From NCBI GenBank assembly GCA_963774635.1, contig CAVZFS010000026.1, positions 232,636-296,635 on the forward strand: a stretch of 64,000 nt of DNA, given 5' to 3'. Below the pieces are notes generated by a model. It did no database searches. It saw nothing but the letters and a program-made list of their open reading frames with translations, and was not told the DNA's origin. Positions within the stretch are counted from its first letter, which is position 1. Each line of letters starts with the position of its first letter. Origin of the DNA: an uncultured Acidimicrobiia bacterium (GTDB lineage: Bacteria > Actinomycetota > Acidimicrobiia > Acidimicrobiales > Ilumatobacteraceae). The translations under genes and the position numbers were made by a program. Below, in pieces: positions 1 through 64,000 of the stretch.

Positions 1-190
1 GACGGTCGGTGTGATCGAACCGGGACCTGCCGACGCGGCGACCACGGTCGTGCACCTCGGCGGCGACGCCGACTGGCTCGCTCGCTACCTCGCCAGTCTC
101 CCGTTCCGGTTCGAGGTGCTCGATTCAGACGATGTGCGCCGGGAGCTCGCCGTACTGGCTGAGCAACTCACCACCGCCGCAGCCCAGTGA
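1..190 (+). CDS. 3' end of a gene cut by the window edge; C-terminal domain resembling effector/WCX-type domains of MerR- or WYL-type regulators
   Basis: Frame 2 is open from position 2 to TGA 188-190: TVGVIEPGPADAATTVVHLGGDADWLARYLASLPFRFEVLDSDDVRRELAVLAEQLTTAAAQ. Third positions are G/C-rich. The family guess rests only on my memory of similar C-termini. Confidence 0.4.
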   Translation, partial: TVGVIEPGPADAATTVVHLGGDADWLARYLASLPFRFEVLDSDDVRRELAVLAEQLTTAAAQ

Positions 191-211
191 GCTGAACGCG
201 ATCCAACGGTT

Positions 212-255
212 CTGTCCGTAGGAATCGATCGGATCCAGACGATTTCTACGGACAG
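212..255 (+). promoter_or_regulatory. 44-nt leader element CTGTCCGTA-N26-TACGGACAG, 22 nt upstream of the flavin reductase start; second copy at 34917-34960
   Basis: Arms 212-220 and 247-255 are perfect reverse complements. The same arms, the same 26-nt spacing and a related spacer (GGRATCGATCG...) occur upstream of the Mo-oxidoreductase gene. Both copies have the same orientation relative to the downstream gene. Confidence 0.6.
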
Positions 256-277
256 GTCGTGTTCCTAGGCTCAGGGC

Positions 278-787
278 ATGGCCGACCGACCGCCCGACGA
301 GCTGCTGAACCGCGTGACGTGGAAGATCCCGAACGCCCTCGTGATCATCGGGTCGCGAGCCGGCGACGAGTGGAACGGGATGACGGCGAGCTGGGTCACC
401 CAAGTCTCGATGGCGCCCGTGCTGATCGGCGTCGGGATCGACAACACGGCAGTGACCCACCGCCTCGTCACCGCCGGCGCGTCGTTCACCGTCAACCTGT
501 GGTCGGCGGAGGAGACGAAGGTGTTCGTCAAGTTCTCCAAGCCGGCTGCCTTCGACCCGGAAGCGCTGACGCTGAACGGGCGCAACGTGCGTGCCGGCAC
601 GACTGGGGCGCCGGTGTTCGTCGAGGCGGTCGCCTACCTGGACTGTGCGGTCCGGTCCAGCCACGACTTCGGGACGCACACGTTCTTCGTCGGCGAGGTC
701 GTCGACGCCGGCATCAATGATGACGACGCGCGGGCCGCCGCGATGAGCGACACGCGCATGAAGTACGGCGGCGTCCAGCGGCACTGA
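278..787 (+). CDS. flavin reductase-like FMN-binding domain protein
   Basis: 169-aa ORF with ATG at 278. NALVIIGSRAGDEWNGMTASWVTQVSMAPVLIGVGI and FVEAVAYLDCAV...HTFFVGEVV match the split-barrel flavin reductase family. Confidence 0.85.
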   Translation: MADRPPDELLNRVTWKIPNALVIIGSRAGDEWNGMTASWVTQVSMAPVLIGVGIDNTAVTHRLVTAGASFTVNLWSAEETKVFVKFSKPAAFDPEALTLNGRNVRAGTTGAPVFVEAVAYLDCAVRSSHDFGTHTFFVGEVVDAGINDDDARAAAMSDTRMKYGGVQRH

Positions 788-818
788 CCTCTCCGATTCG
801 ATCAGTACGGTCCACGCC

Positions 819-2365
819 GTGTCGGACGATTCGCCACTCGAGCTCGGGGCCACCGGAGTCGCTGCTGCGGACGTGGTGTCCGTCGCTCGGCAGGACCGCC
901 GGGTGACGATCGGCGCAGATGCCCGCGAGGCCCTCGATCGTGGCGCCGCAGTCGTCGATCGACTCGTCCACTCGCCCGAGCCGGTGTACGGCGTCTCGAC
1001 CGGGTTCGGCGCACTGGCCAACACCGTGATCCCTCCGGAGCGGTCCGATGAGCTGCAGCTGGCGCTGATCCGCTCACACGCGGCCGGACTCGGTGCGGAG
1101 GTGGAGCGCGAGGCGGTGCGGGCGATGATGCTGCTGCGCGCCCGCAGCCTGTCGATGGGGTACTCCGGGGCACGCGCCGCCGTCGTCGAATCCATGGTGG
1201 CGTTGCTCAACGCCGGCATCACGCCAGTCGTGCCCGAGCACGGCTCGCTCGGCGCCAGTGGCGACCTGGCTCCGCTCGCCTCGGCGGCCCTCGTACTCCT
1301 CGGTGAGGGAGCGGCTCGCCGGCGCGACGGAACACTGATCGACGGCGAGACGGCGTGCCGCGAGGCAGGAGTCGCTCCGCTGGTCCTCAGGGCCAAGGAG
1401 GGCCTCGCGCTCATCAACGGCACGGACGGGATGCTGGGCATGGTCGTGCTGGCGCTCGCCGACCTCGACCTCCTGCTGGTGACCGCCGACATCGCCGGCG
1501 CGATGTCGACCGAAGCGCTCCTCGGCACCGACCGCGTGTTCGCCGAGGACCTGCTGGCAATGCGCCCACAGGTCGGCCAGCAGGTGAGCGCGGCGAACCT
1601 GCGAACCTGCTCACCGGTTCGGCCATCGTCGCCAGCCATCGCTATGGCGACGACCGCGTGCAGGACGCCTACTCGCTGCGCTGCACACCGCAGGTCCACG
1701 GGGCGGCGCGCGACACCGTCGAGTACGCCACTGCCATCGCCGCTCGCGAGCTGCGATCGTTCATCGACAACCCCGTCGTCCTGCCCGACGGGAGGGTCGA
1801 GTCGTGCGGCAACTTCCACGGCGCCCCGGTGGCCGCGGTCGCCGACTTCCTCGCCATCTCGATCGCCGATGTCGGCGCGATCAGCGAGCGGCGGACCGAC
1901 CGGTTGCTCGATCGCAGCCGAAGTCACGGCCTGCCCCCCTTCCTCAGCCCGGACGCCGGCGTGAACTCCGGGCTGATGATCGCCCACTACACCCAGGCCG
2001 CGATGGTGGCCGAGAATCGGCGCCTCGCCGTTCCGGCGAGCACGGACACGCTGCCGACCAGTGCGATGCAGGAGGATCACGTCTCGCTCGGCTGGTCAGC
2101 GGCGCGCAAGCTGCGAACGGCCGTGGCCAACCTGGCCCGCATCCTCGCCGTCGAGCTGACGGCGGCGTCGTGGGGGCTCGCGCTGCGGGCGCCGCTCGAG
2201 CCGGCGAGCGCCACGGCAGCGGTCGCCGACGCGGTGCGCGCCGTCGCCGGCGGCCCCGGCCCGGACGTGTGGCTCTCCCCCCGCCTGGTCGAGGTCGAAC
2301 GCCTCGTGCGCAGCGGGACGGTGAGGGCGGCGGCCGACGCCGCGCTCACAGCCCACCTGCAGTGA
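819..2365 (+). pseudogene. hutH: histidine ammonia-lyase, frame broken by an 8-bp tandem duplication
   Basis: ORFs 819..1964 and 1355..2365 together give a full-length HAL, with GSLGASGDLAPLA (the MIO-forming ASG), NFHGAP and QEDHVS. GCGAACCT occurs twice in tandem (1593-1600 and 1601-1608). Removing one copy reads QVSAANLLTGSAIVASHRYGDDRVQDAYSLRC in a single frame. Confidence 0.9.
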
Positions 2366-2404
2366 GCGCGCCGCGGGTTCCCACCGCTGTGCCACATTGG
2401 TGCC

Positions 2405-4069
2405 GTGGGCGCCGGTCCTCGTCCTGTTCGTGCTCCTCGTGGCTCGCAGTTGTCCTGTCGCGGCTGGCCTCAGGAGGCGGCGTACAGGATGCTGCAGAAC
2501 AACCTCGACCCGGAGGTGGCCGAACGCCCGGACGACCTGGTCGTGTACGGCGGAACCGGTCGCGCCGCCAGGTCCTGGGATGCCTTCGATGCGATGCTCG
2601 CCACGCTGCGCACGCTCGGCGACGACGAGACGATGCTCGTGCAGTCGGGCAAGCCCGTCGGCGTCTTCCGCACGCACGAGTGGGCGCCACGGGTGCTCCT
2701 CGCCAACTCGAACCTCGTCCCGGACTGGGCGACGTGGGACGAGTTCCGCCGTCTCGAGGCGGCAGGGCTGACGATGTACGGGCAGATGACGGCCGGCTCG
2801 TGGATCTACATCGGGACGCAGGGGATCCTGCAGGGCACATACGAGTGCTTCGCCGAGATCGCCCGCCGCCGCTTCGGCGGAACACTGGCCGGGACGATCA
2901 CCCTGACCGCGGGGCTCGGCGGCATGGGCGGGGCGCAGCCGCTGGCGATCACGATGAACGACGGCGTGGCGCTCGTCGTCGAGGTCGACCCGGCGCGAGC
3001 CCAGCGACGCATCGACACCCGCTACCTGGATGTGCTCGCCCCCGACGTGGACGCCGCAGTCGCCGAGGCCGTCAAGGCGCGTGACGAGCGGCGGGCGCTC
3101 TCGGTCGGTGTCGTCGGCAATGCCGCCGAGGTGCTCCCCCGCCTGCTGGATGCGGACTTCCCGGCCGACATCGTCACCGACCAGACGAGCGCCCACGATC
3201 CGCTGTCGTACGTGCCCGTGGACGTCACGCCGGAGGCGGCGGCAGAGATGGCTCGCACCGACGCGGCGACGTTCATCCGGCGCGCCCGCGAATCAATGGC
3301 CGTGCACTGCGCGGCGATGGTGGGCTTCCTCGACCGCGGCGCCGAGGTCTTCGACTACGGCAACAGTCTGCGCGTGGAGGCCGAGCTCGGTGGCTTCGAC
3401 CGCGCCTTCGCCTACCAGGGCTTCCTGCCTGCGTACATCCGCCCGCTGTTCTGCGAGGGCAAGGGGCCGTTCCGGTGGGTCGCGCTGTCCGGCGACCCGG
3501 CCGACATCGAGGCCACCGACCGGGCGGTCCTCGCCGAGTTCCCGCACGACGAGAGCCTGGCCCGCTGGATCCGCCTGGCCGGAGAGCGCGTCGCGTTCCA
3601 GGGTCTGCCGGCGCGCATCTGCTGGCTCGGCTACGGCGAGCGCCATCGCCTCGGGCTGCGCTTCAACGACATGGTCCGCACCGGGCAGCTCTCGGCTCCG
3701 ATCGTGATCGGCCGCGACCACCTCGACTCCGGTTCGGTGGCCTCGCCGTACCGGGAGACAGAGGCCATGGCCGACGGCTCCGACGCCATCGCCGACTGGC
3801 CACTGCTGAACGCTCTCGCCAACACGGCTTCCGGCGCGACGTGGGTGTCGATCCACCACGGCGGCGGCGTGGGCATCGGTCGCTCGATCCACGCCGGGAT
3901 GGTGGCCGTCGCCGACGGCTCCGACCTCGCTGCGCAGAAGCTCGAGCGGGTCCTCACCACCGACCCCGGCACCGGCGTCATCCGCCACGCCGACGCCGGC
4001 TACGACCTCGCCCTGGAGGTCGCCACCGAGCGCGGCGTCCGCCTCCCGATGACCGAAAACCGGTTTTGA
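2405..4069 (+). CDS. hutU: urocanate hydratase
   Basis: 554-aa ORF with a GTG start. RAPRG...[36 protein letters not shown] and [14 protein letters not shown] are diagnostic of urocanase. Confidence 0.95.
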
Positions 4070-4127
4070 ATCCCGGTCAATATCGAAAACGAGGGTGAAT
4101 CTTCCAGAGAACGGCAGACTGCCGCCG

Positions 4128-4919
4128 ATGCGGATCGAGGGTGACTTCCAGCGCGACGGCGCGGTCTGTGTGCGGGGCGCCGTCTCGCCGGAGCAGCTCG
4201 AGCTCGCCGCCGAGGCGATCGAGGCCAACCTGGCCGACCTCTCGCCGCTGGCCAAGCGGGCGAGCGCCGACAGCGACGGTGCCTTCGTCGAGGACTTCTG
4301 CAACTGGTCGCGCCTGCCGGCGATCGAGACGTTCATCCGCGAGTCGGGCGTCGCCGCCATCGCCGCCGAGCTGATGGGATCGACGACGGTCCGCCTCTAC
4401 CACGACCATGTCCTGGTCAAGGAACCGGGCACCCGTCAGCGCACGCCCTGGCACCAGGACCAGCCGTACTACAACGTCGAAGGACGTCAGAACGCGAGCA
4501 TGTGGCTGCCGGTCGATCCGGTGTCCCGCGCCTCGACCCTGGAGCTCGTCGCCGGTTCCCATCGCGGCGAGTGGTACATGCCCCGCACGTTCCTCGACGA
4601 TCAGGCCAAGTGGTTCCCCGAGGGCTCGCTGACCGAGCTGCCCGACATCGACGGCCGGCCCGACGATTTCACGATCCTCGGGTGGGAGCTCGAGCCAGGC
4701 GACGCCGTCTTCTTCCACATGCTGACGCTGCACGCCGCCGGCGGCGTGCCCGGCCGTGACCGCCGACGTGTCCTGTCGGTGCGCTTCCTCGGCGACGACG
4801 CGGTGCACGCACCACGCGGGTGGACGACGTCGCCGCCGTTCCCTGGACTCGTCGACGAGCTGCCGGCCGGCGCGCCGATGGACCACCCGCTGTTCCCCGT
4901 GCTCTGGACCCGGCCATGA
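4128..4919 (+). CDS. phytanoyl-CoA dioxygenase (PhyH) family Fe(II)/2-oxoglutarate oxygenase
   Basis: The track ORF is 4095..4919 and I prefer ATG 4128 as the start. TPWHQDQPYY and GDAVFFHMLTLHAAG...RRVLSVRF fit the PhyH-type fold. Confidence 0.8.
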   Translation: MRIEGDFQRDGAVCVRGAVSPEQLELAAEAIEANLADLSPLAKRASADSDGAFVEDFCNWSRLPAIETFIRESGVAAIAAELMGSTTVRLYHDHVLVKEPGTRQRTPWHQDQPYYNVEGRQNASMWLPVDPVSRASTLELVAGSHRGEWYMPRTFLDDQAKWFPEGSLTELPDIDGRPDDFTILGWELEPGDAVFFHMLTLHAAGGVPGRDRRRVLSVRFLGDDAVHAPRGWTTSPPFPGLVDELPAGAPMDHPLFPVLWTRP

Positions 4920-4921
4920 CG

Positions 4922-4986
4922 CATTGCGTTCCCCGGCCACGCAGGCCGCAGCTGGCCGCTCGCTCGCGTGCGCTCGCTCGCTCGCA
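4922..4986 (+). repeat. 65-nt interspersed intergenic repeat, family B, copy 1 (phyH-def spacer)
   Basis: CATTGCGTTCCCCGGCCACGCAGGCCG...CCGCTCGCTCGC..GCGCTCGCTCGCTCGCA matches the reverse complement of 11731-11795 at 58 of 65 positions. It contains a CCGGCC-ACGCA-GGCCGG hairpin and a (GCTC)n tract. Confidence 0.8.
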
Positions 4987-5004
4987 CCGTGCGAAGGGTT
5001 CACC

Positions 5005-5579
5005 GTGAGCGTTCGCGAGATCGCCACCGTCGGCCACCCGATCCTGCGCCAGCGGGCTCGCGACATCACCGCCGAGAGCTGGCCTCCGCCGAGATCCAGA
5101 CGCTCATCGACGACCTCATCGACACGATGCACGACGCCAACGGCGCCGGCATCGCCGCCAACCAGGTTCACGAGCCCGTCCGCGTCGCCGTGATCGAGGT
5201 CGACCACAACCCGCGCTACCCGTACAAGCCGCCGATCCCCCTGACCGTCGTCGTCAACCCAGTGCTCGAGCCGCTCGACGACGAGCTGGTCGAGATCAAC
5301 GAGGGGTGCCTGTCCGTGCCGAACCTGCGCGGCAACGTGTTCCGCCACGTCAACGTGCGCGTCCGCTACCTCGACCGTCACGGCATCGCCCACGACGAGG
5401 TCAAGCGCGGCCTCACCGCCGGCACGTTCCAGCACGAGTGCGACCACCTCGACGGGCGCCTGTTCCTCGACCGGGTCGCTGACACGACGACGCTGACGAC
5501 ATGGGAGCAGTTCGAGCGCTTCCACCGTGACGCCTTCGTGGCGCGCATCACCGAGTTCGTCGAGCGAGTGGGTTCCTGA
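5005..5579 (+). pseudogene. def: peptide deformylase, 1-nt frameshift near codon 24 as sequenced
   Basis: From GTG 5005, frame 1 reads VSVREIATVGHPILRQRARDITAE. The rest of the protein is in frame 0 (ELASAEIQTLIDDLIDTMHDANGAGIAANQVHEP...EGCLSVPN...QHECDHLDG). GAGAG at 5074-5078 where GAGGAG is expected explains the -1 shift. Confidence 0.85.
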
Positions 5580-5582
5580 CAG

Positions 5583-5648
5583 ATGCGGCCGGCGAAGGCG
5601 CTGGAGCGCCCGCCGTGCCGAATCGGGCGTTCACGTCTGAACGACGCG
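5583..5648 (+). repeat. ~66-nt interspersed repeat, family A (MIRU-like), single copy between convergent def and PPOX genes
   Basis: ATGCGGCCGGCGAAGGCGCTGGAGCGCCCGCCGTGCCGAAtCGGGcgTtCAcGTCTGAACGACGCG has the same core as 28080-28148 and the five tandem units at 36593-36925. The core folds as GGCG-AA-GGCGCT/AGCGCC-CGCC. Confidence 0.85.
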
Positions 5649-5650
5649 GT

Positions 5651-6289
5651 TCACAGCTCACCGGCGGCGCCACCGGGCCGCCACAGGTTCTCCTGCACAT
5701 CCCGCTCCCGGGCCGCCGCGATCACCTCGACGTCGACGTCGAGGCCGACGTGATCCTTGATCATGCACGCCGCCGACGGCAGTTCCTCGGCGGGAAGCCA
5801 CTGGTCGGACGACCACAGCTCGGCGCGCCGCAGCGCCTTGGCGCAGTGCACGTAGGCCTCAGCGACGGTGACGACGACCGTGACCTGTGCTGGCTTCCCG
5901 TCCACAGCGACGCGCCGGCCGAGCTCAGGGTCCGTGACGAGCTCGGCGGCGCCGTTCACGCGCAGCGTCTCGTCGAGACCGGGGATGAGGAACAGCAGCG
6001 CGACGTGATCGTTGGTCACGAGGTTCTGGAACGAGTCGAGGCGGTTGTTGCCCGAGAGGTCGGCCCATGCCAAGCGGTGCTCGTCGAGGACCTGCACGAA
6101 CCCGGGCGGGCCACCCTTCGGCGACCCGTCGCAGACGCCGTCGGCATCGGCGGTCGACAGCACGAAGAACGGTGACTTGGCGATGAAGTCGGCGCAGTGG
6201 GCGTCGAGGTGGTGGATGACCTTCTTGATCGGGTTGGCGCCCGGGGGCCGATAGTGCTCGCGGAGGTCGGCGACGGAGGCGAGTGGCAT
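5651..6289 (-). CDS. pyridoxamine 5'-phosphate oxidase family FMN-binding protein
   Basis: The track ORF is 5651..6358. I prefer the start at MPLASVADLREHY (6289). SPFFVLSTADADGVCDGSPKGGPPGFV and LLFLIPGLDETLRVNG fit the PPOX split-barrel family. Confidence 0.8.
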   Translation of the reverse strand: MPLASVADLREHYRPPGANPIKKVIHHLDAHCADFIAKSPFFVLSTADADGVCDGSPKGGPPGFVQVLDEHRLAWADLSGNNRLDSFQNLVTNDHVALLFLIPGLDETLRVNGAAELVTDPELGRRVAVDGKPAQVTVVVTVAEAYVHCAKALRRAELWSSDQWLPAEELPSAACMIKDHVGLDVDVEVIAAARERDVQENLWRPGGAAGEL

Positions 6290-6334
6290 CGCCCCAGTGT
6301 CGCAGGAGGGCTGCCGTCCGTACGCTGCGGATTC

Positions 6335-7132
6335 GTGGAGCACCGCCGTCTCGCCCACATCGACGTCCCGGTCGTCGGCATGGGCACCTCGCAGACGTTC
6401 GACGTGTCAACGGTCGATGCCCGGCGCCAGCAGGTCACCGACGCTGCGCTCGACCACGGCGCCAACTTCGTCGACTCCTCGCCGATGTACGGGCACGCCG
6501 AGCGCATCCTCGGCGCCACGCTCGGGGCGCGGCGCGACGAGGTGATCGTCGCGACGAAGGTGTGGACCCCCGACGACTCGGAGGCCGAGCGGCAGATCGA
6601 CGCATCGCTCGGCTTCTTCGGTGGCCACGTCGAGGTCTTCCAGATCCACAACCTCGTGGCGTGGAGGAGCCGCTTGGAGCAACTCGAGCGACGGCGTGAC
6701 GAGGGAGTGGTCGACGTCGTGGCGGCGACTCACTGGCGGGCCGACTCCTTCGACGAGCTGGAGACGGTGATGCGGACGGGGCGGATCGGCGCGATCCAGG
6801 TCCCGTACAACCCGCACGAGCGCGAGGTCGAGCGGCGCATCTTCCCGCTGGCCCAAGAGCTCGGGCTGGGCGTCATCCTGATGCGGCCGTTCGCCGCCGG
6901 CGGGCTGGTCGGTCGTGCGCCGAGCGCCGCCGAGCTGGCGCCGCTGGCCGAGTTCGGCGTCACGACGTGGCCCCAGGCGCTGCTCAAGTACGGGCTCAGC
7001 CACCCCGCGACCTCGGTGTCGATCCCGGCGACGACGAAGCCCGAGCGGATGGTCGAGAACGCCGCCGCCGGTGACGGTCCGTGGTTCGGCGCGGATGAGA
7101 AGGGTCTCGTCGAACGGCTGGCGAGTGCCTAG
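6335..7132 (+). CDS. aldo/keto reductase
   Basis: The track ORF is 6197..7132. GTG 6335 gives [50 protein letters not shown] and [13 protein letters not shown] are AKR motifs. Confidence 0.85.
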
Positions 7133-9599
7133 CTATCACTGCGAGTTGGCGTGGCTCGGCGACGACCAGGCCGTCGCCGATGTGCTGGTGACCATCGACG
7201 GCGACCGCATCGCCTCCGTGGATCCGGGCGGGAGTCCGCCAGCCGATGCGACCCGACTTCGCGGTCTGACGGTCCCGGGGTTCGCCAACAGTCACAGCCA
7301 TGCCTTCCATCGCGCTCTGCGCGGTCGGGCGCAGGCGGGTACCGGTTCGTTCTGGACGTGGCGTGAGCAGATGTACGAGGTGGCGGCCAGCCTCGACCCG
7401 GATCGCTACCGCGATTTGGCGCGGGCCGTCTTCGCCGAGATGGTGCAGGCCGGCATCAGCGCCGTCGGCGAGTTCCACTACCTCCACCACGGGCCCGGTG
7501 GCGTGCCGTACGACGACCACAACGCGATGGGAGCAGCGTTGATCGCCGCGGCCACGGAGGCGGGGCTGCGCATCACGCTGCTCGACACGTGCTACCTGCA
7601 GGGCGGCATCGACGTCGAGCTCGATGAGACTCAGCGCCGCTTCTCCGACGGCGACGCGCTGGCCTGGGCCACGCGAGCATCGGCGTTGCAGGACGCGCCG
7701 ACAGTTCGTATCGGCGCGGCCATCCACTCCGTGCGCGCCGTCGATCCAGCGGCGATCGAGGTGGTGGCGGCCTGGGCGGGCGAGCGCGGTGCCCCGTTGC
7801 ACGCTCACGTGTCGGAGCAGCCGGCCGAGAACGAGCAGAGCGTCGCGGCGTTCGGCCGCACGCCGATCCAGCTCCTCGCAGAGCGAGGTGCACTCAGCGA
7901 ACGGTTCACGGCCGTCCACGCCACGCACGTCACCGAGGACGACCTCGACGCACTCGGCGGCGCCGACAGCTGGTGCTGCCTGTGCCCGACCACGGAGCGC
8001 GATCTCGCCGACGGCATCGGTCCTGCGCGGGCGATGCGCGACGCGGGGGCGCACCTGACGCTCGGCAGCGACTCCCATGCGGTGATCGATCTGCTCGAGG
8101 AAGCACGGGCGGTCGAGCTCGACGAACGGCTCGCCTCCGGCGTGCGTGGGAGCCACGATGCGCCGTCGCTGCTACGGGCCGCGACGACGCACGGCCACGA
8201 AAGCCTGGGATGGCGTGACGCAGGACGGATCGAACCGGGCGCTTTGGCCGACTTGACGACGATCGCCCTCGACACCGTGCGCACTGCGGGCGGCGGTCCG
8301 GAGCACAGCATCGAGATGGCGGTGTTCGCGGCAACGGCAGCCGATGTCCACCACGTCGTCATCGGCGGTCGCGTCGTCGTGTCCGACGGGCACCACGTGT
8401 CTATCGACGTGGCAGCCGAGCTGGCCGACGCGCTGCCGATGAGCACCGTGGTCGACGGCATCGGGCTGCTCGTCACGAACACGGACGAGGGCGAGCTCGC
8501 CGACGCGTGGCTCGTCTTCGACAACGACCATGTCCTGGCTGTCGGCACGGGCGTCGCGCCGCACGCCGACGAGCGGATCGATGCGGCCGGGCGCTGTGTG
8601 ATCCCCGGGTTCGTCGACAGCCACACGCACCTCGTGTTCGCCGGCGATCGCAGTGCCGAGTTCGCGGCGCGGATGGCTGGGGCGCCGTATGCGGCGGGGG
8701 GCATCAACGTCACGATCGCCGCCACGCGTGAGGCGTCGGACGACGCCCTTGCGACGGGCGCCGCGGCCCGCTTGGCGGAGTGCCGCCGGGCGGGCGTCAC
8801 GACGGTCGAGATCAAGTCCGGGTATGGAGGGACCGTCGACGACGAGTCACGGCTGTTGCGCATCGGTCGCACGTTGACGGACGAGACCACCTTCCTCGGC
8901 GCGCACGTCGTGCCGCCGGAGTTCGAGGGTCGAGCCGACGACTACGTCGCGCTCGTCTGTGGCGAGATGCTGGCTGCAGCGGCACCGCATGCCCGCTGGA
9001 TCGATGCCTTCTGCGAGCACGGCGCGTTCGACGCCGACCAGTGCCGAGCCGTGCTCGAGGCAGGTCGAGCGGCCGGGCTCGGCATGCGCCTGCACGCCAA
9101 CCAGCTCGGGTTCGGACCCGGCGTGCAGCTCGCCGTCGAGCTCGGGTGCGCATCTGCCGACCACTGCACGTACCTCTCGGACGCGGACGTCGAGGCCCTG
9201 GCGAGCGGCACCACGGTGGCCACGTTCCTCCCGGCCACCGACTTCTCGACCCGCCAGCCATATCCCGACGCCCGGCAGGTCATCGACGCTGGAGCGACCG
9301 TGGCGCTGGCCACCAACTGCAACCCGGGGTCGAGCTACACGACTTCGATGTCGTTCGTCATCGCCCTCGCCGTGCGCGACCTGAGGATGACGGCAGCCGA
9401 GGCCGTCACGGCCGCCACGCTCGGCGGAGCGCGTGCCTTGCAGCGCGAGGATATCGGATGGCTCGGTCCCGGATCGCGAGCCGATCTCGTCGTGCTCGAC
9501 GCGCCGAACTACTCGTACCTCGTCTACCGCCCAGGCGTGCCGCTGATCTCCGAGTGTTTGGTCGGGGGATGCCCGTCGGCAGACACTCCGATCGGCTGA
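7125..9599 (+). CDS. hutF-hutI: formimidoylglutamate deiminase (HutF) and imidazolonepropionase (HutI) in one uninterrupted reading frame
   Basis: The N-terminal ~438 aa have [34 protein letters not shown] and [12 protein letters not shown] (HutF). From ATG 8439, [12 protein letters not shown]...[15 protein letters not shown]...ATNCNPGSS is HutI. There is no stop between them. I chose GTG 7125 by comparison with HutF N-termini; ATG 7095 and TTG 7146 are alternatives. Confidence 0.85.
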
Positions 9600-9612
9600 A
9601 ACACTCGGATGG
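9548..9612 (+). repeat. ~65-nt repeat, family C, copy 1; hairpin-forming element spanning the hutI 3' end and the convergent hspR spacer
   Basis: CTCCGAGTGTTTGG...CACTCCGATCGGCTGAAACACTCGGATGG aligns with 31001-31071. CCGAGTGTTT and AAACACTCGG form a 10-bp stem. The last ~17 hutI codons ([17 protein letters not shown]) lie inside the element. Confidence 0.75.
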
Positions 9613-10011
9613 TCAGGGCTCGGGGTCGGGACGCCGGGGGAAGGTCTCGCCGAACGGGGCGACCGCCTGGCGCAGCGGGACAAGGTCGCGGCGCTGCTTG
9701 CGCACTGCCTCGGCCTCGGCATGCTCGGCCTTGCGGACGGCGTCCGCCAGCTCGCTGCGCAGCCGGGCGTTCTCCTCCTCCAGCTGCATGACGCGCCGGA
9801 TGCCTTCGAGGTTCATGCCCGACTCGGCGAGCTCGGAGATGCGGCGCAACACCTCGATGTCCGCATCGCTGTAGCGACGGTTGCCACCCGACGTACGGGC
9901 CGGGCGCACGAGCCCGCGACGCTCGTAGATGCGCAGTGTCTGCGGGTGCATGCCTGCCAGCTCGGCGGCGACCGAGATGACGTACACCGCTTGGGTCCGG
10001 CGTCGCATCAT
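9613..10011 (-). CDS. hspR: MerR-family heat-shock repressor HspR
   Basis: 132 aa. YVISVAAELAGMHPQTLRIYERRGLVRPARTSGGNRRYSDADIEVLRRI is a MerR-type HTH. It is the last gene of the dnaK operon, and its start overlaps the dnaJ stop (ATGA). Confidence 0.9.
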   Translation of the reverse strand: MMRRRTQAVYVISVAAELAGMHPQTLRIYERRGLVRPARTSGGNRRYSDADIEVLRRISELAESGMNLEGIRRVMQLEEENARLRSELADAVRKAEHAEAEAVRKQRRDLVPLRQAVAPFGETFPRRPDPEP

Positions 10012-11136
10012 GACGTGGTCTCCCGTGTTCTCGACGCGGCGGCCGTGGCGAGCTGCTCGATCGCCGTGCGCTCCTCCTCGGAGAGCTGCGTCGGCACGGC
10101 CACGTCAATCGTGACGATCAGGTCGCCGGTGCCCTTCTTGGCGGCGATGCCCTTGCCCTTGACGCGATGGCGGCTGCCCGGCTGCGTGCCCGCCTTGATG
10201 CGCAGCGTCACGGGCGGACCTTCGAGCGTCGGTACGGCGATGTCGGCTCCAAGGGCAGCCTCGGCGAACGTCACCGCGAACGCGTGTCGTCAGGTCGTTG
10301 CCGCTCCTGCCGAACAGTGGATGGGAGCCCACGTGGATGAGGACGAGCAGGTCTCCGGCCGGGCCACCATTGCGGCCGGGAGCGCCCCGACCCTTCAGGC
10401 GGATCGTCTGTCCATCCGACACGCCGGCGGGGATCCGGGCCTGCACGTCACGGGCGCGCTTCTCGACGCCGGATCCTCGGCACGTCGGGCACGGATCCTC
10501 GATCACGGTCCCCGCGCCACCGCACCGCCGGCACGGCGACGAGAACGAGAACAGCCCCTGGTTGTCGTCGATGACGCCGCGCCCACCGCACTGCGGGCAC
10601 AGCTTGGGTGTCGTGCCCGGTCGCGCTCCCGAGCCGTGGCACGTCGAGCACTGCGCATCGGACGTGAGGTGCAGCGTCGTCGTCAACCCGCTGGCGGCAT
10701 CGACGAAGTCGAGCGTGAGCTCGGCTTCGACGTCGGCCCCTCGGCGCGGTCCGACACCCGACGACGCGCCCCCACCCGCTCGATTTCCCCGGCCGCGGCC
10801 GAACATCTGGCCGAACAGATCGCCGAGGTTGCCCACGTCGGCGTCGTTCATGTTGAACGTGAACCCGCCCGGTCCCGGACCTCCCGGGCCGGCCATCGGA
10901 CCGAGCTTGCGGACCTCGTCGTACTCCGACCGCTTGGTCTCGTCACCCAGCACGTCGTAGGCGGCCGACACCGACTTGAAGCGCTCCTCGGCCTGCGCGT
11001 CACCCGGGTTCTTGTCGGGATGCAGCTCGCGGGCCAGCTTGCGGTAGGCCTTGGTGATCTCCTTCGCCGTCGCCGTCTCGGGGACGCCGAGGACGGCGTA
11101 GTAGTCCTTCTCGAACCATTCCCGTTGCGCGGCCAT
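10008..11136 (-). pseudogene. dnaJ: chaperone DnaJ, 1-nt frameshift as sequenced
   Basis: ORFs 10105..11136 and 10008..10274 together make DnaJ. The J domain (DYYAVLGV...HPDKNPGD), a G/F region, four CxxCxGxG motifs and the C-terminal domains are all present. The frames meet at GRSGNDLTTRVR / VTFAEAALGADIAVPTLEG. One extra nucleotide around 10274-10278 breaks the frame. Confidence 0.9.
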
Positions 11137-11148
11137 GCCCGAGATCCG

Positions 11149-11721
11149 TCAGTCGCGAGTGCGGACCATGGCCGGGCGCAGCGTGCGACCGTTCCAGCGG
11201 TAGCCACTACGCAACACCTCGGCGACGACGACGTCGCCGCCTTCGCCAGGCTCGTGGGCGACCGCCTCCGCCAGGTTGGGATCGAACGGTTGGTCCTGCA
11301 GGTTCAGCGCCTCCAAGCCCTGCTTCTTCAGCTCACCGAGCAGCACGTTGAGCAGCGGACCGACCTCGTCGGGATGACGGAGGTAGGCCGCCTCGGTGGC
11401 GTCGAGCACCGGAAGCAATGCCTCCGCCAGCCTGGCCGTCGCCCGCGCTGCTTCGTCGCGAGCCTGCACCTGGACGCGCTTGCGGTAGTTCTCGAAGTCG
11501 GCCTGCACACGCTGCGCGATGTCGCGATACGTGTCGCGCTGTTCGCTGAGCTCGCGGATCTCCGAGGCGATCTCAGATGCCAGTTCGTCAGTCGCCTCCT
11601 CGTCAGAGGGGGCCGAGGACTCCTCGACGACATCGGTGTCGTCGACGTCTGGCGCAGGCCGCACGGGCTCGTCGCCGAAGTCGGAATCGGAATCGCGGGG
11701 CGAAACAGTCATCGTTGACAC
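11149..11721 (-). CDS. grpE: nucleotide exchange factor GrpE
   Basis: 190 aa with an acidic N-terminus. RVQADFENYRKRV and FDPNLAEAVAHEP are GrpE signatures. The gene lies between dnaK and dnaJ. The start is GTG 11721 or ATG 11712. Confidence 0.9.
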   Translation of the reverse strand: MSTMTVSPRDSDSDFGDEPVRPAPDVDDTDVVEESSAPSDEEATDELASEIASEIRELSEQRDTYRDIAQRVQADFENYRKRVQVQARDEAARATARLAEALLPVLDATEAAYLRHPDEVGPLLNVLLGELKKQGLEALNLQDQPFDPNLAEAVAHEPGEGGDVVVAEVLRSGYRWNGRTLRPAMVRTRD

Positions 11722-11730
11722 CTCGCCTCA

Positions 11731-11795
11731 TGCGAGCGAGCGAGCGCCAGCGAGCGAGCGGTTACCACCGGCCTGCGTGGCCGGGGAACGCAATG
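11731..11795 (-). repeat. 65-nt interspersed repeat, family B, copy 2 (dnaK-grpE spacer)
   Basis: Its reverse complement matches 4922-4986 at 58 of 65 positions. Like copy 1, it sits in the sense orientation between two co-directional genes. Confidence 0.8.
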
Positions 11796-11800
11796 AGCGG

Positions 11801-13669
<1,869 letters not shown>

Positions 13670-13754
13670 GGGAGGCTCCTCACTGGTGGGGTAGACGCGA
13701 ACGTGCACCGACCAGGTTAGGAGCAGGCACCTCCTCTGGCAACCGGGGAGTCAT

Positions 13755-13783
13755 AAAACTTGAGCGGAGATCGCTCAAGTTTT
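13755..13783. promoter_or_regulatory. HspR-associated inverted repeat (HAIR) operator upstream of dnaK
   Basis: AAAACTTGAGC-GGAGATC-GCTCAAGTTTT. The core at 13759-13779 fits the HAIR consensus CTTGAGT-N7-ACTCAAG. It lies ~90 nt upstream of the dnaK start, and hspR is encoded in the same operon. Confidence 0.8.
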
Positions 13784-14191
13784 GGGCTCGACCCGCAGGT
13801 GATCCGGTCCGAACGACGTCGGGAGCAATTCCTCGAGCGTGAACGTCCGCTGCACGCCGTCCGGTCCGGCGGCGTGGACCGGCGTCGACGGTCCGGCGAA
13901 CTCGCGCAGCTTCTGGCGGCAACCGCCGCAGCACGTGGTCAGCTGGTCGCCGTCGGCCACCGTGAGGACCTCGACGATCTCTCGCTCACCGGCCGAGACC
14001 ATCGCCCCGATCGCCGACGCTTCGGCGCAGATGCCTTCCGGGAACGCCGCGTTCTCGACGTTGGCACCGGCGAAGATGCGTCCCGAAGCGGTGCGCAGCG
14101 CCGCTCCGACGGCGAAGCCGGAGTACGGCACGTGGGCGTTGGCTTGCACAGCCCGCGCCGCCTCGAGCAGGTCGGCGGCGACGTCCTTCAC
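13775..14191 (-). CDS. cdd: cytidine deaminase
   Basis: The track ORF is 13775..14455. HVPYSGFAVGAAL...GANVENAAFPEGICAEASAIG...CCGGCRQKL carries the CAE and CxxC zinc motifs. GTG 14191 gives a ~139-aa protein comparable to known Cdd; GTG 14275 is also possible. Confidence 0.8.
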   Translation of the reverse strand: MKDVAADLLEAARAVQANAHVPYSGFAVGAALRTASGRIFAGANVENAAFPEGICAEASAIGAMVSAGEREIVEVLTVADGDQLTTCCGGCRQKLREFAGPSTPVHAAGPDGVQRTFTLEELLPTSFGPDHLRVEPKT

Positions 14192-14312
14192 GGCGTCGAG
14201 GCTACGGATCTGGGTGGCGGTGGTCTCGAATCCGAGACTGTGACCACCCAGAAGGGCGGTTGAGACCGAGACCACCCAGATGTGCGGCGGCTCGCGACGG
14301 GTTCCAGCGTTT

Positions 14313-14732
14313 CTACGGCTCGCCGCGGTAGGTGCCGAAGCTCCAGATGTTGTCCTCGAGATCGCGGACGCTGAAGCCCGTCGAGCCGTAGTCCTCGTCG
14401 CGCATCTCACGCACGATGCGCGCTCCGGCTTTGGTGGCGCGGGCGAACACGCCATGCGGATCGTCGGTCACGACGTACACCGATGCGCAGCTCGTCGGCA
14501 TCTGCGAGAACTCGCTCTCGGGCCGGTCCGCCGTCCCGAGCATGACCCCGCCGCCTTCCGGCCACCGCAACTCGCAGTGCTCGACGATGTCATCGGTCGA
14601 CCCGGGAACGACGAGTGACTCGACGAATCCGAAGGCCTCGGTCAGGAACTCGATGGCCGGTCGGGCATCGCGGTAGTTCACGCACGGCCACACCGTTTTC
14701 TGTACTTCATCCATGTCGTCACCCTCCTCCAT
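14313..14732 (-). CDS. VOC (glyoxalase/bleomycin-resistance) family protein
   Basis: 139 aa. VNYRDARPAIEFLTEAFGF and GSTGFSVRDLEDNIWSFGTY are typical of the VOC fold. An alternative start is at 14714. Confidence 0.8.
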   Translation of the reverse strand: MEEGDDMDEVQKTVWPCVNYRDARPAIEFLTEAFGFVESLVVPGSTDDIVEHCELRWPEGGGVMLGTADRPESEFSQMPTSCASVYVVTDDPHGVFARATKAGARIVREMRDEDYGSTGFSVRDLEDNIWSFGTYRGEP

Positions 14733-15576
14733 CGGGGGCGTCGAGGTCTTGGACGAATGGGAGCTGTTCGTCGGCCAGCCACGCCGACGGGCTGGAGCCG
14801 GCGAGGACGTGCCACTCCCGCGTCATGTGCGCCTGATCGGCATACCCGCACTCGGCGGCGACCCTGGCCAGCGAGGGCTGGTCGTTCTGCACGAGCATCC
14901 ACCGGGCCCGCTCGAATCGCAGTACACGAGCCAGCGCCTTCGGGCCGACGCCGTACTCGGCGGAGAACCGGCTCGTCAGGTGGCGGCGGCTCCAGCCGAG
15001 CTCGTCGGCCAACGTGGCGACGTCGACGAGCCCGTGCAGCTCGGCCAGCCGGCGGAACGCCTCCGCGGCTTCAGGTCGGGCACCCGACGGAAGATCCATC
15101 GTCGTCGAGAGCACGCGCAGCAGGACCCCGTCGAGGGCCCGGAAGCGGGCCGGCCAGTCCTCGGCAGACGCCAAGCGTTCGTACAGCTCGGCGGCGAGGC
15201 GACCCCAGAGCACATCGAGCGTGACGACGGTCGACGCCAGCTCGCCAGCCGGCATACGGAACAGGGCCCGTGAACCCTCTGGCGTCACCTGCAGCTGGAT
15301 GCCGTGCTGGTTGCCATCGTGGCGGATGACGGCCGGCGTCGTGTGCAGCCCGCCGACCAACGTGTCGAACCGCTCGGTGCGCTGCGATCCATCGGGCAGC
15401 CGGGTCAGCTCGAGCGGCGCATCGAAGGCGACGATGAACGTGAGATGACGCGAGGGCAGCCCCATGTGCTCGCCGGGTGCGAAGCCGGAGAAGTGGTAGC
15501 CGACGTATGACTCGACGTACGGGCGCAGCACGTCGGGGGGGCGGCGCACGAAGCTGTCGTTGACGACGGCGCTCAT
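14719..15576 (-). CDS. AraC family transcriptional regulator
   Basis: The track ORF is 14719..15834 and the start is at MSAVVNDSF (15576). The C-terminal part, LADELGWSRRHLTSRFSAEYGVGPKALARVLRFERARWML...CGYADQAHMTREW, is the AraC double HTH. Confidence 0.85.
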   Translation of the reverse strand: MSAVVNDSFVRRPPDVLRPYVESYVGYHFSGFAPGEHMGLPSRHLTFIVAFDAPLELTRLPDGSQRTERFDTLVGGLHTTPAVIRHDGNQHGIQLQVTPEGSRALFRMPAGELASTVVTLDVLWGRLAAELYERLASAEDWPARFRALDGVLLRVLSTTMDLPSGARPEAAEAFRRLAELHGLVDVATLADELGWSRRHLTSRFSAEYGVGPKALARVLRFERARWMLVQNDQPSLARVAAECGYADQAHMTREWHVLAGSSPSAWLADEQLPFVQDLDAPDGGG

Positions 15577-15683
15577 CTCGTGCAAACGGTATCGGCGGGG
15601 GTTGATGCGGCCGCCGAAGCGCCTGGAGGCGCCGGCGTGCCGAACCGGCTGATCGCCCCAACACGCGGCCGCGGGTCGGCCGA

Positions 15684-16751
15684 TCAATATCGCTCGGTGA
15701 GGTGCTCCCGGCCCGGCGGTGGTTCGTACGCCTCCGGCCAGAAGTCGGTGATGCCCGTGATCAGCCCGTCGGCGACCTCGAAGAAGGCGATGCCGTCGGC
15801 CGGCGGCGCATCGGCGACGTGCCACGCGAACCACACGACGGCACGTCGGTCGTCGCCGAGCACGACGCGTGGCGAGAGGTGCCAGTCGCCGGGGTACTCG
15901 CGGTTGAACTGCACGTAACGCTGCCGGCCACGGATGCGCTCCCGCGTCTGCGGCACTTCGTACACGACGTCGGGGTGGAGCAGGAGCCCGAGCTCATCCC
16001 ACTGGCGACGTTCCAACGTGTCGACGAATCGCCCCGCCAGCGCCTGCGCCACGACGGGCGGGTCAACACGAGCGAGGAACGCGCGCAGCACCGCGTTGAA
16101 CTCCGCCGGGTGCGTCACCGGCGGCGCATGGCCGGCGCCGGCGATGACGGCGAGCTCGGCGTCGGGCATCTTCTCGGCCATGTAACGCGACCCGGCGAGG
16201 AATGCTTCGTCGAGCTCACCGACCACCACCAACGTCGGCACGGCGATCGACGGCAGGGCCTCGATCACGTGGCCGTCGACCTGCGGCAGCACATGCCGCG
16301 CGCTGTGGGCGAGACCGACGGCGCCGGGATGGTGAGCGGCACTCAGCTCAGGGCTGCCGCTCAGGCTCTGCAGACCGCGGGCATCGAGACCCGCGGCGTA
16401 GCGCTCGGCCATCTCGTTCCACTGCGCGCGCCCGCGGTCGCTGCGATACCCCGGGCCCGTGTCGACCAGGACGAGCGCCCGAACGTCATCCGGATGCGCC
16501 AGTGCGTACTCGAGCGACAGGTAGCCGCCGAGCGAGTGGCCGAGCAGGACGGCCTGATCGGCGCCCGCCTCTTGGAGGAGCGAACGCATCGCCGCGAGCG
16601 ACGCGGCGACCGAGTACTCGCCAGGATCATCAGGCGCATCGCTGCTGCCGTGGCCGAGCTGATCCCAGGCCACGACGGTGCGATCGTCGGTGAGAGCGGC
16701 GACAGTCTTGGCGAACATGTGCGATGTCGCGGCAAATCCGTGGGTCAGCAA
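15684..16751 (-). CDS. alpha/beta hydrolase fused to a C-terminal SnoaL/NTF2-like domain
   Basis: LLTHGFAATSHMF, GHSLGG (the nucleophile elbow) and GAGHAP are followed by a ~120-aa NTF2-like tail. The homologous N-terminus (TGSAIATSSIFHQVTGHGPTI) continues upstream of TTG 16751 without an ATG, GTG or TTG, so the start is uncertain. Confidence 0.8.
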   Translation of the reverse strand: MLTHGFAATSHMFAKTVAALTDDRTVVAWDQLGHGSSDAPDDPGEYSVAASLAAMRSLLQEAGADQAVLLGHSLGGYLSLEYALAHPDDVRALVLVDTGPGYRSDRGRAQWNEMAERYAAGLDARGLQSLSGSPELSAAHHPGAVGLAHSARHVLPQVDGHVIEALPSIAVPTLVVVGELDEAFLAGSRYMAEKMPDAELAVIAGAGHAPPVTHPAEFNAVLRAFLARVDPPVVAQALAGRFVDTLERRQWDELGLLLHPDVVYEVPQTRERIRGRQRYVQFNREYPGDWHLSPRVVLGDDRRAVVWFAWHVADAPPADGIAFFEVADGLITGITDFWPEAYEPPPGREHLTERY

Positions 16752-16950
16752 AATCGTCGGGCCGTGGCCCGTGACCTGGTGAAAGATCGAGCTGGTGGCG
16801 ATGGCGGAGCCTGTCAGGCGGCCGTCGTGCGCTCAAATCTTGGAAACATTGCCGTAACAGTGTCATGATCCGGGTTCCCTGGTCGCCGCGGACGACAAGT
16901 AGGGGCGGGACAGGGCTTGGAATCATCCATCAACAATTGGAGGGCAAGTA

Positions 16951-17778
16951 GTGCGGTACCAGTTCAAGAAGTGGCACGGTGTGGCCGCTCTGAGCGCGGC
17001 GGGGGTCTTCGTACTCCCTGCTGTCGCCAGTGCGCAGGAGGCGACCGACATCGTCGATCAGTTCTCCGTGGTCAACATCGGCCTCGTTCAAACGGCGCTG
17101 TCCAACAGTGGCCTCAACTTCCAGGACAACACTGTTGCCCAGGCGAACGTCACGGAGCAGTTGTCCGAGTCAGAGGCCAACGGCGGTGACGCCGTCGCGA
17201 CGTCCGACGCCGCCGTCGCCGATGCTCTTTCGGGCTTCGGCGGCGTGTCTGCCGCAGGGAACGCCGCTGAGTCGACGAACGACAGCACCGGCGACAACTC
17301 GCAGACCACGGGTGCCGCTGTTGCGGCGAACGCGGTCTCCGGGTCCGTGAGCCAGTCCCAGGACAACACGTCCGACAACTTCGCGGAATCGCTGGGCGAT
17401 AGCGCCACGGCAATCGCGGCGTCGGCTGTCGTCCAGACGTCCGAGGTGAACATCGGAATCGACCAGACGGCGCTGGCGAACAGTGGCCTGAACTTCCAGG
17501 ACAACACCACGGCCCAGGGCAACGTGACCGAGCAGCTCGCGTTGAGCAGCGCCAACGGCGGGGACGCGGTAGCGACCTCGGCTGACGAGGAAGCGATCGC
17601 CACGTCCGGTGACGGCGGCGACTCGGCCGCAGCCAATGCGGCGAGCTCTGCCAACAGCTCGTCGGGCGGCAACTCGCAGACCGCGGGTGGAGCAACGGCT
17701 TCCAACAGCTCGAGCTTCGACGTCTCCCAGAGCAGCTCGAACTCGAGCACCAACACGGCAACCGGAGACACTGACTGA
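16951..17778 (+). CDS. secreted two-repeat Asn/Gln/Ser/Ala-rich protein (candidate surface-fibre subunit)
   Basis: GTG start 8 nt after GGAGG. There is a signal peptide (MRYQFKKWHGVAALSAAGVFVLPAVASA/QEA). The mature part has two ~126-aa repeats, each starting VNIGxxQTALxNSGLNFQDNTxAQxNVTEQL...ANGGDAVATS, and contains no K, R, H, C, M, W, Y or P. Confidence 0.8.
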   Translation: MRYQFKKWHGVAALSAAGVFVLPAVASAQEATDIVDQFSVVNIGLVQTALSNSGLNFQDNTVAQANVTEQLSESEANGGDAVATSDAAVADALSGFGGVSAAGNAAESTNDSTGDNSQTTGAAVAANAVSGSVSQSQDNTSDNFAESLGDSATAIAASAVVQTSEVNIGIDQTALANSGLNFQDNTTAQGNVTEQLALSSANGGDAVATSADEEAIATSGDGGDSAAANAASSANSSSGGNSQTAGGATASNSSSFDVSQSSSNSSTNTATGDTD

Positions 17779-17793
17779 TCTTCGGCTGAACTT

Positions 17794-17826
17794 GCAGAGG
17801 GGTGGGGCACTGCCCCACCCCTCTGC
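17794..17826 (+). terminator. strong stem-loop (15-bp perfect stem, 3-nt loop) between the subunit gene and the LPXTG gene
   Basis: GCAGAGGGGTGGGGC-ACT-GCCCCACCCCTCTGC lies 16 nt after the 17778 stop. There is no U-tract, so it may act as an attenuator or RNA-stability element rather than a full terminator. Confidence 0.55.
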
Positions 17827-17882
17827 GAACCCCGTGAACCATCTGGGCACGGGTTGCGGTAGAGGGATGCGCGGAGGTACGA

Positions 17883-20009
17883 GTGCGGCGGACGGGCAGG
17901 GCGGCGGTGGTCGCCGTCACGGCGCTGGTCATGTTGATCAGCGCAGCCCCGGTTGGGGCGGAAGAAGAAGGCAGCCAAGGCGCCGAAGCGGCGGCGGCCG
18001 AGGCGGAGGCTCCCTCGGAGGAGCAGGCGGCGGATTCGACGGTGCCGGCCGAGGCCACGCAGACCGCGGAGCCGCCGGAAGCATCAGACGACAGTCCGCC
18101 AGCGAGCGTGCAGGACGATGCGCCGCCGGACAGCACGGCTCCGGCGCACGAGGCGCCACCGAGCACCGAGTCCACAACAGAGTCCACCGCTGAGGAGGCT
18201 GCGCCGAGCGCGTCGCAGCCCACCGCGACGGCGCTGCCGGCGACGAACAATTCGTCCACCAGCGCCAGCGCGTCCGACGATGCGCATGCGGCACCCGCGG
18301 CGCAATTGGCGGCGACGACCAGCGAGACGGGCCAGCAGACGACGACGATCACCGGCACCGCGATCGCAGTCGCCACGAGTGGTGGGAACGTAGCCATCGC
18401 CACCGGTTCCCAGAGCGATGACGGTGACTCACAACCGGCCATCCTCGGCACAGGCCCCGCCGCCGCCAGCGGCAGCGACGATGAGACCAGTGTCGTCCAG
18501 GAGGCCACCGCGGTGCTGACAGGCGGCGCCACCGCAGACATCACGCAGGTGGTGCTCGTGTTCAACATCGGCGCGGCACTCGCCAACAGCGGCCTCAACG
18601 TCATCGGAGGCGGCGGCACCGATGGATCGCAGATCTCGACCGGCTCGGCCACGGCGGTCGGCAACGACGCCGCGTCGTACATGACGCAGGCCGCAACCTC
18701 GGACGCGTCGGCCGGTGGCACCGATACGGCATCGCAGCTGGCGGTGAACCTCCGCATCGGCGTCGCGGTCGCCGACTCCGGCAACAACGTGGTGGTCGTC
18801 TCGGGCCCGGGCGGGAGCGTCGGCGGAGTGATCGACGCCGGTGCAGCAAACGCCACCGGCAACCAGTCGCTCACCGAGATCGTGCAGCGCGCCTTCGCCA
18901 CCGGCAGTGGCGCCGCGCACCTGACGATCGAGCAGCGGGCCACCGTGATCAACCTCGGCCTCGCCATCGCCAACAGCGGCATCAACACGGTGCGCGGCCT
19001 TGCCGGCTCCCTGATCAACGCACCCGACGAGTTCATCGCTCGCGAGTTGTTCGCGCTGATCCTCCCTGCGCTGCTGGCGTCGATCAACACGGGCGACGGG
19101 ACCGGTGCCGGAGGGACCATCGCCTCAGGCGAAGCGACCGCCATCGGCAACCGCTCCGAGACGTACATCGACCAGAACGCCATCGCCACGGCGAGCGGCG
19201 ACGGCACCGCGTCGATCTCCCAGGATGTCATCGTCGCAAACGTCGGCGCCGCGGTCGCCAACTCGGGCGCCAACCAGCTCGGCAGCAGCGCCAGCGAGCC
19301 CGCCGCGCTCGACGCGGAGGGAATGCGCATCGCCACCGAGCTGGGCCAGTTCCTCACCGATCTCCTCGAAGAGATCGAACGGTGGAGCCTCGTTCCGGGC
19401 GGGGCGCCGCTCAACATCTCCCTGCAGCTGCCGTTCGGCGACCTCGTCATCGGCCTCGACGCAAGCGTCGGCGGGAGCCACACGACGGTTGAGTCGTCGA
19501 ACGCACAGGCGACGATCCGCCAGGTCACCGCGATCATCAGCATTGGCATCTCTCGCGCCAACACCGGATTCAACGCCACGTCGCTGCAGGTGGGCGCCGA
19601 CCTCGCGGCGATCACGGCCGCCGCCGCGGCGAGCGGAGGAGTGTCGGTCACCACCGGCGATGCCTCGGCCGACAACACGAGCCTGGTCATCGTCTGCCAG
19701 AAGGACGACGCCGCAGCGTACGAGTGCCTGCGGCCAGTCGATCCGGTGACGCCAGTGGACCCGGTCGACCCGGTCGACCCGGTCGATGCGGTCGATCCCG
19801 CCGGTCAAGCAGGTCCGACGGTGCAGGGCGCGACGGGGTCGCGCCCGGTCGCCTTCGCATCGGCTGGGCGCACAGCGACGGGCGCAACGAGTGCCAGTCG
19901 TCAGCTTCCGGCGACCGGGATCGACGTCGAGCTGCTGCTCATCGTCGGCGCCGCTCTGGTGGTCGTCGGAGGGCTGCTGACGAGGGTGCGGCGGCGCGCC
20001 GAGGCATGA
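17883..20009 (+). CDS. LPXTG-anchored surface protein with ANSG-N / GN-x-Q repeat modules
   Basis: 708 aa with a signal peptide (...LISAAPVGA/EEE) and an acidic E/A/P/S-rich stalk. Five motif copies are present: FNIGAALANSGLNV, RIGVAVADSGNNV, INLGLAIANSGINT, ANVGAAVANSGANQ, ISIGISRANTGFNA. A (PVD)n linker follows, then the C-terminal LPATG + hydrophobic helix + RVRRR sortase signal. Confidence 0.85.
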   Translation: MRRTGRAAVVAVTALVMLISAAPVGAEEEGSQGAEAAAAEAEAPSEEQAADSTVPAEATQTAEPPEASDDSPPASVQDDAPPDSTAPAHEAPPSTESTTESTAEEAAPSASQPTATALPATNNSSTSASASDDAHAAPAAQLAATTSETGQQTTTITGTAIAVATSGGNVAIATGSQSDDGDSQPAILGTGPAAASGSDDETSVVQEATAVLTGGATADITQVVLVFNIGAALANSGLNVIGGGGTDGSQISTGSATAVGNDAASYMTQAATSDASAGGTDTASQLAVNLRIGVAVADSGNNVVVVSGPGGSVGGVIDAGAANATGNQSLTEIVQRAFATGSGAAHLTIEQRATVINLGLAIANSGINTVRGLAGSLINAPDEFIARELFALILPALLASINTGDGTGAGGTIASGEATAIGNRSETYIDQNAIATASGDGTASISQDVIVANVGAAVANSGANQLGSSASEPAALDAEGMRIATELGQFLTDLLEEIERWSLVPGGAPLNISLQLPFGDLVIGLDASVGGSHTTVESSNAQATIRQVTAIISIGISRANTGFNATSLQVGADLAAITAAAAASGGVSVTTGDASADNTSLVIVCQKDDAAAYECLRPVDPVTPVDPVDPVDPVDAVDPAGQAGPTVQGATGSRPVAFASAGRTATGATSASRQLPATGIDVELLLIVGAALVVVGGLLTRVRRRAEA
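19734..19799 (+). repeat. in-frame 9-bp coding tandem repeat (Pro-Val-Asp)n in the stalk of the LPXTG protein
   Basis: CCAGTCGAT CCGGTGACG CCAGTGGAC CCGGTCGAC CCGGTCGAC CCGGTCGAT GCGGTCGAT encodes PVDPVTPVDPVDPVDPVDAVD. Two units are identical. Confidence 0.8.
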
Positions 20010-20483
20010 CCGGGATCCAGCGGGTCGCGATCGCCATGGCGGTGGTCGCCGCTGGATCGCTGGCCGGATGCACGAACGACAGCGCGTCGCCGGACCCATC
20101 GCCACCACGGTCGAACACCACCGATCCGACGATCGGGACGAAGGCGCCGTCGCGCACGGCCACGTCGACGACCGTGTCCACGACGGCCTCGAAACTCATC
20201 GACAACTTCGTCGACAACCGTGTCGACGTCGGCGGCCAGCCCGTCAGGTTCCTCCAGTCAGCAGACGGTGGTGCGCACCGACGGCGGCTCGATCGAGGTC
20301 CGCGGCAACGGTGACGTGCTCGAGGTCATCGACATCAGCCCCGCCGACGGCTGGGAGGTGCAGGTCGATCAGCCCGACGACCGCCGGCTCATCGCCTCGT
20401 TCACGAGCGATGGCGGACGTTCCGAGGTGACGATCGTGCTCACGGACCAGGGGATCCAGACCTCGACGCGCGCCACGAGCTAG
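20006..20483 (+). CDS. lipoprotein translationally coupled to the LPXTG gene; probably frameshifted as sequenced
   Basis: ATG 20006 overlaps the upstream TGA (ATGA). MTGIQRVAIAMAVVAAGSLAGC is a lipobox signal. After ~20225-20262 this frame turns into Arg-rich nonsense, while frame 0 (track ORF 20220..20483) reads a plausible beta-rich domain, TVVRTDGGSIEVRGNGDVLEVIDISPADGWEVQVDQ... Confidence 0.55.
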
Positions 20484-22172
20484 CTACGCGTCCAGAATCA
20501 GCATGCCGGCGATCTGGCCGGCTCGGTCGTGGCGGGCGGTGACCGTCACCTCCGTGCCGGCCGCCGCCTCGACGACCCAGGTCACGAGCGCCCGATCCGG
20601 CGTGCCGTCGTGCGACTCGCGGAAGCGCAGCGCGGCTCGACCCTCGAGCTGGCCGAGCTGTCGGCGGGCCGGACCGCCAACGACCGTGGCGCCGGTGAGC
20701 TCGGCGATGACCGGCCGCACGAGCTCGACAGCGCGAGCCCGCGCCGTCACATCCGTCGGCAGCCAGCCCGTGTTGGCGATGCCGAGCTCGACTCGCCACG
20801 CGCCGTCGCCGAGCGGCTCGGCGCGCAACCGTCGGAGCTCGAGACACGGCGACGCCATGGCCTGGGCGACGGCGAACTGCGCGTGGGGAGCGACCTCAGC
20901 GGCGAGGTGCGAGGTCGGCGGGTTGATCCAGATTCCCTCGTGGTGCCAGCCGCCGAGCTCCAACGGACCGAGCTGCGGGTGCTCGAACGGGTACCAGTCG
21001 ACGTACTCGTCCGGGGCGTGCTCCTCGACCCACCGGAGCACGGCGAAGCGCTGCTCGTCGGTCGGGCCGACATACCAGAAGTCCGTCGCCTGCTTCTTGC
21101 CCGTCGCGGCGTGAACGACGTCCCAGAACTCGGTGGTCCACGAGAGGACGCCGAGCTGCTCGTACGCCCAGTCGTCAGCGGCACCGCTCATCGTGTCCGC
21201 CTTGTCCCACGTGAAGTCCTCGAAGATCGAGTGGACGGGATACGAGGTCAGCGCCGTGCCGATGGCGCCGAGCTCCTTCCAGGCCCACAGGTCCTTCGGT
21301 GGGATCGTCGAATCGGGCTGTGTCGAAGATGGTCGCAGCAACACGCCGCCGCTCGTGTGGAAGGCGTTGTACCCGCAGACGTTGGGCCGGGCGACGATGG
21401 CGCGCACCAAGGCGTCGATCTCCGGCTCCGACAGCGGATGGTCGCCCGACCCCCGGACCTTGGTCGACCAGCCGGCCGGGAAGTTGCGGTTGAGGTCGAG
21501 ACCCTCGGGCGGGGGCGGTGTCGGGATGGTGAATCCGTCGAAGTCCTCGACCGACCCTTCGACCAGCATCCGGTAGCGAGGCGCGCCGCTCGTCGCACCG
21601 GACGGCTGCACGGGGATCATCAGTCGGGATTCCTCGGGATGGGTCGTCCAGGCGCCGTCCGGGTCGGGCACGCGCATCTGCAGGACCCGGCCGTCACCGT
21701 CGATGTCCTCGATGTGGGCACCGGGCCAGCGGTGGGCATCGGCATAGGGCCACGCCCGGGTACTCGATCGGCGGAACCTCGGGGAGTCGGCGAGCACCCA
21801 CTCGGCGCCGTCGGGATTGACACGGGGCACGATGTAGAACGTCCGAGTGCCCACCGCGAGGGCGACGACCGGGTCGTCTCGGCGATGGCCGTCGACGAGG
21901 TGCTGGATCAGTGAGCAGGCGGCGACCGTGGCGGTCAGCTCGGAAGCATGGATGCTGGCGTCCACCCAGTGCGCCGGTTTGTGATGCGGCGCACCGGTCC
22001 TCGTGTCGGTCACCGTGACGAGCCACAGGTCGCGGCCCTCATGGCTGCGCCCGTAGGACTCGACGGCGACCAGATCCGGGTGCTCGGCGGCCATGCCGTG
22101 CAGCCACGCGGTCAGCTCGTCGTACCGAAGGAAGCGGTCGAAGGCGTACGTGGGGCGAGCGGTCGGCGTCAC
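20484..22172 (-). CDS. M14 family zinc carboxypeptidase
   Basis: The track ORF is 20484..22307 and I prefer GTG 22172 as the start. HWVDASIHASELT (HxxE zinc site), FYIVPRVNPDG, LDLNRNFP and YNAFHTSGGVLLRP are M14 signatures. Confidence 0.85.
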   Translation of the reverse strand: MTPTARPTYAFDRFLRYDELTAWLHGMAAEHPDLVAVESYGRSHEGRDLWLVTVTDTRTGAPHHKPAHWVDASIHASELTATVAACSLIQHLVDGHRRDDPVVALAVGTRTFYIVPRVNPDGAEWVLADSPRFRRSSTRAWPYADAHRWPGAHIEDIDGDGRVLQMRVPDPDGAWTTHPEESRLMIPVQPSGATSGAPRYRMLVEGSVEDFDGFTIPTPPPPEGLDLNRNFPAGWSTKVRGSGDHPLSEPEIDALVRAIVARPNVCGYNAFHTSGGVLLRPSSTQPDSTIPPKDLWAWKELGAIGTALTSYPVHSIFEDFTWDKADTMSGAADDWAYEQLGVLSWTTEFWDVVHAATGKKQATDFWYVGPTDEQRFAVLRWVEEHAPDEYVDWYPFEHPQLGPLELGGWHHEGIWINPPTSHLAAEVAPHAQFAVAQAMASPCLELRRLRAEPLGDGAWRVELGIANTGWLPTDVTARARAVELVRPVIAELTGATVVGGPARRQLGQLEGRAALRFRESHDGTPDRALVTWVVEAAAGTEVTVTARHDRAGQIAGMLILDA

Positions 22173-22230
22173 CGGGCTGACGCTAGGCGGGGACCGAGCC
22201 AGCGTTCGGACGTCCCTAGACTGCGCGGCC

Positions 22231-22620
22231 GTGGAGGGGGACTCCAGCGCCACCGATCCGCTGACCGTGAGCCAACGGTGGTGGGACGAGGTCTGGCGCG
22301 ATGGCAACCTTGCGGCGCTCGACGAGCTCCTGACCGAACCCTTCGTGCGTCACACCGGCACGGGGAATGAGACGGTCGGGCGGGCGGCCTACCGGGGACG
22401 CCTCTCCGAGTTCCAACGGGTGCTGTCGCGCGTCGACACCTCGATCGACGATCGCGTCGTCGACGGCGACAAGGTCTGGACGAGGGCGACCAGCAAGGGC
22501 ATCAACCGCGAGACCGGTGAGCGCTCGGTCGTCACGTGGCTGCTCATCCAGCGCATCGAGGACGGCCGCATCGCCGAGCACTGGGTGGCCACCCTTCCCG
22601 GCGTGGACTGGAAGAGCTGA
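22231..22620 (+). CDS. SnoaL-like (ester cyclase / NTF2 fold) protein
   Basis: The track ORF is 22093..22620, and GTG 22231 avoids overlap with the divergent peptidase gene. QRWWDEVWRDGNLAALDELL...FVRH and IEDGRIAEHW are typical of the family. Confidence 0.7.
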   Translation: MEGDSSATDPLTVSQRWWDEVWRDGNLAALDELLTEPFVRHTGTGNETVGRAAYRGRLSEFQRVLSRVDTSIDDRVVDGDKVWTRATSKGINRETGERSVVTWLLIQRIEDGRIAEHWVATLPGVDWKS

Positions 22621-22624
22621 CCCC

Positions 22625-23833
22625 TCACGCCAGCTCGACGGCGACCAGCTCTCGTCGGTGCCGGGCGCGAGTGCGCAGGAACGCCCCCGTCACGACGAGC
22701 ACGACGACTCCCATGGCGACGAGTGTCAGCTCGAGGGTCACGGCATCGGCCAGCGCGCCGAGTGGGAGTGCAGCGAGGCCGAAGCCGCTGAAGCCGAGCA
22801 CGACCATGCTCTGCATCCGTCCGTGATATTCGATGTCGGACAACGCCAGCATCAGTGACTGGGTCGTCGTCTGGAAGACGAGTCCGGCAGCTCCCACAGC
22901 CGCCAGCGCGACCAGGGCCAGCCAGTACCAGGGCGCGAGGCCGAGACCGATCAACGAAAGACCGAGGCACAGCCCGGAGACAGCGACGGTCCGCCACGGT
23001 CGCTCGACGATCACACCTGCGCGCGGCATGAGGAGGCCGGCGGCGACTGCGCCGAGCCCGGCGACGCCCGCCATCACGCCGTAGCCCGTCGCGCCGACGT
23101 CGTAGCGCTCGTCGGCCAGACCGGGCAGGAACGTGAGGTATGGGAAGCCGATCACGACCACGCCGATCGTCGTCAGCGCGACCAGCCCGAGACCCCTGTT
23201 GGCACGGACGTACCGGGCGGCGTCCACCATCTCGTCCAGCGGTGAGCGGTGCGAGACAACCTTGGGATCGCCGCGGGAAAGGCCGATGAGGACGACTCCC
23301 GACAGAAAGCTCGTCACCGCCGCCATCAGGAACACACCGCCCACGCCGAACCAGGGCCAGCCGATCAGCACACCAGCCAGTGCGGGGGCGATCACCCGCA
23401 TCGCTTCGACGGTTGTCTGACTGAGCACGACGGCAGGAGCGATCTGGCTCGGATCGACGAGCTCGGCGATGAACGTGATGCGCGCCGGAAGGTAGAGGGC
23501 AAACGCCGTGGCCTGCACCACGCTTGCGACCAGCAGCATCCAGTACCGGATCGTCCCCGACACCACGGCGATGCCGATGGCAACGGACGAGGCCAGCATC
23601 ATCGCCACGGCGATGAGCAGGACCGTGCGCTTCGGGAACCGGTCGGCGGCGACCCCGCCGAAGGGCGTCGCCAGCAGCATGGCGACACCGAAGGCGAGGT
23701 ACACCCCGCCGAGCCCGGCATTGCTCCCCGTGAGGTCGCGAGCGAGCCAGCCTCTCGCGACGGACTGCCCCATCACCCCGAAGATCACCAGTGCCGAACT
23801 GACGAGCAGGCGCCGGAAGCCCGGCGACTGCAT
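22625..23833 (-). CDS. MFS transporter
   Basis: The track ORF is 22625..24013 and the start is at MQSPGFRRLLVSS (23833). It has ~12 hydrophobic segments and the GGVAADRFPKR loop motif. Confidence 0.85.
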   Translation of the reverse strand: MQSPGFRRLLVSSALVIFGVMGQSVARGWLARDLTGSNAGLGGVYLAFGVAMLLATPFGGVAADRFPKRTVLLIAVAMMLASSVAIGIAVVSGTIRYWMLLVASVVQATAFALYLPARITFIAELVDPSQIAPAVVLSQTTVEAMRVIAPALAGVLIGWPWFGVGGVFLMAAVTSFLSGVVLIGLSRGDPKVVSHRSPLDEMVDAARYVRANRGLGLVALTTIGVVVIGFPYLTFLPGLADERYDVGATGYGVMAGVAGLGAVAAGLLMPRAGVIVERPWRTVAVSGLCLGLSLIGLGLAPWYWLALVALAAVGAAGLVFQTTTQSLMLALSDIEYHGRMQSMVVLGFSGFGLAALPLGALADAVTLELTLVAMGVVVLVVTGAFLRTRARHRRELVAVELA

Positions 23834-23913
23834 CACTGACGGCACGACTCCGCAGGGTACGGCCGGCTCATCCGGGCGGGGGGTGCCGCCGCAGGCGGCC
23901 GCTTCGAGCTCGT

Positions 23914-23934
23914 TTCGCAACCTGTGGTTGCGAA
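23914..23934. promoter_or_regulatory. perfect 9-3-9 palindrome in the divergent MFS / aldo-keto reductase spacer (candidate operator)
   Basis: TTCGCAACC-TGT-GGTTGCGAA lies 18 nt upstream of GTG 23952. No regulator gene is adjacent. Confidence 0.35.
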
Positions 23935-23951
23935 GCGAAACACTTGGTGGT

Positions 23952-25007
23952 GTGAAATACGTGAAGCTGGGTTCGACGGGGCTGGACGTGTCGGCGATCT
24001 GCCTGGGATGCATGAGCTACGGCGTACCCGATGCCGGTAGGCACCCGTGGTCACTCGACGAGGAGACGAGCCGTCCCTTCTTCCGCCAGGCGATCGAGGG
24101 CGGCATCAACTTCTTCGACACCGCCAACGTGTACTCGGACGGCACCAGCGAAGAGATCACAGGGCGGGCGCTGGCCGACTACGCCAGGCGCGACGAGATC
24201 GTGCTCGCGACGAAGGTCCACGGCCGGATGCACGAAGGACCCAACGGCGCCGGGCTCTCACGCAAGGCGATCCTGACGCAGATCGACCACAGCCTGCGCC
24301 GGCTCGGCACCGACTACGTCGACCTGTACCAGATCCACCGCTGGGACCGTCTCACGCCGATCGAGGAGACGATGGAGGCGCTCCACGACGTCGTACGAGC
24401 CGGTAAGGCGCGCTACCTCGGGGCGTCGTCGATGTGGGCGTGGCAGTTCGCCAAGGCGCAGCACGTCGCCGAGCGCAACGGCTGGACCCGCTTCGTGTCG
24501 ATGCAGAACCACTACAACCTGCTCCACCGCGAGGAGGAGCGGGAGATGTTGCCGCTCTGTGCCGACCAGGGCGTCGGGGTGATCCCGTGGAGCCCGCTGG
24601 CCCGAGGTCGCCTGACGAGGCCGTGGGGGTCGACGACGGCGCGCAGCGAGACCGACGAGTTCGGCCGCTCGCTCTACCAGGACGGAGATGGCGAGATCGT
24701 CGACGCCGTGCTGCGCGTCGCTGACGAGCGCGGCGTTCCTGCCGCCCAGGTCGCGCTGGCGTGGGTCGCTCGCCATCCCACCGTGGTCGCGCCGATCATC
24801 GGCGCGACGAAGCCGCACCACATCGAGGACGCCGTCGCTTCCGTCGCGCTCGAGCTGACCGACGCCGAGGCTGCTCAGCTGGAGGCGCCGTACACCGGCG
24901 CGGCCGATGGTCGGATTCGCATGAACGAGGTGCCCTCTCACCCACGTGCCTCGCTGGTCGCCGTCCCCTCGGCAACGTCGACCTCCAGGACCTCGAACTC
25001 GGGGTAG
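23952..25007 (+). CDS. aldo/keto reductase; C-terminal frameshift as sequenced (probable true stop 24922-24924)
   Basis: GTG 23952 gives VKYVKLGSTGLDVSAICLGCMSYG. NFFDTANVYSDGTSEEITG, LATKV, DLYQIHRWD and GVIPWSPLARG are AKR motifs. After LEAPY the frame yields a 42-aa tail that overlaps the convergent gene by 70 nt. A 1-nt shift instead reads PARPMVGFA*, a normal AKR end. Confidence 0.85.
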   Translation: MKYVKLGSTGLDVSAICLGCMSYGVPDAGRHPWSLDEETSRPFFRQAIEGGINFFDTANVYSDGTSEEITGRALADYARRDEIVLATKVHGRMHEGPNGAGLSRKAILTQIDHSLRRLGTDYVDLYQIHRWDRLTPIEETMEALHDVVRAGKARYLGASSMWAWQFAKAQHVAERNGWTRFVSMQNHYNLLHREEEREMLPLCADQGVGVIPWSPLARGRLTRPWGSTTARSETDEFGRSLYQDGDGEIVDAVLRVADERGVPAAQVALAWVARHPTVVAPIIGATKPHHIEDAVASVALELTDAEAAQLEAPYTGAADGRIRMNEVPSHPRASLVAVPSATSTSRTSNSG

Positions 25008-25876
25008 TTCAGCCCTTCCTTGCCCTTGCACGTCAGCGGCGACGGCGACGGCCGGTCGCTCCGGCGCACACTCACATGCGCCGTCCGTCCGTCGGCCAGG
25101 TCGATCCTGACGCGCCCGTCCGGAAGGGTCGTCACGGCCGCCAATCCGGCGAGGTCCGACACGCCCAACTGCTGGCGCACGGCATGCTCGGCGCATTGCT
25201 CGGGGAGCCGCAGCGTGGAGCGACCGCGGAAGCGCGACAGGTCGAGACGGCCCTCGTCGTGAGCGGTCAGCAGCGCGGCTGCCGAGTCCGCGTCCACGCC
25301 GCCGAAGTACAGGCTGTCAGGCAACAGGACGATGTTCGCCGCGAAGCGGTCGCCGCCGACGTGCGAGCACTCCCAGACCTCATCGGCCCACTGCGACGTA
25401 CGCAACGCCCGGACGAGCGGTCGTCCGAACGTCGCACAGCACGCATCGTGACGCCCGTTCGTGCACACGAGCACGTAGCGATCGTCGTCGAGCTCCCACC
25501 GGTCGTCGGGCCCCTCACCGTTGGCCAGCGACTCCGTCGCGTCCACGACCTCGTGCAGGTCCCCGATCATGCGGCGATGGCACGACCCTTGTCGCCCACC
25601 CGGTCGGGCTGCAGCCACGTGCACGAGGCGCAGCGTCTCGTGGTGCTCGGATCGGTGACCGACGTCCCGCCGGATCGCGATGATGCGGATGCCCTGCCGG
25701 CGCATCAGGTCGCGCCAGATGTGCGGCGCGAACGGGCCGAGCTCGCTGTGCCCGATGGCGTCCTTCCCCCAGGCGCCGAGGACCTCGATGAGCAGCCACG
25801 CCCTGACCTGTGAGGCCGTCGCCGTGATGGGTTCGTCTCGGGCGCGGGCAGCGGCCGCGCACTGGAACTCAACCAG
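24938..25876 (-). CDS. sucrase/ferredoxin-like (thioredoxin-like [2Fe-2S]) family protein
   Basis: The track ORF 24938..25705 starts at the first ATG. The conserved N-terminal part (EFQCAAAARARDEPITATASQVRAWLLIEVLGAWGKDA...) continues in frame up to an in-frame stop without any ATG, GTG or TTG. CTG 25876 is the only plausible start. VLVCTNGRHDACCATFGRPL is the family core. Confidence 0.7.
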   Translation of the reverse strand: MVEFQCAAAARARDEPITATASQVRAWLLIEVLGAWGKDAIGHSELGPFAPHIWRDLMRRQGIRIIAIRRDVGHRSEHHETLRLVHVAAARPGGRQGSCHRRMIGDLHEVVDATESLANGEGPDDRWELDDDRYVLVCTNGRHDACCATFGRPLVRALRTSQWADEVWECSHVGGDRFAANIVLLPDSLYFGGVDADSAAALLTAHDEGRLDLSRFRGRSTLRLPEQCAEHAVRQQLGVSDLAGLAAVTTLPDGRVRIDLADGRTAHVSVRRSDRPSPSPLTCKGKEGLNYPEFEVLEVDVAEGTATSEARG

Positions 25877-27044
25877 GTGCGACCACCCCTTCGGTGGCGA
25901 GGCGCCGGGCGATCACAGACTTCGACGCGGCGTCGAGGCCGCCGCCGAGATCGTCCGTCGTCCAGGGGCCCGGCGCGCCCAGCACTTCGGCAAGGAAGCC
26001 GTGCGCCTCCTCTGGCATCGACAGGACGCGGTCGCCAAGGCCGAGGACGGCGCGCCCGGCGGTCCGCTCCAGCCACACGAGAGGACCGGGCGTGAGGTCC
26101 ATTCGCGTCGATGACGCGATCTCCGGCTCGTGCCGTGGACGCAATCTCGTCGCCGGTTGCCGCCGCCACACCTCCTTGACCATCCAGCGCCGCATCGCCG
26201 CCTGTTCGAGGTGCGGCCGCAGCGAGCGAACGACGTCGTGCGCGTCGGGGACGGTCCCGGGCACGATCGACGTCCGCCAGGCGCCCTCGGCCACGGCTGC
26301 ATCGAGCGCCGCCCGGAGCGCGCGCTGCCAGACGACGGCGAGGATGCCGATGGTGAGGTGCGCCGAGCCCACCTCGACCGTCTCAGCGGCATGAGGATGG
26401 CCGCGCGGGAGATAGAGGCAGTCGCCGGTGCGCAGCGTGAGGTCGAGCCGCGGCTCGCCGAGCTCGTCGAACGTCAGCGGTGCCGGCCGGGGCATGCCAC
26501 GCACCGGGTCGCGGGTGCGCTCGAGCGGATCCCAGACGCGCCAGCGCTTGGCGCCTTCGAGCTGGAGGACGAAGACGTCGTGGAGGTCGAAGTGCAGCTC
26601 GAGCCCACGGGCCGCCGGCGGTGAGAGGTAGGCGTTCACCTGCACCGGGTGATCGAGCGCCAACGCCAGGTTGTTGGAGAGCTTGGCGAGATGGGGGTCG
26701 GTCAGCTGCAGCCCCTGCAGGACAACGGTGGCGCCCTCGTCGTGGAGCTCGAGCACGCGATTCGGCTGGATCACGTCATCGATCGTGCGATGGCCGACAC
26801 CGGCACGACGGCCATGAGCCTGCGCAGGCAGCGTTGCACCGTCACGCACCAGGCGGAAGAACGGCGGCCGGATGCCGCCGGTCAGCAATTCGGTCCACAG
26901 GTGATCGGCGCTCGTGACTGCGGCGACGTCGTCGACGGCCGTGATGAGCGGCTGGCGGAACAACGACCGCTCGATGAAGGCGACGTCATCGCCGACGAGG
27001 GCCTCGAGCCCGGGCGCGTCCGGATGCGGGACCCGCCGTGCCAC
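25869..27044 (-). CDS. cupin superfamily JmjC-type (Cupin_4, ribosomal-oxygenase-like) protein
   Basis: 391 aa. NAYLSPPAARGLELHFDLHDVFVLQLEGAKRWRVW and GDCLYLPRGHPHAAE give an HxD...H facial triad within a JmjC-like beta-barrel. Confidence 0.85.
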   Translation of the reverse strand: MARRVPHPDAPGLEALVGDDVAFIERSLFRQPLITAVDDVAAVTSADHLWTELLTGGIRPPFFRLVRDGATLPAQAHGRRAGVGHRTIDDVIQPNRVLELHDEGATVVLQGLQLTDPHLAKLSNNLALALDHPVQVNAYLSPPAARGLELHFDLHDVFVLQLEGAKRWRVWDPLERTRDPVRGMPRPAPLTFDELGEPRLDLTLRTGDCLYLPRGHPHAAETVEVGSAHLTIGILAVVWQRALRAALDAAVAEGAWRTSIVPGTVPDAHDVVRSLRPHLEQAAMRRWMVKEVWRRQPATRLRPRHEPEIASSTRMDLTPGPLVWLERTAGRAVLGLGDRVLSMPEEAHGFLAEVLGAPGPWTTDDLGGGLDAASKSVIARRLATEGVVAPG

Positions 27045-27082
27045 CCAGTCGGTTGCCCGCTCAGCGACAAGAACGTCGAGCG

Positions 27083-27253
27083 TCAGGCGTCACTTCCATC
27101 GCTGTCGGATTCGCCGTCCGTACCATCGCTGTCACCGTCGGTTCCATCGCTGTCCCCGTCGGTGCCGTCGGCGTCCATCGTCACCTCGATGACGTCTCCC
27201 AGCTCCCATTCGCTCTTGATGTCGTCGTTCGTGATGCTCACGGCACGGACCAT
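27083..27253 (-). CDS. small acidic protein with DGTDGDS heptad repeats (hypothetical)
   Basis: MVRAVSITNDDIKSEWELGDVIEVTMDADGTDGDSDGTDGDSDGTDGESDSDGSDA. Third positions are mostly G/C. The gene is on the same strand as the cupin gene and 39 nt upstream of it. The track ORF extends to 27322. Confidence 0.4.
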   Translation of the reverse strand: MVRAVSITNDDIKSEWELGDVIEVTMDADGTDGDSDGTDGDSDGTDGESDSDGSDA

Positions 27254-27324
27254 ACCCGGCGCCCCCTCGATCGTAAGCCTGCGGATTGGTCGCTGCGCCG
27301 AGCCCGACTCCCTAATCTCCAAGG

Positions 27325-28074
27325 ATGGTCGGCACGTTGGTCCTGCTGCGACACGGGGAGAGCGACTGGAACCAGCGCAACCTGTTCACGGGCTGGGTGG
27401 ACGTCGATCTCACCGAGAAGGGACGGGCCGAAGCGCGGCGTGGCGGCGAGCTGCTCGTGGAGCACGGCCTGGCCCCCGACGTCGTCCACACCTCGGTGCA
27501 GCGACGGGCGATCCGCACGGCCGAGCTGACGCTCGACGCGGCTGAGCGGATGTGGATCCCGGTACGTCGCTCGTGGCGGCTGAACGAACGGCACTACGGC
27601 GCGCTGCAGGGCAAGGACAAGGCGGCGACGCTGGCCGAGTACGGCGAGGAGCAGTTCATGCTGTGGCGGCGCTCCTATGACACGCCCCCGCCGCCGCTCC
27701 CCGAGGACGACGAGTTCTCCCAGTTCAACGACGTCCGGTACGCGTGGCTGCCTCCCGAGGTGCGCCCGCGCACCGAGTGCCTGGCCGACGTCGTCGTGCG
27801 CATGCTGCCGTACTGGTACGACTCGATCGTCCCCGACCTCCACGAGTATGAGACGGTGTTGATCGCAGCACATGGGAACAGCCTGAGGGCGCTCATCAAG
27901 CACCTCGACGGGATGACCGACGAGGCCGTCGTCGGCCTCAACGTGCCGACGGGCATCCCGCTGCGCTACGACCTCGACGACGAGTTCCGGCCGACGGAGA
28001 TCGGCGGCACCTACCTCGACCCGGATGCGGCCGCCGCCGCCATCGAGGCGGTCAAGAACCAGGGCAAGGGCTGA
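27325..28074 (+). CDS. gpmA: 2,3-bisphosphoglycerate-dependent phosphoglycerate mutase
   Basis: [41 protein letters not shown] and [10 protein letters not shown] are canonical dPGM motifs. Confidence 0.95.
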
Positions 28075-28079
28075 CCTTG

Positions 28080-28148
28080 ATGCGGCCGGCGAAGGCGCTG
28101 GAGCGCCCGCCGTGCCGAACCGGGCCTTCACGCCCGAACGACGCGACC
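28080..28148 (+). repeat. family A (MIRU-like) repeat, single copy 5 nt after the gpmA stop
   Basis: ATGCGGCCGGCGAAGGCGCTGGAGCGCCCGCCGTGCCGAACCGGGCCTTCACGCCCGAACGACGCGACC has the same core and orientation as 5583-5648 and the 36593-36925 array. Confidence 0.85.
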
Positions 28149-28200
28149 GGGTCCCGGGAGCTCAGACACGGGCGCCATTCAGCACGGTTAGTGTCACGCC

Positions 28201-28627
28201 ATGGCGAGCAAGAGGGCGTACGTCGATCATCTTCGGAGTGTTCCGTTGTTCGCGGGGTGCACGCGCCGGGAGCTCGAACGCATCGCCCGCTCCGGTGACG
28301 AGATCCGGATGACGGCCGGCAGCCTCGTCGTCGACCAGGGTCAGACGGGCCGCGAGGCGTTCGTCATCCTCGACGGCGGCGTCACGGTGAAACGCAACGG
28401 CCGCAAGGTGGCGACGCTCGGGCCCGGCTCGATCGTCGGCGAGCTGTCGCTCCTCGACCATGGACCCCGGACGGCCACCGCCGTCTGCGACACCGACAGC
28501 ACACTGTTCGTGATCTCCCAGCGCAACTTCCTCGCCGTCGTCGACGACGTCCCGACCCTTGTCGCACAAGTTGCTCGCCTCGCTCGCCGGGAAGGTCCGC
28601 CAGCTCGACGCGCAGTACTTCGGCTGA
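28201..28627 (+). pseudogene. cyclic-nucleotide-binding domain protein, frameshift near the C-terminus as sequenced
   Basis: VPLFAGCTRRELERIA...GREAFVILDGGVTV...LGPGSIVGELSLLDHGPRTATAV is a cNMP-binding fold. At ~28561-28567 the track ORF turns Arg-rich and runs to 28656. Frame 2 instead reads HKLLASLAGKVRQLDAQYFG* with a stop at 28625-28627. Confidence 0.8.
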
Positions 28628-28795
28628 CCTGTCGGCGCCGATCCGGCGCCCACTAGCGTCACGGCGCGATGGCGAGCCACACCGAGACCGCCGAGCCCGA
28701 GGACGACGCGACGCACCACCACCACCACCAACGGCGGGTTCCGACCACACCACCTTGCCCTCGGGCTGGGTCTGCTGTTCGCGGCCTTCACGCTG

Positions 28796-30979
28796 GTGTC
28801 GGGCATCTTGCCCCTGCTCACCGGCTGGGATCACGAGGACCCGGTCCACCGCGTGGTGTTCGTCAACGTCCCTGCCCCGCTCCAGGTGGCCTTCTACACC
28901 GTCGTCCCGATCCTCATCGCCTGGGGTGCGTTCCGCTTCGCCGAGCGGATGAAGAACTGGGAACGCGGCCGGGCCGCGCCGACTCGCCGCACGACCGTCA
29001 AGAACGCCAAGCGGCGTTTCGGCGACTACCGCGCCGGTGTGTACATGCGCACGCTGCTGCGCGATCCCGCCGCCGGGCTGATGCACTCGATGATCTACTT
29101 CGGGTTCCTCGTGCTGCTGGGCGTCACGACGGTGCTGGAGATCGACCACCAGCTGCCCGAGGACCTGCAGTTCCTGACAGGACAGACCTACCAGGCCTAC
29201 GCCTTCGTCGCCGACGCTGCCGGGCTGGTCTTCCTCGGCGGCGTGGTGTGGGCGATCCTGCGGCGCTACGTGCAGCGGCCGTACCGGATCCGCATCAAGA
29301 CCAAGCCCGAGCACGCCGCCATCCTCGGCACGTTCCTCGTCATCGGGCTGTCCGGCTACGGCGCCGAGATGTTCCGCATCGCTCTGCTGTCGGCCGAGGG
29401 TGAGGCCGTCGGCTACGAGCGCTGGAGCTTCATCGGCTACCCGCTCAGCCTGCTCGTCGACGGGTGGTCGGCGTCCTCACTGTCGACGTGGCACCAGTGG
29501 TGGTGGATCGGCCATGTCGCGGCGTTCGCCACGTTCCTGGTGATCCTGCCGATCACGATGCTGCGTCACATGTTCACGTCGCCGCTGAACATGTACCTGC
29601 GGGACCGCAGCGGGGAGCGCCCGAAGGGTGCGATGAAGCCGATGCCCAACCTCGCCGAGTCGGAGCTCGAATCGTTCGGCGCGTCCGTGGTCGAGGACTT
29701 CACGTGGAAGCAGCTCCTCGACACCGACGCGTGCACCATGTGCGGCCGCTGCACGAGCGTCTGCCCGGCCCACGCCACCGGCAAGCCGCTCGATCCGCGC
29801 GAGATCGTGCTCAAGGTCGGCGAGGTGATGACGGCGACCGGCGACCCGGTCGTCACGCCACCGATCGGGCTCGACCCGGCGATCAAGATCGACGCCGACA
29901 ACGTGTTCCAGCGCATCACGTCGGAGGAGCTGTGGGCCTGCACGACGTGCAGGGCGTGCGACGAGATCTGCCCGGTCAACATCGAGATCCTCGACAAGAT
30001 CCTCGACATGCGTCGCTACCTCACGCTGATGGAGTCCGACTTTCCTGGCGAGCTCGGCAACGCGTTCCGCGGCATGGAGAACCAGGGCAACCCGTGGGGG
30101 CTGAGCCAGGGCGACCGGGCGGACTGGGCCAAGAACGTGGAGGGCGTGGAAGTCGTCGAGCCCGGAGAGCCGCTGACGGCCGAGTACCTGTACTGGGTCG
30201 GATGCGCCGGCAGCTTCGACGACAAGAACAAGCGCGTCACACAGGCGATGGCCAAGCTGCTCCGGCGGGCAGGCATCACCGTCGCCATCCTCGGGCCGTC
30301 GGAGATGTGCACCGGTGATTCGGCCCGGCGGTCAGGCAACGAGTACCTCTTCCAGATGCTCGCCACGCCGAACATCGAGATGTTGAACGGCATGGGCGTG
30401 CGCAAGATCATCACGCAATGCCCGCACTGCTTCAACACGCTGCTCAACGAGTACCCGCAGCTCGGTGGCCACTACGAGGTGGTCCACCACAGCCAGCTGC
30501 TGGAGTCGCTGATCGCCAGCGGCCAACTCGACGTCAGCCAGGCCACCCTCGACGAGCGTCTCACCTATCACGACTCGTGCTACCTCGGCCGGCACAACGA
30601 CGTGTACCTGGCGCCGCGACGGGTCGTCGGGTCGATCAAGGGCATCGACGTGGTCGAGATGCCGCGCAACGGCACGCGAGGCATGTGCTGCGGAGCCGGC
30701 GGGGCCCGCATGTGGATGGAGGAGGACATCGGCACGAAGGTCAACGACGAGCGCTCCCGGGAGGCGCTGTCGACCGGTGCCACGCGGGTCGCCACCGCCT
30801 GCCCGTTCTGTTACATCATGCTCGACGACGGGACGAAGGCCGCCGGTGCCGCCGACTACGGCGAGCCGGGCGGCGTCAAGGTCGGCGACATCGCCATCCA
30901 CCTCCTCGACGCCATCGAGAACGGCGAGCGCTCCTTCGACCAGCCCCCGACCCCGCTGGCAGAACCTGATCCGGCCTGA
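28796..30979 (+). CDS. membrane-bound (Fe-S)-binding oxidoreductase with two 4Fe-4S motifs and CCG domains (heterodisulfide-reductase-like)
   Basis: 727 aa. An N-terminal polytopic membrane part is followed by CTMCGRCTSVCP and CTTCRACDEICP ferredoxin motifs and two cysteine-rich CCG-type domains (VGCAGSFDD..., HDSCYLGRH...CCGAGG). The N-terminus probably extends upstream (see findings). Confidence 0.88.
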   Translation: MSGILPLLTGWDHEDPVHRVVFVNVPAPLQVAFYTVVPILIAWGAFRFAERMKNWERGRAAPTRRTTVKNAKRRFGDYRAGVYMRTLLRDPAAGLMHSMIYFGFLVLLGVTTVLEIDHQLPEDLQFLTGQTYQAYAFVADAAGLVFLGGVVWAILRRYVQRPYRIRIKTKPEHAAILGTFLVIGLSGYGAEMFRIALLSAEGEAVGYERWSFIGYPLSLLVDGWSASSLSTWHQWWWIGHVAAFATFLVILPITMLRHMFTSPLNMYLRDRSGERPKGAMKPMPNLAESELESFGASVVEDFTWKQLLDTDACTMCGRCTSVCPAHATGKPLDPREIVLKVGEVMTATGDPVVTPPIGLDPAIKIDADNVFQRITSEELWACTTCRACDEICPVNIEILDKILDMRRYLTLMESDFPGELGNAFRGMENQGNPWGLSQGDRADWAKNVEGVEVVEPGEPLTAEYLYWVGCAGSFDDKNKRVTQAMAKLLRRAGITVAILGPSEMCTGDSARRSGNEYLFQMLATPNIEMLNGMGVRKIITQCPHCFNTLLNEYPQLGGHYEVVHHSQLLESLIASGQLDVSQATLDERLTYHDSCYLGRHNDVYLAPRRVVGSIKGIDVVEMPRNGTRGMCCGAGGARMWMEEDIGTKVNDERSREALSTGATRVATACPFCYIMLDDGTKAAGAADYGEPGGVKVGDIAIHLLDAIENGERSFDQPPTPLAEPDPA

Positions 30980-30982
30980 ACC

Positions 30983-31071
30983 CCATCCGAGTGTCTGACT
31001 CCATCCGAGTGTCTGGCCCGGGGCATCCCCAGGTCCAGCACTCCGATGGGCTGAAACACTCGGATGGAGTC
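30983..31071 (+). repeat. family C repeat, copy 2, with an internal 15-nt direct duplication and a 16-bp perfect inverted repeat; bidirectional terminator-like hairpin between convergent genes
   Basis: CCATCCGAGTGTCTG occurs twice (30983-30997 and 31001-31015). GACTCCATCCGAGTGT (30997-31012) pairs with ACACTCGGATGGAGTC (31056-31071). The segment 31001-31071 aligns with 9548-9612. Confidence 0.75.
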
Positions 31072-31831
31072 AGGCGGTGATGGCGAGGATGGGCTCGGTG
31101 GGCGTGACGCTGTCGGCGTCCGGCTCCTCGCTGAGCGCCCACTGGTCGGCGCTCGCCGGGTCGAACCCGGGCAGGTAGATCTCGACGTCACCGTCGTCGG
31201 GACGGAATGAGATGCCGGCGTTCTCCGCGGCCCCGTCACGGATCGCCCACAGCTGGTACACGCCATCTTCGGGCGGCGTGCCGAGATCCTGACCCTGCAG
31301 CACGACGGCGTCCTCACGCGGCGAGTAGACGAGCGAGATCGATCCGGCCATGCCGCCGTCCGGCGTCGCCGGCATGTCGATCGTGACGGCGCTCGGATCG
31401 TCGATGACGTCAGCGATCTCGTCGGTGTCCGAGTCGCCGAACGGCGAGATCACGAGCACGCCGGCGACGATGGCGACGATGGCCGCCGCGGCGGCACCGA
31501 CGGCGACCCACCGCCGCCAGCGACGAGCGGCGGTGATCGGCACGACCGGGGCCATCGGCGGCGCGGCCTCCACCGGACTGTCGACCGCCGGTAGCTGCTC
31601 GACGCCGTCGATCGCGTCGAGCACGCTGGCGCGCAGCGTCGCCGGCGGCGCCTCGCTGACAGCGTCGGCCATCGCGGCGGCGGCGGCGCGCAGCTCCTCG
31701 AGCTCGCGCTGCAGGTCCGGACGGTCGGCGATCTCCGCCTCCAGCTCCGTGCGCTCGTCGTCATCGAGGGCGCCGACCGCGTCGAGTGCCATCAGCTCCT
31801 GCAGTTCCTCGTCACTGCGCGACTCACTCAT
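31070..31831 (-). CDS. rskA: anti-sigma-K factor RskA-like (zinc-finger-less N-domain, one TM helix, extracytoplasmic RskA domain)
   Basis: 253 aa with one TM helix (WVAVGAAAAAIVAIVAGVLVI). The C-terminal part, LVYSPREDAVVLQGQDLGTPPEDGVYQLWAI...QWALSEEP, fits the RskA domain. Its start overlaps the sigma gene stop (ATGA at 31828-31831). Confidence 0.8.
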   Translation of the reverse strand: MSESRSDEELQELMALDAVGALDDDERTELEAEIADRPDLQRELEELRAAAAAMADAVSEAPPATLRASVLDAIDGVEQLPAVDSPVEAAPPMAPVVPITAARRWRRWVAVGAAAAAIVAIVAGVLVISPFGDSDTDEIADVIDDPSAVTIDMPATPDGGMAGSISLVYSPREDAVVLQGQDLGTPPEDGVYQLWAIRDGAAENAGISFRPDDGDVEIYLPGFDPASADQWALSEEPDADSVTPTEPILAITA

Positions 31832-32373
31832 GTCACGCCTCCCATCAGGGTGCGCAGTCGGATCAGGCCATCGCGGATGCGGGTCTTCACGGTGCCCAAG
31901 GCGATCCCCAGCTCCTCAGCGATCTGGACATGAGTGAGGCCGTCATAGAACGCCAACTCGAGCGCTTCTCGTTGCACGTCGCTGAGTCCGGCCATGGCGA
32001 CTCGTGCCATGCGGCGGTCCTCCGACTCGATGGCGCTGTCCTCCGGCGTCGCTTCCACGGTTGCATCAGTGGCGACCGACCGAGTCTGGCGTGTGCGATG
32101 CGCCTGTTCGCTGCGGACCCGGTCGACGGCCCGCCGGTGCGTGATCGTGACGGCCCACGTGCGGACGCTTCCCCGGTCGGAGTCGAACCGGGTGGCTTGC
32201 CGCCAGATCTCGACGAACACCTCTTGGGCGACCTCCTCGGCCTGGGCTGGATCGCGCAGGACGCGGCGCGCCACGCCGTAGACGACGGGCGCCAGCCGGT
32301 CGTACAACACGGCGAACGCATCCCGATCACCACCGGCGACCTGGATCATCAGCGCGTCGAGGTCGGGGTCCAA
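31828..32373 (-). CDS. sigK: ECF RNA polymerase sigma factor, SigK-like
   Basis: The track ORF is 31828..32547. TTG 32373 gives MDPDLDALMIQVAGGDRDAFAVLYDRLAPVVYGVARRVLRDPAQAEEVAQEVFVEIW (region 2). ...REALELAFYDGLTHVQIAEELGIALGTVKTRIRDGL is region 4. ATG 32349 is an alternative start. Confidence 0.85.
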   Translation of the reverse strand: MDPDLDALMIQVAGGDRDAFAVLYDRLAPVVYGVARRVLRDPAQAEEVAQEVFVEIWRQATRFDSDRGSVRTWAVTITHRRAVDRVRSEQAHRTRQTRSVATDATVEATPEDSAIESEDRRMARVAMAGLSDVQREALELAFYDGLTHVQIAEELGIALGTVKTRIRDGLIRLRTLMGGVT

Positions 32374-32492
32374 GGCCCACCAATGTGCCAGACGTTCGTG
32401 CGGCGGTGCGCAGATGCAAGAAATCGACCGCCATGACCGAGGTTCGGAGCAGCAGCTTCGACGGATGGGAGCGACACCCGCCCACAACGCAA

Positions 32493-32524
32493 GCAACGAG
32501 GGGCCCGGAGCGACCCCTCGTTGC
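32493..32524 (-). terminator. stem-loop (11-bp perfect stem, 10-nt loop) downstream of the fasciclin gene
   Basis: GCAACGAGGGG-N10-CCCCTCGTTGC is followed, on the minus strand, by a moderately U-rich stretch (CTTGCGTTGTGGG). Confidence 0.5.
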
Positions 32525-32589
32525 TCGATTTTCGGGCTCGGCGGCAATCAAGTTGCTCGCCTCGCCCGTGGAGACACGGCGTAACCGGC

Positions 32590-33285
32590 TCAGGCGGCCG
32601 GCAGCAACACCGTGTCGATGATGTGGACCGTGCCGTTGGCGACGGGCACATCGGCGCAGACGACGGTGGCCGGGCCACCCCCGGCATCGACGGTCACGGC
32701 ATCACCCTCGGCGACGACGGACAGATCGCCGTTCAGGCCGCTCACGGTGCCGGCCTCGACCAGGTCTGCGCTCGACAGCGACTCACCGCCGACGACGTGG
32801 ATCGTGAGGATGTCCGTCAGCGCGCCCTGCGGGTCGGCCAGCAGCGCATCGAGATCAGCGGCGGGCACCTTGGCGAAGGCCGAGTTGGCAGGAGCAAAGA
32901 TCGTGAACGGGCCTTCTCCGTTCAGCGTGTCCACGAGCCCGGCGGCGCCGACCGCCGTCACGAGCGTCGAGAGCTCTGGGTTGTTGCTCGCCGCGGTCGC
33001 TGCGGGGTCGTCGGCCATGCCCTCGAAGCTGCCCTCGCCATCCATCGGCACGCTGGCGCAGGCGGGGCCGGAAGGGGCCATCGCCGCGCCGTCTGCCGGC
33101 GCCATCGGCTCGGTTGTCATCGACTCTTCCATCGGCTCGGTGGCCATGGGCTCGGTGGCGTCGCTCTCGGTGGCCGCAGGAGCGGCGGCGGCCGGGTCGT
33201 CGTTGTCGTTACCGCACGCGGCGGCAACCAGCGACAGGGCGGCGACCGCAGCAACGGCAGCGCCGCGTAGACGTCGTGTTCTCAT
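32590..33285 (-). CDS. fasciclin (FAS1) domain lipoprotein, MPT70/MPT83-like
   Basis: The track ORF is 32590..33579 and the start is at MRTRRLRGAAVAAVAALSLVAAAC (lipobox). PFTIFAPANSAFAKVPAADLDALL...ILTIHVV...GTVHIIDTVLLP is a FAS1 domain. Confidence 0.85.
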   Translation of the reverse strand: MRTRRLRGAAVAAVAALSLVAAACGNDNDDPAAAAPAATESDATEPMATEPMEESMTTEPMAPADGAAMAPSGPACASVPMDGEGSFEGMADDPAATAASNNPELSTLVTAVGAAGLVDTLNGEGPFTIFAPANSAFAKVPAADLDALLADPQGALTDILTIHVVGGESLSSADLVEAGTVSGLNGDLSVVAEGDAVTVDAGGGPATVVCADVPVANGTVHIIDTVLLPAA

Positions 33286-33323
33286 GGGGGGGTCCTTTCT
33301 GGTGTTCACGGTGACGGGACCGA

Positions 33324-34868
33324 TCACTCGACGATCACGACGATCTGGTGGTGGCCGGATGCACCGTCGGGGATTGGTTCGGCGCGGTCCGCGGTCTGGA
33401 TTGCGCCGGCGTTGTCGATCGCGCGGACCTTGAGGGAGTGACGTCCGGGCGTGGCATTCCACCGGTACACCCACTGCCGCCACGTGTCGTTCGTCGTGAC
33501 GTCGGCAAGGTCGGTGGGCTGCCACGGTCCGTCGTCGACGGCGACCTCGACGCCGGCGATGCCGACCGTCTGCTCCCATGCCACCCCGGCGACGGCGACG
33601 ACACCGGCCGGCACCTTGGCCAGCCCCCGCGGCGTGTCAATGCGACTCATCAGCTTGATCGGTGCTCGCTGCGCCCACCCGCGACGGAGCCAGTAGTGGT
33701 CGAACTCGGCGAACGTCGTCAGCTCGATCTCGGTCAGCCACTTCGTCGCCGAGACGAACCCGTACAGGCCGGGGACGATCAGGCGGGCCGGGAAGCCGTG
33801 CTCGATCGGCAGCGGCTCACCGTTCATCCCGATGGCGACCATGGCGTCCCGACCGTCCCGGGCGACCTCGATGGGAAACCCGCACTCGAAGCCGTCGACG
33901 GAACGGCCGACGACCTGATCGGCACCCGGTTGCACACCCGCTTCGCGCAGCAGCGCATCGAGTCGTGTGCCGAGCCAGCGGGCGGTGCCCACGAGCTTGC
34001 CGCCGACCTCGTTGGAGACGCACGTCAGCGTGATGTCGCGCTCGATCATCTCCCGCCGCAACAGGTCGTCGAATGACAGCTCGAGCTCGTTGTCGACCAT
34101 CCCCTTGATGCGCAACGTGTAGGAGTCCGTCGGCACCTGCGGCGCGGTGAGCGCTGTGTCGATCCGGTAGAAGCCGTCGTTCGGCGTGATGAACGGCGTC
34201 ATGCCCGGCACGTCGACCTGGGTGGACGCCGTCACCGGTGCCAGTGGACTCGCCGGACGCGGCAACGTCAGACCGGCACGCGACGCGGCGGCGGTGAAGC
34301 GCGACCCCAACCAGCGACCGGCTACGCCGACGACGGCAGCGGTCGCCGCCAGGCCGGCGAGCAGCGCGCCGGAGTGGCGCAGGAACTCGCGTCGGTCCGT
34401 GGCGCCGGGCGCGTTGAGCGGCGGTTCGTCCCGCTGGCGCACGGACTGGCGCACGAGCCACAGCGCCCCGATCCCGGCCGCCGCGCCGATCAAACTGGGC
34501 AGCGCCACGTGCCAAGGCGGGGCGATGCGACGACTCAGCGCCGCCCAGGCACCGATCACCCCGAACAGGCCCACGCCGACGACGCCGACGGTGAAGTGGC
34601 GCCGGAGGGCAATGAGGCCGACGATCCCCGCGTACAGCGTGAGCACAACGCCGATGCCGATCAGCAGTGCCGGCTTGTCGTTCGTCCCGAACGTGTCGAT
34701 GGCGAACTCCTTGACGAACGGCGGCGCGGCGTCGATGACGCGGTCCCCAACGTCGAGCACGGGCGAGCGCCACGCCCGGTTGAGCCCGGCCAGTAGCTCG
34801 GCGACGGCAAGCGCGACGAGCGCGGCGGCGAGCCCGGCCAGCACCGAGATGACGCGGGAAGGTTTCAC
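33324..34868 (-). CDS. membrane-anchored molybdopterin-dependent (sulfite-oxidase family) oxidoreductase
   Basis: 514 aa. An N-terminal ~4-5 TM region is followed by FYRIDTAL...TLTCVSNEVGG...ARWLGTRL...GFPARLIVPGLYGFVSATKWL, the Mo-co oxidoreductase core, and an Ig-like dimerisation-type tail. Confidence 0.85.
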   Translation of the reverse strand: MKPSRVISVLAGLAAALVALAVAELLAGLNRAWRSPVLDVGDRVIDAAPPFVKEFAIDTFGTNDKPALLIGIGVVLTLYAGIVGLIALRRHFTVGVVGVGLFGVIGAWAALSRRIAPPWHVALPSLIGAAAGIGALWLVRQSVRQRDEPPLNAPGATDRREFLRHSGALLAGLAATAAVVGVAGRWLGSRFTAAASRAGLTLPRPASPLAPVTASTQVDVPGMTPFITPNDGFYRIDTALTAPQVPTDSYTLRIKGMVDNELELSFDDLLRREMIERDITLTCVSNEVGGKLVGTARWLGTRLDALLREAGVQPGADQVVGRSVDGFECGFPIEVARDGRDAMVAIGMNGEPLPIEHGFPARLIVPGLYGFVSATKWLTEIELTTFAEFDHYWLRRGWAQRAPIKLMSRIDTPRGLAKVPAGVVAVAGVAWEQTVGIAGVEVAVDDGPWQPTDLADVTTNDTWRQWVYRWNATPGRHSLKVRAIDNAGAIQTADRAEPIPDGASGHHQIVVIVE

Positions 34869-34916
34869 GGCACCGATTCGGACCCGTCACCCCGCCGGAT
34901 TCCGTCTTCAGCCCTT

Positions 34917-34960
34917 CTGTCCGTAACGATCGCATCACAACGATCGATCCCTACGGACAG
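34917..34960 (-). promoter_or_regulatory. second copy of the CTGTCCGTA-N26-TACGGACAG leader element, 48 nt upstream of the Mo-oxidoreductase start
   Basis: Arms 34917-34925 and 34952-34960 are identical to those at 212-255. In the gene-sense reading the spacer is GGGATCGATCGTTGTGATGCGATCGT, compared with GGAATCGATCGGATCCAGACGATTTC in copy 1. Confidence 0.6.
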
Positions 34961-34966
34961 AACGGG

Positions 34967-35971
34967 TTACTCCTGGAGGAGATCGAGCACTGCCGCTTCG
35001 ACCTTTCGCCGCGTCGACTCCGGCCGACCGGGGCGCGTGCCGTCGAGTGCCTCCTCGATCGTCTCGCCGGCTTCGAACTGCTGCACGACCTTCGGGTCGA
35101 CGTACGAGCTGCGGGCGACGGCCGGGGTGTTGCCGAGCGACTCGGCGACCTCCTTCATCGCCGTCGCGACGGCACGCTTCCGCCTCGTCGGCGACTCTCG
35201 ATCCTCGATCTTGCCGGCGAGGGCGACGGCCGCCAGCACCGTGCCGTGCCAGGTCCGGAAGTCCTTCGCCGACACGTCGCCGCCGACGACCTCCTTCACG
35301 TACACGTTGATGTCGTCGGACGTGACGTCGCGCCACTGCCGCCCGACCCGGTACGCGAGCAGTCCTGGGCCGCCGCCACGGCGCCGCTTGAGTGTGCCCA
35401 CGGCGGCGAGCACCGCGTCGTCGCGCACTGCAACGAGTCGCTCCTGACCCGACTTGGCGATGTACTCGAAGATCACCTCGTCGCCCTTGACCTTGACGTG
35501 CTGCTTCTCGATGGTGGCCAACCCGAAGCTGCCGTATTCCTCGGCGTAGTTCTCTCCGCCGATGCGGAAGAAGCCGAGGTCGAGCAGGCGGAACGCCAGC
35601 GCCAGAGCCCGCTCGCGGGGCATGCCCGCCAAGTCGAGGTGCTCGGTCACCTTGCGCCGGGCGACCGGGAGGCGGGCGGCCACATCGAGCACCCGGGCGT
35701 GTTTGGCGACGTCGCGCTGCTCCCGCCACGCCGGGTGGTACAGGTACTGGCGCCGCCCGGCCTCGTCGATCCCGACGGCCTGGAGGTGACCGTTGGGAAA
35801 CGGGCAGATCCACACCTCCGTCCACGCCGGGGGGATGACGAGCGCCTTGCAGCGGGCCACGTCGTCGGGGCCGAGGCGGACACCGTGCTGGTCGAAGTAG
35901 GCGAACCCCCGCCCACTCCGCCGGCGAGTCCAGCCCGGTGCTTCAGGGGAGATACGGCGCAGGCGAGGCAT
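34967..35971 (-). CDS. DNA topoisomerase IB (poxvirus-type bacterial TopIB)
   Basis: The track ORF is 34967..36085 and the start is at MPRLRRISPEAPGWTRRRSGRGFAY. IPPAWTEVWICP, YLYHPAWR, DFRTWHGTV and ARSSYVDP (catalytic Tyr region) match TopIB. Confidence 0.85.
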   Translation of the reverse strand: MPRLRRISPEAPGWTRRRSGRGFAYFDQHGVRLGPDDVARCKALVIPPAWTEVWICPFPNGHLQAVGIDEAGRRQYLYHPAWREQRDVAKHARVLDVAARLPVARRKVTEHLDLAGMPRERALALAFRLLDLGFFRIGGENYAEEYGSFGLATIEKQHVKVKGDEVIFEYIAKSGQERLVAVRDDAVLAAVGTLKRRRGGGPGLLAYRVGRQWRDVTSDDINVYVKEVVGGDVSAKDFRTWHGTVLAAVALAGKIEDRESPTRRKRAVATAMKEVAESLGNTPAVARSSYVDPKVVQQFEAGETIEEALDGTRPGRPESTRRKVEAAVLDLLQE

Positions 35972-36005
35972 AAGTCGCCGCACTCTTTCCCCAACGGGCG
36001 GTGCG

Positions 36006-36569
36006 CTATTCGAAGTTCTGGTAGTAGCGGCTCGGTGTCGGGCCGCGCTGACCTTGGTACTTCGAACCGGTCGCACCCTTGCCATAGGGCCGATCGGCGG
36101 GCGTGGTCATCTGCATGAAGCTGAGCTGGCCGATCTTCATGCCCGGATAGAGCGTGATCGGCAGGCTGGCGACGTTGGCCAGTTCGAGGGTGACGTGGCC
36201 GTCCCAACCTGGGTCGACGAACCCGGCCGTGCTGTGGATGAGCAGCCCGAGCCTGCCGAGCGAGCTCTTTCCTTCGATCCGCGCAACGATGTCGTCCGGC
36301 AGCGCGACGCGTTCCTCGGTCGAGCCGAGGACGAACTCGCCCGGGTGCAGCATGAAGACGCCGTCGGGTGAGATCTCGATCAGTTCCGTGAGGTCGGTCA
36401 GATCCACCTTGACGTCGATGATGCCGGCCGTGTGGTTGCGGAAGACCCGGAACAGGCGATCGAGCCGCACGTCCACGGACGAGGGCTGGATGCACGAGTC
36501 GTCGAACGGGTCGATGACGATGTGGCCGTCGCCGATGGCCTTGCGCAGGTCACGGTCCGAGAGGATCAC
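36006..36569 (-). CDS. dcd: dCTP deaminase
   Basis: The track ORF is 36006..36989. GTG 36569 gives [22 protein letters not shown]...[10 protein letters not shown]...[24 protein letters not shown]...TLEL, which is canonical Dcd. Confidence 0.9.
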
Positions 36570-36592
36570 CGCAGCGGACCCTACCGAGCTGA

Positions 36593-36925
36593 ATGCGGCC
36601 GGCGAAGGCGCTGGAGCGCCCGCCGTGCCGAACCGGGACTCCAGGTCTGAACGACGCGACCCTTGACAATGCGGCCGGCGAAGGCGCTGGAGCGCCCGCC
36701 GTGCCGAACCGGAACTCCTGTCGGACGCGACCTCAATGCGGCCGGCGAAGGCGCTGGAGCGCCCGCCGTGCCGAACCGGGACTCTGGTCTGAACGACGCG
36801 ACCCTCGATGCGGCCGGCGAAGGCGCTGGAGCGCCCGCCGTGCCGAACCGGGACTCTGCGTCTGAACGACGCGCCGGAGCGTGCGGCCGGCGAAGGCGCT
36901 GGAGCGCCCGTGCACCGACCGGCAC
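36593..36925 (+). repeat. tandem array of five family A (MIRU-like) units in the divergent dcd-zwf spacer
   Basis: Units start at 36593, 36669, 36736, 36808 and ~36881, with periods of 76, 67, 72 and 73 nt. Each carries (A)TGCGGCCGGCGAAGGCGCTGGAGCGCCCGCCGTGCCGAACCGGRACTC...GTCTGAACGACGCGACC. The fifth unit is truncated and divergent. Confidence 0.9.
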
Positions 36926-37012
36926 TTCGCCCAATCCGGACGATGACCGGGCCGACCGGGCGTGGTAGATCGCAGGTGACGGTGACCACTCACCGAGCAG
37001 GAGGGAAGCGCA

Positions 37013-38443
37013 ATGGTCGAGCAAGCAGCGGGAGGAGCGGCAGCGACGGGTCCGGCAGGCCAAGGGCCGATCGGTGACGTCCTCGTGATCTTCGGGATCA
37101 CCGGGGACCTGGCCAAGGTGATGACGTTCCGCTCGTTGTACCGCCTCGAGCAACGTGGGTTGCTCGACTGCCCCATCGTCGGCGTCGCAGGGGACGACTG
37201 GGCGCTCCCTCAACTGGTCGAGCGGGCCCGCAGCTCGATCGAGGGAACCGGCGAGACGATCGATCCGACGGTCTTCAAGCGCTTCACCGACCGGCTGTCG
37301 TACGTGCAGGGCGACTTCACCGATCCAGCCACCTACGACAAGGTGGGCGATGCGATCAGTGGCGCGAAGTGCCCTGTCTTCTACCTCGAGATCCCGCCGT
37401 TCCTCTTCGGCAGGGTCGTGAAAGGGTTGGCCGATCGTGGTCTCACCACTTCGGGGCGCGTCGTCGTGGAGAAGCCGTTCGGCCACGATCAGACCTCGGC
37501 CCACGAGCTGGCCGCTGAGCTCCACCAGTACGTGGACGAGTCGCAGCTGTACCGGATCGACCACTACCTCGGCAAGATGGGTCTCGAGCAGATCCTCTTC
37601 CTGCGCTTCGGGAACACGATGCTCGAGCCGATCTGGAACCGCAACTACGTCGACTGCATCCAGATCACGATGGCCGAGGACTTCGGCGTCGAGGACCGCG
37701 GCCACTTCTACGATCCTGTCGGCGCGTTGCGCGACGTGGTCGTCAATCACCTGCTGCAGCTGCTGGGAGCGGCAGCAATGGAGGCGCCCGCCGGCGGCGA
37801 CCCGGCGACGTTGAAGGGTGCGCAGACGGCCATCTTCCAGGCGATCGCCACGGCCGATCCCAGCCAGTACGTCCGCGGCCAGTACGACGGATACAAGTCG
37901 ATCAACGGGGTCGCCGCCGATTCGACGACCGAGACGTTCGCCGCGTTGCGGCTCGAAATCGACAACTGGCGCTGGTCGGGTGTCCCGATCTACATCCGCA
38001 CCGGGAAGCGCCTCCCGATCACCCACACCGAGCTGCGGCTCGTGTTCAAGCAATCGCCAGTGCTGGGGTTCCACCTCCGTCCGGAGAACGTCGAACCGGA
38101 CCAACTCGTCGTGCGGCTGGACCCGTCGACCGGCGTCCGCCTCCAGCTCATGACCCGCCGGGCCGACGATCCGAGACCGGCACCGATCCATCTCGACATG
38201 GAGTTCGCCGAAGAGGGTGGCGAAGGCCCGACGCCCTACGAGGTCCTGCTCCACGCCGCGCTCGTCGGCCAGACCGTGAGGTTCGCGCGTCAGGACACGA
38301 TCGAGCAGGCGTGGCGGATCATGCAGCCGCTCATCGACCAGGCCCCCCCGGTCGACACCTACGCACCCGGCTCGTGGGGCCCAGAGGCGGCCGATGCGCT
38401 CGTGGCAGGCAATGGTGGCTGGCGCGAACCATGGACTCAATGA
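37013..38443 (+). CDS. zwf: glucose-6-phosphate dehydrogenase
   Basis: 476 aa with GGAGGG before ATG 37013. [15 protein letters not shown] (NADP site), [14 protein letters not shown] (active-site motif) and EKPFGHD are Zwf signatures. Confidence 0.93.
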
Positions 38444-38693
38444 CTCGCCAGAGTCACCGCGGCGTCGACCGGGAGCCCACGACGTTCCCGGCGACGTACG
38501 CACGCCCCGAGGCAAGCACGGCATCCTCGGGCGCGGCAACATCTTCGGGTAGCCGCAGAAGGGTCGTGATCGCCTGGGACCGACGTCGCAGCTCTCGGCA
38601 GTCATCCTTGGCTTGCAGCCACCGGCACGGCCGGGCGTAGTGTCACCGGTGCGGCCGTGCCGCGGGGAGCACGGGGGACAGGAGGGGTTTCTC

Positions 38694-39719
38694 ATGCAGC
38701 TGCCACGCACCCGTCGTCGGGCGCTCGCCGTCGTCATCGGGCTGGCCACCGCCGTCAGCCTCGGAGTCGTCGTGGCGGGCCCAGCGGAAGCGGCGTCCGT
38801 CCACATCGTCCGGCCGGGCCAGTCGATCCAGGCGGCGGTCGACGCGGCGAATCCAGGCGACACGATCCGCGTGCTCCGCGGCACATACGAAGAGTCGGTG
38901 TCCATCACGACCTCGGACATCTCACTGGTCGGTGCGCGCGCCACCGTGCAGTCGCCCGGCGACCCGCTCTGCGGCGTGTGCGTCGGGGACTTCAGCGATC
39001 CGAGCAACACGGTGACCGGCGTCAGCGTGAGCGGTTTCACGGTGACCGGTTTCGAGTTCGGCATCTTCGTGTTCGCTGCCGACCAGACCTCGATCCGCAA
39101 CAACGTCCTCGAGGACAACGCCGAGTACGGCGTCTTCGCCAACTCGTCGACGAACACGACCATTGTCGGCAACACGGCGAGCGGCAGCGCGGAGGCGGGC
39201 TTCTACGTTGGCGACTCACCCAACGCCAACGCCAAGGTCTCCGGCAACGAGGCATCCGGCGCCCTGTTCGGGGTGTTCGTGCGCCACGCCGAAGGTGGCA
39301 CGATCACGTCCAATCGCCTCCACGACAACTGTGTCGGCGTGGTGGTCCTCGCCGACGCACCCGGGCCGGCGGGCGACTTCGACATCTCCAACAACCACAT
39401 CAACCACAACACCAAGCTCTGCGACGAAGAACCTCCGGCGGTGTCCGGCGTCGGCGTCATTCTCATCGGCGCCCACGGTGTCACCATCTCGAACAACAAC
39501 ATCCGCGACAACCTGCCGGGAGGTCCGGCGGACATCACCGGCGGCGTGATCGTGATCGGAGGGTTCGAGAACACCGAACCCGTCGACAACAGCATCACGA
39601 ACAACGTGATCAGGAACAACGCCCCCGACATCGTCCTGGGGCCAGAGGCAATCGACACCACTGTCGTGAGCAACAACAGCTGCGAGACCAGCCAACCGAG
39701 CGGTCTCTGCAGCAACTGA
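38694..39719 (+). CDS. secreted right-handed parallel beta-helix repeat protein (NosD / pectate-lyase-like)
   Basis: The track ORF is 38613..39719; ATG 38694 follows GGAGG. There is a Tat/Sec-type signal (MQLPRTRRRALAVVIGLATAVSLGVVVAGPAEA). Repeated IxxNxxxxNxxxG(V/I)xV units include IRNNVLEDNAEYGVFA, IVGNTASGS, ITSNRLHDNCVGVVV and ISNNNIRDN. Confidence 0.8.
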   Translation: MQLPRTRRRALAVVIGLATAVSLGVVVAGPAEAASVHIVRPGQSIQAAVDAANPGDTIRVLRGTYEESVSITTSDISLVGARATVQSPGDPLCGVCVGDFSDPSNTVTGVSVSGFTVTGFEFGIFVFAADQTSIRNNVLEDNAEYGVFANSSTNTTIVGNTASGSAEAGFYVGDSPNANAKVSGNEASGALFGVFVRHAEGGTITSNRLHDNCVGVVVLADAPGPAGDFDISNNHINHNTKLCDEEPPAVSGVGVILIGAHGVTISNNNIRDNLPGGPADITGGVIVIGGFENTEPVDNSITNNVIRNNAPDIVLGPEAIDTTVVSNNSCETSQPSGLCSN

Positions 39720-39746
39720 GTGATGGGCTGAGCGTCTCAGCGCTCG

Positions 39747-39802
39747 CCGCGAAGTGTGACGTCAGACAGCGGATTTCGGCACGCGTGGGTCACACTTCGC
39801 GG
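39747..39802. terminator. 14-bp perfect inverted repeat between convergent genes (bidirectional terminator candidate)
   Basis: CCGCGAAGTGTGAC (39747-39760) pairs with GTCACACTTCGCGG (39789-39802), leaving a 28-nt loop. The right arm overlaps the hydrolase stop codon. Confidence 0.5.
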
Positions 39803-40635
39803 TCACCCGAAGCGGTGGGTCCGGTCGGCCGTGCGTTGGCCAGCGCCCAGTCCAGCGCGTCGTCGGCGACCTGCTCCCAGCCCGGCCACGCCGGCAGCAG
39901 GTGCGGTCCCGGGTACTCCTTCACTTCGGTGACGAGGCCGGGCGCCTTGTAGTGCTTGGCGTTGGAGCGTTGGATGCTCGGCGGCATCAGGTGGTCATCG
40001 GTGCCGGAGATGAAGAGCAGCGGGGCGCGGTCGGGGTTCTCGTAGTTGACCCAGTTGTCGTCCTTGCCTGGGTGGATGTTGGCAAGCGCGCTGCCCCAGA
40101 AGATCGCCCCTGACGCGGGGATGTGGTAGCGCTCATAGAGCCGCCGGGACTCCTCGTCGCTGAAGCCGTTCGTGAAGGCGTACTGCCACTGTTCGTGGGT
40201 GAGTCCGACGGCGCGGTGGCGGTTGGCCGGGTTCTTCAGCACGGGGAAGGAGGCCCGGACCTGCGAGAGCGGGATCCGCCGGACGCCCTCGGTCGGCGCC
40301 GAGTCGATCGCCACGCCGGCGGCGCCGAAGCCGTGGTCGAGCAGGATCTGCGTGAACACGCCGCCGGCGGAGTGGCCGATGATGATGGGTGGGCGGTCGA
40401 GTCCGCCGACGACCGCCTCGAGGTGCTCGATGATCTGTGGCACCGTGACCTGCTCGATCGGCGTCGGATCGAGGTTGAGCGCCTCGACCTCGACCTCGAA
40501 CCCGGGGTAGGCCGGCGCCAGGACCTTGAAGCCCTTGGCCTCGTAGTGGGTGATCCAGTCCTCCCAGCTCCGTGGCGTCACCCAGAAGCCGTGGATGAGG
40601 ACGATCGTGTCGGGCGCTGCCGCTTCGTTGCTCAT
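39790..40635 (-). CDS. alpha/beta hydrolase
   Basis: The track ORF is 39790..40680 and the start is near MSNEAAAPDTIVLIHGFW. GHSAGG is the nucleophile elbow. LLFISGTDDHLMP and the C-terminal His region fit the fold. Confidence 0.85.
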   Translation of the reverse strand: MSNEAAAPDTIVLIHGFWVTPRSWEDWITHYEAKGFKVLAPAYPGFEVEVEALNLDPTPIEQVTVPQIIEHLEAVVGGLDRPPIIIGHSAGGVFTQILLDHGFGAAGVAIDSAPTEGVRRIPLSQVRASFPVLKNPANRHRAVGLTHEQWQYAFTNGFSDEESRRLYERYHIPASGAIFWGSALANIHPGKDDNWVNYENPDRAPLLFISGTDDHLMPPSIQRSNAKHYKAPGLVTEVKEYPGPHLLPAWPGWEQVADDALDWALANARPTGPTASGDREV

Positions 40636-40707
40636 AGGCGACATCATGCGCCATCGGCCGTCACGCGTGCACCGGCTCATCGTTGCGGATCGCCGGTGCG
40701 GCCGAGC

Positions 40708-41145
40708 TCAGACGGTGACGCGACTCCACAGGTCGTTGAAGGAGATGCTGTCGTAGAACGCGGTGCCGTCGACGACCACTCCTGCGGAGAGTCGCATGAT
40801 CCAGGCATAGCTGTTCTCGTAGGCCCGGCCGTCGTTGGCGACACCTCGCCCATCCCAGACGACGATGACGGTGTCGGCATCCGCGTGGATCGAGCGGATG
40901 GTCACCGGTCGGAATGGCTCGCCTGCGGCGAACCGGGCTCCGAACGGCGCCAGCACGTCGTCGATGAACTCCTGTCGGCTCCGGTACTCCCGTGAGGCGG
41001 CGGAGTGGCCTTCGATCCGCCACACCATGTCCGGGGCGAACACGTCGGAGATCGGTGCGGTGCCCTGCTGCCAGGCTTCGAACGCTCGGCGGACGATCTC
41101 CCTGTTGGTCTCGGTGTCCCCGGTCATCACCGTGGGCTCGCCCAT
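40708..41145 (-). CDS. SnoaL-like / ketosteroid-isomerase-like NTF2-fold protein
   Basis: The track ORF is 40708..41403; ATG 41145 is preceded by GGAGGG. NREIVRRAFEAWQQG...MVWRIEG...VIVVWDGRGVANDGRAYENSYAWIM is typical of the family. Confidence 0.75.
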   Translation of the reverse strand: MGEPTVMTGDTETNREIVRRAFEAWQQGTAPISDVFAPDMVWRIEGHSAASREYRSRQEFIDDVLAPFGARFAAGEPFRPVTIRSIHADADTVIVVWDGRGVANDGRAYENSYAWIMRLSAGVVVDGTAFYDSISFNDLWSRVTV

Positions 41146-41179
41146 GATCCCTCCTTGTGTCGGCCGCGGCGCAGTGCCG

Positions 41180-41626
41180 TCAAGAGCCTGGTTCCGAGAC
41201 CTGCCAGACATCAACGCGGGTGTCCAGGACCACAGCGCGCCACTCGGCCGGCCCATCGAGAGGAGCGAAGCTGCACTCGGAACGACCCCGAACAACGACG
41301 ACGCCGTCGCCGACGTCCGTGATGGCATCGAACACGTTCCGATAGTCCGGGAAGCTCTCGAAGAAGCCGCGCCAAGCCTCCACGCAGGCGCTCTTCCCTT
41401 CAACCGCCGCGCCGTCGGAATCGACGAATCGATGGGTTTCGGTCATCAGACCCGTGAGCGCACCCAGGTCGCTTCGGTTGATCGCTTCGTTGAACGCGAC
41501 CACGACAGCGACGGCGTCCGTCGGGGCACCCTCAGGCACGCGACGGAGTATCGCAGGAGCGATGAGTCCAGGGATGCCGTCGCCGAGCCTCGCTACCGCT
41601 CGGGTTACCGTTCGGGGATGCGCCAT
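41180..41626 (-). CDS. NTF2-fold (SnoaL/DUF4440-like) protein
   Basis: 148 aa. VVVAFNEAINRSDLGALTGLMTETHRFVDSDG...ACVEAWRGFF fits the fold. Confidence 0.7.
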   Translation of the reverse strand: MAHPRTVTRAVARLGDGIPGLIAPAILRRVPEGAPTDAVAVVVAFNEAINRSDLGALTGLMTETHRFVDSDGAAVEGKSACVEAWRGFFESFPDYRNVFDAITDVGDGVVVVRGRSECSFAPLDGPAEWRAVVLDTRVDVWQVSEPGS

Positions 41627-41637
41627 GTGGGTGCTTC

Positions 41638-42681
41638 GTGAAGGCTGCGGTCTGCGAGGCGTACGGGCCGCCAGCGGTCGTGCGGATCAGAGACGTGCCG
41701 ATGCCGGTACCAGCGACCGGTGAGGTGCTGATCCGGTCCGCGGCGACGACGGTCAACTCCGGTGACGCGCGGCTGCGTGCGCTCCGTGTCCCACGCGGCA
41801 TGGGTGTCGCCGTGCGCCTCAAGTTCGGACTCACCAAGCTGAAGCAACCGATCCTCGGCTTCGACGTCGCCGGCCGGATCGAGGCCGCGGGGGCTGACGT
41901 CACTCGATTCCAGGTTGGCGACAGGGTGCTCGCCTCGCGCGACCTCGATCTCGGCTGCCACGCCGAGTACGTCACGGTGGCCGAGCAGGGAGCGATCGCC
42001 ACGATCCCCGACACCATCAGCGAACCCGACGCCGTCGCCCTGTGCTTCGGTGGTTCGACGGCGCTCCACTTCCTCGAGCAGGCCAACCTCACGGTCGGGC
42101 AGACGGTGCTGATCAACGGCGCCTCCGGTGCGGTCGGTGCGATGGCCGTTCAGCTCGCGAAGCACGCGGGCGCCGAGGTCACCGCCGTGTGCAGTGGCGC
42201 CCACGCGGACCTCGTGCGGGGCCTGGGAGCGGACCATGTCATCGACTACACGGCCGAGGACTTCACCAGCCGCGGCCGGCGCTACGACGTGATCATGGAC
42301 AACCAGGGCAACGCCACCTACCCGCGCGTCAAGGGCTCACTGGCACCCGGCGGCCGGGTCCTGATGGTGAACGGCGACCTCTGGCCGACGATCGCCGCGT
42401 CGTGGCAGAAGGCAGTCGTCCGCGGCACCGCCACGATCAGCGCGAACCACCTGCAAACGCTGCTCGCCCTGACCGAGCGAGGAGCCCTGCGGCCGGTGAT
42501 CGATTCCGTGTGGCCGTTCGACAAGATCGTCCACGCCCACCGCCGCGTCGACAGCGGCCACAAGGCGGGGAGCGTCGTGGTGACCTTCGATCACGCCGTC
42601 GCGGACGTAGCTGCTCGGGCGTTAACGAGGGAGCCCGCTGTCGGTGCTGTCACCCGATCGAGGTACATTGCCGCCCAGTGA
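41638..42681 (+). CDS. NAD(P)H:quinone oxidoreductase / zinc-type alcohol dehydrogenase superfamily (MDR) protein
   Basis: GTG start. MKAAVCEAYGPP...GEVLIRSAATTVNSGD, GDRV and LINGASGAVGAMAVQLAK (Rossmann motif) are present. The ~30-aa C-terminal tail is unusual, but I found no alternative frame. Confidence 0.85.
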   Translation: MKAAVCEAYGPPAVVRIRDVPMPVPATGEVLIRSAATTVNSGDARLRALRVPRGMGVAVRLKFGLTKLKQPILGFDVAGRIEAAGADVTRFQVGDRVLASRDLDLGCHAEYVTVAEQGAIATIPDTISEPDAVALCFGGSTALHFLEQANLTVGQTVLINGASGAVGAMAVQLAKHAGAEVTAVCSGAHADLVRGLGADHVIDYTAEDFTSRGRRYDVIMDNQGNATYPRVKGSLAPGGRVLMVNGDLWPTIAASWQKAVVRGTATISANHLQTLLALTERGALRPVIDSVWPFDKIVHAHRRVDSGHKAGSVVVTFDHAVADVAARALTREPAVGAVTRSRYIAAQ

Positions 42682-42691
42682 GGAGCGTCAA

Positions 42692-43138
42692 ATGATCTCG
42701 GTGATCGAAGCCGATCTGCTCGCGCAGCGGGCCCATGGTGATGACCGCACCAAGGCAGGCCTGCTGTTCATCGACCATGTCCGCCGCGTCGCCGCGCAAC
42801 TGATCGACGACCCCGACGCCTACGCGGTGCCCGCCGCGCTGCTCCATGACAGTGTCGAGCGCGGCTCGGTCAGCTGGGCCGACCTGCGCGACGCCGGGGT
42901 GGACGATCGACTTCTCGAGCTCATCGATGCACTCACCGAACGCGTTGGTGAGTTGGAGGCGGACTACTTCGCCCGCTGCGCCGCCGACCCACTTGCGTTG
43001 CGGATCAAACGAGCAGACATCCTCGACAAGTTCGACGTCCTCGATGCCGCCGGCCTCTCGGACGCCCATCGAGCCGAACTGTGGAACCGGGCAACTCGAC
43101 GGCTGTCCGTGCTCGAGTCCATCGTCACGACGAGCTGA
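42692..43138 (+). CDS. HD domain protein (small metal-dependent phosphohydrolase)
   Basis: The track ORF is 42644..43138; ATG 42692 follows GAGGAG. AHGDDRTKAGLLFIDHVRRVA and AALLHDSVE form the H...HD pattern. Confidence 0.7.
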   Translation: MISVIEADLLAQRAHGDDRTKAGLLFIDHVRRVAAQLIDDPDAYAVPAALLHDSVERGSVSWADLRDAGVDDRLLELIDALTERVGELEADYFARCAADPLALRIKRADILDKFDVLDAAGLSDAHRAELWNRATRRLSVLESIVTTS

Positions 43139-43186
43139 GCAAGCGCGCTCGGCGGCGCAGGACGAGATCGGCCGCCGCTCTGGTGG

Positions 43187-44545
43187 TCAGGACACGGGCT
43201 CGGGTTGCCGGGCGACGGTGTCGAGCGAGGACACCGAAGGTAGGCCCTGCGCCGCGCACGGCGCCGCCTTGCCGGCCCGGCGCCCGACGAACACATCGGC
43301 GCGCTCGTGCATGGCGCGCAGCGCCACCAACGGCGGCAACGCGAGCAGCAGCGTGAGCCCGCCGACGACGTACCCGGTCGCCACCGACACGGCGCGCGAG
43401 AGATAGCCGAGCCCGAGCGATCCACCGATCCCGCCGGCGCTGCCGACCAGCGACACCGCTGACACGATCGTCGCACGCTCCGCCGACGGGACGACCGCGT
43501 GCAGGTAGGCCTGCTGGACCGGTGTCACGACGCCCATTGCGCCCATGCTGATCAGGAACAAGACCATGGCTGGCCAGAAGGAGTCGACGAGTCCTACGGC
43601 AGTCGTCGAGACGGCGAGCACGGCGGACGACGCGATCATCAGCGTCGAGCGCCGACCACAGAACCGGGAGACGACGTCGACGAGCGCGTTGCCGGCGATC
43701 GTCGACAACGCGACGGCAGCTGAGACGACGCCCGTGATCCACACGGCGTCACTATCGAGGAGCTCGAGTACGTACGGCTGCCAGGCGTAGAAGCCCCACA
43801 TCATGAACGCGCCATGGACGAACGAGACCGCCATCAACAACCGAACGGGCCGACTCCGCCATCCGAACGTGACGCTGGTCTGCAAGACGCGCCTCACCTC
43901 GGCCGGCAGGTCGGCAACGGTCGTGGCGCGCGCCGTGAACCCGACATCGTGCATGGACGCCGCGGCGACGACGAAGACGATCGCCAGGAGGCCGGCGCGC
44001 ACAACGAACGGCCACGCCAGGTTGATCGCGCCGAGCAGTCCTCCGCCGATCGAGCCGACGATCATCGCCACACCCGAGACCATCGAGCCCCGCGCGAACA
44101 CACGGTCGAGCGGAGCCTCGTAGCCAGTGGCGGCGAGCGCGTCCACGAGCCACGCCTCGACCGCGCCCGAATAGAACGTGTACCCGAGCCCGAGCAGCAG
44201 CGACGCGAAGACGAAGGGCACCACACCGCCGTCGACCGCTGCGGCGACGAGGTACCCGAGCGTTCCGAGCATGAGGGTGAACGCGCTCAGCAAGAACGAG
44301 CGTCGCCGTCCGGCTGAATCAGCGACGACGCCGGTCGGAACCTCGAACAGCACCATGCCGGCCGTGAACGCGGCGTTGACGATGAACACCTGGAAGATGT
44401 CCAGGCCGGCGTCGAGCAGGAACAGCGTGTTGACGCCCCAGATGACGGACGCGGCGAGCGTGAACAAGCCGGAGAGCAGCAGGTAGGTGCGGACGACGGC
44501 GGCCGGCGTCGCGGCCGCTGGCGCGGCGACATGCGGCCCCGTCAT
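43187..44545 (-). CDS. MFS transporter
   Basis: The track ORF is 43187..44701 and the start is at MTGPHVAAPAAAT (44545). It has 12 predicted hydrophobic segments and the GVVADSAGRRRS loop motif. Confidence 0.85.
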   Translation of the reverse strand: MTGPHVAAPAAATPAAVVRTYLLLSGLFTLAASVIWGVNTLFLLDAGLDIFQVFIVNAAFTAGMVLFEVPTGVVADSAGRRRSFLLSAFTLMLGTLGYLVAAAVDGGVVPFVFASLLLGLGYTFYSGAVEAWLVDALAATGYEAPLDRVFARGSMVSGVAMIVGSIGGGLLGAINLAWPFVVRAGLLAIVFVVAAASMHDVGFTARATTVADLPAEVRRVLQTSVTFGWRSRPVRLLMAVSFVHGAFMMWGFYAWQPYVLELLDSDAVWITGVVSAAVALSTIAGNALVDVVSRFCGRRSTLMIASSAVLAVSTTAVGLVDSFWPAMVLFLISMGAMGVVTPVQQAYLHAVVPSAERATIVSAVSLVGSAGGIGGSLGLGYLSRAVSVATGYVVGGLTLLLALPPLVALRAMHERADVFVGRRAGKAAPCAAQGLPSVSSLDTVARQPEPVS

Positions 44546-44565
44546 CAGCGGCTCGCCGCCCGGGT

Positions 44566-45045
44566 TCAGCCGCGACTGCGCCGGTCGGCGTCGGTGCCGA
44601 AGCCGGTCCGTGTCTGGCGCTCCTCCATCGTCTCGAGCTCCTGGAACACGGTGATGTGCAAACCGGCGGGTGCGTCGAGGCGGGCGTTGAGCGACCGCCA
44701 TGGCGTCGTCGTGGGTGGTGCCACCAGCGTCGCCCCTGCTGTGACGAGCCGCTCCGTCGTGGCCTGGGAATCGCGGACCTCGAAGGCGACGCGCAGCCGT
44801 GCGGATGTGTGATGGCCGACCTCGACCTCGTCGATCATGCGCTTCTGCGCCGGGTTGGCGATCTCCAGCGTGGCTCGGCCGGCATCGAGGATGGCCACGC
44901 GGGCCTCGCCCTCATCTTCGAACGCCAGCTGTTCGGGCAGGCCCAACACATCGCGATAGAAGGCGATCGCCGCGTCGAAATCCTCCGCCTCGACGACGAG
45001 ACGGAGCTGGAGGACAGTCCGGTCAGCTGGTACGTCACCGCTCAT
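44566..45045 (-). CDS. VOC (glyoxalase) family protein
   Basis: The start is at MSGDVPADRTVLQLRLVV. FDAAIAFYRDVLGL and RVAFEVRD...ATLVAPPTTTPW fit the VOC fold. Confidence 0.75.
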   Translation of the reverse strand: MSGDVPADRTVLQLRLVVEAEDFDAAIAFYRDVLGLPEQLAFEDEGEARVAILDAGRATLEIANPAQKRMIDEVEVGHHTSARLRVAFEVRDSQATTERLVTAGATLVAPPTTTPWRSLNARLDAPAGLHITVFQELETMEERQTRTGFGTDADRRSRG

Positions 45046-45088
45046 CGCCCTCACGGTACGGCGCCACCCCAAACCGCGCGCCCTGCGG

Positions 45089-45571
45089 TCACTCCGGTCG
45101 GGTGACGTCGGCTCGGAGCACGTCGTCGATCTGCCGCACGGCGTTCGACATTCCCTCCTCGAAGCCGATCGACATCATCTGGTCCATCGCCTCGCCCGAC
45201 GGGAACGTCATCGCGATCGTCATGCGGGTTCCGCCGCTGGCGCGATCGTCGATGCTGACGTCAACCCGCACGGTCGGGATGTCCGGGTCGCCGAGGTCGA
45301 ACTCGAGACGACCTGGCGCGTCGACGTCGAGAACGCGCCACCAGCCAGTCCTGCGATCGCCCTCCGGCCCGGTGACGAAGAAGGAGACGCTTCCGCCCGG
45401 CGTCAGGTCGTGAACGACGACGGTGGCCGGATGTGTCGGCGGGCCCCACCAGCGTTCGAGTTGGCGGGGATCCGCCCACAGCCGCCAGACGCGCTCGACG
45501 GAGACATCGAAGTCCGCCGTGATCGTCATCGTGCGGGCCTCGACGTCCCGGTAGATGCTGGTGATGCTCAT
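45089..45571 (-). CDS. SRPBCC superfamily protein (AHSA1 / activator of Hsp90 ATPase homologue-like)
   Basis: 160 aa. VERVWRLWADPRQLERWWGPP is the family hallmark. Its start overlaps the ArsR gene stop (ATGA), the usual ArsR-SRPBCC pairing. Confidence 0.8.
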   Translation of the reverse strand: MSITSIYRDVEARTMTITADFDVSVERVWRLWADPRQLERWWGPPTHPATVVVHDLTPGGSVSFFVTGPEGDRRTGWWRVLDVDAPGRLEFDLGDPDIPTVRVDVSIDDRASGGTRMTIAMTFPSGEAMDQMMSIGFEEGMSNAVRQIDDVLRADVTRPE

Positions 45572-45924
45572 GGCGGCGTTCCTTCCGTTGGTCCCTCCGC
45601 GAGGATCTCGGCGAACCGCTCGAGGCGGCCCCGCCAGACCGCCTCCAGCTCGTCGAGCAAGCGGGACGCGCGGCGGACGGTGTCAACGTTGCCGCTGACG
45701 AGTTGCTGGCGACCGTGCCGACGCTTGGTCACCAACTGGGCACCCTCGAGAACGGCGACGTGCTTCTGGACCGCCGCGAAGCTCATCGGGTAGAGGTGCG
45801 CGAGCGCTGACACCGAGTGCTCAGCCTGCAACGTGCGGGTCACGATGTCGCGCCGTGTGCCGTCGGAGAGCGCGTGGAACAGGCGGTCCACCGCCCGTGG
45901 CTCGTCAAGGGTATGTACAACCAT
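45568..45924 (-). CDS. ArsR/SmtB family transcriptional regulator
   Basis: The track ORF is 45568..46254 and the start is at MVVHTLDEPRAVDRLFHALSDGTRRDIV. SVSALAHLYPMSFAAVQKHVAVLEGAQLV is the winged HTH. Confidence 0.85.
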   Translation of the reverse strand: MVVHTLDEPRAVDRLFHALSDGTRRDIVTRTLQAEHSVSALAHLYPMSFAAVQKHVAVLEGAQLVTKRRHGRQQLVSGNVDTVRRASRLLDELEAVWRGRLERFAEILAEGPTEGTPP

Positions 45925-45933
45925 TTGGTTGTA
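45916..45933. promoter_or_regulatory. 7-4-7 palindrome in an AT-rich island overlapping the ArsR start codon (candidate ArsR operator)
   Basis: TACAACC-ATTT-GGTTGTA. The two divergent start codons (45924 and 45945) are only 20 nt apart. Confidence 0.5.
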
Positions 45934-45944
45934 TATTAGCGGCC

Positions 45945-46556
45945 ATGAGATTGGTGCTGATGGAGTTCTTGTCGCTGGATGGCGTCGCCCAGGGTCCCGG
46001 ATCGCCGGACGAGGACACCTCCGACGGCTTTGCACAGGGCGGCTGGTTCGTGCCGCACTTGGACGAGGCGTTCTTGCAACGCTCCGCCACGTGGATCGAG
46101 CAGGCCGACGCGTTCCTGTTCGGCCGCCGCACCTATGAGAACTTCGCGCGGGACTGGCCACCGATGAACGATCCCGCTGACCCGATCGCCTCCCGATTGA
46201 ACGGCCTGCCGAAGTACGTGGCATCGAACAGCCTCGCGGAGGCCAGCTGGGCACCGTCGACCATCCTTTCCGGAGATGTCCTCACCCACGTCGCCGAGTT
46301 GAAGCGTCAGCCCGGCAGGGAGCTGCAGATCCATGGCAGTGCCCAACTCGGTCAATCACTGCTGGCCGCAGGCCTGCTCGACGAGCTGCGTCTCGTGATC
46401 GCCCCGGTGATCCTGGGCAGCGGCCGGCAGCTGTTCCCGCCCGGCGGGGCGCCGGCCGGTCTGCGCCTCGTGCAGAACGACACGACTCCGGCCGGACTCA
46501 CCATTCACGTCTATGAATGGGTGGGAGCTCCGAGCTACGGCACGTACGAGCCGTAG
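45945..46556 (+). CDS. dihydrofolate reductase family protein (RibD C-terminal domain type)
   Basis: The track ORF is 45855..46556; ATG 45945 gives MRLVLMEFLSLDGVAQGPG. FLFGRRTYENF, LPKYVASNSL and LQIHGSAQL are typical of the family. Confidence 0.85.
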   Translation: MRLVLMEFLSLDGVAQGPGSPDEDTSDGFAQGGWFVPHLDEAFLQRSATWIEQADAFLFGRRTYENFARDWPPMNDPADPIASRLNGLPKYVASNSLAEASWAPSTILSGDVLTHVAELKRQPGRELQIHGSAQLGQSLLAAGLLDELRLVIAPVILGSGRQLFPPGGAPAGLRLVQNDTTPAGLTIHVYEWVGAPSYGTYEP

Positions 46557-46591
46557 CCCGCACGGCCGGAGCTGCCACGCCGACGGCACGC

Positions 46592-47209
46592 TCACGAGGC
46601 CTTGACGACGGCGATGTTGAAGTACGGCGTGCCGAGCTGCTGCAGCATCGATCCGAACAGCGCCAGGTAGTGCTCCTGGCCATACGCGTTGGCGATGCCT
46701 CCGAGGTCGAGCAGGCTCTCGCGCGGCCATCCGAGATCGATGAGCAGGCCGGAGACGACCTCCTTCGCGTCGCTGTCGTCGCCGGAGAGGAACTGCGTCG
46801 TCGGAGCCGGCAGCGTGGTGGGATCGGCGGTCACGACTGCCGCGACGTTGTTACCGGCCTTCACGACCTTGACGCCCGGAAGGGCCTCTTGGATCTGGCG
46901 GCCGACGCTGTCATCGGGCATCGCCAGCGAGAAGTCCGGGGTCGCGGCGTTGGACAGGTCCCAGAGCACGGTGCCCTCGAGGGTGTCGGGGCCGATCGAC
47001 GCGAGCAGCGGGAGCGTGTCGACTCCCTGAACCGCGTTGACCACGACATCGGCGCCGACGACGGCGTCCACGGAGCTGAGGACGGGTGCGGGGAGCCCGG
47101 CGCGGTTCTCGGGATCTCGAGAGCCGATGACGACGTCGTGACCGGCGCGCAGGAGACCGGTGGCGAGGGTCTGGGCGACGCGGCCGGTTCCGAGGATGGC
47201 GATTCTCAT
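46592..47209 (-). CDS. NAD(P)-binding oxidoreductase (F420-dependent NADP reductase-like)
   Basis: ATG 47209 follows GGAGGA. MRIAILGTGRVAQTLATGLLRAGHDVVIGSR is a Rossmann N-terminus of the NADP_oxidored_coenzyme_F420 type. Confidence 0.8.
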   Translation of the reverse strand: MRIAILGTGRVAQTLATGLLRAGHDVVIGSRDPENRAGLPAPVLSSVDAVVGADVVVNAVQGVDTLPLLASIGPDTLEGTVLWDLSNAATPDFSLAMPDDSVGRQIQEALPGVKVVKAGNNVAAVVTADPTTLPAPTTQFLSGDDSDAKEVVSGLLIDLGWPRESLLDLGGIANAYGQEHYLALFGSMLQQLGTPYFNIAVVKAS

Positions 47210-47226
47210 GATGTCCTCCAAGGGTC

Positions 47227-47266
47227 ATTCGAATTGGAACTACATCGACGATAGCTCAAATTCGAA
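47227..47266. promoter_or_regulatory. AT-rich divergent promoter region with two TTCGAA-centred palindromic sites (candidate MarR operators)
   Basis: ATTCGAAT lies at 47227-47234 and AATTCGAAC at 47259-47267, with cores 33 bp apart. They sit between the oxidoreductase start (47209) and the MarR start (47298). Confidence 0.4.
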
Positions 47267-47297
47267 CGATCGGCTACCGGTTCTCTAACATCGCGTC

Positions 47298-47744
47298 ATG
47301 GCGGCCGAGATCTCTGGCGAGGAGTTCCGCGCCTACGCCGCGCTGATCGCGAGCTCGACCCTGCTGCAGCGCGCCGTCGAGAAGAACCTCCGCGAGCAGG
47401 CCGGCATCACGCAGGTGCAGTTCGAGATCCTGATGAACCTCTCCATCGCGGGCGCATCCGGCATGCGCATGGCCCAGCTCGCCGACGCGCTGATCGTCTC
47501 GCGCAGCGGGCTCAGCTATCAGGTCGCCCAACTCGAGTCGCGCGGCTGGATCACGCGCCACCGCTCCGGCGATGACGAGCGCGGCGTCCTCGCCCGCATC
47601 ACGGCCAAGGGCGAGCGGATGCGCCAGCGCGTGCTCGCCGGCCACGTCGACATCGTGCGCACCGCCTTCCTCGACGCCATCGACCCAGGCGAGCTGGAGA
47701 CGATCACCGACGCCCTCGAGCGCGTCGTCGGCCGGCTCAGGTAG
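47298..47744 (+). CDS. MarR family transcriptional regulator
   Basis: 148 aa. TQVQFEILMNLSIAGASGMRMAQLADALIVSRSGLSYQVAQLESRGWITRHRSGDDERGVLARITAKG is the MarR winged helix. Confidence 0.85.
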   Translation: MAAEISGEEFRAYAALIASSTLLQRAVEKNLREQAGITQVQFEILMNLSIAGASGMRMAQLADALIVSRSGLSYQVAQLESRGWITRHRSGDDERGVLARITAKGERMRQRVLAGHVDIVRTAFLDAIDPGELETITDALERVVGRLR

Positions 47745-48987
47745 TCGGCCCGGCGTGGGGCGAGCCGGGATGCGACTGCTCGTCGCCCCATGCACCGACT
47801 CGCAGGAAGCGACTCACGGCGAAGAACCAGAGGACCGAGAGGATGGCGACGAGCAGGAGTGCGAACAACCAGGGCGCCGGACGCCACCAGCCGGCGACGA
47901 GAGCCGCGCCGGCGCCAAGGCCCAGAGCCAGGCCCATCGGTTGGTAGACGACGGCCAGCCGCCGTGCATCGACGAGGGCGCGTGTGATCACGATCAGCGC
48001 GAGCAGACCGGTGGCCACGGCTCCGGCGAGTAGCCACGCCGTGCTCGCCGGTGTCCGCGCGTCGTGAGCGTGTGCGATGAGGCTCACCATGGCGGCACCA
48101 GCGGAAGCGATGGACAGCGTGATCGGCAGGTGGCTGAGCAGCCAGCGCGCCAGCGCTGCACCGTCGGGACGAGGTGGTCGACGTCCGACGAGATCGAAGT
48201 AGATCCACCAGAAGCCGAAGCCGATGACGAGGGCGATCATCCCGGTGCTGATCGTCTTGAAGTCGCGCTCTGAGTCGGACAGGCCGTCCACCACGCCGAA
48301 CACCACTTCGCCGAGGACGATGATCGTGAACAGGCCAAAGCGCTCGACCAGCGACTCCGTCGGGAGCATTCCACGGCTCAGACCGACCGCCGGGTGCCCG
48401 AGTGCGATCAGGCCGCCGATCCAGCCGATCGCCACACAGCCCCACACCACGAGTCGCACGTCCTCCGGAAGGAAGGCACTGACGAAGACGACCACCGCCG
48501 ACACGGCGATCCCCGTGACGTAGTGCCTGGTCGGGGCCAGGAACTCGCGATGGTCTCGGCGATCCTCCCGATGCACGGCGTACCACAACCACGTCAGCAC
48601 GGCCAGGAACGTCGCGTACGTGAGCGCGAAGCCCCGTCCCCCGCTGCTGGCAGCTTCCCCCGTGTACACCGCCAGCAGCACGAGCACACCCATCTGGATG
48701 AAGACGACGGTGCGCGTCCGTCCGTCCTCGCGGCCGTGCAACTCCAGGTACAGGGTGCCGTTGATCCAACCGACCCAGATCAACGCGAAGACCAAGGCGA
48801 ACTCGGCGATGCTGCGCGCCGACACGTGTTCGGCGAGGTGGTGGGCCGCTTGGGACACGACGACCACGTACACGAGGTCGTAGAACAGCTCCAAGAAGCT
48901 GACGGTTCGCTCCGCGATCGGTTCGCCATGTGGCCGCGGCGGACGCCACAGCCAGCGCCTGAAACGCCCGGCGAGCGTCTCGTCCAT
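47737..48987 (-). CDS. low temperature requirement protein A (LtrA) family membrane protein
   Basis: 416 aa. VSFLELFYDLVYVVVVSQ is the N-terminal family motif, followed by ~10 TM segments. Confidence 0.8.
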   Translation of the reverse strand: MDETLAGRFRRWLWRPPRPHGEPIAERTVSFLELFYDLVYVVVVSQAAHHLAEHVSARSIAEFALVFALIWVGWINGTLYLELHGREDGRTRTVVFIQMGVLVLLAVYTGEAASSGGRGFALTYATFLAVLTWLWYAVHREDRRDHREFLAPTRHYVTGIAVSAVVVFVSAFLPEDVRLVVWGCVAIGWIGGLIALGHPAVGLSRGMLPTESLVERFGLFTIIVLGEVVFGVVDGLSDSERDFKTISTGMIALVIGFGFWWIYFDLVGRRPPRPDGAALARWLLSHLPITLSIASAGAAMVSLIAHAHDARTPASTAWLLAGAVATGLLALIVITRALVDARRLAVVYQPMGLALGLGAGAALVAGWWRPAPWLFALLLVAILSVLWFFAVSRFLRVGAWGDEQSHPGSPHAGPTT

Positions 48988-49149
48988 CAGCGCGTCGACG
49001 ACTTCATGGTCGAGTCGTCCACTTGCCCGTGAGAATGCGCCTTCCAGATGTCACGCGCCCGGATGCGAACGAAGTTAGCTGGCCGCGGCCGGCGCAGTGC
49101 TCGTGACGGGCCGAGTTGCACTCCGACGCACCGGGGTACGGTCGTTGAG

Positions 49150-51855
49150 GTGGAGCTGCGCATCCTGGGTCCACTGGTGGTCCACGACGGCGAGCGTGAA
49201 GTCCCTGTCGGAGGCGCACGAGTGCGGGCCCTGCTGGCCCGGCTCCTGCTGGCCCGTGGCCATGCCGTCGCGTTCGACACGGTCGTGTCGGCCCTCTGGG
49301 ACGGCGAGCCACCGCGCACCGCGCGCCAACAGGTCCACAAGGCCGTCTCCGAGGTGCGGCGCCGGCTGCCGGAGCTCATCCAAACGGTCGAGGGCTTCGG
49401 CTATCGCGCCCGGCTCGACGGCCACTGGCTGGACGCCGACGAGGCGGATGCCCTGCTCACGCGCGGCGACCCCGCGTCGATCGAACGCGCCCTCGCGCTG
49501 TGGCGGGGCGACACGTTGGAAGGGATCGACGGCATCGATCTGCGGGCGGCGGCCGAGGCGTGGGACGAACGACGCCTCGGCGCCCTCGCCCGCTGGTGCG
49601 CCGTGCAGCTGGGCGCAGCTGGTCCGCCGGACGGACCGGCGCGAGTCGGTACCGCACTGCCCGACGTGCTGGCCAGACGGCCGTGGCGCGAGGACCTCCA
49701 CGCGCACCTGATGGTTGCTCTCGCCCGGCAGGGACGCACGCCGGACGCGCTGGCCGTGTATGCCCGCCTGCGCCGGTCGCTCGCCAACGAGCTGGGCGTC
49801 GACCCCAGCCCGGGGCTGCGCGAGTTGCACGGCCGCCTCGTGCGCGGAGAGCTCGACGTCCCGGCGCCGGCGCCGGCCCGGGGCGTGCCTCGGACGTTGC
49901 CGTACGACTTGCCCGACTTCACCGGGCGCGGCGAGGAACGAGCCGAGCTGGCCGCGGCGCTGGCCAGCGAACCGATCGTCGCCATCGACGGCATGGCCGG
50001 TGTCGGCAAGACAGCACTCGCGTTGCACGCCGCACACGCCCTGCGCGACGAGTTCCCCGACGGCCAGATCTTCCTCGACCTGCGCGGGCACACGCCCGGC
50101 GCCGAGCCGCTGACGCCGACGGACGCGCTCGCCCGGCTGCTGCGGGCCGCCGGCGTCGCCGACCCCGACGTGCCCGACGATCCGGAGGTGCGCGCCGCGT
50201 CCTGGCGCAGTCGCATCGCCGGTCGTCGGATGCTGCTCGTGCTCGACAACGCGGCGACGGCCCAGCAGGTCCGCGACCTCTTGCCAGGCGACGGGACGAC
50301 GCGATCGCTCGTCACCAGCCGCGCCCGGCTCGTTGGTCTCGACGGCGCGGCGTTCCGCACGCTCGGCGTGATGGCCCCCGACGAGGCGCTCGACCTGCTC
50401 AGGCGCGTCGCGGGCGCCGACGTCACCGGCGCGCACGCAACACAGGCCCGAGCGATCGTCGACGCCTGTGGCCACCTGCCGCTGGCGATCCGCCTCGTCG
50501 CCGCCCGGTTGGCCAGCCGCCCGGCCTGGACGCTGGCGAGCGTCGTCGAGCGCCTCGCCGACGAGCGCGCCCGTGAGGGGTTGCTCAACGACGGCGAACG
50601 AGGCGTCGCCGAGGCGTTCGCCGTGTCCTACGAGCACGTGTCCCCGCGCGCCGCGCGGACGTTCCGGCTGCTCGCGACGCACCCGGCCGCCGACTTCGAC
50701 CGATTGGCGGCGGCCGCGATGACCGCGCGCGACGTCGTCGCGGCCGGCGACGATCTCGACGAGCTGCTCGACGCCCACCTGCTGGAACAGGCAGGCGGCG
50801 ACAGGTACCGCTACCACGATCTGCTGCGGGGGTACGGCCGCCGCCTGGCCAACAACGCGGACGGGGTCGACGACGCGGCGCGACGGTTGCACGACTACTA
50901 CCTCGCCGCCACGGTGGCGGCGACCGACCGCCTCAACCGGAACCTGCGGCGCTTCGAGCCGACGATCGAGCATGTGCCGGCAGCGCTCCCTGATCTCGAC
51001 GACATCGATGCCGCCCTGCGTTGGCTCGAGGCCGAGCACGCCACGCTCGTGACCGTTGCGCTCAGCGACGACGGCTGGGAGCTCGCCGCCGCCCTGCGCA
51101 CGTTCCTCGAGCAGCGCGGGTACTTCGCCGACTGGCGAGCGACGCACGTTCGGGCGTTGTGGTCGACGACCGACCGCCACGGACTCGCCGTGCTTCACGC
51201 CAACCTGGGCGCGCTGGAGGCGTGGAGCGGGGAGAACCAGGCGGCGATGGACCACTTCGCCGCCGTGCTCACGCTGGAGCCCGAGCCATCGGTGCTGACA
51301 GCAGCCGTCCACAACTCGATGGCGATGCGCTGCCACCTTGCCGGCGACGACCGTGCCGCCGTCGAGCACGCACGTCTGGCGCTCGGGTACGAGGGAGCCA
51401 GCGACCTGCTCCGAGCGGGAGCGTGGTGCAATCTTGCGCTCGCGTCGGCCCGCCTCGGTGAGCGCGACGACGCGCTGCGCTGGCACCACCGCGCCGTCGA
51501 GCTGGCCGATCGTGTCGGTGAGCCGTCGGTGCAGGTCCACACGTACCTGGGTCTCGGCGAGACGCTGCTGCGTCTGGGTCGGCCCGCCGCAGTGTGGTTC
51601 GAACGGAGCCTCGAGCTCTCGCGCGACCAGGGCACCCGCATCCAGGAGGCGATCGCCCTCGATGGGCTGGCCCACGCCACGGGCGACCTCGACGCGTGGC
51701 GGGCGGCGGTGGCGATCTTCGACGAGCTCGGGCTGGCGCAGGCAGCGATCGTGCGCCAACACCTCGCTGATCCCGACGGCGCGTGGTGCGACCTGTGCGC
51801 CGGCCGGCGCATGAACGTTGCCGGCGAGGCGCTCGCCGGATCAGCCTGGGGCTGA
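49150..51855 (+). CDS. AfsR/SARP family regulator (OmpR-type winged helix + BTAD + NB-ARC ATPase + TPR)
   Basis: The track ORF is 49048..51855 and GTG 49150 gives VELRILGPLVV. WRGDTLEG...LHAHLMVALARQGRTPDALAVYARLRRSLANELGVDPSPGLRELH is the BTAD. IDGMAGVGKTALA is the P-loop. LLVLDNA and GHLPLAIRL belong to NB-ARC, and the tail is TPR-like. Confidence 0.85.
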   Translation: MELRILGPLVVHDGEREVPVGGARVRALLARLLLARGHAVAFDTVVSALWDGEPPRTARQQVHKAVSEVRRRLPELIQTVEGFGYRARLDGHWLDADEADALLTRGDPASIERALALWRGDTLEGIDGIDLRAAAEAWDERRLGALARWCAVQLGAAGPPDGPARVGTALPDVLARRPWREDLHAHLMVALARQGRTPDALAVYARLRRSLANELGVDPSPGLRELHGRLVRGELDVPAPAPARGVPRTLPYDLPDFTGRGEERAELAAALASEPIVAIDGMAGVGKTALALHAAHALRDEFPDGQIFLDLRGHTPGAEPLTPTDALARLLRAAGVADPDVPDDPEVRAASWRSRIAGRRMLLVLDNAATAQQVRDLLPGDGTTRSLVTSRARLVGLDGAAFRTLGVMAPDEALDLLRRVAGADVTGAHATQARAIVDACGHLPLAIRLVAARLASRPAWTLASVVERLADERAREGLLNDGERGVAEAFAVSYEHVSPRAARTFRLLATHPAADFDRLAAAAMTARDVVAAGDDLDELLDAHLLEQAGGDRYRYHDLLRGYGRRLANNADGVDDAARRLHDYYLAATVAATDRLNRNLRRFEPTIEHVPAALPDLDDIDAALRWLEAEHATLVTVALSDDGWELAAALRTFLEQRGYFADWRATHVRALWSTTDRHGLAVLHANLGALEAWSGENQAAMDHFAAVLTLEPEPSVLTAAVHNSMAMRCHLAGDDRAAVEHARLALGYEGASDLLRAGAWCNLALASARLGERDDALRWHHRAVELADRVGEPSVQVHTYLGLGETLLRLGRPAAVWFERSLELSRDQGTRIQEAIALDGLAHATGDLDAWRAAVAIFDELGLAQAAIVRQHLADPDGAWCDLCAGRRMNVAGEALAGSAWG

Positions 51856-51873
51856 AGGAGCCCGCCGGCCCCA

Positions 51874-51909
51874 CCACGTGGACGAGGCGGTCAGGACTCG
51901 TCCACGTGG
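51874..51909. terminator. 13-bp perfect inverted repeat between the convergent SARP and NTF2-like genes
   Basis: CCACGTGGACGAG-N10-CTCGTCCACGTGG. Confidence 0.5.
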
Positions 51910-51921
51910 CGTCGGATGTCG

Positions 51922-52425
51922 TCAGGCCGTCGGGGTCTCACCGACGAAGTAGGCGGTGTCCATGGCGACCTGCCACTGGCCCTGCTCCTTGACCATCGTC
52001 ATCGTCACCGAGAACTGGCGGATGCGGTTCGGGTAGACGATGTGGATGTCGAGCACGGCGATGCCGGTGTGGCAGCCGAACATGGTCTCGGAGAGGATCT
52101 CCCACTGCCACTCCCACGGTTCCGGGTTCGCCCAGGCGGCCCGCACGGACTCCATGTGGGCGTCGATGCCGTAGGTGGTGGTGCCGGCGACGTGGAAGAT
52201 GATGTCCGGGTGGATCACCTCCATGTACGCCTCCTCGTCGCGGGCGTTGTAGGAGACGTTGTCCTGGACGACAGCCTCGTGCATCGCCAGCGCGCAGCGG
52301 GCCTGGCCGCTGCTGTGCACCGGCGCGGCGGCTTCGGGCGCTCTGGTGGCTTCGGTCATCGACGGCGAGATCAGTGTGAGGGTGGCGGTGGCGGCGGCCA
52401 CGGCTGCCAACCTGCGTGGTGACAT
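51922..52425 (-). CDS. secreted NTF2-fold (SnoaL-like) protein
   Basis: The track ORF is 51922..52476 and the start is at MSPRRLAAVAAATATLTLISPSM (signal-like). YNARDEEAYMEVIHPDIIFHV...VKEQGQWQVAMD fits the fold. Confidence 0.65.
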   Translation of the reverse strand: MSPRRLAAVAAATATLTLISPSMTEATRAPEAAAPVHSSGQARCALAMHEAVVQDNVSYNARDEEAYMEVIHPDIIFHVAGTTTYGIDAHMESVRAAWANPEPWEWQWEILSETMFGCHTGIAVLDIHIVYPNRIRQFSVTMTMVKEQGQWQVAMDTAYFVGETPTA

Positions 52426-52575
52426 GGCATTCCTCCTCGAAGGTGCGCTCGAAGGCCACGGGACGAGGCCCGTCACGATCTTCCAGCGCGGCGCTACCGC
52501 ATCGCTTCCGCCGCGCTACCGCGGCGCGTGCCGAGCGTCCGATGAGTTCGGCGTGCGCCCGTCGTCAGAGATCGC

Positions 52576-53048
52576 ATGGACGCTGAGAAGATGACTGCGA
52601 CGACGAAGATCGACGCCGCGCCTGCCGCCGTGTTTGCGGTGCTGGCCGACCCCAAAGCGCACGTCGCCATCGACGGCACTGGCTGGGTGCGCGAGTCCCT
52701 CGACGCCGCCCCGTTGACGAGGACCGGCCAGGTGTTCCGCATGGCGATGCATCACGAGAACCACCCTGACAAGGACTACAAGATGGCCAACCAGGTGGAG
52801 GTGTTCGATCCGCCGCGCGCGATCGCCTGGCGACCGGGACAGGAGTCGCCGGAGACGGGAGAGCTCGGGTTCGGCGGTTGGGTCTGGCGCTACGACCTGG
52901 AAGCGACTGGCCCGTCCCAGACCACGGTGACGCTCACCTACGACTGGTCAGCCGTTCCACCCAGGTGCGGGAGATCATCCAGTTCCCGCCGTTCGGCCAC
53001 GACCATCTCGAGCACTCCTTGAAGCACCTGTCCGACCTGGTTCCGTAA
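52576..53048 (+). pseudogene. SRPBCC (polyketide cyclase/dehydrase-like) protein, 1-nt frameshift near the C-terminus as sequenced
   Basis: AAPAAVFAVLADPKAHVAIDG...TVTLTYDW fits the fold. After SAVPP the track ORF becomes RCGRSSSSRRS. One frame over it reads QVREIIQFPPFGHDHLEHSLKHLSDLVP* with a stop at 53046-53048. The break is in the C-run at 52960-52962. Confidence 0.75.
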
Positions 53049-53103
53049 GGCGCGGAATCCGATCGACAGGTCCGAGGTCTGGTGGAGGAAGCGGCCGCGG
53101 AAG

Positions 53104-54207
53104 TCACCGACGAACCGCCTCCCACCGGCATCCGACGTCGACGAACCCGATCCGTTCGTACCAGCGACGCGGCCAGTCGTCGGCGCGAGCGAGGAGCCAA
53201 ACCACGTCGCACCCGGCGGCGCGGGCCCGACGCACTGCGTCACCGACGAGGGCCGCGGCATGTCCCTGCCTGCGTGCGGACGGCGCCGTCATCACCCCGT
53301 CGATCGCCGCCGTCGCCCCGTCGATGCGCAGCTGGGTACCGGCCACCGGGACACCGTCGGCGCCCAGCACGGCGAGGTCGACGACCCGAACGTGGGCCGC
53401 GGCGAAGGACTCACGGCGGATGAGGTCGCCGACGGCGCCGTCATCGATGCCCGGGATCTCCCGCCGCCAGGTGGGCGCCCACAGGCCGGCCATCACCTCT
53501 TGGGTCACCGCCACCACCCGTACCACCGGCTCAGGTGGTACCGGTGCGGTTACGTCGAACACGTGGAAGCGCAGCTCCTCGACGTCCCAGTCGAGATCCG
53601 TGGGCGGTGGACTGAACATGACGATCCGGCGGTGCGGGAACGCGGCGAGGACCCGGTCGGCCTCAGCCACCATGGCGGCGGCGTCGATGTCGCCGGTGAA
53701 CCACACCGAGTTGTGCTCCCACGACGCGGGCACGCGCGGGTCGAGGCAGGCCACGCCGCCCTCGACGGGCATCACAACGGCGGCGCGCCGTTCGGCGAGG
53801 CTGCGCTCGAAGGCGGCCGCCCGAGCCAGGGGATCGCCGATCGGCGGGATCCCGGTGGGCGGGCCGAAGGCCCCGCTCGGGCCGGGGCGGTAGGGCACGA
53901 CACTGGTGACCGCGGCGACCGGCAACGGCCCGTAGAGGTGCGGAAAGCGCATCGACGCCGGGTCGCCCGGCACGCCCGACTCCCACCGCACGTCGTCGCG
54001 CAGCCGCGCCGGATCGATGGCGAGGACGAGCAAGTCCTGCCGGCCGGCGAAGAGCCGCTGCGCCGGCAAGGCGACTTGGTCCGGCCCAGACAGGTGGACA
54101 AAGCCCTCCGTGACCAGGGAGCCGTCCACCACGGCGCCGGCATCGAGCGCGACCCGCCACTGCGCCGCGCCGATGAGATGCAGGAGCGGCTCGGTCGCCC
54201 CGATCAC
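53104..54207 (-). CDS. DUF952 domain fused to a GNAT-type acetyltransferase-like domain
   Basis: 367 aa in one frame. The N-terminal part, LLHLIGAAQW...GFVHLSGPDQV...LLVLAIDPARL...VRWE...FPHLYGPL, is DUF952-like. The C-terminal part, IDGVMTAPSARRQGHAAALVGDAVRRARAAGCDVVWL, is a GNAT acetyl-CoA site. Confidence 0.75.
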   Translation of the reverse strand: MIGATEPLLHLIGAAQWRVALDAGAVVDGSLVTEGFVHLSGPDQVALPAQRLFAGRQDLLVLAIDPARLRDDVRWESGVPGDPASMRFPHLYGPLPVAAVTSVVPYRPGPSGAFGPPTGIPPIGDPLARAAAFERSLAERRAAVVMPVEGGVACLDPRVPASWEHNSVWFTGDIDAAAMVAEADRVLAAFPHRRIVMFSPPPTDLDWDVEELRFHVFDVTAPVPPEPVVRVVAVTQEVMAGLWAPTWRREIPGIDDGAVGDLIRRESFAAAHVRVVDLAVLGADGVPVAGTQLRIDGATAAIDGVMTAPSARRQGHAAALVGDAVRRARAAGCDVVWLLARADDWPRRWYERIGFVDVGCRWEAVRR

Positions 54208-54225
54208 GAATCGTCCATCCGGAGG

Positions 54226-55098
54226 TCAGGCGCGGCGGCCGGTGTGGCGTTCGATGAGTGCAGCGATGTCGTCGGGTCGCTCCTCCACGAGGTAGTGCTG
54301 TCCGTCGGGCACGACGTGCACGGAGACGTCGGACCACCCGAAGTTCGATCGCAGGTTGGCGGCCACGTCCTCCAGGACCGGACCGAACACGTGCTCACCG
54401 CCCGCCAGCAGTAACGGCACAGCGATCGGATCGCGGAGCGCGTCGTTGAACGTCACGTTGGTCGGGATGGCGCGATACACCTCGAACGCGGCCCGCAGGT
54501 GGGCAGCATCGCCGTACGCCGCGGCGTAGTGGCGCACGTCCTCCGCGGTGATCACGCCGTCAGCTCGCGTCCCGATGTCGAAGAAATAGCGGAAGTACGT
54601 CTCCTGCCGGTCAGCGACGAGCGCCTCGGGCAGACCAGGCACCATGTGGAACTGGCCGTGCCACAGCGGGACATCCAGGTCCGCGGTCGCGAACGGCTCG
54701 ACTCCCGGGATCAACGTCTCGATGATCGTGACGCTCCGCGCCGCCGTGGGATGAAGCCGGCCGTAGGCGTAGGCCACCCAGCCACCGATGTCATGCCCGA
54801 CGACGTCCACCGGACCGATACCGAGCCGCTCGACGAGGCGGTGCAGATCACCCGCCATCGTCGCCGCGTCGTAGCCGTCTCGTGGCGCATCGGAACCTCC
54901 GACGCCACGGAGGTCCACCGCCACCACGGTCGAGGTCCTCGCCAGGCGATCCATCACGCCGCGCCACTCGTACCAGTCCTGCGGAAACCCGTGAATGAGC
55001 AGCACGCCCGGGCCCGTGCCCCCACGCACGAGGTGCAACGAGACCTCGCCGACGTCGACGGTTTGGGACTCGAAGCCGCGCATGTCGGCGGGCTCCAC
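54226..55098 (-). CDS. alpha/beta hydrolase (epoxide hydrolase / haloalkane dehalogenase-like)
   Basis: 290 aa. LLIHGFPQDWYEWR, GHDIGG and DGQHYLVEERPD are typical of the family. Confidence 0.85.
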   Translation of the reverse strand: MEPADMRGFESQTVDVGEVSLHLVRGGTGPGVLLIHGFPQDWYEWRGVMDRLARTSTVVAVDLRGVGGSDAPRDGYDAATMAGDLHRLVERLGIGPVDVVGHDIGGWVAYAYGRLHPTAARSVTIIETLIPGVEPFATADLDVPLWHGQFHMVPGLPEALVADRQETYFRYFFDIGTRADGVITAEDVRHYAAAYGDAAHLRAAFEVYRAIPTNVTFNDALRDPIAVPLLLAGGEHVFGPVLEDVAANLRSNFGWSDVSVHVVPDGQHYLVEERPDDIAALIERHTGRRA

Positions 55099-55161
55099 GG
55101 AGACGCAACCTATCGAGACGGCAACGCGAGCACCATCCCGGGGTGCGGTAGCACGACTGGG

Positions 55162-56044
55162 TCAGTGCAGCGGCTTCTCGAACCAGTGGTGGGCGTACAG
55201 CTCGCTGTTGAACGGTGGGACCTCGACGTAACCCGCCGACTGGTACAGCGAGATGGCCTCCACCAGAGTGCGGTTCGTCTCCAGGCGGACAGCCGTGTCG
55301 CCGTGGGCCGCAGCGAGCGACTCCAGCTCGCTGAGGAGCCGTCGGCCAACCGACAGTCCCCGTGCGGACGGGGCGACCCACATTCGCTTGATGTACGCCG
55401 GCTCGCCGTCCTGCCACTTCAGCGCACCACAACCGATCGCCTCGTCGTGGAGGCGGGCGACCACGAACAGCCCGGCCGGCGGCCGCATCTCGGCGACATC
55501 CGGGTGCAGGCTGAGGGCGGCATCGAACCCGGCGTCGAAGCGCTCGTCGAGCTCGGCGAAGTACGACCGCAGGCACGCTTGAGCCTCGTCGCTGGTCGGG
55601 TCGACGACGTCGACGCGTACCAGCGCGGCAGTGAGGAGGCGGTCAACGCGGGTCATCGCCTCCACGAGCACGTCGCGCTGCGCTGGTGACAGCGGTGCGA
55701 GCAGCGCGGCGGCGAGGGCGTCGCTGCGCTCGTCCAGCAGCCGCCGCTCGGCGCGACCCGCGGGCGGTCAAGCGGGCGACTCGGATGCGGCGATCCCGCT
55801 CGCTGCTGCCGATCTCGACGAGTCCCTCGTCCTCCAGTCCTCGCAACAGGCGGCTGACGTAGCCGGCGTCGAGCTGGAGGCGCTCACGCAGCGTCCGCAC
55901 ATCGCAGCCATGGTCACCGATCTCCCACAGCAGGCGGGACGCGCCCAGCGGGCGGTTGCGGGCCAGGTAGTGGTCGTGCAGGGCACCGACGCGCTGCGTC
56001 ACCGTCCGGTTGAAGCGCCGCACGCACTCGACCTGCTGCTGCAT
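55162..56044 (-). pseudogene. bifunctional MarR-type HTH + GNAT acetyltransferase, 1-nt frameshift between the domains as sequenced
   Basis: The MarR part comes from ATG 56044 (MQQQVECVRRFNRTVTQRVGALHDHYLARNRPLGASRLLWEI...DRRIRVARLTARG). The GNAT part is in another frame (RAERRLLDERSDALAAALLAPLSPAQRDVLVEAMTRV...IKRMWVAPSARGLSVGRRLL). An extra C in the run 55757-55759 (a G-run on the coding strand) separates them. Confidence 0.8.
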
Positions 56045-56082
56045 ATCTCTGACGTTAGTCAAGCATTCGGAGCCCGATCGGA

Positions 56083-57099
56083 TCAGCGCACGTCGGGACC
56101 GACCGGTTCGCCGTCGACGATCTGATCGAGGTACTCGCTCATGCCGATGCCGACGTGCCCATTGCACTCGTAGCGGGTCATCGCCTCGGTGATCCTCGTC
56201 ATCAACTCGTTGCCGTCGGGATCGGTGCGTCGGTTGCGCAACGGGATCAACGACAGCACCGTGCCGGTCACCGCATACGTGTCGTGATCGGTGCGCACGT
56301 TGCAGCGCATCGCCGTCTGGTAGCGGTCCTCGTCCCAGTCGGACTCGATGGTGCACTCACGGATCAGGTGGTACTCATCGCCGACGAGCACCATGCCGGA
56401 GGACCGACCGCCGACGATCGAGATCATCATGGCGAACTCTGTGGAGAACGTCATCGGCAGCCAGCGGTACCAGCTGATCGCTTGCCAGTAGCGCGGTCCC
56501 CACGACTTGTCGCGCAGGCCGAGACCGTCGAGGTCGATCACCTCGTCGCCCACCACGATCGTGCCGGTCACCGCGCAGTGCTGCTCGTAATGCGCCTTGG
56601 CGAAGCTCCTGCCGGCCTCCTGCTCCACCTCCGTCCCGTCGGCGTGGACGGGTTTGCCGCCGTACATCGGTGACACGCCCCGGAAGTCGAGATCGACCTC
56701 GCATGGCTCCCACGGGTTGGCCTTGAACGCGAGCCGCGGCTCCGCCATCTGGCGCGGCTCGTCGAGCAGGCAGACCTTCCCGCGGTAGCGGACCTTGAGG
56801 TGGTGGAACGGCTGGATCACCTCGATCGAGAGGCCGCCGGCTTCCATCTTGTCGTTGCTGTCGATCGCCGGCCGGCCGTACACGAACCCGACCCGACCGC
56901 CCGGCAGGTAGATGCACACCGTCATCTCCGCGTAGCCCTCGTTGACCCGGTTGCCGAGCCGGAACCAGCCACCAACCTCGCGCCGAGCGTCGAAGGCATT
57001 CAGGTACATCGACTCGTTGTAGTTCTCGGCCGCGTCGGGCTCATGGGGGTACTCGTCCTCCGGCTCGAGCACGGTCACAACGTCGGTGCGCCTCGACAT
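56083..57099 (-). CDS. conserved hypothetical protein (beta-rich, no family confidently recognised)
   Basis: The track ORF is 56083..57207 and the start is at MSRRTDVVTVLEPEDEY. The 338-aa sequence is non-repetitive with G/C-rich third positions. The motif DKSWGPRYW suggests a conserved actinobacterial family. Confidence 0.7.
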   Translation of the reverse strand: MSRRTDVVTVLEPEDEYPHEPDAAENYNESMYLNAFDARREVGGWFRLGNRVNEGYAEMTVCIYLPGGRVGFVYGRPAIDSNDKMEAGGLSIEVIQPFHHLKVRYRGKVCLLDEPRQMAEPRLAFKANPWEPCEVDLDFRGVSPMYGGKPVHADGTEVEQEAGRSFAKAHYEQHCAVTGTIVVGDEVIDLDGLGLRDKSWGPRYWQAISWYRWLPMTFSTEFAMMISIVGGRSSGMVLVGDEYHLIRECTIESDWDEDRYQTAMRCNVRTDHDTYAVTGTVLSLIPLRNRRTDPDGNELMTRITEAMTRYECNGHVGIGMSEYLDQIVDGEPVGPDVR

Positions 57100-57230
57100 C
57101 GGGTCACCATCGCGCACGTGCTGTGGGCCCGACGTGTCAGGCGGGCGCGGACCACTCGGACCTGCCGCGATGCGTCGCGGTAGGGTTCGGCGACCACGCC
57201 CGACCATGGAGTAGGGAGTCCGACGTGGGG

Positions 57231-58061
57231 ATGACGGGCGACCGACTCCGCACGTCGGTCAGCGTGTTCGGCACGGTGTTCCGCAACCCCGGGCTGCGGC
57301 GCGTCAACCTCGCCTACGCCGGTTCGGTGATCGGAGACTGGGCCTACACGACGGCGGTCGCCATCTGGGTGTTCGAACGTGGTGGTGCCGGTGCCGTCGC
57401 GATCCTCGCCACGGTGCGCTACTTCATCCAGGCGGTGCTCGCCCCGGTGATGTCGACGCTCGCCGATCGTTTCGACAAGCGACGAGTCATGATCGGCGCC
57501 GACGTCGCCAGGGCGGTGTTGATCGTTGCCGGGTTCGTGGTGATCTCCGCTGACGGCCCGATCGGAGCCGTGTTCGCATTGGCCTGGTCGGCCGCCATCA
57601 TGTCGCTGGCGTTCGGGCCCGCCCAGGCGTCGTTGCTGCCCGGCCTCGCGTTCGAGCGCTCGCTCCACGCGGTCTGACCCTGCTCGGCCGGGTCCCGATG
57701 CTCGCCGTCCTACCGCCGGTGACGCGTAGAGCGTCTCGCCCTCCGGCTCGTCCCGAGCACGGTGCCCGCCGGGGCGATCGTCTTCGAGCAGGGTGACCCA
57801 GGCGACCGGTTCTGGATGATCGAGCGCGGGATCGCTGCCGTGAGCATCAACGGCGAGCACGTTCGCGACCTCGGCCCCGGCGACTCGTTCGGTGAGATCG
57901 CCCTCCTCCGCAACGTCCCCCGCACGGCCACCGTCAGCGCGGTGGACGACCTCGTCATGCAGGGCATCGAGCGGGGCGACTTCCTGGTCGCGGTGACGGG
58001 GCACGGTGAGTCGAACGAGCTCGCCGAATCCGTCGTCGAGCGCTGGCTCGCGCTGAGCTGA
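57231..58061 (+). pseudogene. remnant of an MFS transporter with a C-terminal cyclic-nucleotide-binding domain (internal deletion plus frame breaks)
   Basis: ATG 57231 opens a 4-TM MFS N-terminus (LAYAGSVIGDWAY...MSTLADRFDKRRVM...) that stops at 57675-57677. Frame 2 then reads LLGRVPMLAVLPPVT. From 57726, frame 0 reads VERLALRLVPSTVPAGAIVFEQGDPGDRFWMIERG...FGEIALL...RTATV, a cNMP-binding domain, to 58061. Confidence 0.65.
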
Positions 58062-58070
58062 TCGACGTCG

Positions 58071-58352
58071 TCAGACGCCGAGCGCAGCAAGGTGTCGAGC
58101 CAAGGGTGCGTCGAACATCTCGTGCGCGCTCGCCGCGGCGACGAGCCCGACGAAGCCGGCCTTCGGTCCGAAGAGCTTCGCCGTGATCGCCCCTGCGACG
58201 GTCCCGATGATGGCCGCGGCGAGGATCCGGGCTACAGGATCAGGTCGTTGCGCGATCCGGCGCGATGCCGCGGGCACGACCGATTCAGCTTGCTCACCGT
58301 CGCCCGACACCACGCCGACATTACCTCTGGACCGATACCGCCGGGCGGCCAT
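58071..58352 (-). CDS. small hypothetical membrane protein
   Basis: The track ORF is 58071..58409. ILAAAIIGTVAGAITAKLFGPKAGFVGLVAAASA is hydrophobic. There is no recognisable family and support is weak. Confidence 0.3.
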   Translation of the reverse strand: MAARRYRSRGNVGVVSGDGEQAESVVPAASRRIAQRPDPVARILAAAIIGTVAGAITAKLFGPKAGFVGLVAAASAHEMFDAPLARHLAALGV

Positions 58353-58421
58353 GTGCAGGCGCAACGCAGCCGCGCCAGCTCGTGCAGCCAGGCAGCCGCA
58401 GCGTGGCACGAATCCGCTTCG

Positions 58422-58847
58422 TCATCGAGTGGCCCATGGACCCATGCCGCGCACCTTTGTCGGAGTGACTCGGATCACGAAGCCTTCCGGCGGGTCGGGC
58501 ATGGGCGGAAACTCCGTCCCCGGGCCGACGTAGCGCTGGGCCAACTCATGAAGCAGCGCCGCGGCGCCGCCCTCGGTGATCGCCGCTGTGCCCTCGACGA
58601 CGAGATGGAACTGCATCCCCCACTGCTCGCCGTCGGCTTCGATCGAGAGTGTCACTCGAGGATCCCGCTCGATGTTCGCCACCTTCTGATCGCGCAACAG
58701 CTTGCCGATCACGACCTCGTCACCGTCGAGACCTACCCAAACCACCGTCGTATGGGGGCGGCCGTCTTTGGCGATCGTCGTGAAGTGGGCAAGCCGACCC
58801 GACTCGATCACGGCCCTGGCCTCGGAATTCAACGTGACGGCCACCAT
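58422..58847 (-). CDS. PPOX-class F420-dependent oxidoreductase family protein
   Basis: The track ORF is 58422..58922 and the start is at MVAVTLNSEARAVIESGRLAHFTTIAKDGRPHTTVVWV. ...VVIGKLLRDQKVANIERDPRVTLSI is typical of the family. Confidence 0.8.
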   Translation of the reverse strand: MVAVTLNSEARAVIESGRLAHFTTIAKDGRPHTTVVWVGLDGDEVVIGKLLRDQKVANIERDPRVTLSIEADGEQWGMQFHLVVEGTAAITEGGAAALLHELAQRYVGPGTEFPPMPDPPEGFVIRVTPTKVRGMGPWATR

Positions 58848-58950
58848 CCCTCTCCTCTCGGTCTTCGCCTGAAGCCTTTCAGCTAAGGTGATGTTCGGAG
58901 CGCCGGGAAGTCTGGTCGGCATCAGGGATTGCTCGATCGGAGCTCGTCAG

Positions 58951-60339
58951 ATGTCTCGTACCGATACCCGGGCGGCGCACCTGTCGGCGTCGTTCATCAA
59001 CCGCAACAATCCGCTTGCCCGCCTGGCTCGCCCGCTCGCCCGGTTCCTCCACATCGAGGCGGCCGGTGGCCTGCTGTTGCTGGCCGCCACGGTCGCCGCA
59101 CTGGTCTGGGCCAACTCGCCGTGGAGCGCCTCCTACGAGTCGCTGTGGACGACGCAGGTACGCGTCACCATTGGATCGTTCGAGTTCGACGAAGACCTCC
59201 TCCACGTCATCAACGACGGCCTGATGGCGGTGTTCTTCTTCGTCGTCGGCATGGAGATCAAGGGAGAGCTGGTGACCGGCGCCCTCCGCGATCGGCGCCA
59301 CGTTGCGCTTCCTGCTGCTGCCGCCCTCGGGGGCATGGTCGTCCCGGCGATGATCTACCTGGCGTTCAACGCGGGGAGTGACGCCGCTCGCGGTTGGGGC
59401 ATCCCGATGGCAACCGACATCGCCTTCGCGCTGGGGGTCCTGGCCGTCCTCGGATCACGCGTGCCCACGACGCTCAAGGTGTTCCTCCTCACCCTGGCCA
59501 TCGTCGACGACATCGGGGCGATCGCGGCGATCGCCATCTTCTACGCCGACGACCTGCGGCCGGCGTATCTGGGGGCGGCGGCGGGGGTCGTCGTGCTGGT
59601 GGCCGTCATGCGACGCCTCCACATGACGTACCCGCCGCTGTACATCGCGGCGGGCCTCGCATTGTGGCTCTGCGTCTTCGAAGCCGGCGTGCACGCCACC
59701 ATCGCCGGCGTCGTGATGGGCCTGCTGACACCAGCTACGCCGATGCAGTCCGAGTTCGAGGCGTCTGCCGTCGTCGACAGGCTGGAAAACCGTCGGGAGC
59801 TCGACGCCGCCGAGGTGCGGGCCGCCGCCGCTGCCATCAAAGAATCGGTGCCGCTCACGGAGCGCCTCATCGACGTGCTCCACCCCTGGACGAGCTACGT
59901 GATCGTCCCGGTGTTCGCCCTCGCCAATGCCGGCATCGCCCTCGGTGGCAACCCGCTCGGGGACGCACCAAGGGTTTTCCTCGGCGTAGGGGTCGGGCTC
60001 GTTGTCGGCAAACTGGTCGGCATCACCAGCTTCGCTGCGATCACCGTTCGCGCTGGGCTCGCCCGCCTCCCTGAGGGTGTGACGTGGTCGCAGTTCCTCG
60101 GCGCAGCGATGGTCGCCGGCATCGGGTTCACCGTGTCGCTGTTCATCACGGGCCTCGCCTTCGTCGAAGGCAGACTCGCCGACTCGGCCAAGGTCGCTGT
60201 CCTCTTCGCCTCGGTCGTCGCAGCCACCGTTGGTTCGGCGATCTTCGTGGCAACCGCCCGCGGACGCCCCGAGCGCGACCAGCCCGCGGACGACGCCGAG
60301 GCGGTGGCCCCAGCACCACGGCGAGATCTGGGGCCCTGA
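58951..60339 (+). CDS. nhaA: Na+/H+ antiporter NhaA
   Basis: The track ORF is 58888..60339 and the start is at ATG 58951. FLHIEAAGGLLLL, INDGLMAVFFFVVGMEIKGEL, WGIPMATDIAFALGVL and LAIVDDIGAI (the DD pair) are NhaA signatures. Confidence 0.9.
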   Translation: MSRTDTRAAHLSASFINRNNPLARLARPLARFLHIEAAGGLLLLAATVAALVWANSPWSASYESLWTTQVRVTIGSFEFDEDLLHVINDGLMAVFFFVVGMEIKGELVTGALRDRRHVALPAAAALGGMVVPAMIYLAFNAGSDAARGWGIPMATDIAFALGVLAVLGSRVPTTLKVFLLTLAIVDDIGAIAAIAIFYADDLRPAYLGAAAGVVVLVAVMRRLHMTYPPLYIAAGLALWLCVFEAGVHATIAGVVMGLLTPATPMQSEFEASAVVDRLENRRELDAAEVRAAAAAIKESVPLTERLIDVLHPWTSYVIVPVFALANAGIALGGNPLGDAPRVFLGVGVGLVVGKLVGITSFAAITVRAGLARLPEGVTWSQFLGAAMVAGIGFTVSLFITGLAFVEGRLADSAKVAVLFASVVAATVGSAIFVATARGRPERDQPADDAEAVAPAPRRDLGP

Positions 60340-60427
60340 AGGAGACCGCCGAAAGCGATCGCCGTCCTCGTCGGCGTCATGCCAGGACGGGATCGAGATC
60401 CGCCCGCCGCCGCGTAGTGTCACTGGG

Positions 60428-61123
60428 ATGAACCGGCTCGACCGGCTCTATGCGCTTGTCGAGGAGTTGCGGGCGGCCGGATCGTCGGGCCGCAGCGCGC
60501 GCCGGCTGGCGGATCGGTTCGAGGTCAGCGTGCGAACGATCGAGCGCGACGTCCTCGCACTGCAGGAGGCGGGTGTGCCGATCTCGGCACAGCTCGGCCG
60601 GCGCGGTGGCTACGTGCTCGATCGGTCGATGACGCTGCCGCCCCTCAATTTCACGCCGGCCGAAGCAGTCGCGCTGTCGGTCGGGCTGCGGCGCCTCGAG
60701 GACACCCCGTGGTCTCGTGACGCTCGCACCGCGTTGCTCAAGGTCCTCGCGGCGATGCCGGCAGGCGCCGCTGCCCGTGCCCGGTCACTGGCCGACGGTG
60801 TGCGGCTTCTCGTGCAGCCGCTCAGCGCGCCGGACCAGGCGATCGCCGATGCCGTGATGAGCGCCGTCGAGGACGCCACGCCGATCCTCATCGACTACCT
60901 CGACGTTGGTGGCCAGCCGACGCGGCGCGAAGTCGAGCCTCACCACGTCGTACTCGGACCGAACGGGTCTTACCTCACCGGCTGGTGCCGCATGCGCCAG
61001 GACGAACGCGTCTTCCGCATCGACCGCATCAACTCGGTGCAGCGACTGGCCGGCGCGTTCGAGCAACCCGTGCGCGAGGTCGGCGTCGAGGACTACGAGA
61101 CGCGCACGCTGGTGTGGGAGTGA
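60428..61123 (+). CDS. YafY-type transcriptional regulator (HTH + WYL domain)
   Basis: The track ORF is 60230..61123. ATG 60428 gives MNRLDRLYALVEELRAAGSSGRSARRLADRFEVSVRTIERDVLALQEAGVPI. ...VEPHHVVLGPNGSYLTGWCRMRQDERVFRIDRI is the WYL domain. Confidence 0.85.
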   Translation: MNRLDRLYALVEELRAAGSSGRSARRLADRFEVSVRTIERDVLALQEAGVPISAQLGRRGGYVLDRSMTLPPLNFTPAEAVALSVGLRRLEDTPWSRDARTALLKVLAAMPAGAAARARSLADGVRLLVQPLSAPDQAIADAVMSAVEDATPILIDYLDVGGQPTRREVEPHHVVLGPNGSYLTGWCRMRQDERVFRIDRINSVQRLAGAFEQPVREVGVEDYETRTLVWE

Positions 61124-61182
61124 CAGGAACCTCCCTGAAACACCGACACAGGGTTGTCGCCGAGGAGGTCCACGCTCAATCC

Positions 61183-61569
61183 ATGACCAACGCGTTCACC
61201 CCCAACACGCTCGCCTGGTTCGAGGTCGCGACCGACGACCCTGACACGGCCACCTCGTTCTATTCCGACCTCTTCGGCTGGACGTTCAGCCCCTTCGCCG
61301 ACCCCGAGACCACCGGCATGGACTACCGGGTGGCCGCGCGTGCGGGCAGCGACGTCCCGTTCGGCGGCGTCATGGCGACCGGCGGGGCGATGCCCGGCCA
61401 CGCTGTGTTCTACATCGCCGTCGCCGACGTCGCCGCCACCTGTCGGGCGGCCGAGCAGTTCGGCGGCAAAGTCGTGCGCAAGGAGCTCGACCCGCCGGCC
61501 GGGCCGGCATTCGCCTACCTGCAAGATCCTGTCGGCAGTTTGTTCGGTGTCTTCACCCCGCCCGCGTGA
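61183..61569 (+). CDS. VOC (glyoxalase) family protein
   Basis: The track ORF is 60985..61569 and the start is at ATG 61183. LAWFEVATDDPDTATSFYSDLFGW and AFAYLQDPVGSLFGVF fit the fold. Confidence 0.8.
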   Translation: MTNAFTPNTLAWFEVATDDPDTATSFYSDLFGWTFSPFADPETTGMDYRVAARAGSDVPFGGVMATGGAMPGHAVFYIAVADVAATCRAAEQFGGKVVRKELDPPAGPAFAYLQDPVGSLFGVFTPPA

Positions 61570-61579
61570 ACCTGTAGGC

Positions 61580-62245
61580 GTGAGCGCCCCCCGCACGCTG
61601 TACGACGACCTGACCGACGACCTGCTGTACGACCCGGCCGTCGGGCGTTCGACGATGATGGGCTACCCCTGCGTGCGCCGCGCCGGACGCTTCTTCGCCT
61701 CGTTCGACACGCGGGCCGAGGCGCTGGTCCTCAAGCTGTCGCGCGAGCGCGTCACCGAACTGGTCGCCGACGGCACCGGTGAGCCGTTCATCCCGAACGG
61801 CCGTGTGTTCCGCGAGTGGGTGACGATCCCTGAGCCCGACCCACACGTGTGGGAGCAGCTCCTCGCCGAGGCGCGCGACTACGCCGGACCCGGGCCGGTC
61901 GTACGCGGCAAGTACGACGAGGAACTCGCCGACCGCATTCGCGAAGTGCTGTCACAGCTGGGCGTCGACGGCGTGCGCGAGCAGAAGATGTTCGGTGGCC
62001 TCGCCTTCCTCGTCGATGGCCACATGGCCATCGCCGCCAGCCGTGAGGGCGGCGTGTTGTTGAGCGTCGACCGCGGCGACACCGAAACGCTGCTCCAGAA
62101 GCCGCACACCCGACCGATGGTGATGCGCGGCCGCGAGATGGCGGGCTGGCTGCGCGTCGACTCCGCTGGCGTGCGCACGAACCGCCAGCTCACTCCGTGG
62201 GTCAAGCGAGGCGTCGACCGAGCCCGCTCCCTACCGCCGAAGTAG
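61580..62245 (+). CDS. TfoX/Sxy N-terminal-domain family protein (two tandem TfoX_N-like halves)
   Basis: The track ORF is 61340..62245 and the start is at GTG 61580. The second half, VREQKMFGGLAFLVDGHMAIAAS...LLSVD, is TfoX_N-like. The first half (MMGYPCVRRAGRFFASFD...LVLKL) has the same pattern. Confidence 0.7.
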   Translation: MSAPRTLYDDLTDDLLYDPAVGRSTMMGYPCVRRAGRFFASFDTRAEALVLKLSRERVTELVADGTGEPFIPNGRVFREWVTIPEPDPHVWEQLLAEARDYAGPGPVVRGKYDEELADRIREVLSQLGVDGVREQKMFGGLAFLVDGHMAIAASREGGVLLSVDRGDTETLLQKPHTRPMVMRGREMAGWLRVDSAGVRTNRQLTPWVKRGVDRARSLPPK

Positions 62246-63054
62246 CACCGGCCGCGGCGGGCCGTCAGGGGCCCGTCGCTGCGGGTGCTTGGTCCATCGA
62301 CGCTCGCGGCGTCGACGAGTGGTCGGTCAGGGACGGTGATGAGTCCGCGGTTGGGTCGGTCGAGGTCGAACGAGATGAACAGAATGAGGAGCACGACGAC
62401 GGTGGCGACCAGCGACATGAGCAGTCCCCGCCCGAGCAGCGCGAGGTACAGGGCCAGTGCGCCAAGGGCGACGGCGGCGCCGAAGAGTTGGAGGGCCAGC
62501 ACCGTTGGCGGAACCCGATTGCGCACCGACGCCAATCGGTCGGAGTGGGCGTCGATCATCTCATTCAACGTCTCGACATAGAGTCGAGGTGCGCTTCCGA
62601 CTGGATCGGCGGTCACGGCGTTCCCTGCGAGGCGCCACAGCTCACGTTGAAGCTCGTCGATTCGCGCTGATGCCGCGCGGAACTCGGCCGATTCGGGGAC
62701 ATGGTCGGCGAATGCGAGGGCCGCATCGGCATATCGGACGAGCAGGTCGAGCGATGCCGAGCGGGTTGGTTCGGCCAACAACTGTGCCCGCAGGAACGTC
62801 GTGCCGATGGTGTCGGCCTCGTGCACGACAAGCGCACGCCGCGTGTCGTACCTGCCGACCGCCATGGTGAGTCCGAAGGCGAGCAGCAAACCGACGAGCC
62901 CGAGCAACGTCCCCTGCACGACGCCCACCGGCTCGTGGCGGACATTCGGCCGGTCTCGCAGCCGACGCCCGATGACGGTCCCGATCGCGACGGTGCCTCC
63001 GACGATGACGCACAACGCGAGGGTGACCGTCAGCGTGTTCAGGCGGAAGAACAT
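61879..63054 (-). CDS. DUF4239 (bestrophin-like) membrane protein; as sequenced the ORF overruns 366 nt into the convergent gene
   Basis: The start is at MFFRLNTLTVTLALCVIVGG (63054). HEADTIGTTFLRAQLL and two C-terminal TM helices fit DUF4239 (~250 aa). After ...ITVPDRPLVDAA the frame continues as low-quality sequence to 61879. An adjacent frame stops at 62265-62267. Confidence 0.6.
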   Translation of the reverse strand: MFFRLNTLTVTLALCVIVGGTVAIGTVIGRRLRDRPNVRHEPVGVVQGTLLGLVGLLLAFGLTMAVGRYDTRRALVVHEADTIGTTFLRAQLLAEPTRSASLDLLVRYADAALAFADHVPESAEFRAASARIDELQRELWRLAGNAVTADPVGSAPRLYVETLNEMIDAHSDRLASVRNRVPPTVLALQLFGAAVALGALALYLALLGRGLLMSLVATVVVLLILFISFDLDRPNRGLITVPDRPLVDAASVDGPSTRSDGPLTARRGRCYFGGRERARSTPRLTHGVSWRFVRTPAESTRSQPAISRPRITIGRVCGFWSSVSVSPRSTLNNTPPSRLAAMAMWPSTRKARPPNIFCSRTPSTPSCDSTSRMRSASSSSYLPRTTGPGPA

Positions 63055-63201
63055 CGGCCCCACTCTCGCAGTCGCCGACGAGTCGCTCCGTGCTCCGCGG
63101 CACTCGGAGAAGGGTGCGCGCTCGAGGTGCGGTACCAGGACGACCTGGCCCGCCACATGCTCCTACCGGCCCTCGTGGCCAGCGCGACCGGCTACCTGAC
63201 T

Positions 63202-63417
63202 TCAGAGAGGGCGATAGGCGAGCGGCTGGTCCTGTCCCCGAGCGCGGAACACTTCGTTGAGGGCGTGGACGAGGACGTTGTGGTCGGCGTCGCCGATGTC
63301 GCCGTCACCGCGTAGGTAGCCGTTGAGTTGGATGGCGTCCAGGGTGCCGCCGAGCGCGAAGTAGTCGACCCAAAGCTTCCATCGTCGACAGCCCGAGCTG
63401 TCGGCGCGCATCTTCAA
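63202..63417 (-). CDS. small hypothetical protein downstream of the GAF-ANTAR gene
   Basis: 71 aa. LWVDYFALGGTLDAIQLNGYLRGDGDIGDADHNVLVHALNEVF reads like a folded small domain, and third positions are G/C-rich. I cannot name a family with certainty. Confidence 0.4.
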   Translation of the reverse strand: MKMRADSSGCRRWKLWVDYFALGGTLDAIQLNGYLRGDGDIGDADHNVLVHALNEVFRARGQDQPLAYRPL

Positions 63418-63429
63418 GCCGGAGATGAT

Positions 63430-64000
63430 TCATTCGTCGGGTCCCGCCGACGCCTCGTTGACCACGTCCACAGCGACATCTCGCAGCTTGCGGTTCGTCG
63501 TCTGGGATTGTTGACGCAGCAGATCGAAGGCGGTGTCGGCGTCGATGCGGTGGGTCGACATGAGGACGCCCTTGGCCTGTTCGATCTCGGACCGTGACTC
63601 CATCGCCTTGGCCATGTCCCGAGAGAGCTCGAACGCCGCAAAGTAGGCCTGGGCGTTCGCCACGACGATCGACGCCTGTCCCGCGAAGGCCTGACAGAGC
63701 TTCTTGTCGGCGTCGCTGAAGCCGCCGAGCGCCTTGCCGTAGAGGTTGAACCCAGCGAAGGTGGTCGAACCCAAGACGTCGATCGGCACCGAGAGCGAAC
63801 TGCGGATGCCGTTGGCCCTGGCGCTCGCCACGAACCTGGGCCAACGCTCTTCGTTGCCGGTGTCATCGATGCGTATCGTCCGGCCCTCGTGGGCTGCCGA
63901 CAAGCACGGCCCTTCTCGGGCGCTGTACTGGGCATCGTCCAGTGCCTGCGCCGTGTCATTCGTCGAACCAACGGTGACGGGCCGCCCTCGCTCGATGATC
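63430..64000 (-). CDS. GAF + ANTAR RNA-binding antiterminator-type regulator (5' end beyond the window)
   Basis: The track ORF is 63430..63903, but the frame stays open to position 64000 (IIERGRPVTVGSTNDTAQALDDAQYSAREGPCLSAAHEG..., a GAF domain). RSEIEQAKGVLMSTHRIDADTAFDLLRQQSQTTNRKLRDVA is the ANTAR domain. Confidence 0.8.
   Translation of the reverse strand, partial: IIERGRPVTVGSTNDTAQALDDAQYSAREGPCLSAAHEGRTIRIDDTGNEERWPRFVASARANGIRSSLSVPIDVLGSTTFAGFNLYGKALGGFSDADKKLCQAFAGQASIVVANAQAYFAAFELSRDMAKAMESRSEIEQAKGVLMSTHRIDADTAFDLLRQQSQTTNRKLRDVAVDVVNEASAGPDE

Follow-up and report, generated by a model that had tools for sequence, protein, structure and literature searches.

Decaying bacterial genomes, such as those of Mycobacterium leprae and of recent host-restricted pathogens, accumulate nonsense codons and larger deletions, lose codon bias, and show a lower coding density; core genes such as rpoC are spared, and the lesions recur in close relatives. 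Programmed frameshift sites, as in prfB, dnaX, and the IS3-family transposases, are conserved across relatives and lie at specific slippery motifs. The fragmentation of genes by indel errors is well documented for long-read assemblies (PMC9262707, PMC8103633, PMC12007338, and bioRxiv 10.1101/2021.08.23.457338), and a large Nanopore-only study of soil metagenome-assembled genomes (MAGs) included one round of Medaka polishing directed specifically against indel errors (PMC12313526).

We analyzed a 64-kb stretch of DNA (the window) from the 50-contig, 5.08-Mb, 70% G+C MAG of an uncultured Acidimicrobiia-type actinobacterium. The window carries ~13 lesions, comprising the 12 listed in an earlier note on this DNA and at least one more. 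As in long-read assemblies (Nanopore or PacBio CLR), one-base indels split, truncate, and fuse ORFs throughout the genome, marker completeness is lowered despite high contiguity, and accurate assemblies of the same taxon lack the breaks; unlike the homopolymer errors of long reads, however, the indels are not enriched in homopolymers, and insertions are about as frequent as deletions. The genome resembles one in reductive decay in that a large fraction of its genes carry frame-disrupting lesions, but the nonsense codons, eroded coding signal, spared core genes, and shared lesions that mark such decay are all absent here. As in programmed frameshifting, successive parts of a single protein are encoded by ORFs in different frames, yet these sites occur in one assembly only and in heterogeneous contexts. 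We concluded from these sequence comparisons that the frame breaks in the window very probably reflect one-base errors in the consensus of a long-read metagenome assembly that was not polished, rather than gene decay.

Frame breaks in the window and their state in close relatives

As references we used L084, L085, and L087 (97.5 to 99% nucleotide identity to the window), three independent contigs that probably come from the same species. L084 spans window positions 1 to 12453 (97.5 to 99% identity), L087 spans 10507 to 32033 (98.5% identity), and L085, a JGI contig whose platform is unstated, was compared over 4.1 kb (97.9% identity). A tie between the ENA assemblies of the near-identical contigs and the Nanopore-only study cited above is only a lead. 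Sites beyond the reach of these contigs were judged against same-genus relatives.

In hutH (histidine ammonia-lyase, 819 to 2365, plus strand), one base is absent at 1607 to 1609, a gap seen against all six relatives compared and against L084 and L085. The N- and C-terminal halves of the protein lie in different frames and split the Pfam Lyase_aromatic profile at 3-249/249-465, and intact 515-amino-acid (aa) homologues are known at 98% identity. The def paralogue (peptide deformylase, about 5005 to 5579, plus strand) lacks one base at 5076, after ~24 codons, with Pep_deformylase positions 21 to 153 in the second frame; its counterpart in L084 is an intact 191-aa protein. In the hutF/hutI-type amidohydrolase pair (plus strand), one extra base at 8438, seen against five of five relatives, removes the TGA of the ATGA overlap and so joins both amidohydrolase domains in a chimeric ORF of 894 aa (6915 to 9599); L084 encodes the two proteins in separate genes (448 and 386 aa). 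Within the dnaK-grpE-dnaJ-hspR operon, dnaJ (minus strand) has one extra base at 10279 to 10280 relative to five of the six relatives, which splits DnaJ_C at 1-89/90-152 and leaves the final 63 positions in another frame, and the DnaJ of L084 is intact (375 aa). L084 is thus intact at 1607, 5076, 8438, and 10279, and its coding-region indel differences from the window are confined to those sites; L085 shows a single gap in the 4.1 kb compared, at 1607. The lesion additional to the 12 concerns an AraC-family regulator (14732 to 15686, minus strand), in which one base is absent at 15583 to 15585, at the N-terminal end of the gene or immediately before it, as seen against G010, G013, and L087.

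Four further lesions fall within L087. The lipoprotein gene (about 20006 to 20483, plus strand) is a single ORF in G010, G013, and L087, whereas in the window a cluster of small indels at 20193 to 20227, in a Thr/Ser linker encoded by a 12-nucleotide repeat, places the signal peptide with its lipobox and the C-terminal domain in different frames. The aldo/keto reductase (AKR) gene (about 23952 to 24924, plus strand; Aldo_ket_red positions 2 to 288 of 291 matched) has one extra base near its C terminus at 24896 to 24897, seen against three of three relatives and L087; its stop codon is lost, and the out-of-frame tail reaches 25007, into the convergent gene. A stand-alone cyclic nucleotide monophosphate (cNMP)-binding protein (28201 to 28656, plus strand), its domain identified with Pfam, has one extra base after that domain at 28560 to 28561 (four of four relatives and L087), which alters the C-terminal helix. 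In the Fe-S oxidoreductase gene (Fer4/CCG, about 28669 to 30979, plus strand), the frame changes inside a (CAC)n stretch at 28696 to 28722, and the start and first ~15 codons are out of frame with the remainder; the N terminus MASHTETAE...GGLRPHHLALGLG is encoded in one frame in G010, G013, and L087 and requires two in the window. L087 is intact at 15583, 20193 to 20227, 24897, 28560, and 28696 to 28722, so that the three near-identical contigs are intact at all nine of the window lesions that they cover.

The same-genus relatives are intact at the remaining sites. The SRPBCC/polyketide-cyclase-like gene (52576 to 53048, plus strand) lacks one base in a C run at 52959 to 52962; its last ~30 residues are in another frame, Polyketide_cyc2 is matched at positions 3 to 110 of 142, and the gap at about 52960 is seen against five of five relatives, including the fragmented MAG G015. 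In the MarR-GNAT fusion gene (55162 to 56150, minus strand), one extra base at 55753 to 55767 lies between the MarR and GNAT parts, which occupy separate ORFs, and seven of seven relatives align through the site with a one-base gap. At 57651 to 57728 (plus strand), where a major facilitator superfamily (MFS) remnant precedes a cNMP-binding gene, ~0.8 kb is absent relative to G010 and G013, and position 57728 holds an extra base in comparison with two of two relatives; MFS_1 is matched at positions 3 to 104 of 347 only. The gene formerly annotated as DUF4239 is Bestrophin-like (about 62263 to 63087, minus strand) and has one extra base near its C terminus at 62307, as seen against G005 and G032. 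Its stop codon is lost, the ORF continues to 61879 across a convergent TfoX-like gene, and the relatives' ending ...MDQ.PAA.G.* sits in another frame of the window.

All seven frame breaks that the earlier note called clear are present relative to the relatives, the five that it called probable are broken as well, and the relatives have a single frame at the sites covered. It had further grouped with the breaks two genes that lack canonical start codons. The description was correct, but the same sequence state is found in L087, and relatives likewise conserve the N-terminal extension of one of the two, a Suc_Fer-like gene; for that reason the two genes are not part of the phenomenon. Several other candidates were rejected. 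L084 has the differences at 6310 and 4124 too, and the frame changes at 10034 (dnaJ/hspR), 31832, 44581, 45593, 61118, and 61566 are ordinary same-strand gene junctions.

Each assembly carries its own breaks. Private one-base indels of L087 lie at 17509, 22002, 28069, 28841, 31115, and 31557, all of them positions at which the window is unbroken, and G013 has 76 private one-base insertions in 153 kb.

Extent and spectrum of the indels

To count frame breaks genome-wide, we used a conservative caller based on a codon-usage Viterbi model, a simple GC3 frame plot being too noisy. The genome-wide count of frameshifted coding sequences suggested by the earlier note came to 1278 frame switches in 897 genes. 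This is 25 per 100 kb; for fragmented MAGs of the genus that resemble short-read assemblies the figure is 3.3 per 100 kb, and for L084 and L085 it is 0, so that the excess noticed in the window by the note extends to the whole genome. Individual contigs have between 0 and 73 switches per 100 kb.

The genome (G000) also contains ~102 kb of near-identical contig pairs. The gaps between the members of these pairs, most of them within genes, number 278 of one base, 42 of two bases, and 10 of three bases; some of these pairs are strain variants, so that part of the disagreement could be real. The proposal that the sequencing was homopolymer prone was not supported, as the run-length distribution at the 278 one-base gaps is close to random expectation: unrepeated bases account for 63% (60% expected) and runs of three or more for 14% (10% expected). 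Seven window sites have a near-identical reference; the runs at these sites do not exceed two bases, and at about half of the sites no base is repeated. At the eighth single-base site, about 62307, which was compared only with relatives at 78 to 81% identity, there is no long run either. One-base insertions and deletions are about equally frequent (22 versus 14). Because the indels are not associated with homopolymers, the error spectrum is not of the classical homopolymer-deletion, or textbook nanopore, type.

Origin of the breaks

Taken together, the lesions are private, genome-wide, nearly all of one base, and without signs of selection, and one of them lies in an indispensable single-copy gene. 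We infer that they arose by consensus error and not by mutation and that the platform was a long-read one. The consensus would retain one-base insertion and deletion errors at an estimated rate of roughly 0.25 to 0.65 per kb, residual errors of the kind typical of long-read assembly with insufficient coverage or polishing. Each such error would shift the frame and could thereby split a gene (hutH, dnaJ, and MarR-GNAT), truncate or extend a gene end (def, AKR, cNMP, SRPBCC, DUF4239, and Fe-S), or fuse neighboring genes (hutF/hutI). Any single site may nevertheless be a real strain-specific mutation.

If the lesions were instead true mutations in the sampled population, they would represent recent, massive pseudogenization, through reductive decay or in a hypermutator lineage. 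The deposited sequence does contain the lesions, and about 9 of the 13 in the window lie toward gene ends, as could also be expected of real variants that are tolerated. Genome-wide, however, the breaks in 355 genes with a single break are spread uniformly along the gene (chi-square P = 0.74). Nor does pseudogenization agree with the absence of the lesions from three contigs at 97.5 to 99% identity, with the hundreds of one-base gaps by which replicated regions of one assembly disagree, or with the difference in break density between contigs. Credible private nonsense codons numbered 0 in 41,685 testable codons, whereas the same 153 kb has ~22 private frame-changing coding indels; the sole candidate, at C26:213259, falls in a nonhomologous, noncoding stretch. 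Of the genome, 91% is scored as coding, and codon bias and family-level conservation are full to either side of each break. At a divergence of 11%, real evolutionary indels dominate intergenic regions, so that a comparison of private indel density between coding and noncoding DNA says little about the origin of the breaks.

The earlier note had also argued from the presence of normally essential genes among those hit. For def this argument is weak because a second, intact copy is present on contig C14, as pseudogenization would allow; it is better made from rpoC, the only copy of which (contig C7) changes frame at profile positions 522 to 524. Essential genes were sought by family searches, which replaced motif searches that had located rpoC only. 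A search of the genome for rpoB gave no match, and since rpoC lies at a contig end, rpoB is probably unassembled. The other large essential genes examined, secA, gyrB, ileS, and infB, are intact (four of five), which pseudogenization would accommodate; the expectation is ~1.5 at the raw call rate and ~4 at the detection-corrected rate, so that their intactness fits the raw rate but represents somewhat fewer breaks than the corrected rate predicts. On balance, the private lesions, the genome-wide excess, the disagreeing internal replicates, the lack of nonsense codons, the even spread of breaks, and the broken rpoC uphold the note's preference for indel errors, and we regard pseudogenization as very unlikely. 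In its strongest form, with an uncultured soil population of the Acidimicrobiia losing genes en masse to very recent indels (e.g., because a repair function had disappeared), hundreds of frameshifted genes segregating, and RpoC made as two translated parts, it would be extremely unlikely. The indels could also stem from haplotype misjoins, rather than raw read error, during consensus collapse of coassembled strains, especially in repeats. The many contig pairs at 94 to 99% identity and the overlapping contig ends in G000 are compatible with this, as are the lipoprotein and Fe-S lesions, which are multi-indel clusters in short tandem repeats, but the majority of the lesions affect a single base, standing alone in unique, nonrepetitive sequence, and we consider strain collapse very unlikely indeed as the main source; it would still be an assembly artifact, differing in mechanism alone. 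Programmed ribosomal frameshifting or transcriptional slippage would restore the proteins in vivo. Nothing specific favors it here beyond the argument that some apparent bacterial pseudogenes are functional (PMC11017572). The genes are in a single frame in relatives and same-species contigs at every site, both +1 and −1 changes occur, no shared motif was seen around the eight single-base sites with a reference, and about 900 genes are affected, all of which makes such recoding scarcely credible.

Consequences for use of the genome

As consensus errors, the breaks are an artifact with nothing biologically new in them, and the finding is mainly a warning about this genome. About 1 in 5 genes is detectably broken, and with correction for the sensitivity of the caller the proportion is probably ~1 in 3. 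The default assumption for any apparent pseudogene, split gene, or novel fusion in this assembly, and likewise for a long overlapping ORF or a candidate site of programmed frameshifting, should be that it is an artifact, the 894-aa “double amidohydrolase” being an example of an artifactual fusion. Because the genome serves as a species genome, truncated and chimeric proteins will spread from it into protein databases. The same caution applies to several highly contiguous yet “incomplete” relatives, G013, G009, G011, and ENA contig_81285. More generally, highly contiguous MAGs in the genus tend toward low marker completeness.

Frame breaks in the window and in same-species contigs

We aligned the window with the corresponding syntenic DNA from six same-genus relatives (G010, G013, G011, G012, G004 and G015; further relatives were added later), listed by window position every indel whose length was not divisible by three, and ran Pfam scans on separate ORF pieces to see where profiles are cut. 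The earlier note had listed 12 frame breaks, and all 12 proved to be breaks relative to the relatives; an additional lesion at 15583-15585 brought the total to at least 13 in 64 kb, or about one per 5 kb. One base is missing from hutH at 1607-1609 (against six of six relatives; profile split into 3-249 and 249-465), from def at 5076 and from the SRPBCC gene near 52960 (five of five relatives). An extra base interrupts dnaJ at 10279-10280, within the dnaK-grpE-dnaJ-hspR operon at 9.6-13.7 kb (DnaJ_C split into 1-89 and 90-152), and likewise the AKR gene (24896-24897), the cNMP-binding gene (28560-28561), the MarR-GNAT gene (about 55753-55767; seven of seven relatives) and the DUF4239 (Bestrophin-like) gene (about 62307; two of two). 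At the hutF/hutI junction, an extra base at 8438 (five of five relatives) removes the TGA of the ATGA overlap and so creates a single 894-aa ORF. The lipoprotein gene carries a cluster of small indels within a 12-nt repeat (20193-20227), and the Fe-S gene is broken near its N terminus (28696-28722). The MFS-cNMP remnant has an extra base at 57728 and is missing ~0.8 kb at 57651-57658, corresponding to most of an MFS transporter gene in G010 and G013, a loss explicable by a true deletion or by collapse during assembly. Several further changes of frame on one strand, such as that between dnaJ and hspR at 10034, were ordinary gene junctions.

A protein search with HutH read through its break (X at the broken codon) found intact homologues of 515 aa and 96-98% identity, named Acidimicrobiales, Acidimicrobiia or Ilumatobacteraceae, and we then compared the contigs of the matched proteins. 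The names of the homologues, together with the dnaK-grpE-dnaJ-hspR operon, assign the genome to the uncultured Acidimicrobiia. L084, a 523-kb contig probably of the same species (ENA ERZ25039504 contig_39227), is 97.5-99.0% identical to window positions 1-12453, has every gene intact there, and shows coding-region indel differences from the window only at 1607, 5076, 8438 and 10279. A 5-kb JGI metagenome contig, L085 (97.9% identity), has one gap in 4.1 kb, at 1607. A third contig, L087 (ENA ERZ25039531 contig_21543; 98.5% identity over 10507-32033), lacks the breaks at 15583, 24897 and 28560 as well as those in the lipoprotein linker and at the Fe-S N terminus, and has private one-base indels of its own at 17509, 22002, 28069, 28841, 31115 and 31557, positions at which window and outgroups are both unbroken. 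Thus, two assemblies, probably of one species, break different genes. Differences from G010 and G013 at 6310 and 4124 were rejected as errors because L084 shares them, making them real species-level differences.

Frame switches across the genome and its relatives

A codon-usage model, trained with 1047 long ORFs of high GC3 from the source assembly (50 contigs, 5.08 Mb, 69-70% G+C; marker completeness, 90.3%; contamination, 2.75%), underlay a seven-state Viterbi segmentation (six frames plus a non-coding state). The frame-switch caller was deliberately conservative, demanding neighbouring segments on one strand, each 80 nt or longer, and an upstream frame open for at least 45 nt beyond the switch; in the window it recovered 5 of the ~13 lesions with no false positives. 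The genome-wide count of broken genes that the earlier note had proposed bore out the excess, with 1278 switches in 897 genes (25 per 100 kb; 0 to 73 per 100 kb on individual contigs).

The same caller made 6 calls in 179.5 kb (3.3 per 100 kb) of three fragmented, short-read-like MAGs of the genus (G004, G015 and G016), 1.7 per 100 kb in G014, and none on L084 or L085. It made 3 calls on L087, 6 on L086 (ENA ERZ25039531 contig_81285) and 48.8 per 100 kb in G013 (5 contigs, 75% complete). G013 has 76 private one-base insertions versus 10 deletions in 153 kb, and a single 2.7-kb gene on contig C10 of G009 carries six insertions. Relatives serving as references (G013:C5, G009:C10 and L086) are themselves heavily error laden. 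On L086, the clpB and amidohydrolase genes are split and PhyH and def are fused. Among the 26 species genomes of the genus, many have 5-40 contigs but are just 56-90% marker "complete"; across the genus, high contiguity accompanies low marker completeness.

Consensus error versus gene decay

Within the source assembly, ~102 kb lies in contig pairs that are 94-99% identical, among them contigs overlapping at their ends (the end of C26, the window's contig, with the start of C17, and the start of C26 with C5). The members of these pairs disagree at 278 one-base, 42 two-base and only 10 three-base gaps, mostly within coding sequence. In 153 kb aligned three ways (source assembly, G010 and G013), the assembly has ~22 private frame-changing coding indels and, among 41,685 codons that could be tested, not one credible private in-frame stop, the sole nonsense candidate lying in a non-homologous, non-coding stretch. 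Real frameshifts that are tolerated should cluster at gene ends, whereas breaks were uniformly positioned along the 355 single-call genes that were 900 nt or longer (chi-square P = 0.74). The only rpoC copy (C7:80965-83338) is split across two frames at profile positions 522-524 and is also truncated where the contig ends; the assembly yielded no rpoB. The secA, gyrB, ileS and infB genes are intact, in keeping with the ~1.5 hits expected from the raw call rate. Codon bias and family conservation are kept on both sides of every break, and 91% of the assembly scores as coding. Taken together, six tests (replicates, spectrum, positions, indispensable genes, coding signal and relatives) make consensus error far likelier than mutation and uphold the earlier preference for assembly error over pseudogenisation. 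We concluded that the frame breaks are very probably assembly consensus errors and that those of the window are not a biological feature. Any single lesion may still be a real strain-specific variant, a caveat strongest for the C-terminal lesions (AKR, cNMP, SRPBCC and DUF4239) and the ~0.8-kb MFS deletion.

Two of the arguments originally offered for error did not hold. The indels had been linked to homopolymers, yet the seven sites with a near-identical same-species reference are single bases or runs of two, genome-wide run lengths at the 278 one-base gaps match random expectation, and insertions are about as common as deletions. The break in def carries no argument from essentiality, since an intact paralogue lies on C14. 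PMC9262707, PMC8103633, PMC12007338 and bioRxiv 10.1101/2021.08.23.457338 describe for long-read assemblies an indel effect exactly as seen in this genome, and a large Nanopore-only soil MAG study used one Medaka round to lower indel errors (PMC12313526). The present assembly is probably also a long-read one.

Duplicated sequence in the assembly (C30/C50, C13/C24, C19/C28, C6/C12, C36/C42/C35, C26/C17 and C26/C5) represents strain variants or overlapping contig ends. With ~100 kb present twice, the bin is partly redundant, which affects the genome size and contamination figures.

Unusual gene starts, repeats and a variable region

The two genes reported to lack canonical starts do lack them, and comparison with relatives and L087 separates this from the indel phenomenon. 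The Suc_Fer-like gene has a coding-like N-terminal extension of ~60 codons (25705-25912, minus strand) without ATG, GTG or TTG; the start-less extension is conserved in G010, G011, G012 and L087 and begins within 43 nt shared with the 3' end of the upstream JmjC gene. Translation might begin at a non-canonical codon, or might depend on coupling or recoding with JmjC. At 16751-16832 (minus strand), the alpha/beta-hydrolase-SnoaL gene has an ATG (MSIF...) in G012 and G013; both same-species assemblies read ...TSSIF... and lack any canonical start ahead of the domain, perhaps through a start codon substitution or the use of a rare start.

An interspersed 44- to 47-nt element with 9-nt inverted termini, CTGTCCGTA-N26-TACGGACAG, has 98 copies in the assembly and possibly represents a small mobile element resembling REPs or MITEs. 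Of its window copies, that at 212-255 is missing from the orthologous site in L084 and L086, and that at 34917-34960 is missing from G010. The intergenic region that follows hutU holds a second short repeat (4050-4100), with short matches (query 3205-3282) of 80-100% identity on many contigs of the source assembly, G010 and G013. Finally, a possible variable region or island of 15 kb lies at ~40700-56050. It includes MFS, glyoxalase, SnoaL, SRPBCC and MarR-GNAT genes, as well as a large ORF (49145-51837); the syntenic position in G010 and G013 lacks this stretch, and its genes are scattered on other contigs of the relatives.

Follow-up and report, generated by a model that had tools for sequence, protein, structure and literature searches.

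Streptomyces chaplins comprise short proteins (ChpD-H) and long, sortase-anchored ones (ChpA-C) that carry the Pfam Chaplin/DUF320 domain (PMC3079736, PMC5618241). The curli subunits CsgA and CsgB are represented in Pfam by Curlin_rpt, and their architecture is set out in PMC10192328. We analyzed a stretch of DNA of 64,000 nucleotides (the window) harboring two adjacent genes, here called A and B, whose organization recalls both systems. A preliminary description of this DNA had not recognized their motif as that of curlins or chaplins, and profile searches bear this out: beyond the LPXTG anchor of B, neither protein has a match in Pfam (including Curlin_rpt, Chaplin and TasA) or NCBIfam. Similarly, no sequence relatives of A or B were found in PDB, and Foldseek searches of PDB and of the viral folds in BFVD returned no significant match. 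A and B belong to no described family in the libraries searched.

Comparison with described surface systems

Like A and B, the chaplins are actinobacterial and combine small secreted subunits with longer ones bearing a sortase signal. The presumed logic, in which an anchored protein tethers or templates a layer of the secreted one, would be common to both. However, the chaplin domain matches neither A nor B at the sequence or profile level, and A and B have no demonstrable domain in common with each other. While chaplins are hydrophobic, surfactant-like peptides with a domain of ~40 aa, A is hydrophilic, strongly acidic and about 250 aa long with ~115-aa repeats. The A and B genes also differ from those of chaplins in being strictly adjacent and in being carried by Acidimicrobiia.

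Curli resemble A and B in their imperfect strand-turn-strand repeats, whose alternate positions carry conserved Gln, Asn, Gly, Ala and Ser, in the combination of a major secreted subunit with a minor cell-bound one, and in a gene cluster that also encodes an accessory lipoprotein. On the other hand, Curlin_rpt does not match A or B, and the curlin repeat spans 19-23 aa as opposed to the B unit of about 58 aa with ~20-residue strands. Curli are anchored via CsgG/CsgF, whereas B has the sortase signal of a Gram-positive envelope, and the lipoprotein gene found here (gene C) encodes a small protein that is not conserved across loci. The Pseudomonas functional amyloid FapC/FapB (9u4u) includes FapC, like B a repeat protein with long beta-strands, but B shows no sequence similarity to it, does not lie in a fap operon and belongs to a different type of envelope. 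The top Foldseek match of the B model in PDB was FapC, at a non-significant level (E 2e-3, probability 0.12, target-normalized TM-score 0.16). Finally, B has in common with generic LPXTG substrates (PF00746, TIGR01167) a full tripartite sorting signal above curated cut-offs (Pfam Gram_pos_anchor, 23.3 bits, cut-off 20; TIGR01167, 20.1 bits, cut-off 15.9), and its relatives are annotated solely as "LPXTG-motif cell wall-anchored protein". This label applies to no more than the final ~40 residues of B, whereas its 470-residue passenger and its obligate partner A are undescribed in the libraries searched.

Structure of genes A and B

Genes A and B each encode a signal peptide and are each preceded by a strong Shine-Dalgarno sequence (Table 1). 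The GC pattern by codon position (GC3 of 0.84 for A and 0.86 for B), taken together with protein-level homologues, indicates that both are real genes and not artefactual open reading frames of GC-rich DNA. We found 64 homologues of B; for A there were 7 close ones, and 35 matches in a set of 1.84 billion representatives (50% identity).

Table 1. Features of the A-B locus, with positions counted from the first nucleotide of the window.
Feature	Position	Strand	Evidence
Shine-Dalgarno-like GGAGGG, 6 nt 5' of the gene A GTG	16939..16944	+	direct sequence reading
Gene A, secreted protein, GTG start, 275 aa	16951..17778	+	ORF
Sec-type signal peptide of A, residues 1-28	16951..17034	+	MRYQFKKWHGVAALSAAGVFVLPAVASA followed by QE; putative cleavage after ASA
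A repeat 1, residues 31-145	17041..17385	+	ungapped self-alignment against repeat 2
A repeat 2, residues 156-270	17416..17760	+	self-alignment and family alignment
GC-rich stem-loop, 15-bp perfect core, 3-nt loop, without T-run	17792..17828	+	fold prediction
Shine-Dalgarno GGAGG of gene B	17873..17877	+	direct sequence reading
Gene B, LPATG wall-anchored repeat protein, 708 aa	17883..20009	+	ORF, anchor domain, homologues
B acidic low-complexity N-terminal region, residues 27-145	17961..18317	+	pLDDT 31-46, predicted disordered
B beta-repeat domain, residues 147-616	18321..19730	+	AF2, unit HMM, invariant columns
B ~58-aa units (n = 5), residues 188-243, 248-305, 314-372, 410-467 and 513-566		+	unit HMM
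(VDP)n Pro-rich wall-proximal spacer of B	19737..19800	+	TRF 9-bp array, 7 copies; pLDDT <50
B sorting signal: LPATG (19905-19919), hydrophobic helix, basic tail RVRRRAEA	19905..20006	+	Pfam, NCBIfam
Gene C, lipoprotein, ATGA-coupled to B, frameshifted	20006..20483	+	ORFs, orthologue DNA alignment

As previously described, A is a 275-aa protein with a signal peptide, whose segment is invariant among close homologues, and the open reading frame and its composition confirmed that its mature portion is composed of just 12 kinds of residue (A, S, G, T, N, D, V, Q, E, L, I and F). It is rich in N, Q, S, T, A and G and contains no Pro. The two repeats were also recovered, in an ungapped alignment with a BLOSUM62 score of 325, but each covers ~115 aa instead of the ~126 aa first given. 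The label "charge-poor" does not hold: mature A lacks K, R and H but contains 30 acidic residues (20 Asp and 10 Glu, about 12%), for a net charge near -30. Across the A family acidic residues make up 10-18%, and K and R are entirely absent from 12 of 18 members, which fits a durable extracellular structural protein. Conservation in the family follows a period of ~2.05 residues, falls on N/Q/S/T/G/A positions and was exceeded in 0 of 1000 shuffles. A period of about 2 is the expectation for beta-strands and argues against pure disorder. The AF2 model of A is unreliable (pLDDT 41, pTM 0.21), and the protein could be largely disordered.

For B, the open reading frame, the motif positions, the TRF array and the Pfam and TIGR01167 matches all agree with the earlier account of a 708-aa protein with five motifs, a linker and an LPATG signal. 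The units of its beta-repeat domain were detected by HMM with E-values of 1e-14 to 1e-21, and additional half units are found at either end. Two helical inserts (residues 371-399 and 478-502) break the domain, which ends with a conserved Cys605/Cys615 pair. The motif h-N-h-G-x-A-h-A-N/D-S/T-G-x-N occurs five times (residues 227-239, 290-302, 356-368, 452-464 and 552-564) and alternates with TG-x-A-x-A-x-GN-x-S-...-Q strands. An acidic stalk had also been proposed for B. The acidic region does exist, is rich in P, S, T and A, shows little conservation and varies in length among family members, but it is N-terminal and therefore at the end most distant from the wall; the wall-side spacer is the Pro-rich C-terminal linker. 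Of 53 family members, 46 retain the sorting motif L[PA]x[TSA]G; the seven exceptions comprise six with Arg- or Cys-rich tails of frameshifted appearance and one that stops before the motif.

In B, AF2 predicted paired or stacked ~20-residue strands, with confidence (mostly pLDDT >90) in the best model alone, and the five models ranged in pLDDT from 46 to 69. Conserved positions alternate along these strands. They may be arranged as a solenoid or as an antiparallel meander, both being compatible with the prediction, and AF2 has a known tendency to model repeat sequences too often as confident beta-solenoids (PMC11795689).

Short motifs common to A and B

The two proteins had been said to carry the same motif. 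A short pattern, [AS]N[ST]GxN, is indeed real: it lies at invariant columns in both families and was observed 2 times in A and 4 times in B, against about 0.02 and 0.007 expected by a composition estimate. In addition, hhalign sets the B unit onto A precisely at these motifs. The implied homology, however, is not significant, whether in hhalign comparisons of full profiles (probability 3%) or of A with the B repeat-unit profile (P = 0.0023, probability 12.6%), and HMMER gave no match between A and B in either direction. At the level of sequence profiles, A and B have only short motifs in common and no demonstrable homology. The "same domain, long and short" logic of chaplins is therefore an analogy only.

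Conservation of the gene pair and of the intergenic hairpin

All 12 distinct loci examined that carry a B-like gene have an A-like gene immediately upstream of it. The combination of a short secreted protein and a long one of the sortase type is strongly conserved. Adjacency persists down to 29-34% B identity and is also seen where A takes a 1042-aa multi-repeat form; in close relatives A is tandemly duplicated. An A-like gene without B was found in one locus (L015), within a prophage-like region. All named records with the pair are Acidimicrobiia, and relatives occur in MAGs and metagenomes from soil and water. The genes flanking the module are housekeeping or unrelated, which indicates that it stands alone, and no sortase gene was found in the window or beside the module.

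The 15-bp-stem hairpin reported downstream of A was found again, with 17 pairs in the fold, 15 of which form the perfect GC-rich core. The entire 110-nt intergenic region has a folding energy of -58.7 kcal/mol (z = -4.5). A canonical T-run terminator was rejected for this stem-loop as it has no T-run. Of nine loci examined, eight have a GC-rich hairpin after the A stop codon, and stem-loops differing in sequence from that of the window were seen in L001, L005, L002, L007, L008, L012 and L014. The recurrent hairpin and the tandem duplication of A fit a scheme with A as the abundant subunit and B as the minor anchored one.

Possible functions of the A-B module

Overall, the initial observation was partly confirmed and its interpretation partly supported. 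We tentatively favor, with somewhat less than even confidence, a lineage-specific surface module in which wall-anchored B holds or templates abundant secreted A as a beta-rich coat or fiber. Sec-exported B would be cut at LPATG by a sortase and covalently joined to peptidoglycan, and the (VDP)n spacer would keep its beta-repeat domain off the wall. Five and a half ~58-aa units would each contribute two ~20-residue strands, one face of each strand displaying conserved G, A, S, T, N and Q. With A upstream of B and a conserved GC-rich stem-loop in between, A transcripts probably outnumber B transcripts. Secreted, acidic, beta-prone and without Lys or Arg, A with its two repeats would be built from strand-turn elements of about 20-24 residues, similar in length to those of B, and carries the short motifs also present in B (TG-x-A-x-A-x-N...Q and Q-x-A-x-A-N-S-G-x-N). 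It may dock on B or be templated by it and self-associate into a wall-attached, hydrophilic, beta-rich layer or fiber, with the translationally coupled third gene, here for a lipoprotein, as a putative variable accessory factor. A-B adjacency, the recurrent hairpin, duplication of A, alternating conservation and the invariant motif columns favor such a coat or fiber, as do the signal peptides, the Shine-Dalgarno sequences, the retained LPXTG signal and the strand prediction for B. Against it stand the non-significant A-B similarity, the weak AF2 model of A, the variable models of B, the lack of a fiber fold relative, the A-like gene without B, and a third gene that is non-conserved and frameshifted.

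A true functional amyloid, with anchored B nucleating and A polymerizing to cross-beta or beta-solenoid fibers as in curli, Fap or chaplins, would predict A fibers that bind ThT and Congo red and withstand SDS. The conserved Q/N/G/A/S ladders at every second residue of A and B, the long paired strands of the B model, the Pro-free and N- and Q-rich mature A, and the conserved order of major subunit, hairpin and minor anchored subunit would suit it, and the best PDB fold match, though non-significant, is an amyloid. We consider it rather unlikely, however, given that homology to curlin, chaplin, Fap and TasA is absent, that the FapC match scores so low, that A has no confident AF2 fold and that AF2 is biased to solenoids in repeats. 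Moreover, the strong negative charge and hydrophilicity of A make it less likely to stack spontaneously into cross-beta structures, except where its charge is screened by cations. Low AF2 confidence throughout A, its extreme low complexity and acidity, the lack of demonstrable A-B homology and the B-less locus are instead consistent with two co-regulated but independent proteins: B as a lone wall-anchored adhesin or surface shield, and A as a polyanionic exoprotein, soluble and for the most part disordered, that might for instance bind cations or condition the matrix but does not assemble on B. This also seems doubtful. Genes without a functional link would hardly be expected to stay adjacent in all 12 loci over deep divergence, a disordered polyanion would not be expected to conserve specific N, Q, G, A and T positions with a strict period of 2 as A does, and the two proteins have short motifs in common at invariant columns.

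Flat beta-sheet arrays of Thr, Ser, Asn and Asp could also order water or bind Ca2+, metals or minerals, as in repetitive antifreeze, ice-nucleation or RTX-like adhesins, with polymerization being secondary. Regular N-x-T-x-Q, S-x-N-x-S and GGD-A-x-A motifs, the acidity of A and the soil and water origin of relatives speak for such a surface, but it appears quite improbable: the absence of Pfam and NCBIfam matches for the A and B bodies extends to ice-binding, INP and RTX families, the canonical GGxGxD nonapeptide periodicity is absent, and the conserved small/amide face would be typical of a buried or packed interface, not of an exposed TxT-type array. A sortase-polymerized Gram-positive pilus, with A as shaft pilin and B as base or tip pilin, is suggested by the smaller secreted protein adjoining an LPXTG-bearing one. 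It is effectively refuted by the sequence, as mature A has no Lys, hence no pilin-motif nucleophile or isopeptide residues, and no LPXTG signal; nor is there a sortase gene in or beside the module, or any pilin, Cna-B or FctA-type Pfam match.

The lipoprotein gene downstream of B

The coupled lipoprotein gene described after B was recovered in its overlap, the B stop codon and the gene C ATG being joined as ATGA at 20006-20009, and in its lipobox (LAGC, 20060-20071), which precedes an S/T-rich linker and a ~70-aa C-terminal beta-domain, but its frame is broken by a 1-nt shift. At 478 nt, the span is not divisible by 3; the lipoprotein frame ends at 20314, and the C-terminal domain is in another frame (20220-20483). 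The shift maps to an AAA run near 20188-20190, where a one-base deletion yields a 158-aa protein colinear with an intact 161-aa orthologue. Co-occurrence of all three genes is also partial, since the A-B pair is constant in the loci with a B-like gene but only about one locus in two has a C-type lipoprotein, the others carrying something else in its place or nothing. Matches to the C profile were found in L001/L006, L005, L007 and L016, with a weak one in L013. A 12-bp tandem array lies inside gene C at 20163-20227.

Genes A and B form a conserved pair in Acidimicrobiia

Gene A, encoding a secreted protein of two repeats, and gene B, encoding a repeat protein with an LPATG sorting signal, form an obligate gene pair with a conserved stem-loop between them. 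When the ORFs of all fetched loci (L001 to L016, from relatives) were searched with HMMs, an A-like gene was found directly upstream in every locus with a B-like gene, amounting to 12 distinct loci (see the table of features). The linkage persists at 34% B identity in L014, where the sorting motif reads LAFTG, and at 29% B identity in L013 (P0071, the most divergent B homolog), where the A partner reaches 1042 aa and about eight repeats. In some long-read MAGs the two genes are broken by frameshifts. In the window, the hairpin just 3' of the A stop codon is GC-rich and has no T-run. Strong GC-rich stem-loops of differing sequence occupy this place in the window, L001, L005, L002, L007, L008, L012 and L014, and none is evident there in L013.

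Positions of the features of the module and loci in which its parts occur. Nucleotide positions are those of the window; residue numbers are those of the encoded protein.
Feature	Position	Strand	Remarks
Gene A ORF	16951-17778	+	GTG start, GGAGGG 6 nt upstream, 275 aa
A signal peptide	residues 1-28		Sec-type, read from the sequence; ends ASA, followed by QE
A repeats	residues 31-145 and 156-270		ungapped alignment to each other, BLOSUM62 score 325
GC-rich hairpin	17792-17828		after A stop codon; arms GCAGAGGGGTGGGGC/GCCCCACCCCTCTGC, 15-bp perfect core, 3-nt loop
Gene B ORF	17883-20009	+	GGAGG upstream, 708 aa
B parts in order			signal peptide; acidic P/S/T/A-rich region (27-145); repeat domain (147-616); Pro-rich (VDP)n spacer; LPATG, hydrophobic helix and tail RVRRRAEA
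B full units	residues 188-243, 248-305, 314-372, 410-467, 513-566		unit HMM, E 1e-14 to 1e-21; half units at either end
B helical inserts	residues 371-399, 478-502		predicted by AF2
B disordered regions	residues 1-145, 617-680		predicted by AF2
(VDP)n spacer of B	19737-19800		encoded by a 9-bp tandem array
S/T-rich linker of gene C	20163-20227		12-bp tandem array; frameshift placed here by alignment to intact orthologs
Loci with A directly upstream of B			window; L001=L006; L002=L003=L004=L009; L005; L007; L008; L010; L011; L012; L013; L014; L016
Loci with a C-type lipoprotein			window, L001/L006, L005, L007, L016; profile search

Both genes have a GC3 of 0.84-0.86, in a window of ~70% G+C, and this value together with many protein-level homologs identifies them as real genes. 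An 846-aa antisense ORF (17150-19690, minus strand) was rejected as a GC-rich artefact, as it overlaps the high-GC3 sense genes with their conserved homologs; rich in Arg, Pro, Ala and Ser, it has the composition expected when a high-GC gene is read in reverse. As a whole, the observation made in the preliminary description is real and well above chance, four corrections aside.

Homologs of B number 64 in a collection of 5.8 billion proteins, with no Pfam domain besides the anchor. Where named, they are called only 'LPXTG-motif cell wall-anchored protein', the organisms being Desertimonas flava and Ilumatobacteraceae, and a genome scan returned eight loci, all of them in Acidimicrobiia. A is rarer than B, with 7 close homologs and, among 1.84 billion representatives searched with a profile, 35 matches only, which include multi-repeat giants of 730-890 aa. 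Cluster look-ups yielded no informative names. Soil and water are the sources of the metagenomes and MAGs in which relatives of the pair occur. The giant A-like proteins, 730-1042 aa long (L013 2640-5768; P0080, P0084, P0106-P0117), consist of about seven to eight repeats of ~110 aa and also carry additional Gly/Ala-rich hydrophobic segments.

In the window, L001, L016 and the divergent L013, the module lies a few kb from dnaK-grpE-dnaJ (window 11801-13708, minus strand) and a His_Phos_1 gene. The adjacency to dnaK-grpE-dnaJ even in the very divergent L013 suggests an old vertical inheritance of the module's position. The flanking genes (DnaK, cytidine deaminase, glyoxalase, AraC, alpha/beta-hydrolase, M14 carboxypeptidase, SnoaL and MFS transporter) are unrelated to the module and differ among lineages. 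Tandem duplicates of A are found in the two closest relatives of the locus, L001/L006 (L001 8092-8823 and 9150-9884) and L005 (3897-4829 and 5075-5884). In the window, the single copy of A comes after an alpha/beta-hydrolase-SnoaL fusion gene (15684-16751, minus strand); L001 has no called counterpart of this gene between AraC and A. Several loci have a transcription regulator upstream of the module, of the AraC type in the window (14719-15834, minus strand) and L001, and of the OmpR/Trans_reg_C type in L013 (1568-2344) and L014 (4216-4947). The window yielded no Rfam family and no tRNA, and scans for sigma-70 promoters and T-run terminators returned no sites.

Protein B carries a sorting signal and a predicted beta-repeat domain

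Judged by its sequence, B is a probable LPXTG sortase-anchored protein, with a C-terminal motif, hydrophobic segment and basic tail in addition to a putative Sec signal peptide (MRRTGRAAVVAVTALVMLISAAPVGA followed by EEE) that is kept in close homologs. Its sorting signal scored 23.3 bits with PF00746 (cut-off 20) and 20.1 bits with TIGR01167 (cut-off 15.9), and an LPXTG-type motif is retained in 46 of 53 B homologs. The 'acidic stalk' attributed to B needed repositioning, since this region is N-terminal and so the end farthest from the wall. No ORF with the TLxTC motif of a sortase was found in the 64-kb window, and there was no sortase among the module neighbors; 13 LPXTG ORFs have been reported in Ilumatobacter coccineum (PMC3910706).

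Pooling five units from 53 B homologs (263 unit sequences) gave a ~58-aa consensus,.g.i.tGdAtAiGn.s.t.v.Q.A.a...g.a.a.i.Q.a.vlN.G.A.ANSG.N.v.g. Modeling with AF2 on a 53-sequence alignment gave a best model of mean pLDDT 68.6 and pTM 0.63 (the five models span pLDDT 46-69), to be read with the documented over-confidence of AF2 on beta-solenoids for repeat sequences (PMC11795689). In this best model the unit is predicted to form two ~20-residue strands, most of them at pLDDT >90, with a turn of 2-4 residues between them and short return strands at the TGx and SGxN turns. In both strands, conserved positions alternate with variable ones (strand 1: G, A, A, G/N, S, T, Q, A; strand 2: Q, A, V, N, G, A, A), which indicates one small or amide, conserved face and one variable face. 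A conserved Cys605/Cys615 pair (C-Q-x9-C) closes the repeat domain. The predicted fold may be either a parallel solenoid or an antiparallel meander. As a check on strand pairing independent of AF2, mutual information with APC was calculated over the 263 pooled units, but between-unit differences dominate the signal, making it uninformative on strand contacts. With ~20-residue predicted strands, the A-B pair is a candidate for a new beta-repeat architecture.

Protein A is acidic and conserved with a period of two residues

Mature A is composed exclusively of A, S, G, T, N, D, V, Q, E, L, I and F, with 12% Asp+Glu, 16% Asn+Gln and 27% Ser+Thr. It had been called 'charge-poor' and indeed has no Lys, Arg or His, yet its 20 Asp and 10 Glu make it strongly acidic. 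The same bias is seen in the family, where 12 of 18 members have neither Lys nor Arg and 17 of the 18 contain 10-18% acidic residues. Modeling of A with AF2 was unreliable (pLDDT 41, pTM 0.21, on an alignment of nine sequences). Across the 18-member alignment, invariant Asn, Gln, Gly and Ala occupy alternate residues, in the strings Q-x-A-x-A-N-S-G-x-N-x-Q-x-N-x-T-x-Q, N-x-A-x-S-x-N, T-G-x-A-x-A-x-N and V-S-Q-x-Q-x-N-x-S-x-N. The top spectral peaks of the conservation profile fall at periods of 2.04-2.11 residues, and none of 1000 shuffles matched the power near period 2, a pattern that points to beta-strands with one constrained face. By reading, A appears to be built of strand-turn elements of ~20-24 residues, each closing in a Gly-containing turn, a strand length like that of B.

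The preliminary description further held that A and B share the same motif. As a recurring short pattern this stands, with [AS]N[ST]GxN at invariant columns of both families, but homology between them does not follow. Aligned by hhalign, the full A and full B profiles gave a probability of 3%. The pooled B-unit profile against A gave P=0.0023 at a probability of 12.6%, in an alignment to A residues 114-181 that sits exactly on TTGAAVAAN..VSQ plus VVQ..IDQTALANSGLN of A. HMMER profiles of the A family against B, and the reverse, gave no match either way. These statistics are weak; the motif is real as a pattern but does not demonstrate common ancestry.

The position downstream of B is filled by different exported proteins

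The stop codon of B overlaps the ATG of gene C (ATGA), and translation of the third gene is coupled to that of B. The ORF starting there carries the lipobox LAGC in a signal peptide (MTGIQRVAIAMAVVAAGSLAG followed by C), as its orthologs likewise do and as is typical of bacterial lipoproteins. The preliminary description gave gene C as a lipoprotein gene. Its span, 20006-20483, is 478 nt long and the frame changes near 20188-20190: the lipoprotein frame runs only to 20314, and the conserved C-terminal domain is encoded out of frame with it (20220-20483). The L001 ortholog is intact. If a single base is taken out of the AAA run (near 20188-20190), the result is a 158-aa lipoprotein that is colinear with the 161-aa intact ortholog. 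The frameshift may reflect either a sequencing error in the homopolymer or a genuine slip, perhaps a phase-variable one.

Co-occurrence of the gene trio holds for A directly upstream of B in the 12 distinct loci, but not for the third gene, which is variable or absent. L013 has a weak C match (E 9e-4) with the same layout of lipobox, linker and small domain. The third gene encodes a weakly PknH_C-like secreted protein in L014 (8031-8789) and an unrelated exported 197-aa protein in Desertimonas (L002 12007-12600), each with a 4-nt overlap with the B stop codon, and L010 and L011 have no third gene. The slot 3' of B is filled by different exported proteins in different lineages. A second lipoprotein, weakly PsbP-like, is encoded further downstream of B in L013 (8746-9459).

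Relation to known families and a candidate surface fiber

Few known bacterial systems combine an anchored nucleator with a secreted subunit, namely curli, Fap and chaplins. Searches of Pfam and NCBIfam with A, B, C and distant partners returned the LPXTG anchor alone above cut-offs. The matches below cut-off were judged compositional, these being NLPC_P60 (19.9 bits, cut-off 23) and StbA_N for A, DUF7383 for the C domain, and PknH_C and PsbP for the third genes of other loci. At E<=1, Pfam gave no Curlin_rpt, Chaplin or TasA/camelysin match for A, B or distant members; the motif had not been recognized initially as curlin or chaplin either. Neither the B profile nor C found a relative among PDB sequences, and a literature search found no description of the A or B families. 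The B model had no Foldseek match at E<=0.001 in PDB or BFVD, the top PDB match being the FapC amyloid, at a non-significant E of 2e-3, probability 0.12 and target-normalized TM-score 0.16.

Curlins (CsgA/CsgB) are recognized by a Curlin_rpt match, strand-loop-strand repeats of 19-23 aa and a csgEFG secretion context. The module differs in having a B unit of ~58 aa and an A repeat of ~115 aa, with no csgEFG near it. From chaplins (DUF320) it differs in the absence of a domain match and of a demonstrable domain shared by the short A and the long B, and mature A, being acidic and rich in Ser, Thr, Asn and Gln, is unlike a hydrophobic surface-active peptide. A sortase-assembled pilus was rejected, since its shaft subunit would need its own LPXTG and a pilin-motif Lys and mature A has neither Lys nor sorting signal. 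As a working model, the analogy with chaplins and curli nevertheless seems reasonable. Undescribed and lineage-specific, the module is a variant of the Gram-positive surface theme of an anchored protein plus a secreted partner, and a candidate fiber system.

Export signals are present on both A and B, and the sortase signal of B is conserved. In the mechanism that we propose, B would be linked to peptidoglycan and would display its beta-repeat domain on the Pro-rich spacer, while A would be made in excess of B, as suggested by the stem-loop and by gene duplication in relatives. A may then associate with B and with itself via beta-strand elements matching in length and motif, the product being a putative hydrophilic, polyanionic, beta-rich coat or fiber attached to the wall. 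That A and B cooperate at the surface is probable. We propose tentatively that this cooperation takes the form of an A assembly anchored by B, and we think it unlikely that such an assembly is a true amyloid or solenoid fiber. The main alternative, in which B acts on its own at the surface and A, a soluble and disordered polyanion, shares no more than its regulation with B, seems rather improbable to us as well; the period-2 conservation of A reads as beta-strands, unlike that of an unconstrained disordered polyanion.

By the operational definition, a functional amyloid forms cross-beta fibrils that bind ThT or Congo red, give a 4.7 Å reflection and withstand SDS but not formic acid. For A and B, the indications on this point are indirect, coming from sequence and AF2. 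It is doubtful that A as major subunit and B as wall-anchored nucleator constitute a functional amyloid or beta-solenoid fiber of a new Gram-positive class, to date seen in Acidimicrobiia alone. Such a fiber would have an unusual width (~20-residue strands) and a polyanionic character and would lack Lys and Arg. Its sequence would be unrelated to curli, Fap, chaplins and TasA, and the variable third gene would serve in its assembly or control.

To our knowledge, the envelope biology of Acidimicrobiia has been little studied at the gene level. A conserved, lineage-specific A-B pair found in no family library searched offers a testable candidate for a major surface structure of this class. If A polymerizes on B, an independent sequence family would be added to curli/Fap/chaplin-type systems, along with a hydrophilic, acidic fiber scaffold free of Lys and Arg that might interest materials engineers. 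If A does not polymerize, the pair still defines two novel families of proteins and an operon of tightly conserved layout, for which family models are worth building.

An A-like gene in a prophage-like stretch

An exception to the pairing is the A-like protein P0105 (338 aa, L015 5001-6017), encoded without any B gene in a prophage-like stretch. PHROGs had no match for A or P0105, and a viral contig scan with P0105 found none either. Within the proposed new fiber class, A-like genes of prophage-like elements might modify the surface structure. The neighbors of P0105 are an endolysin with a PG_binding domain, a collagen-like tail fiber, a transglycosylase, phrog_5686 and an SNF2 helicase, and a mobile element may carry a copy of the surface subunit.
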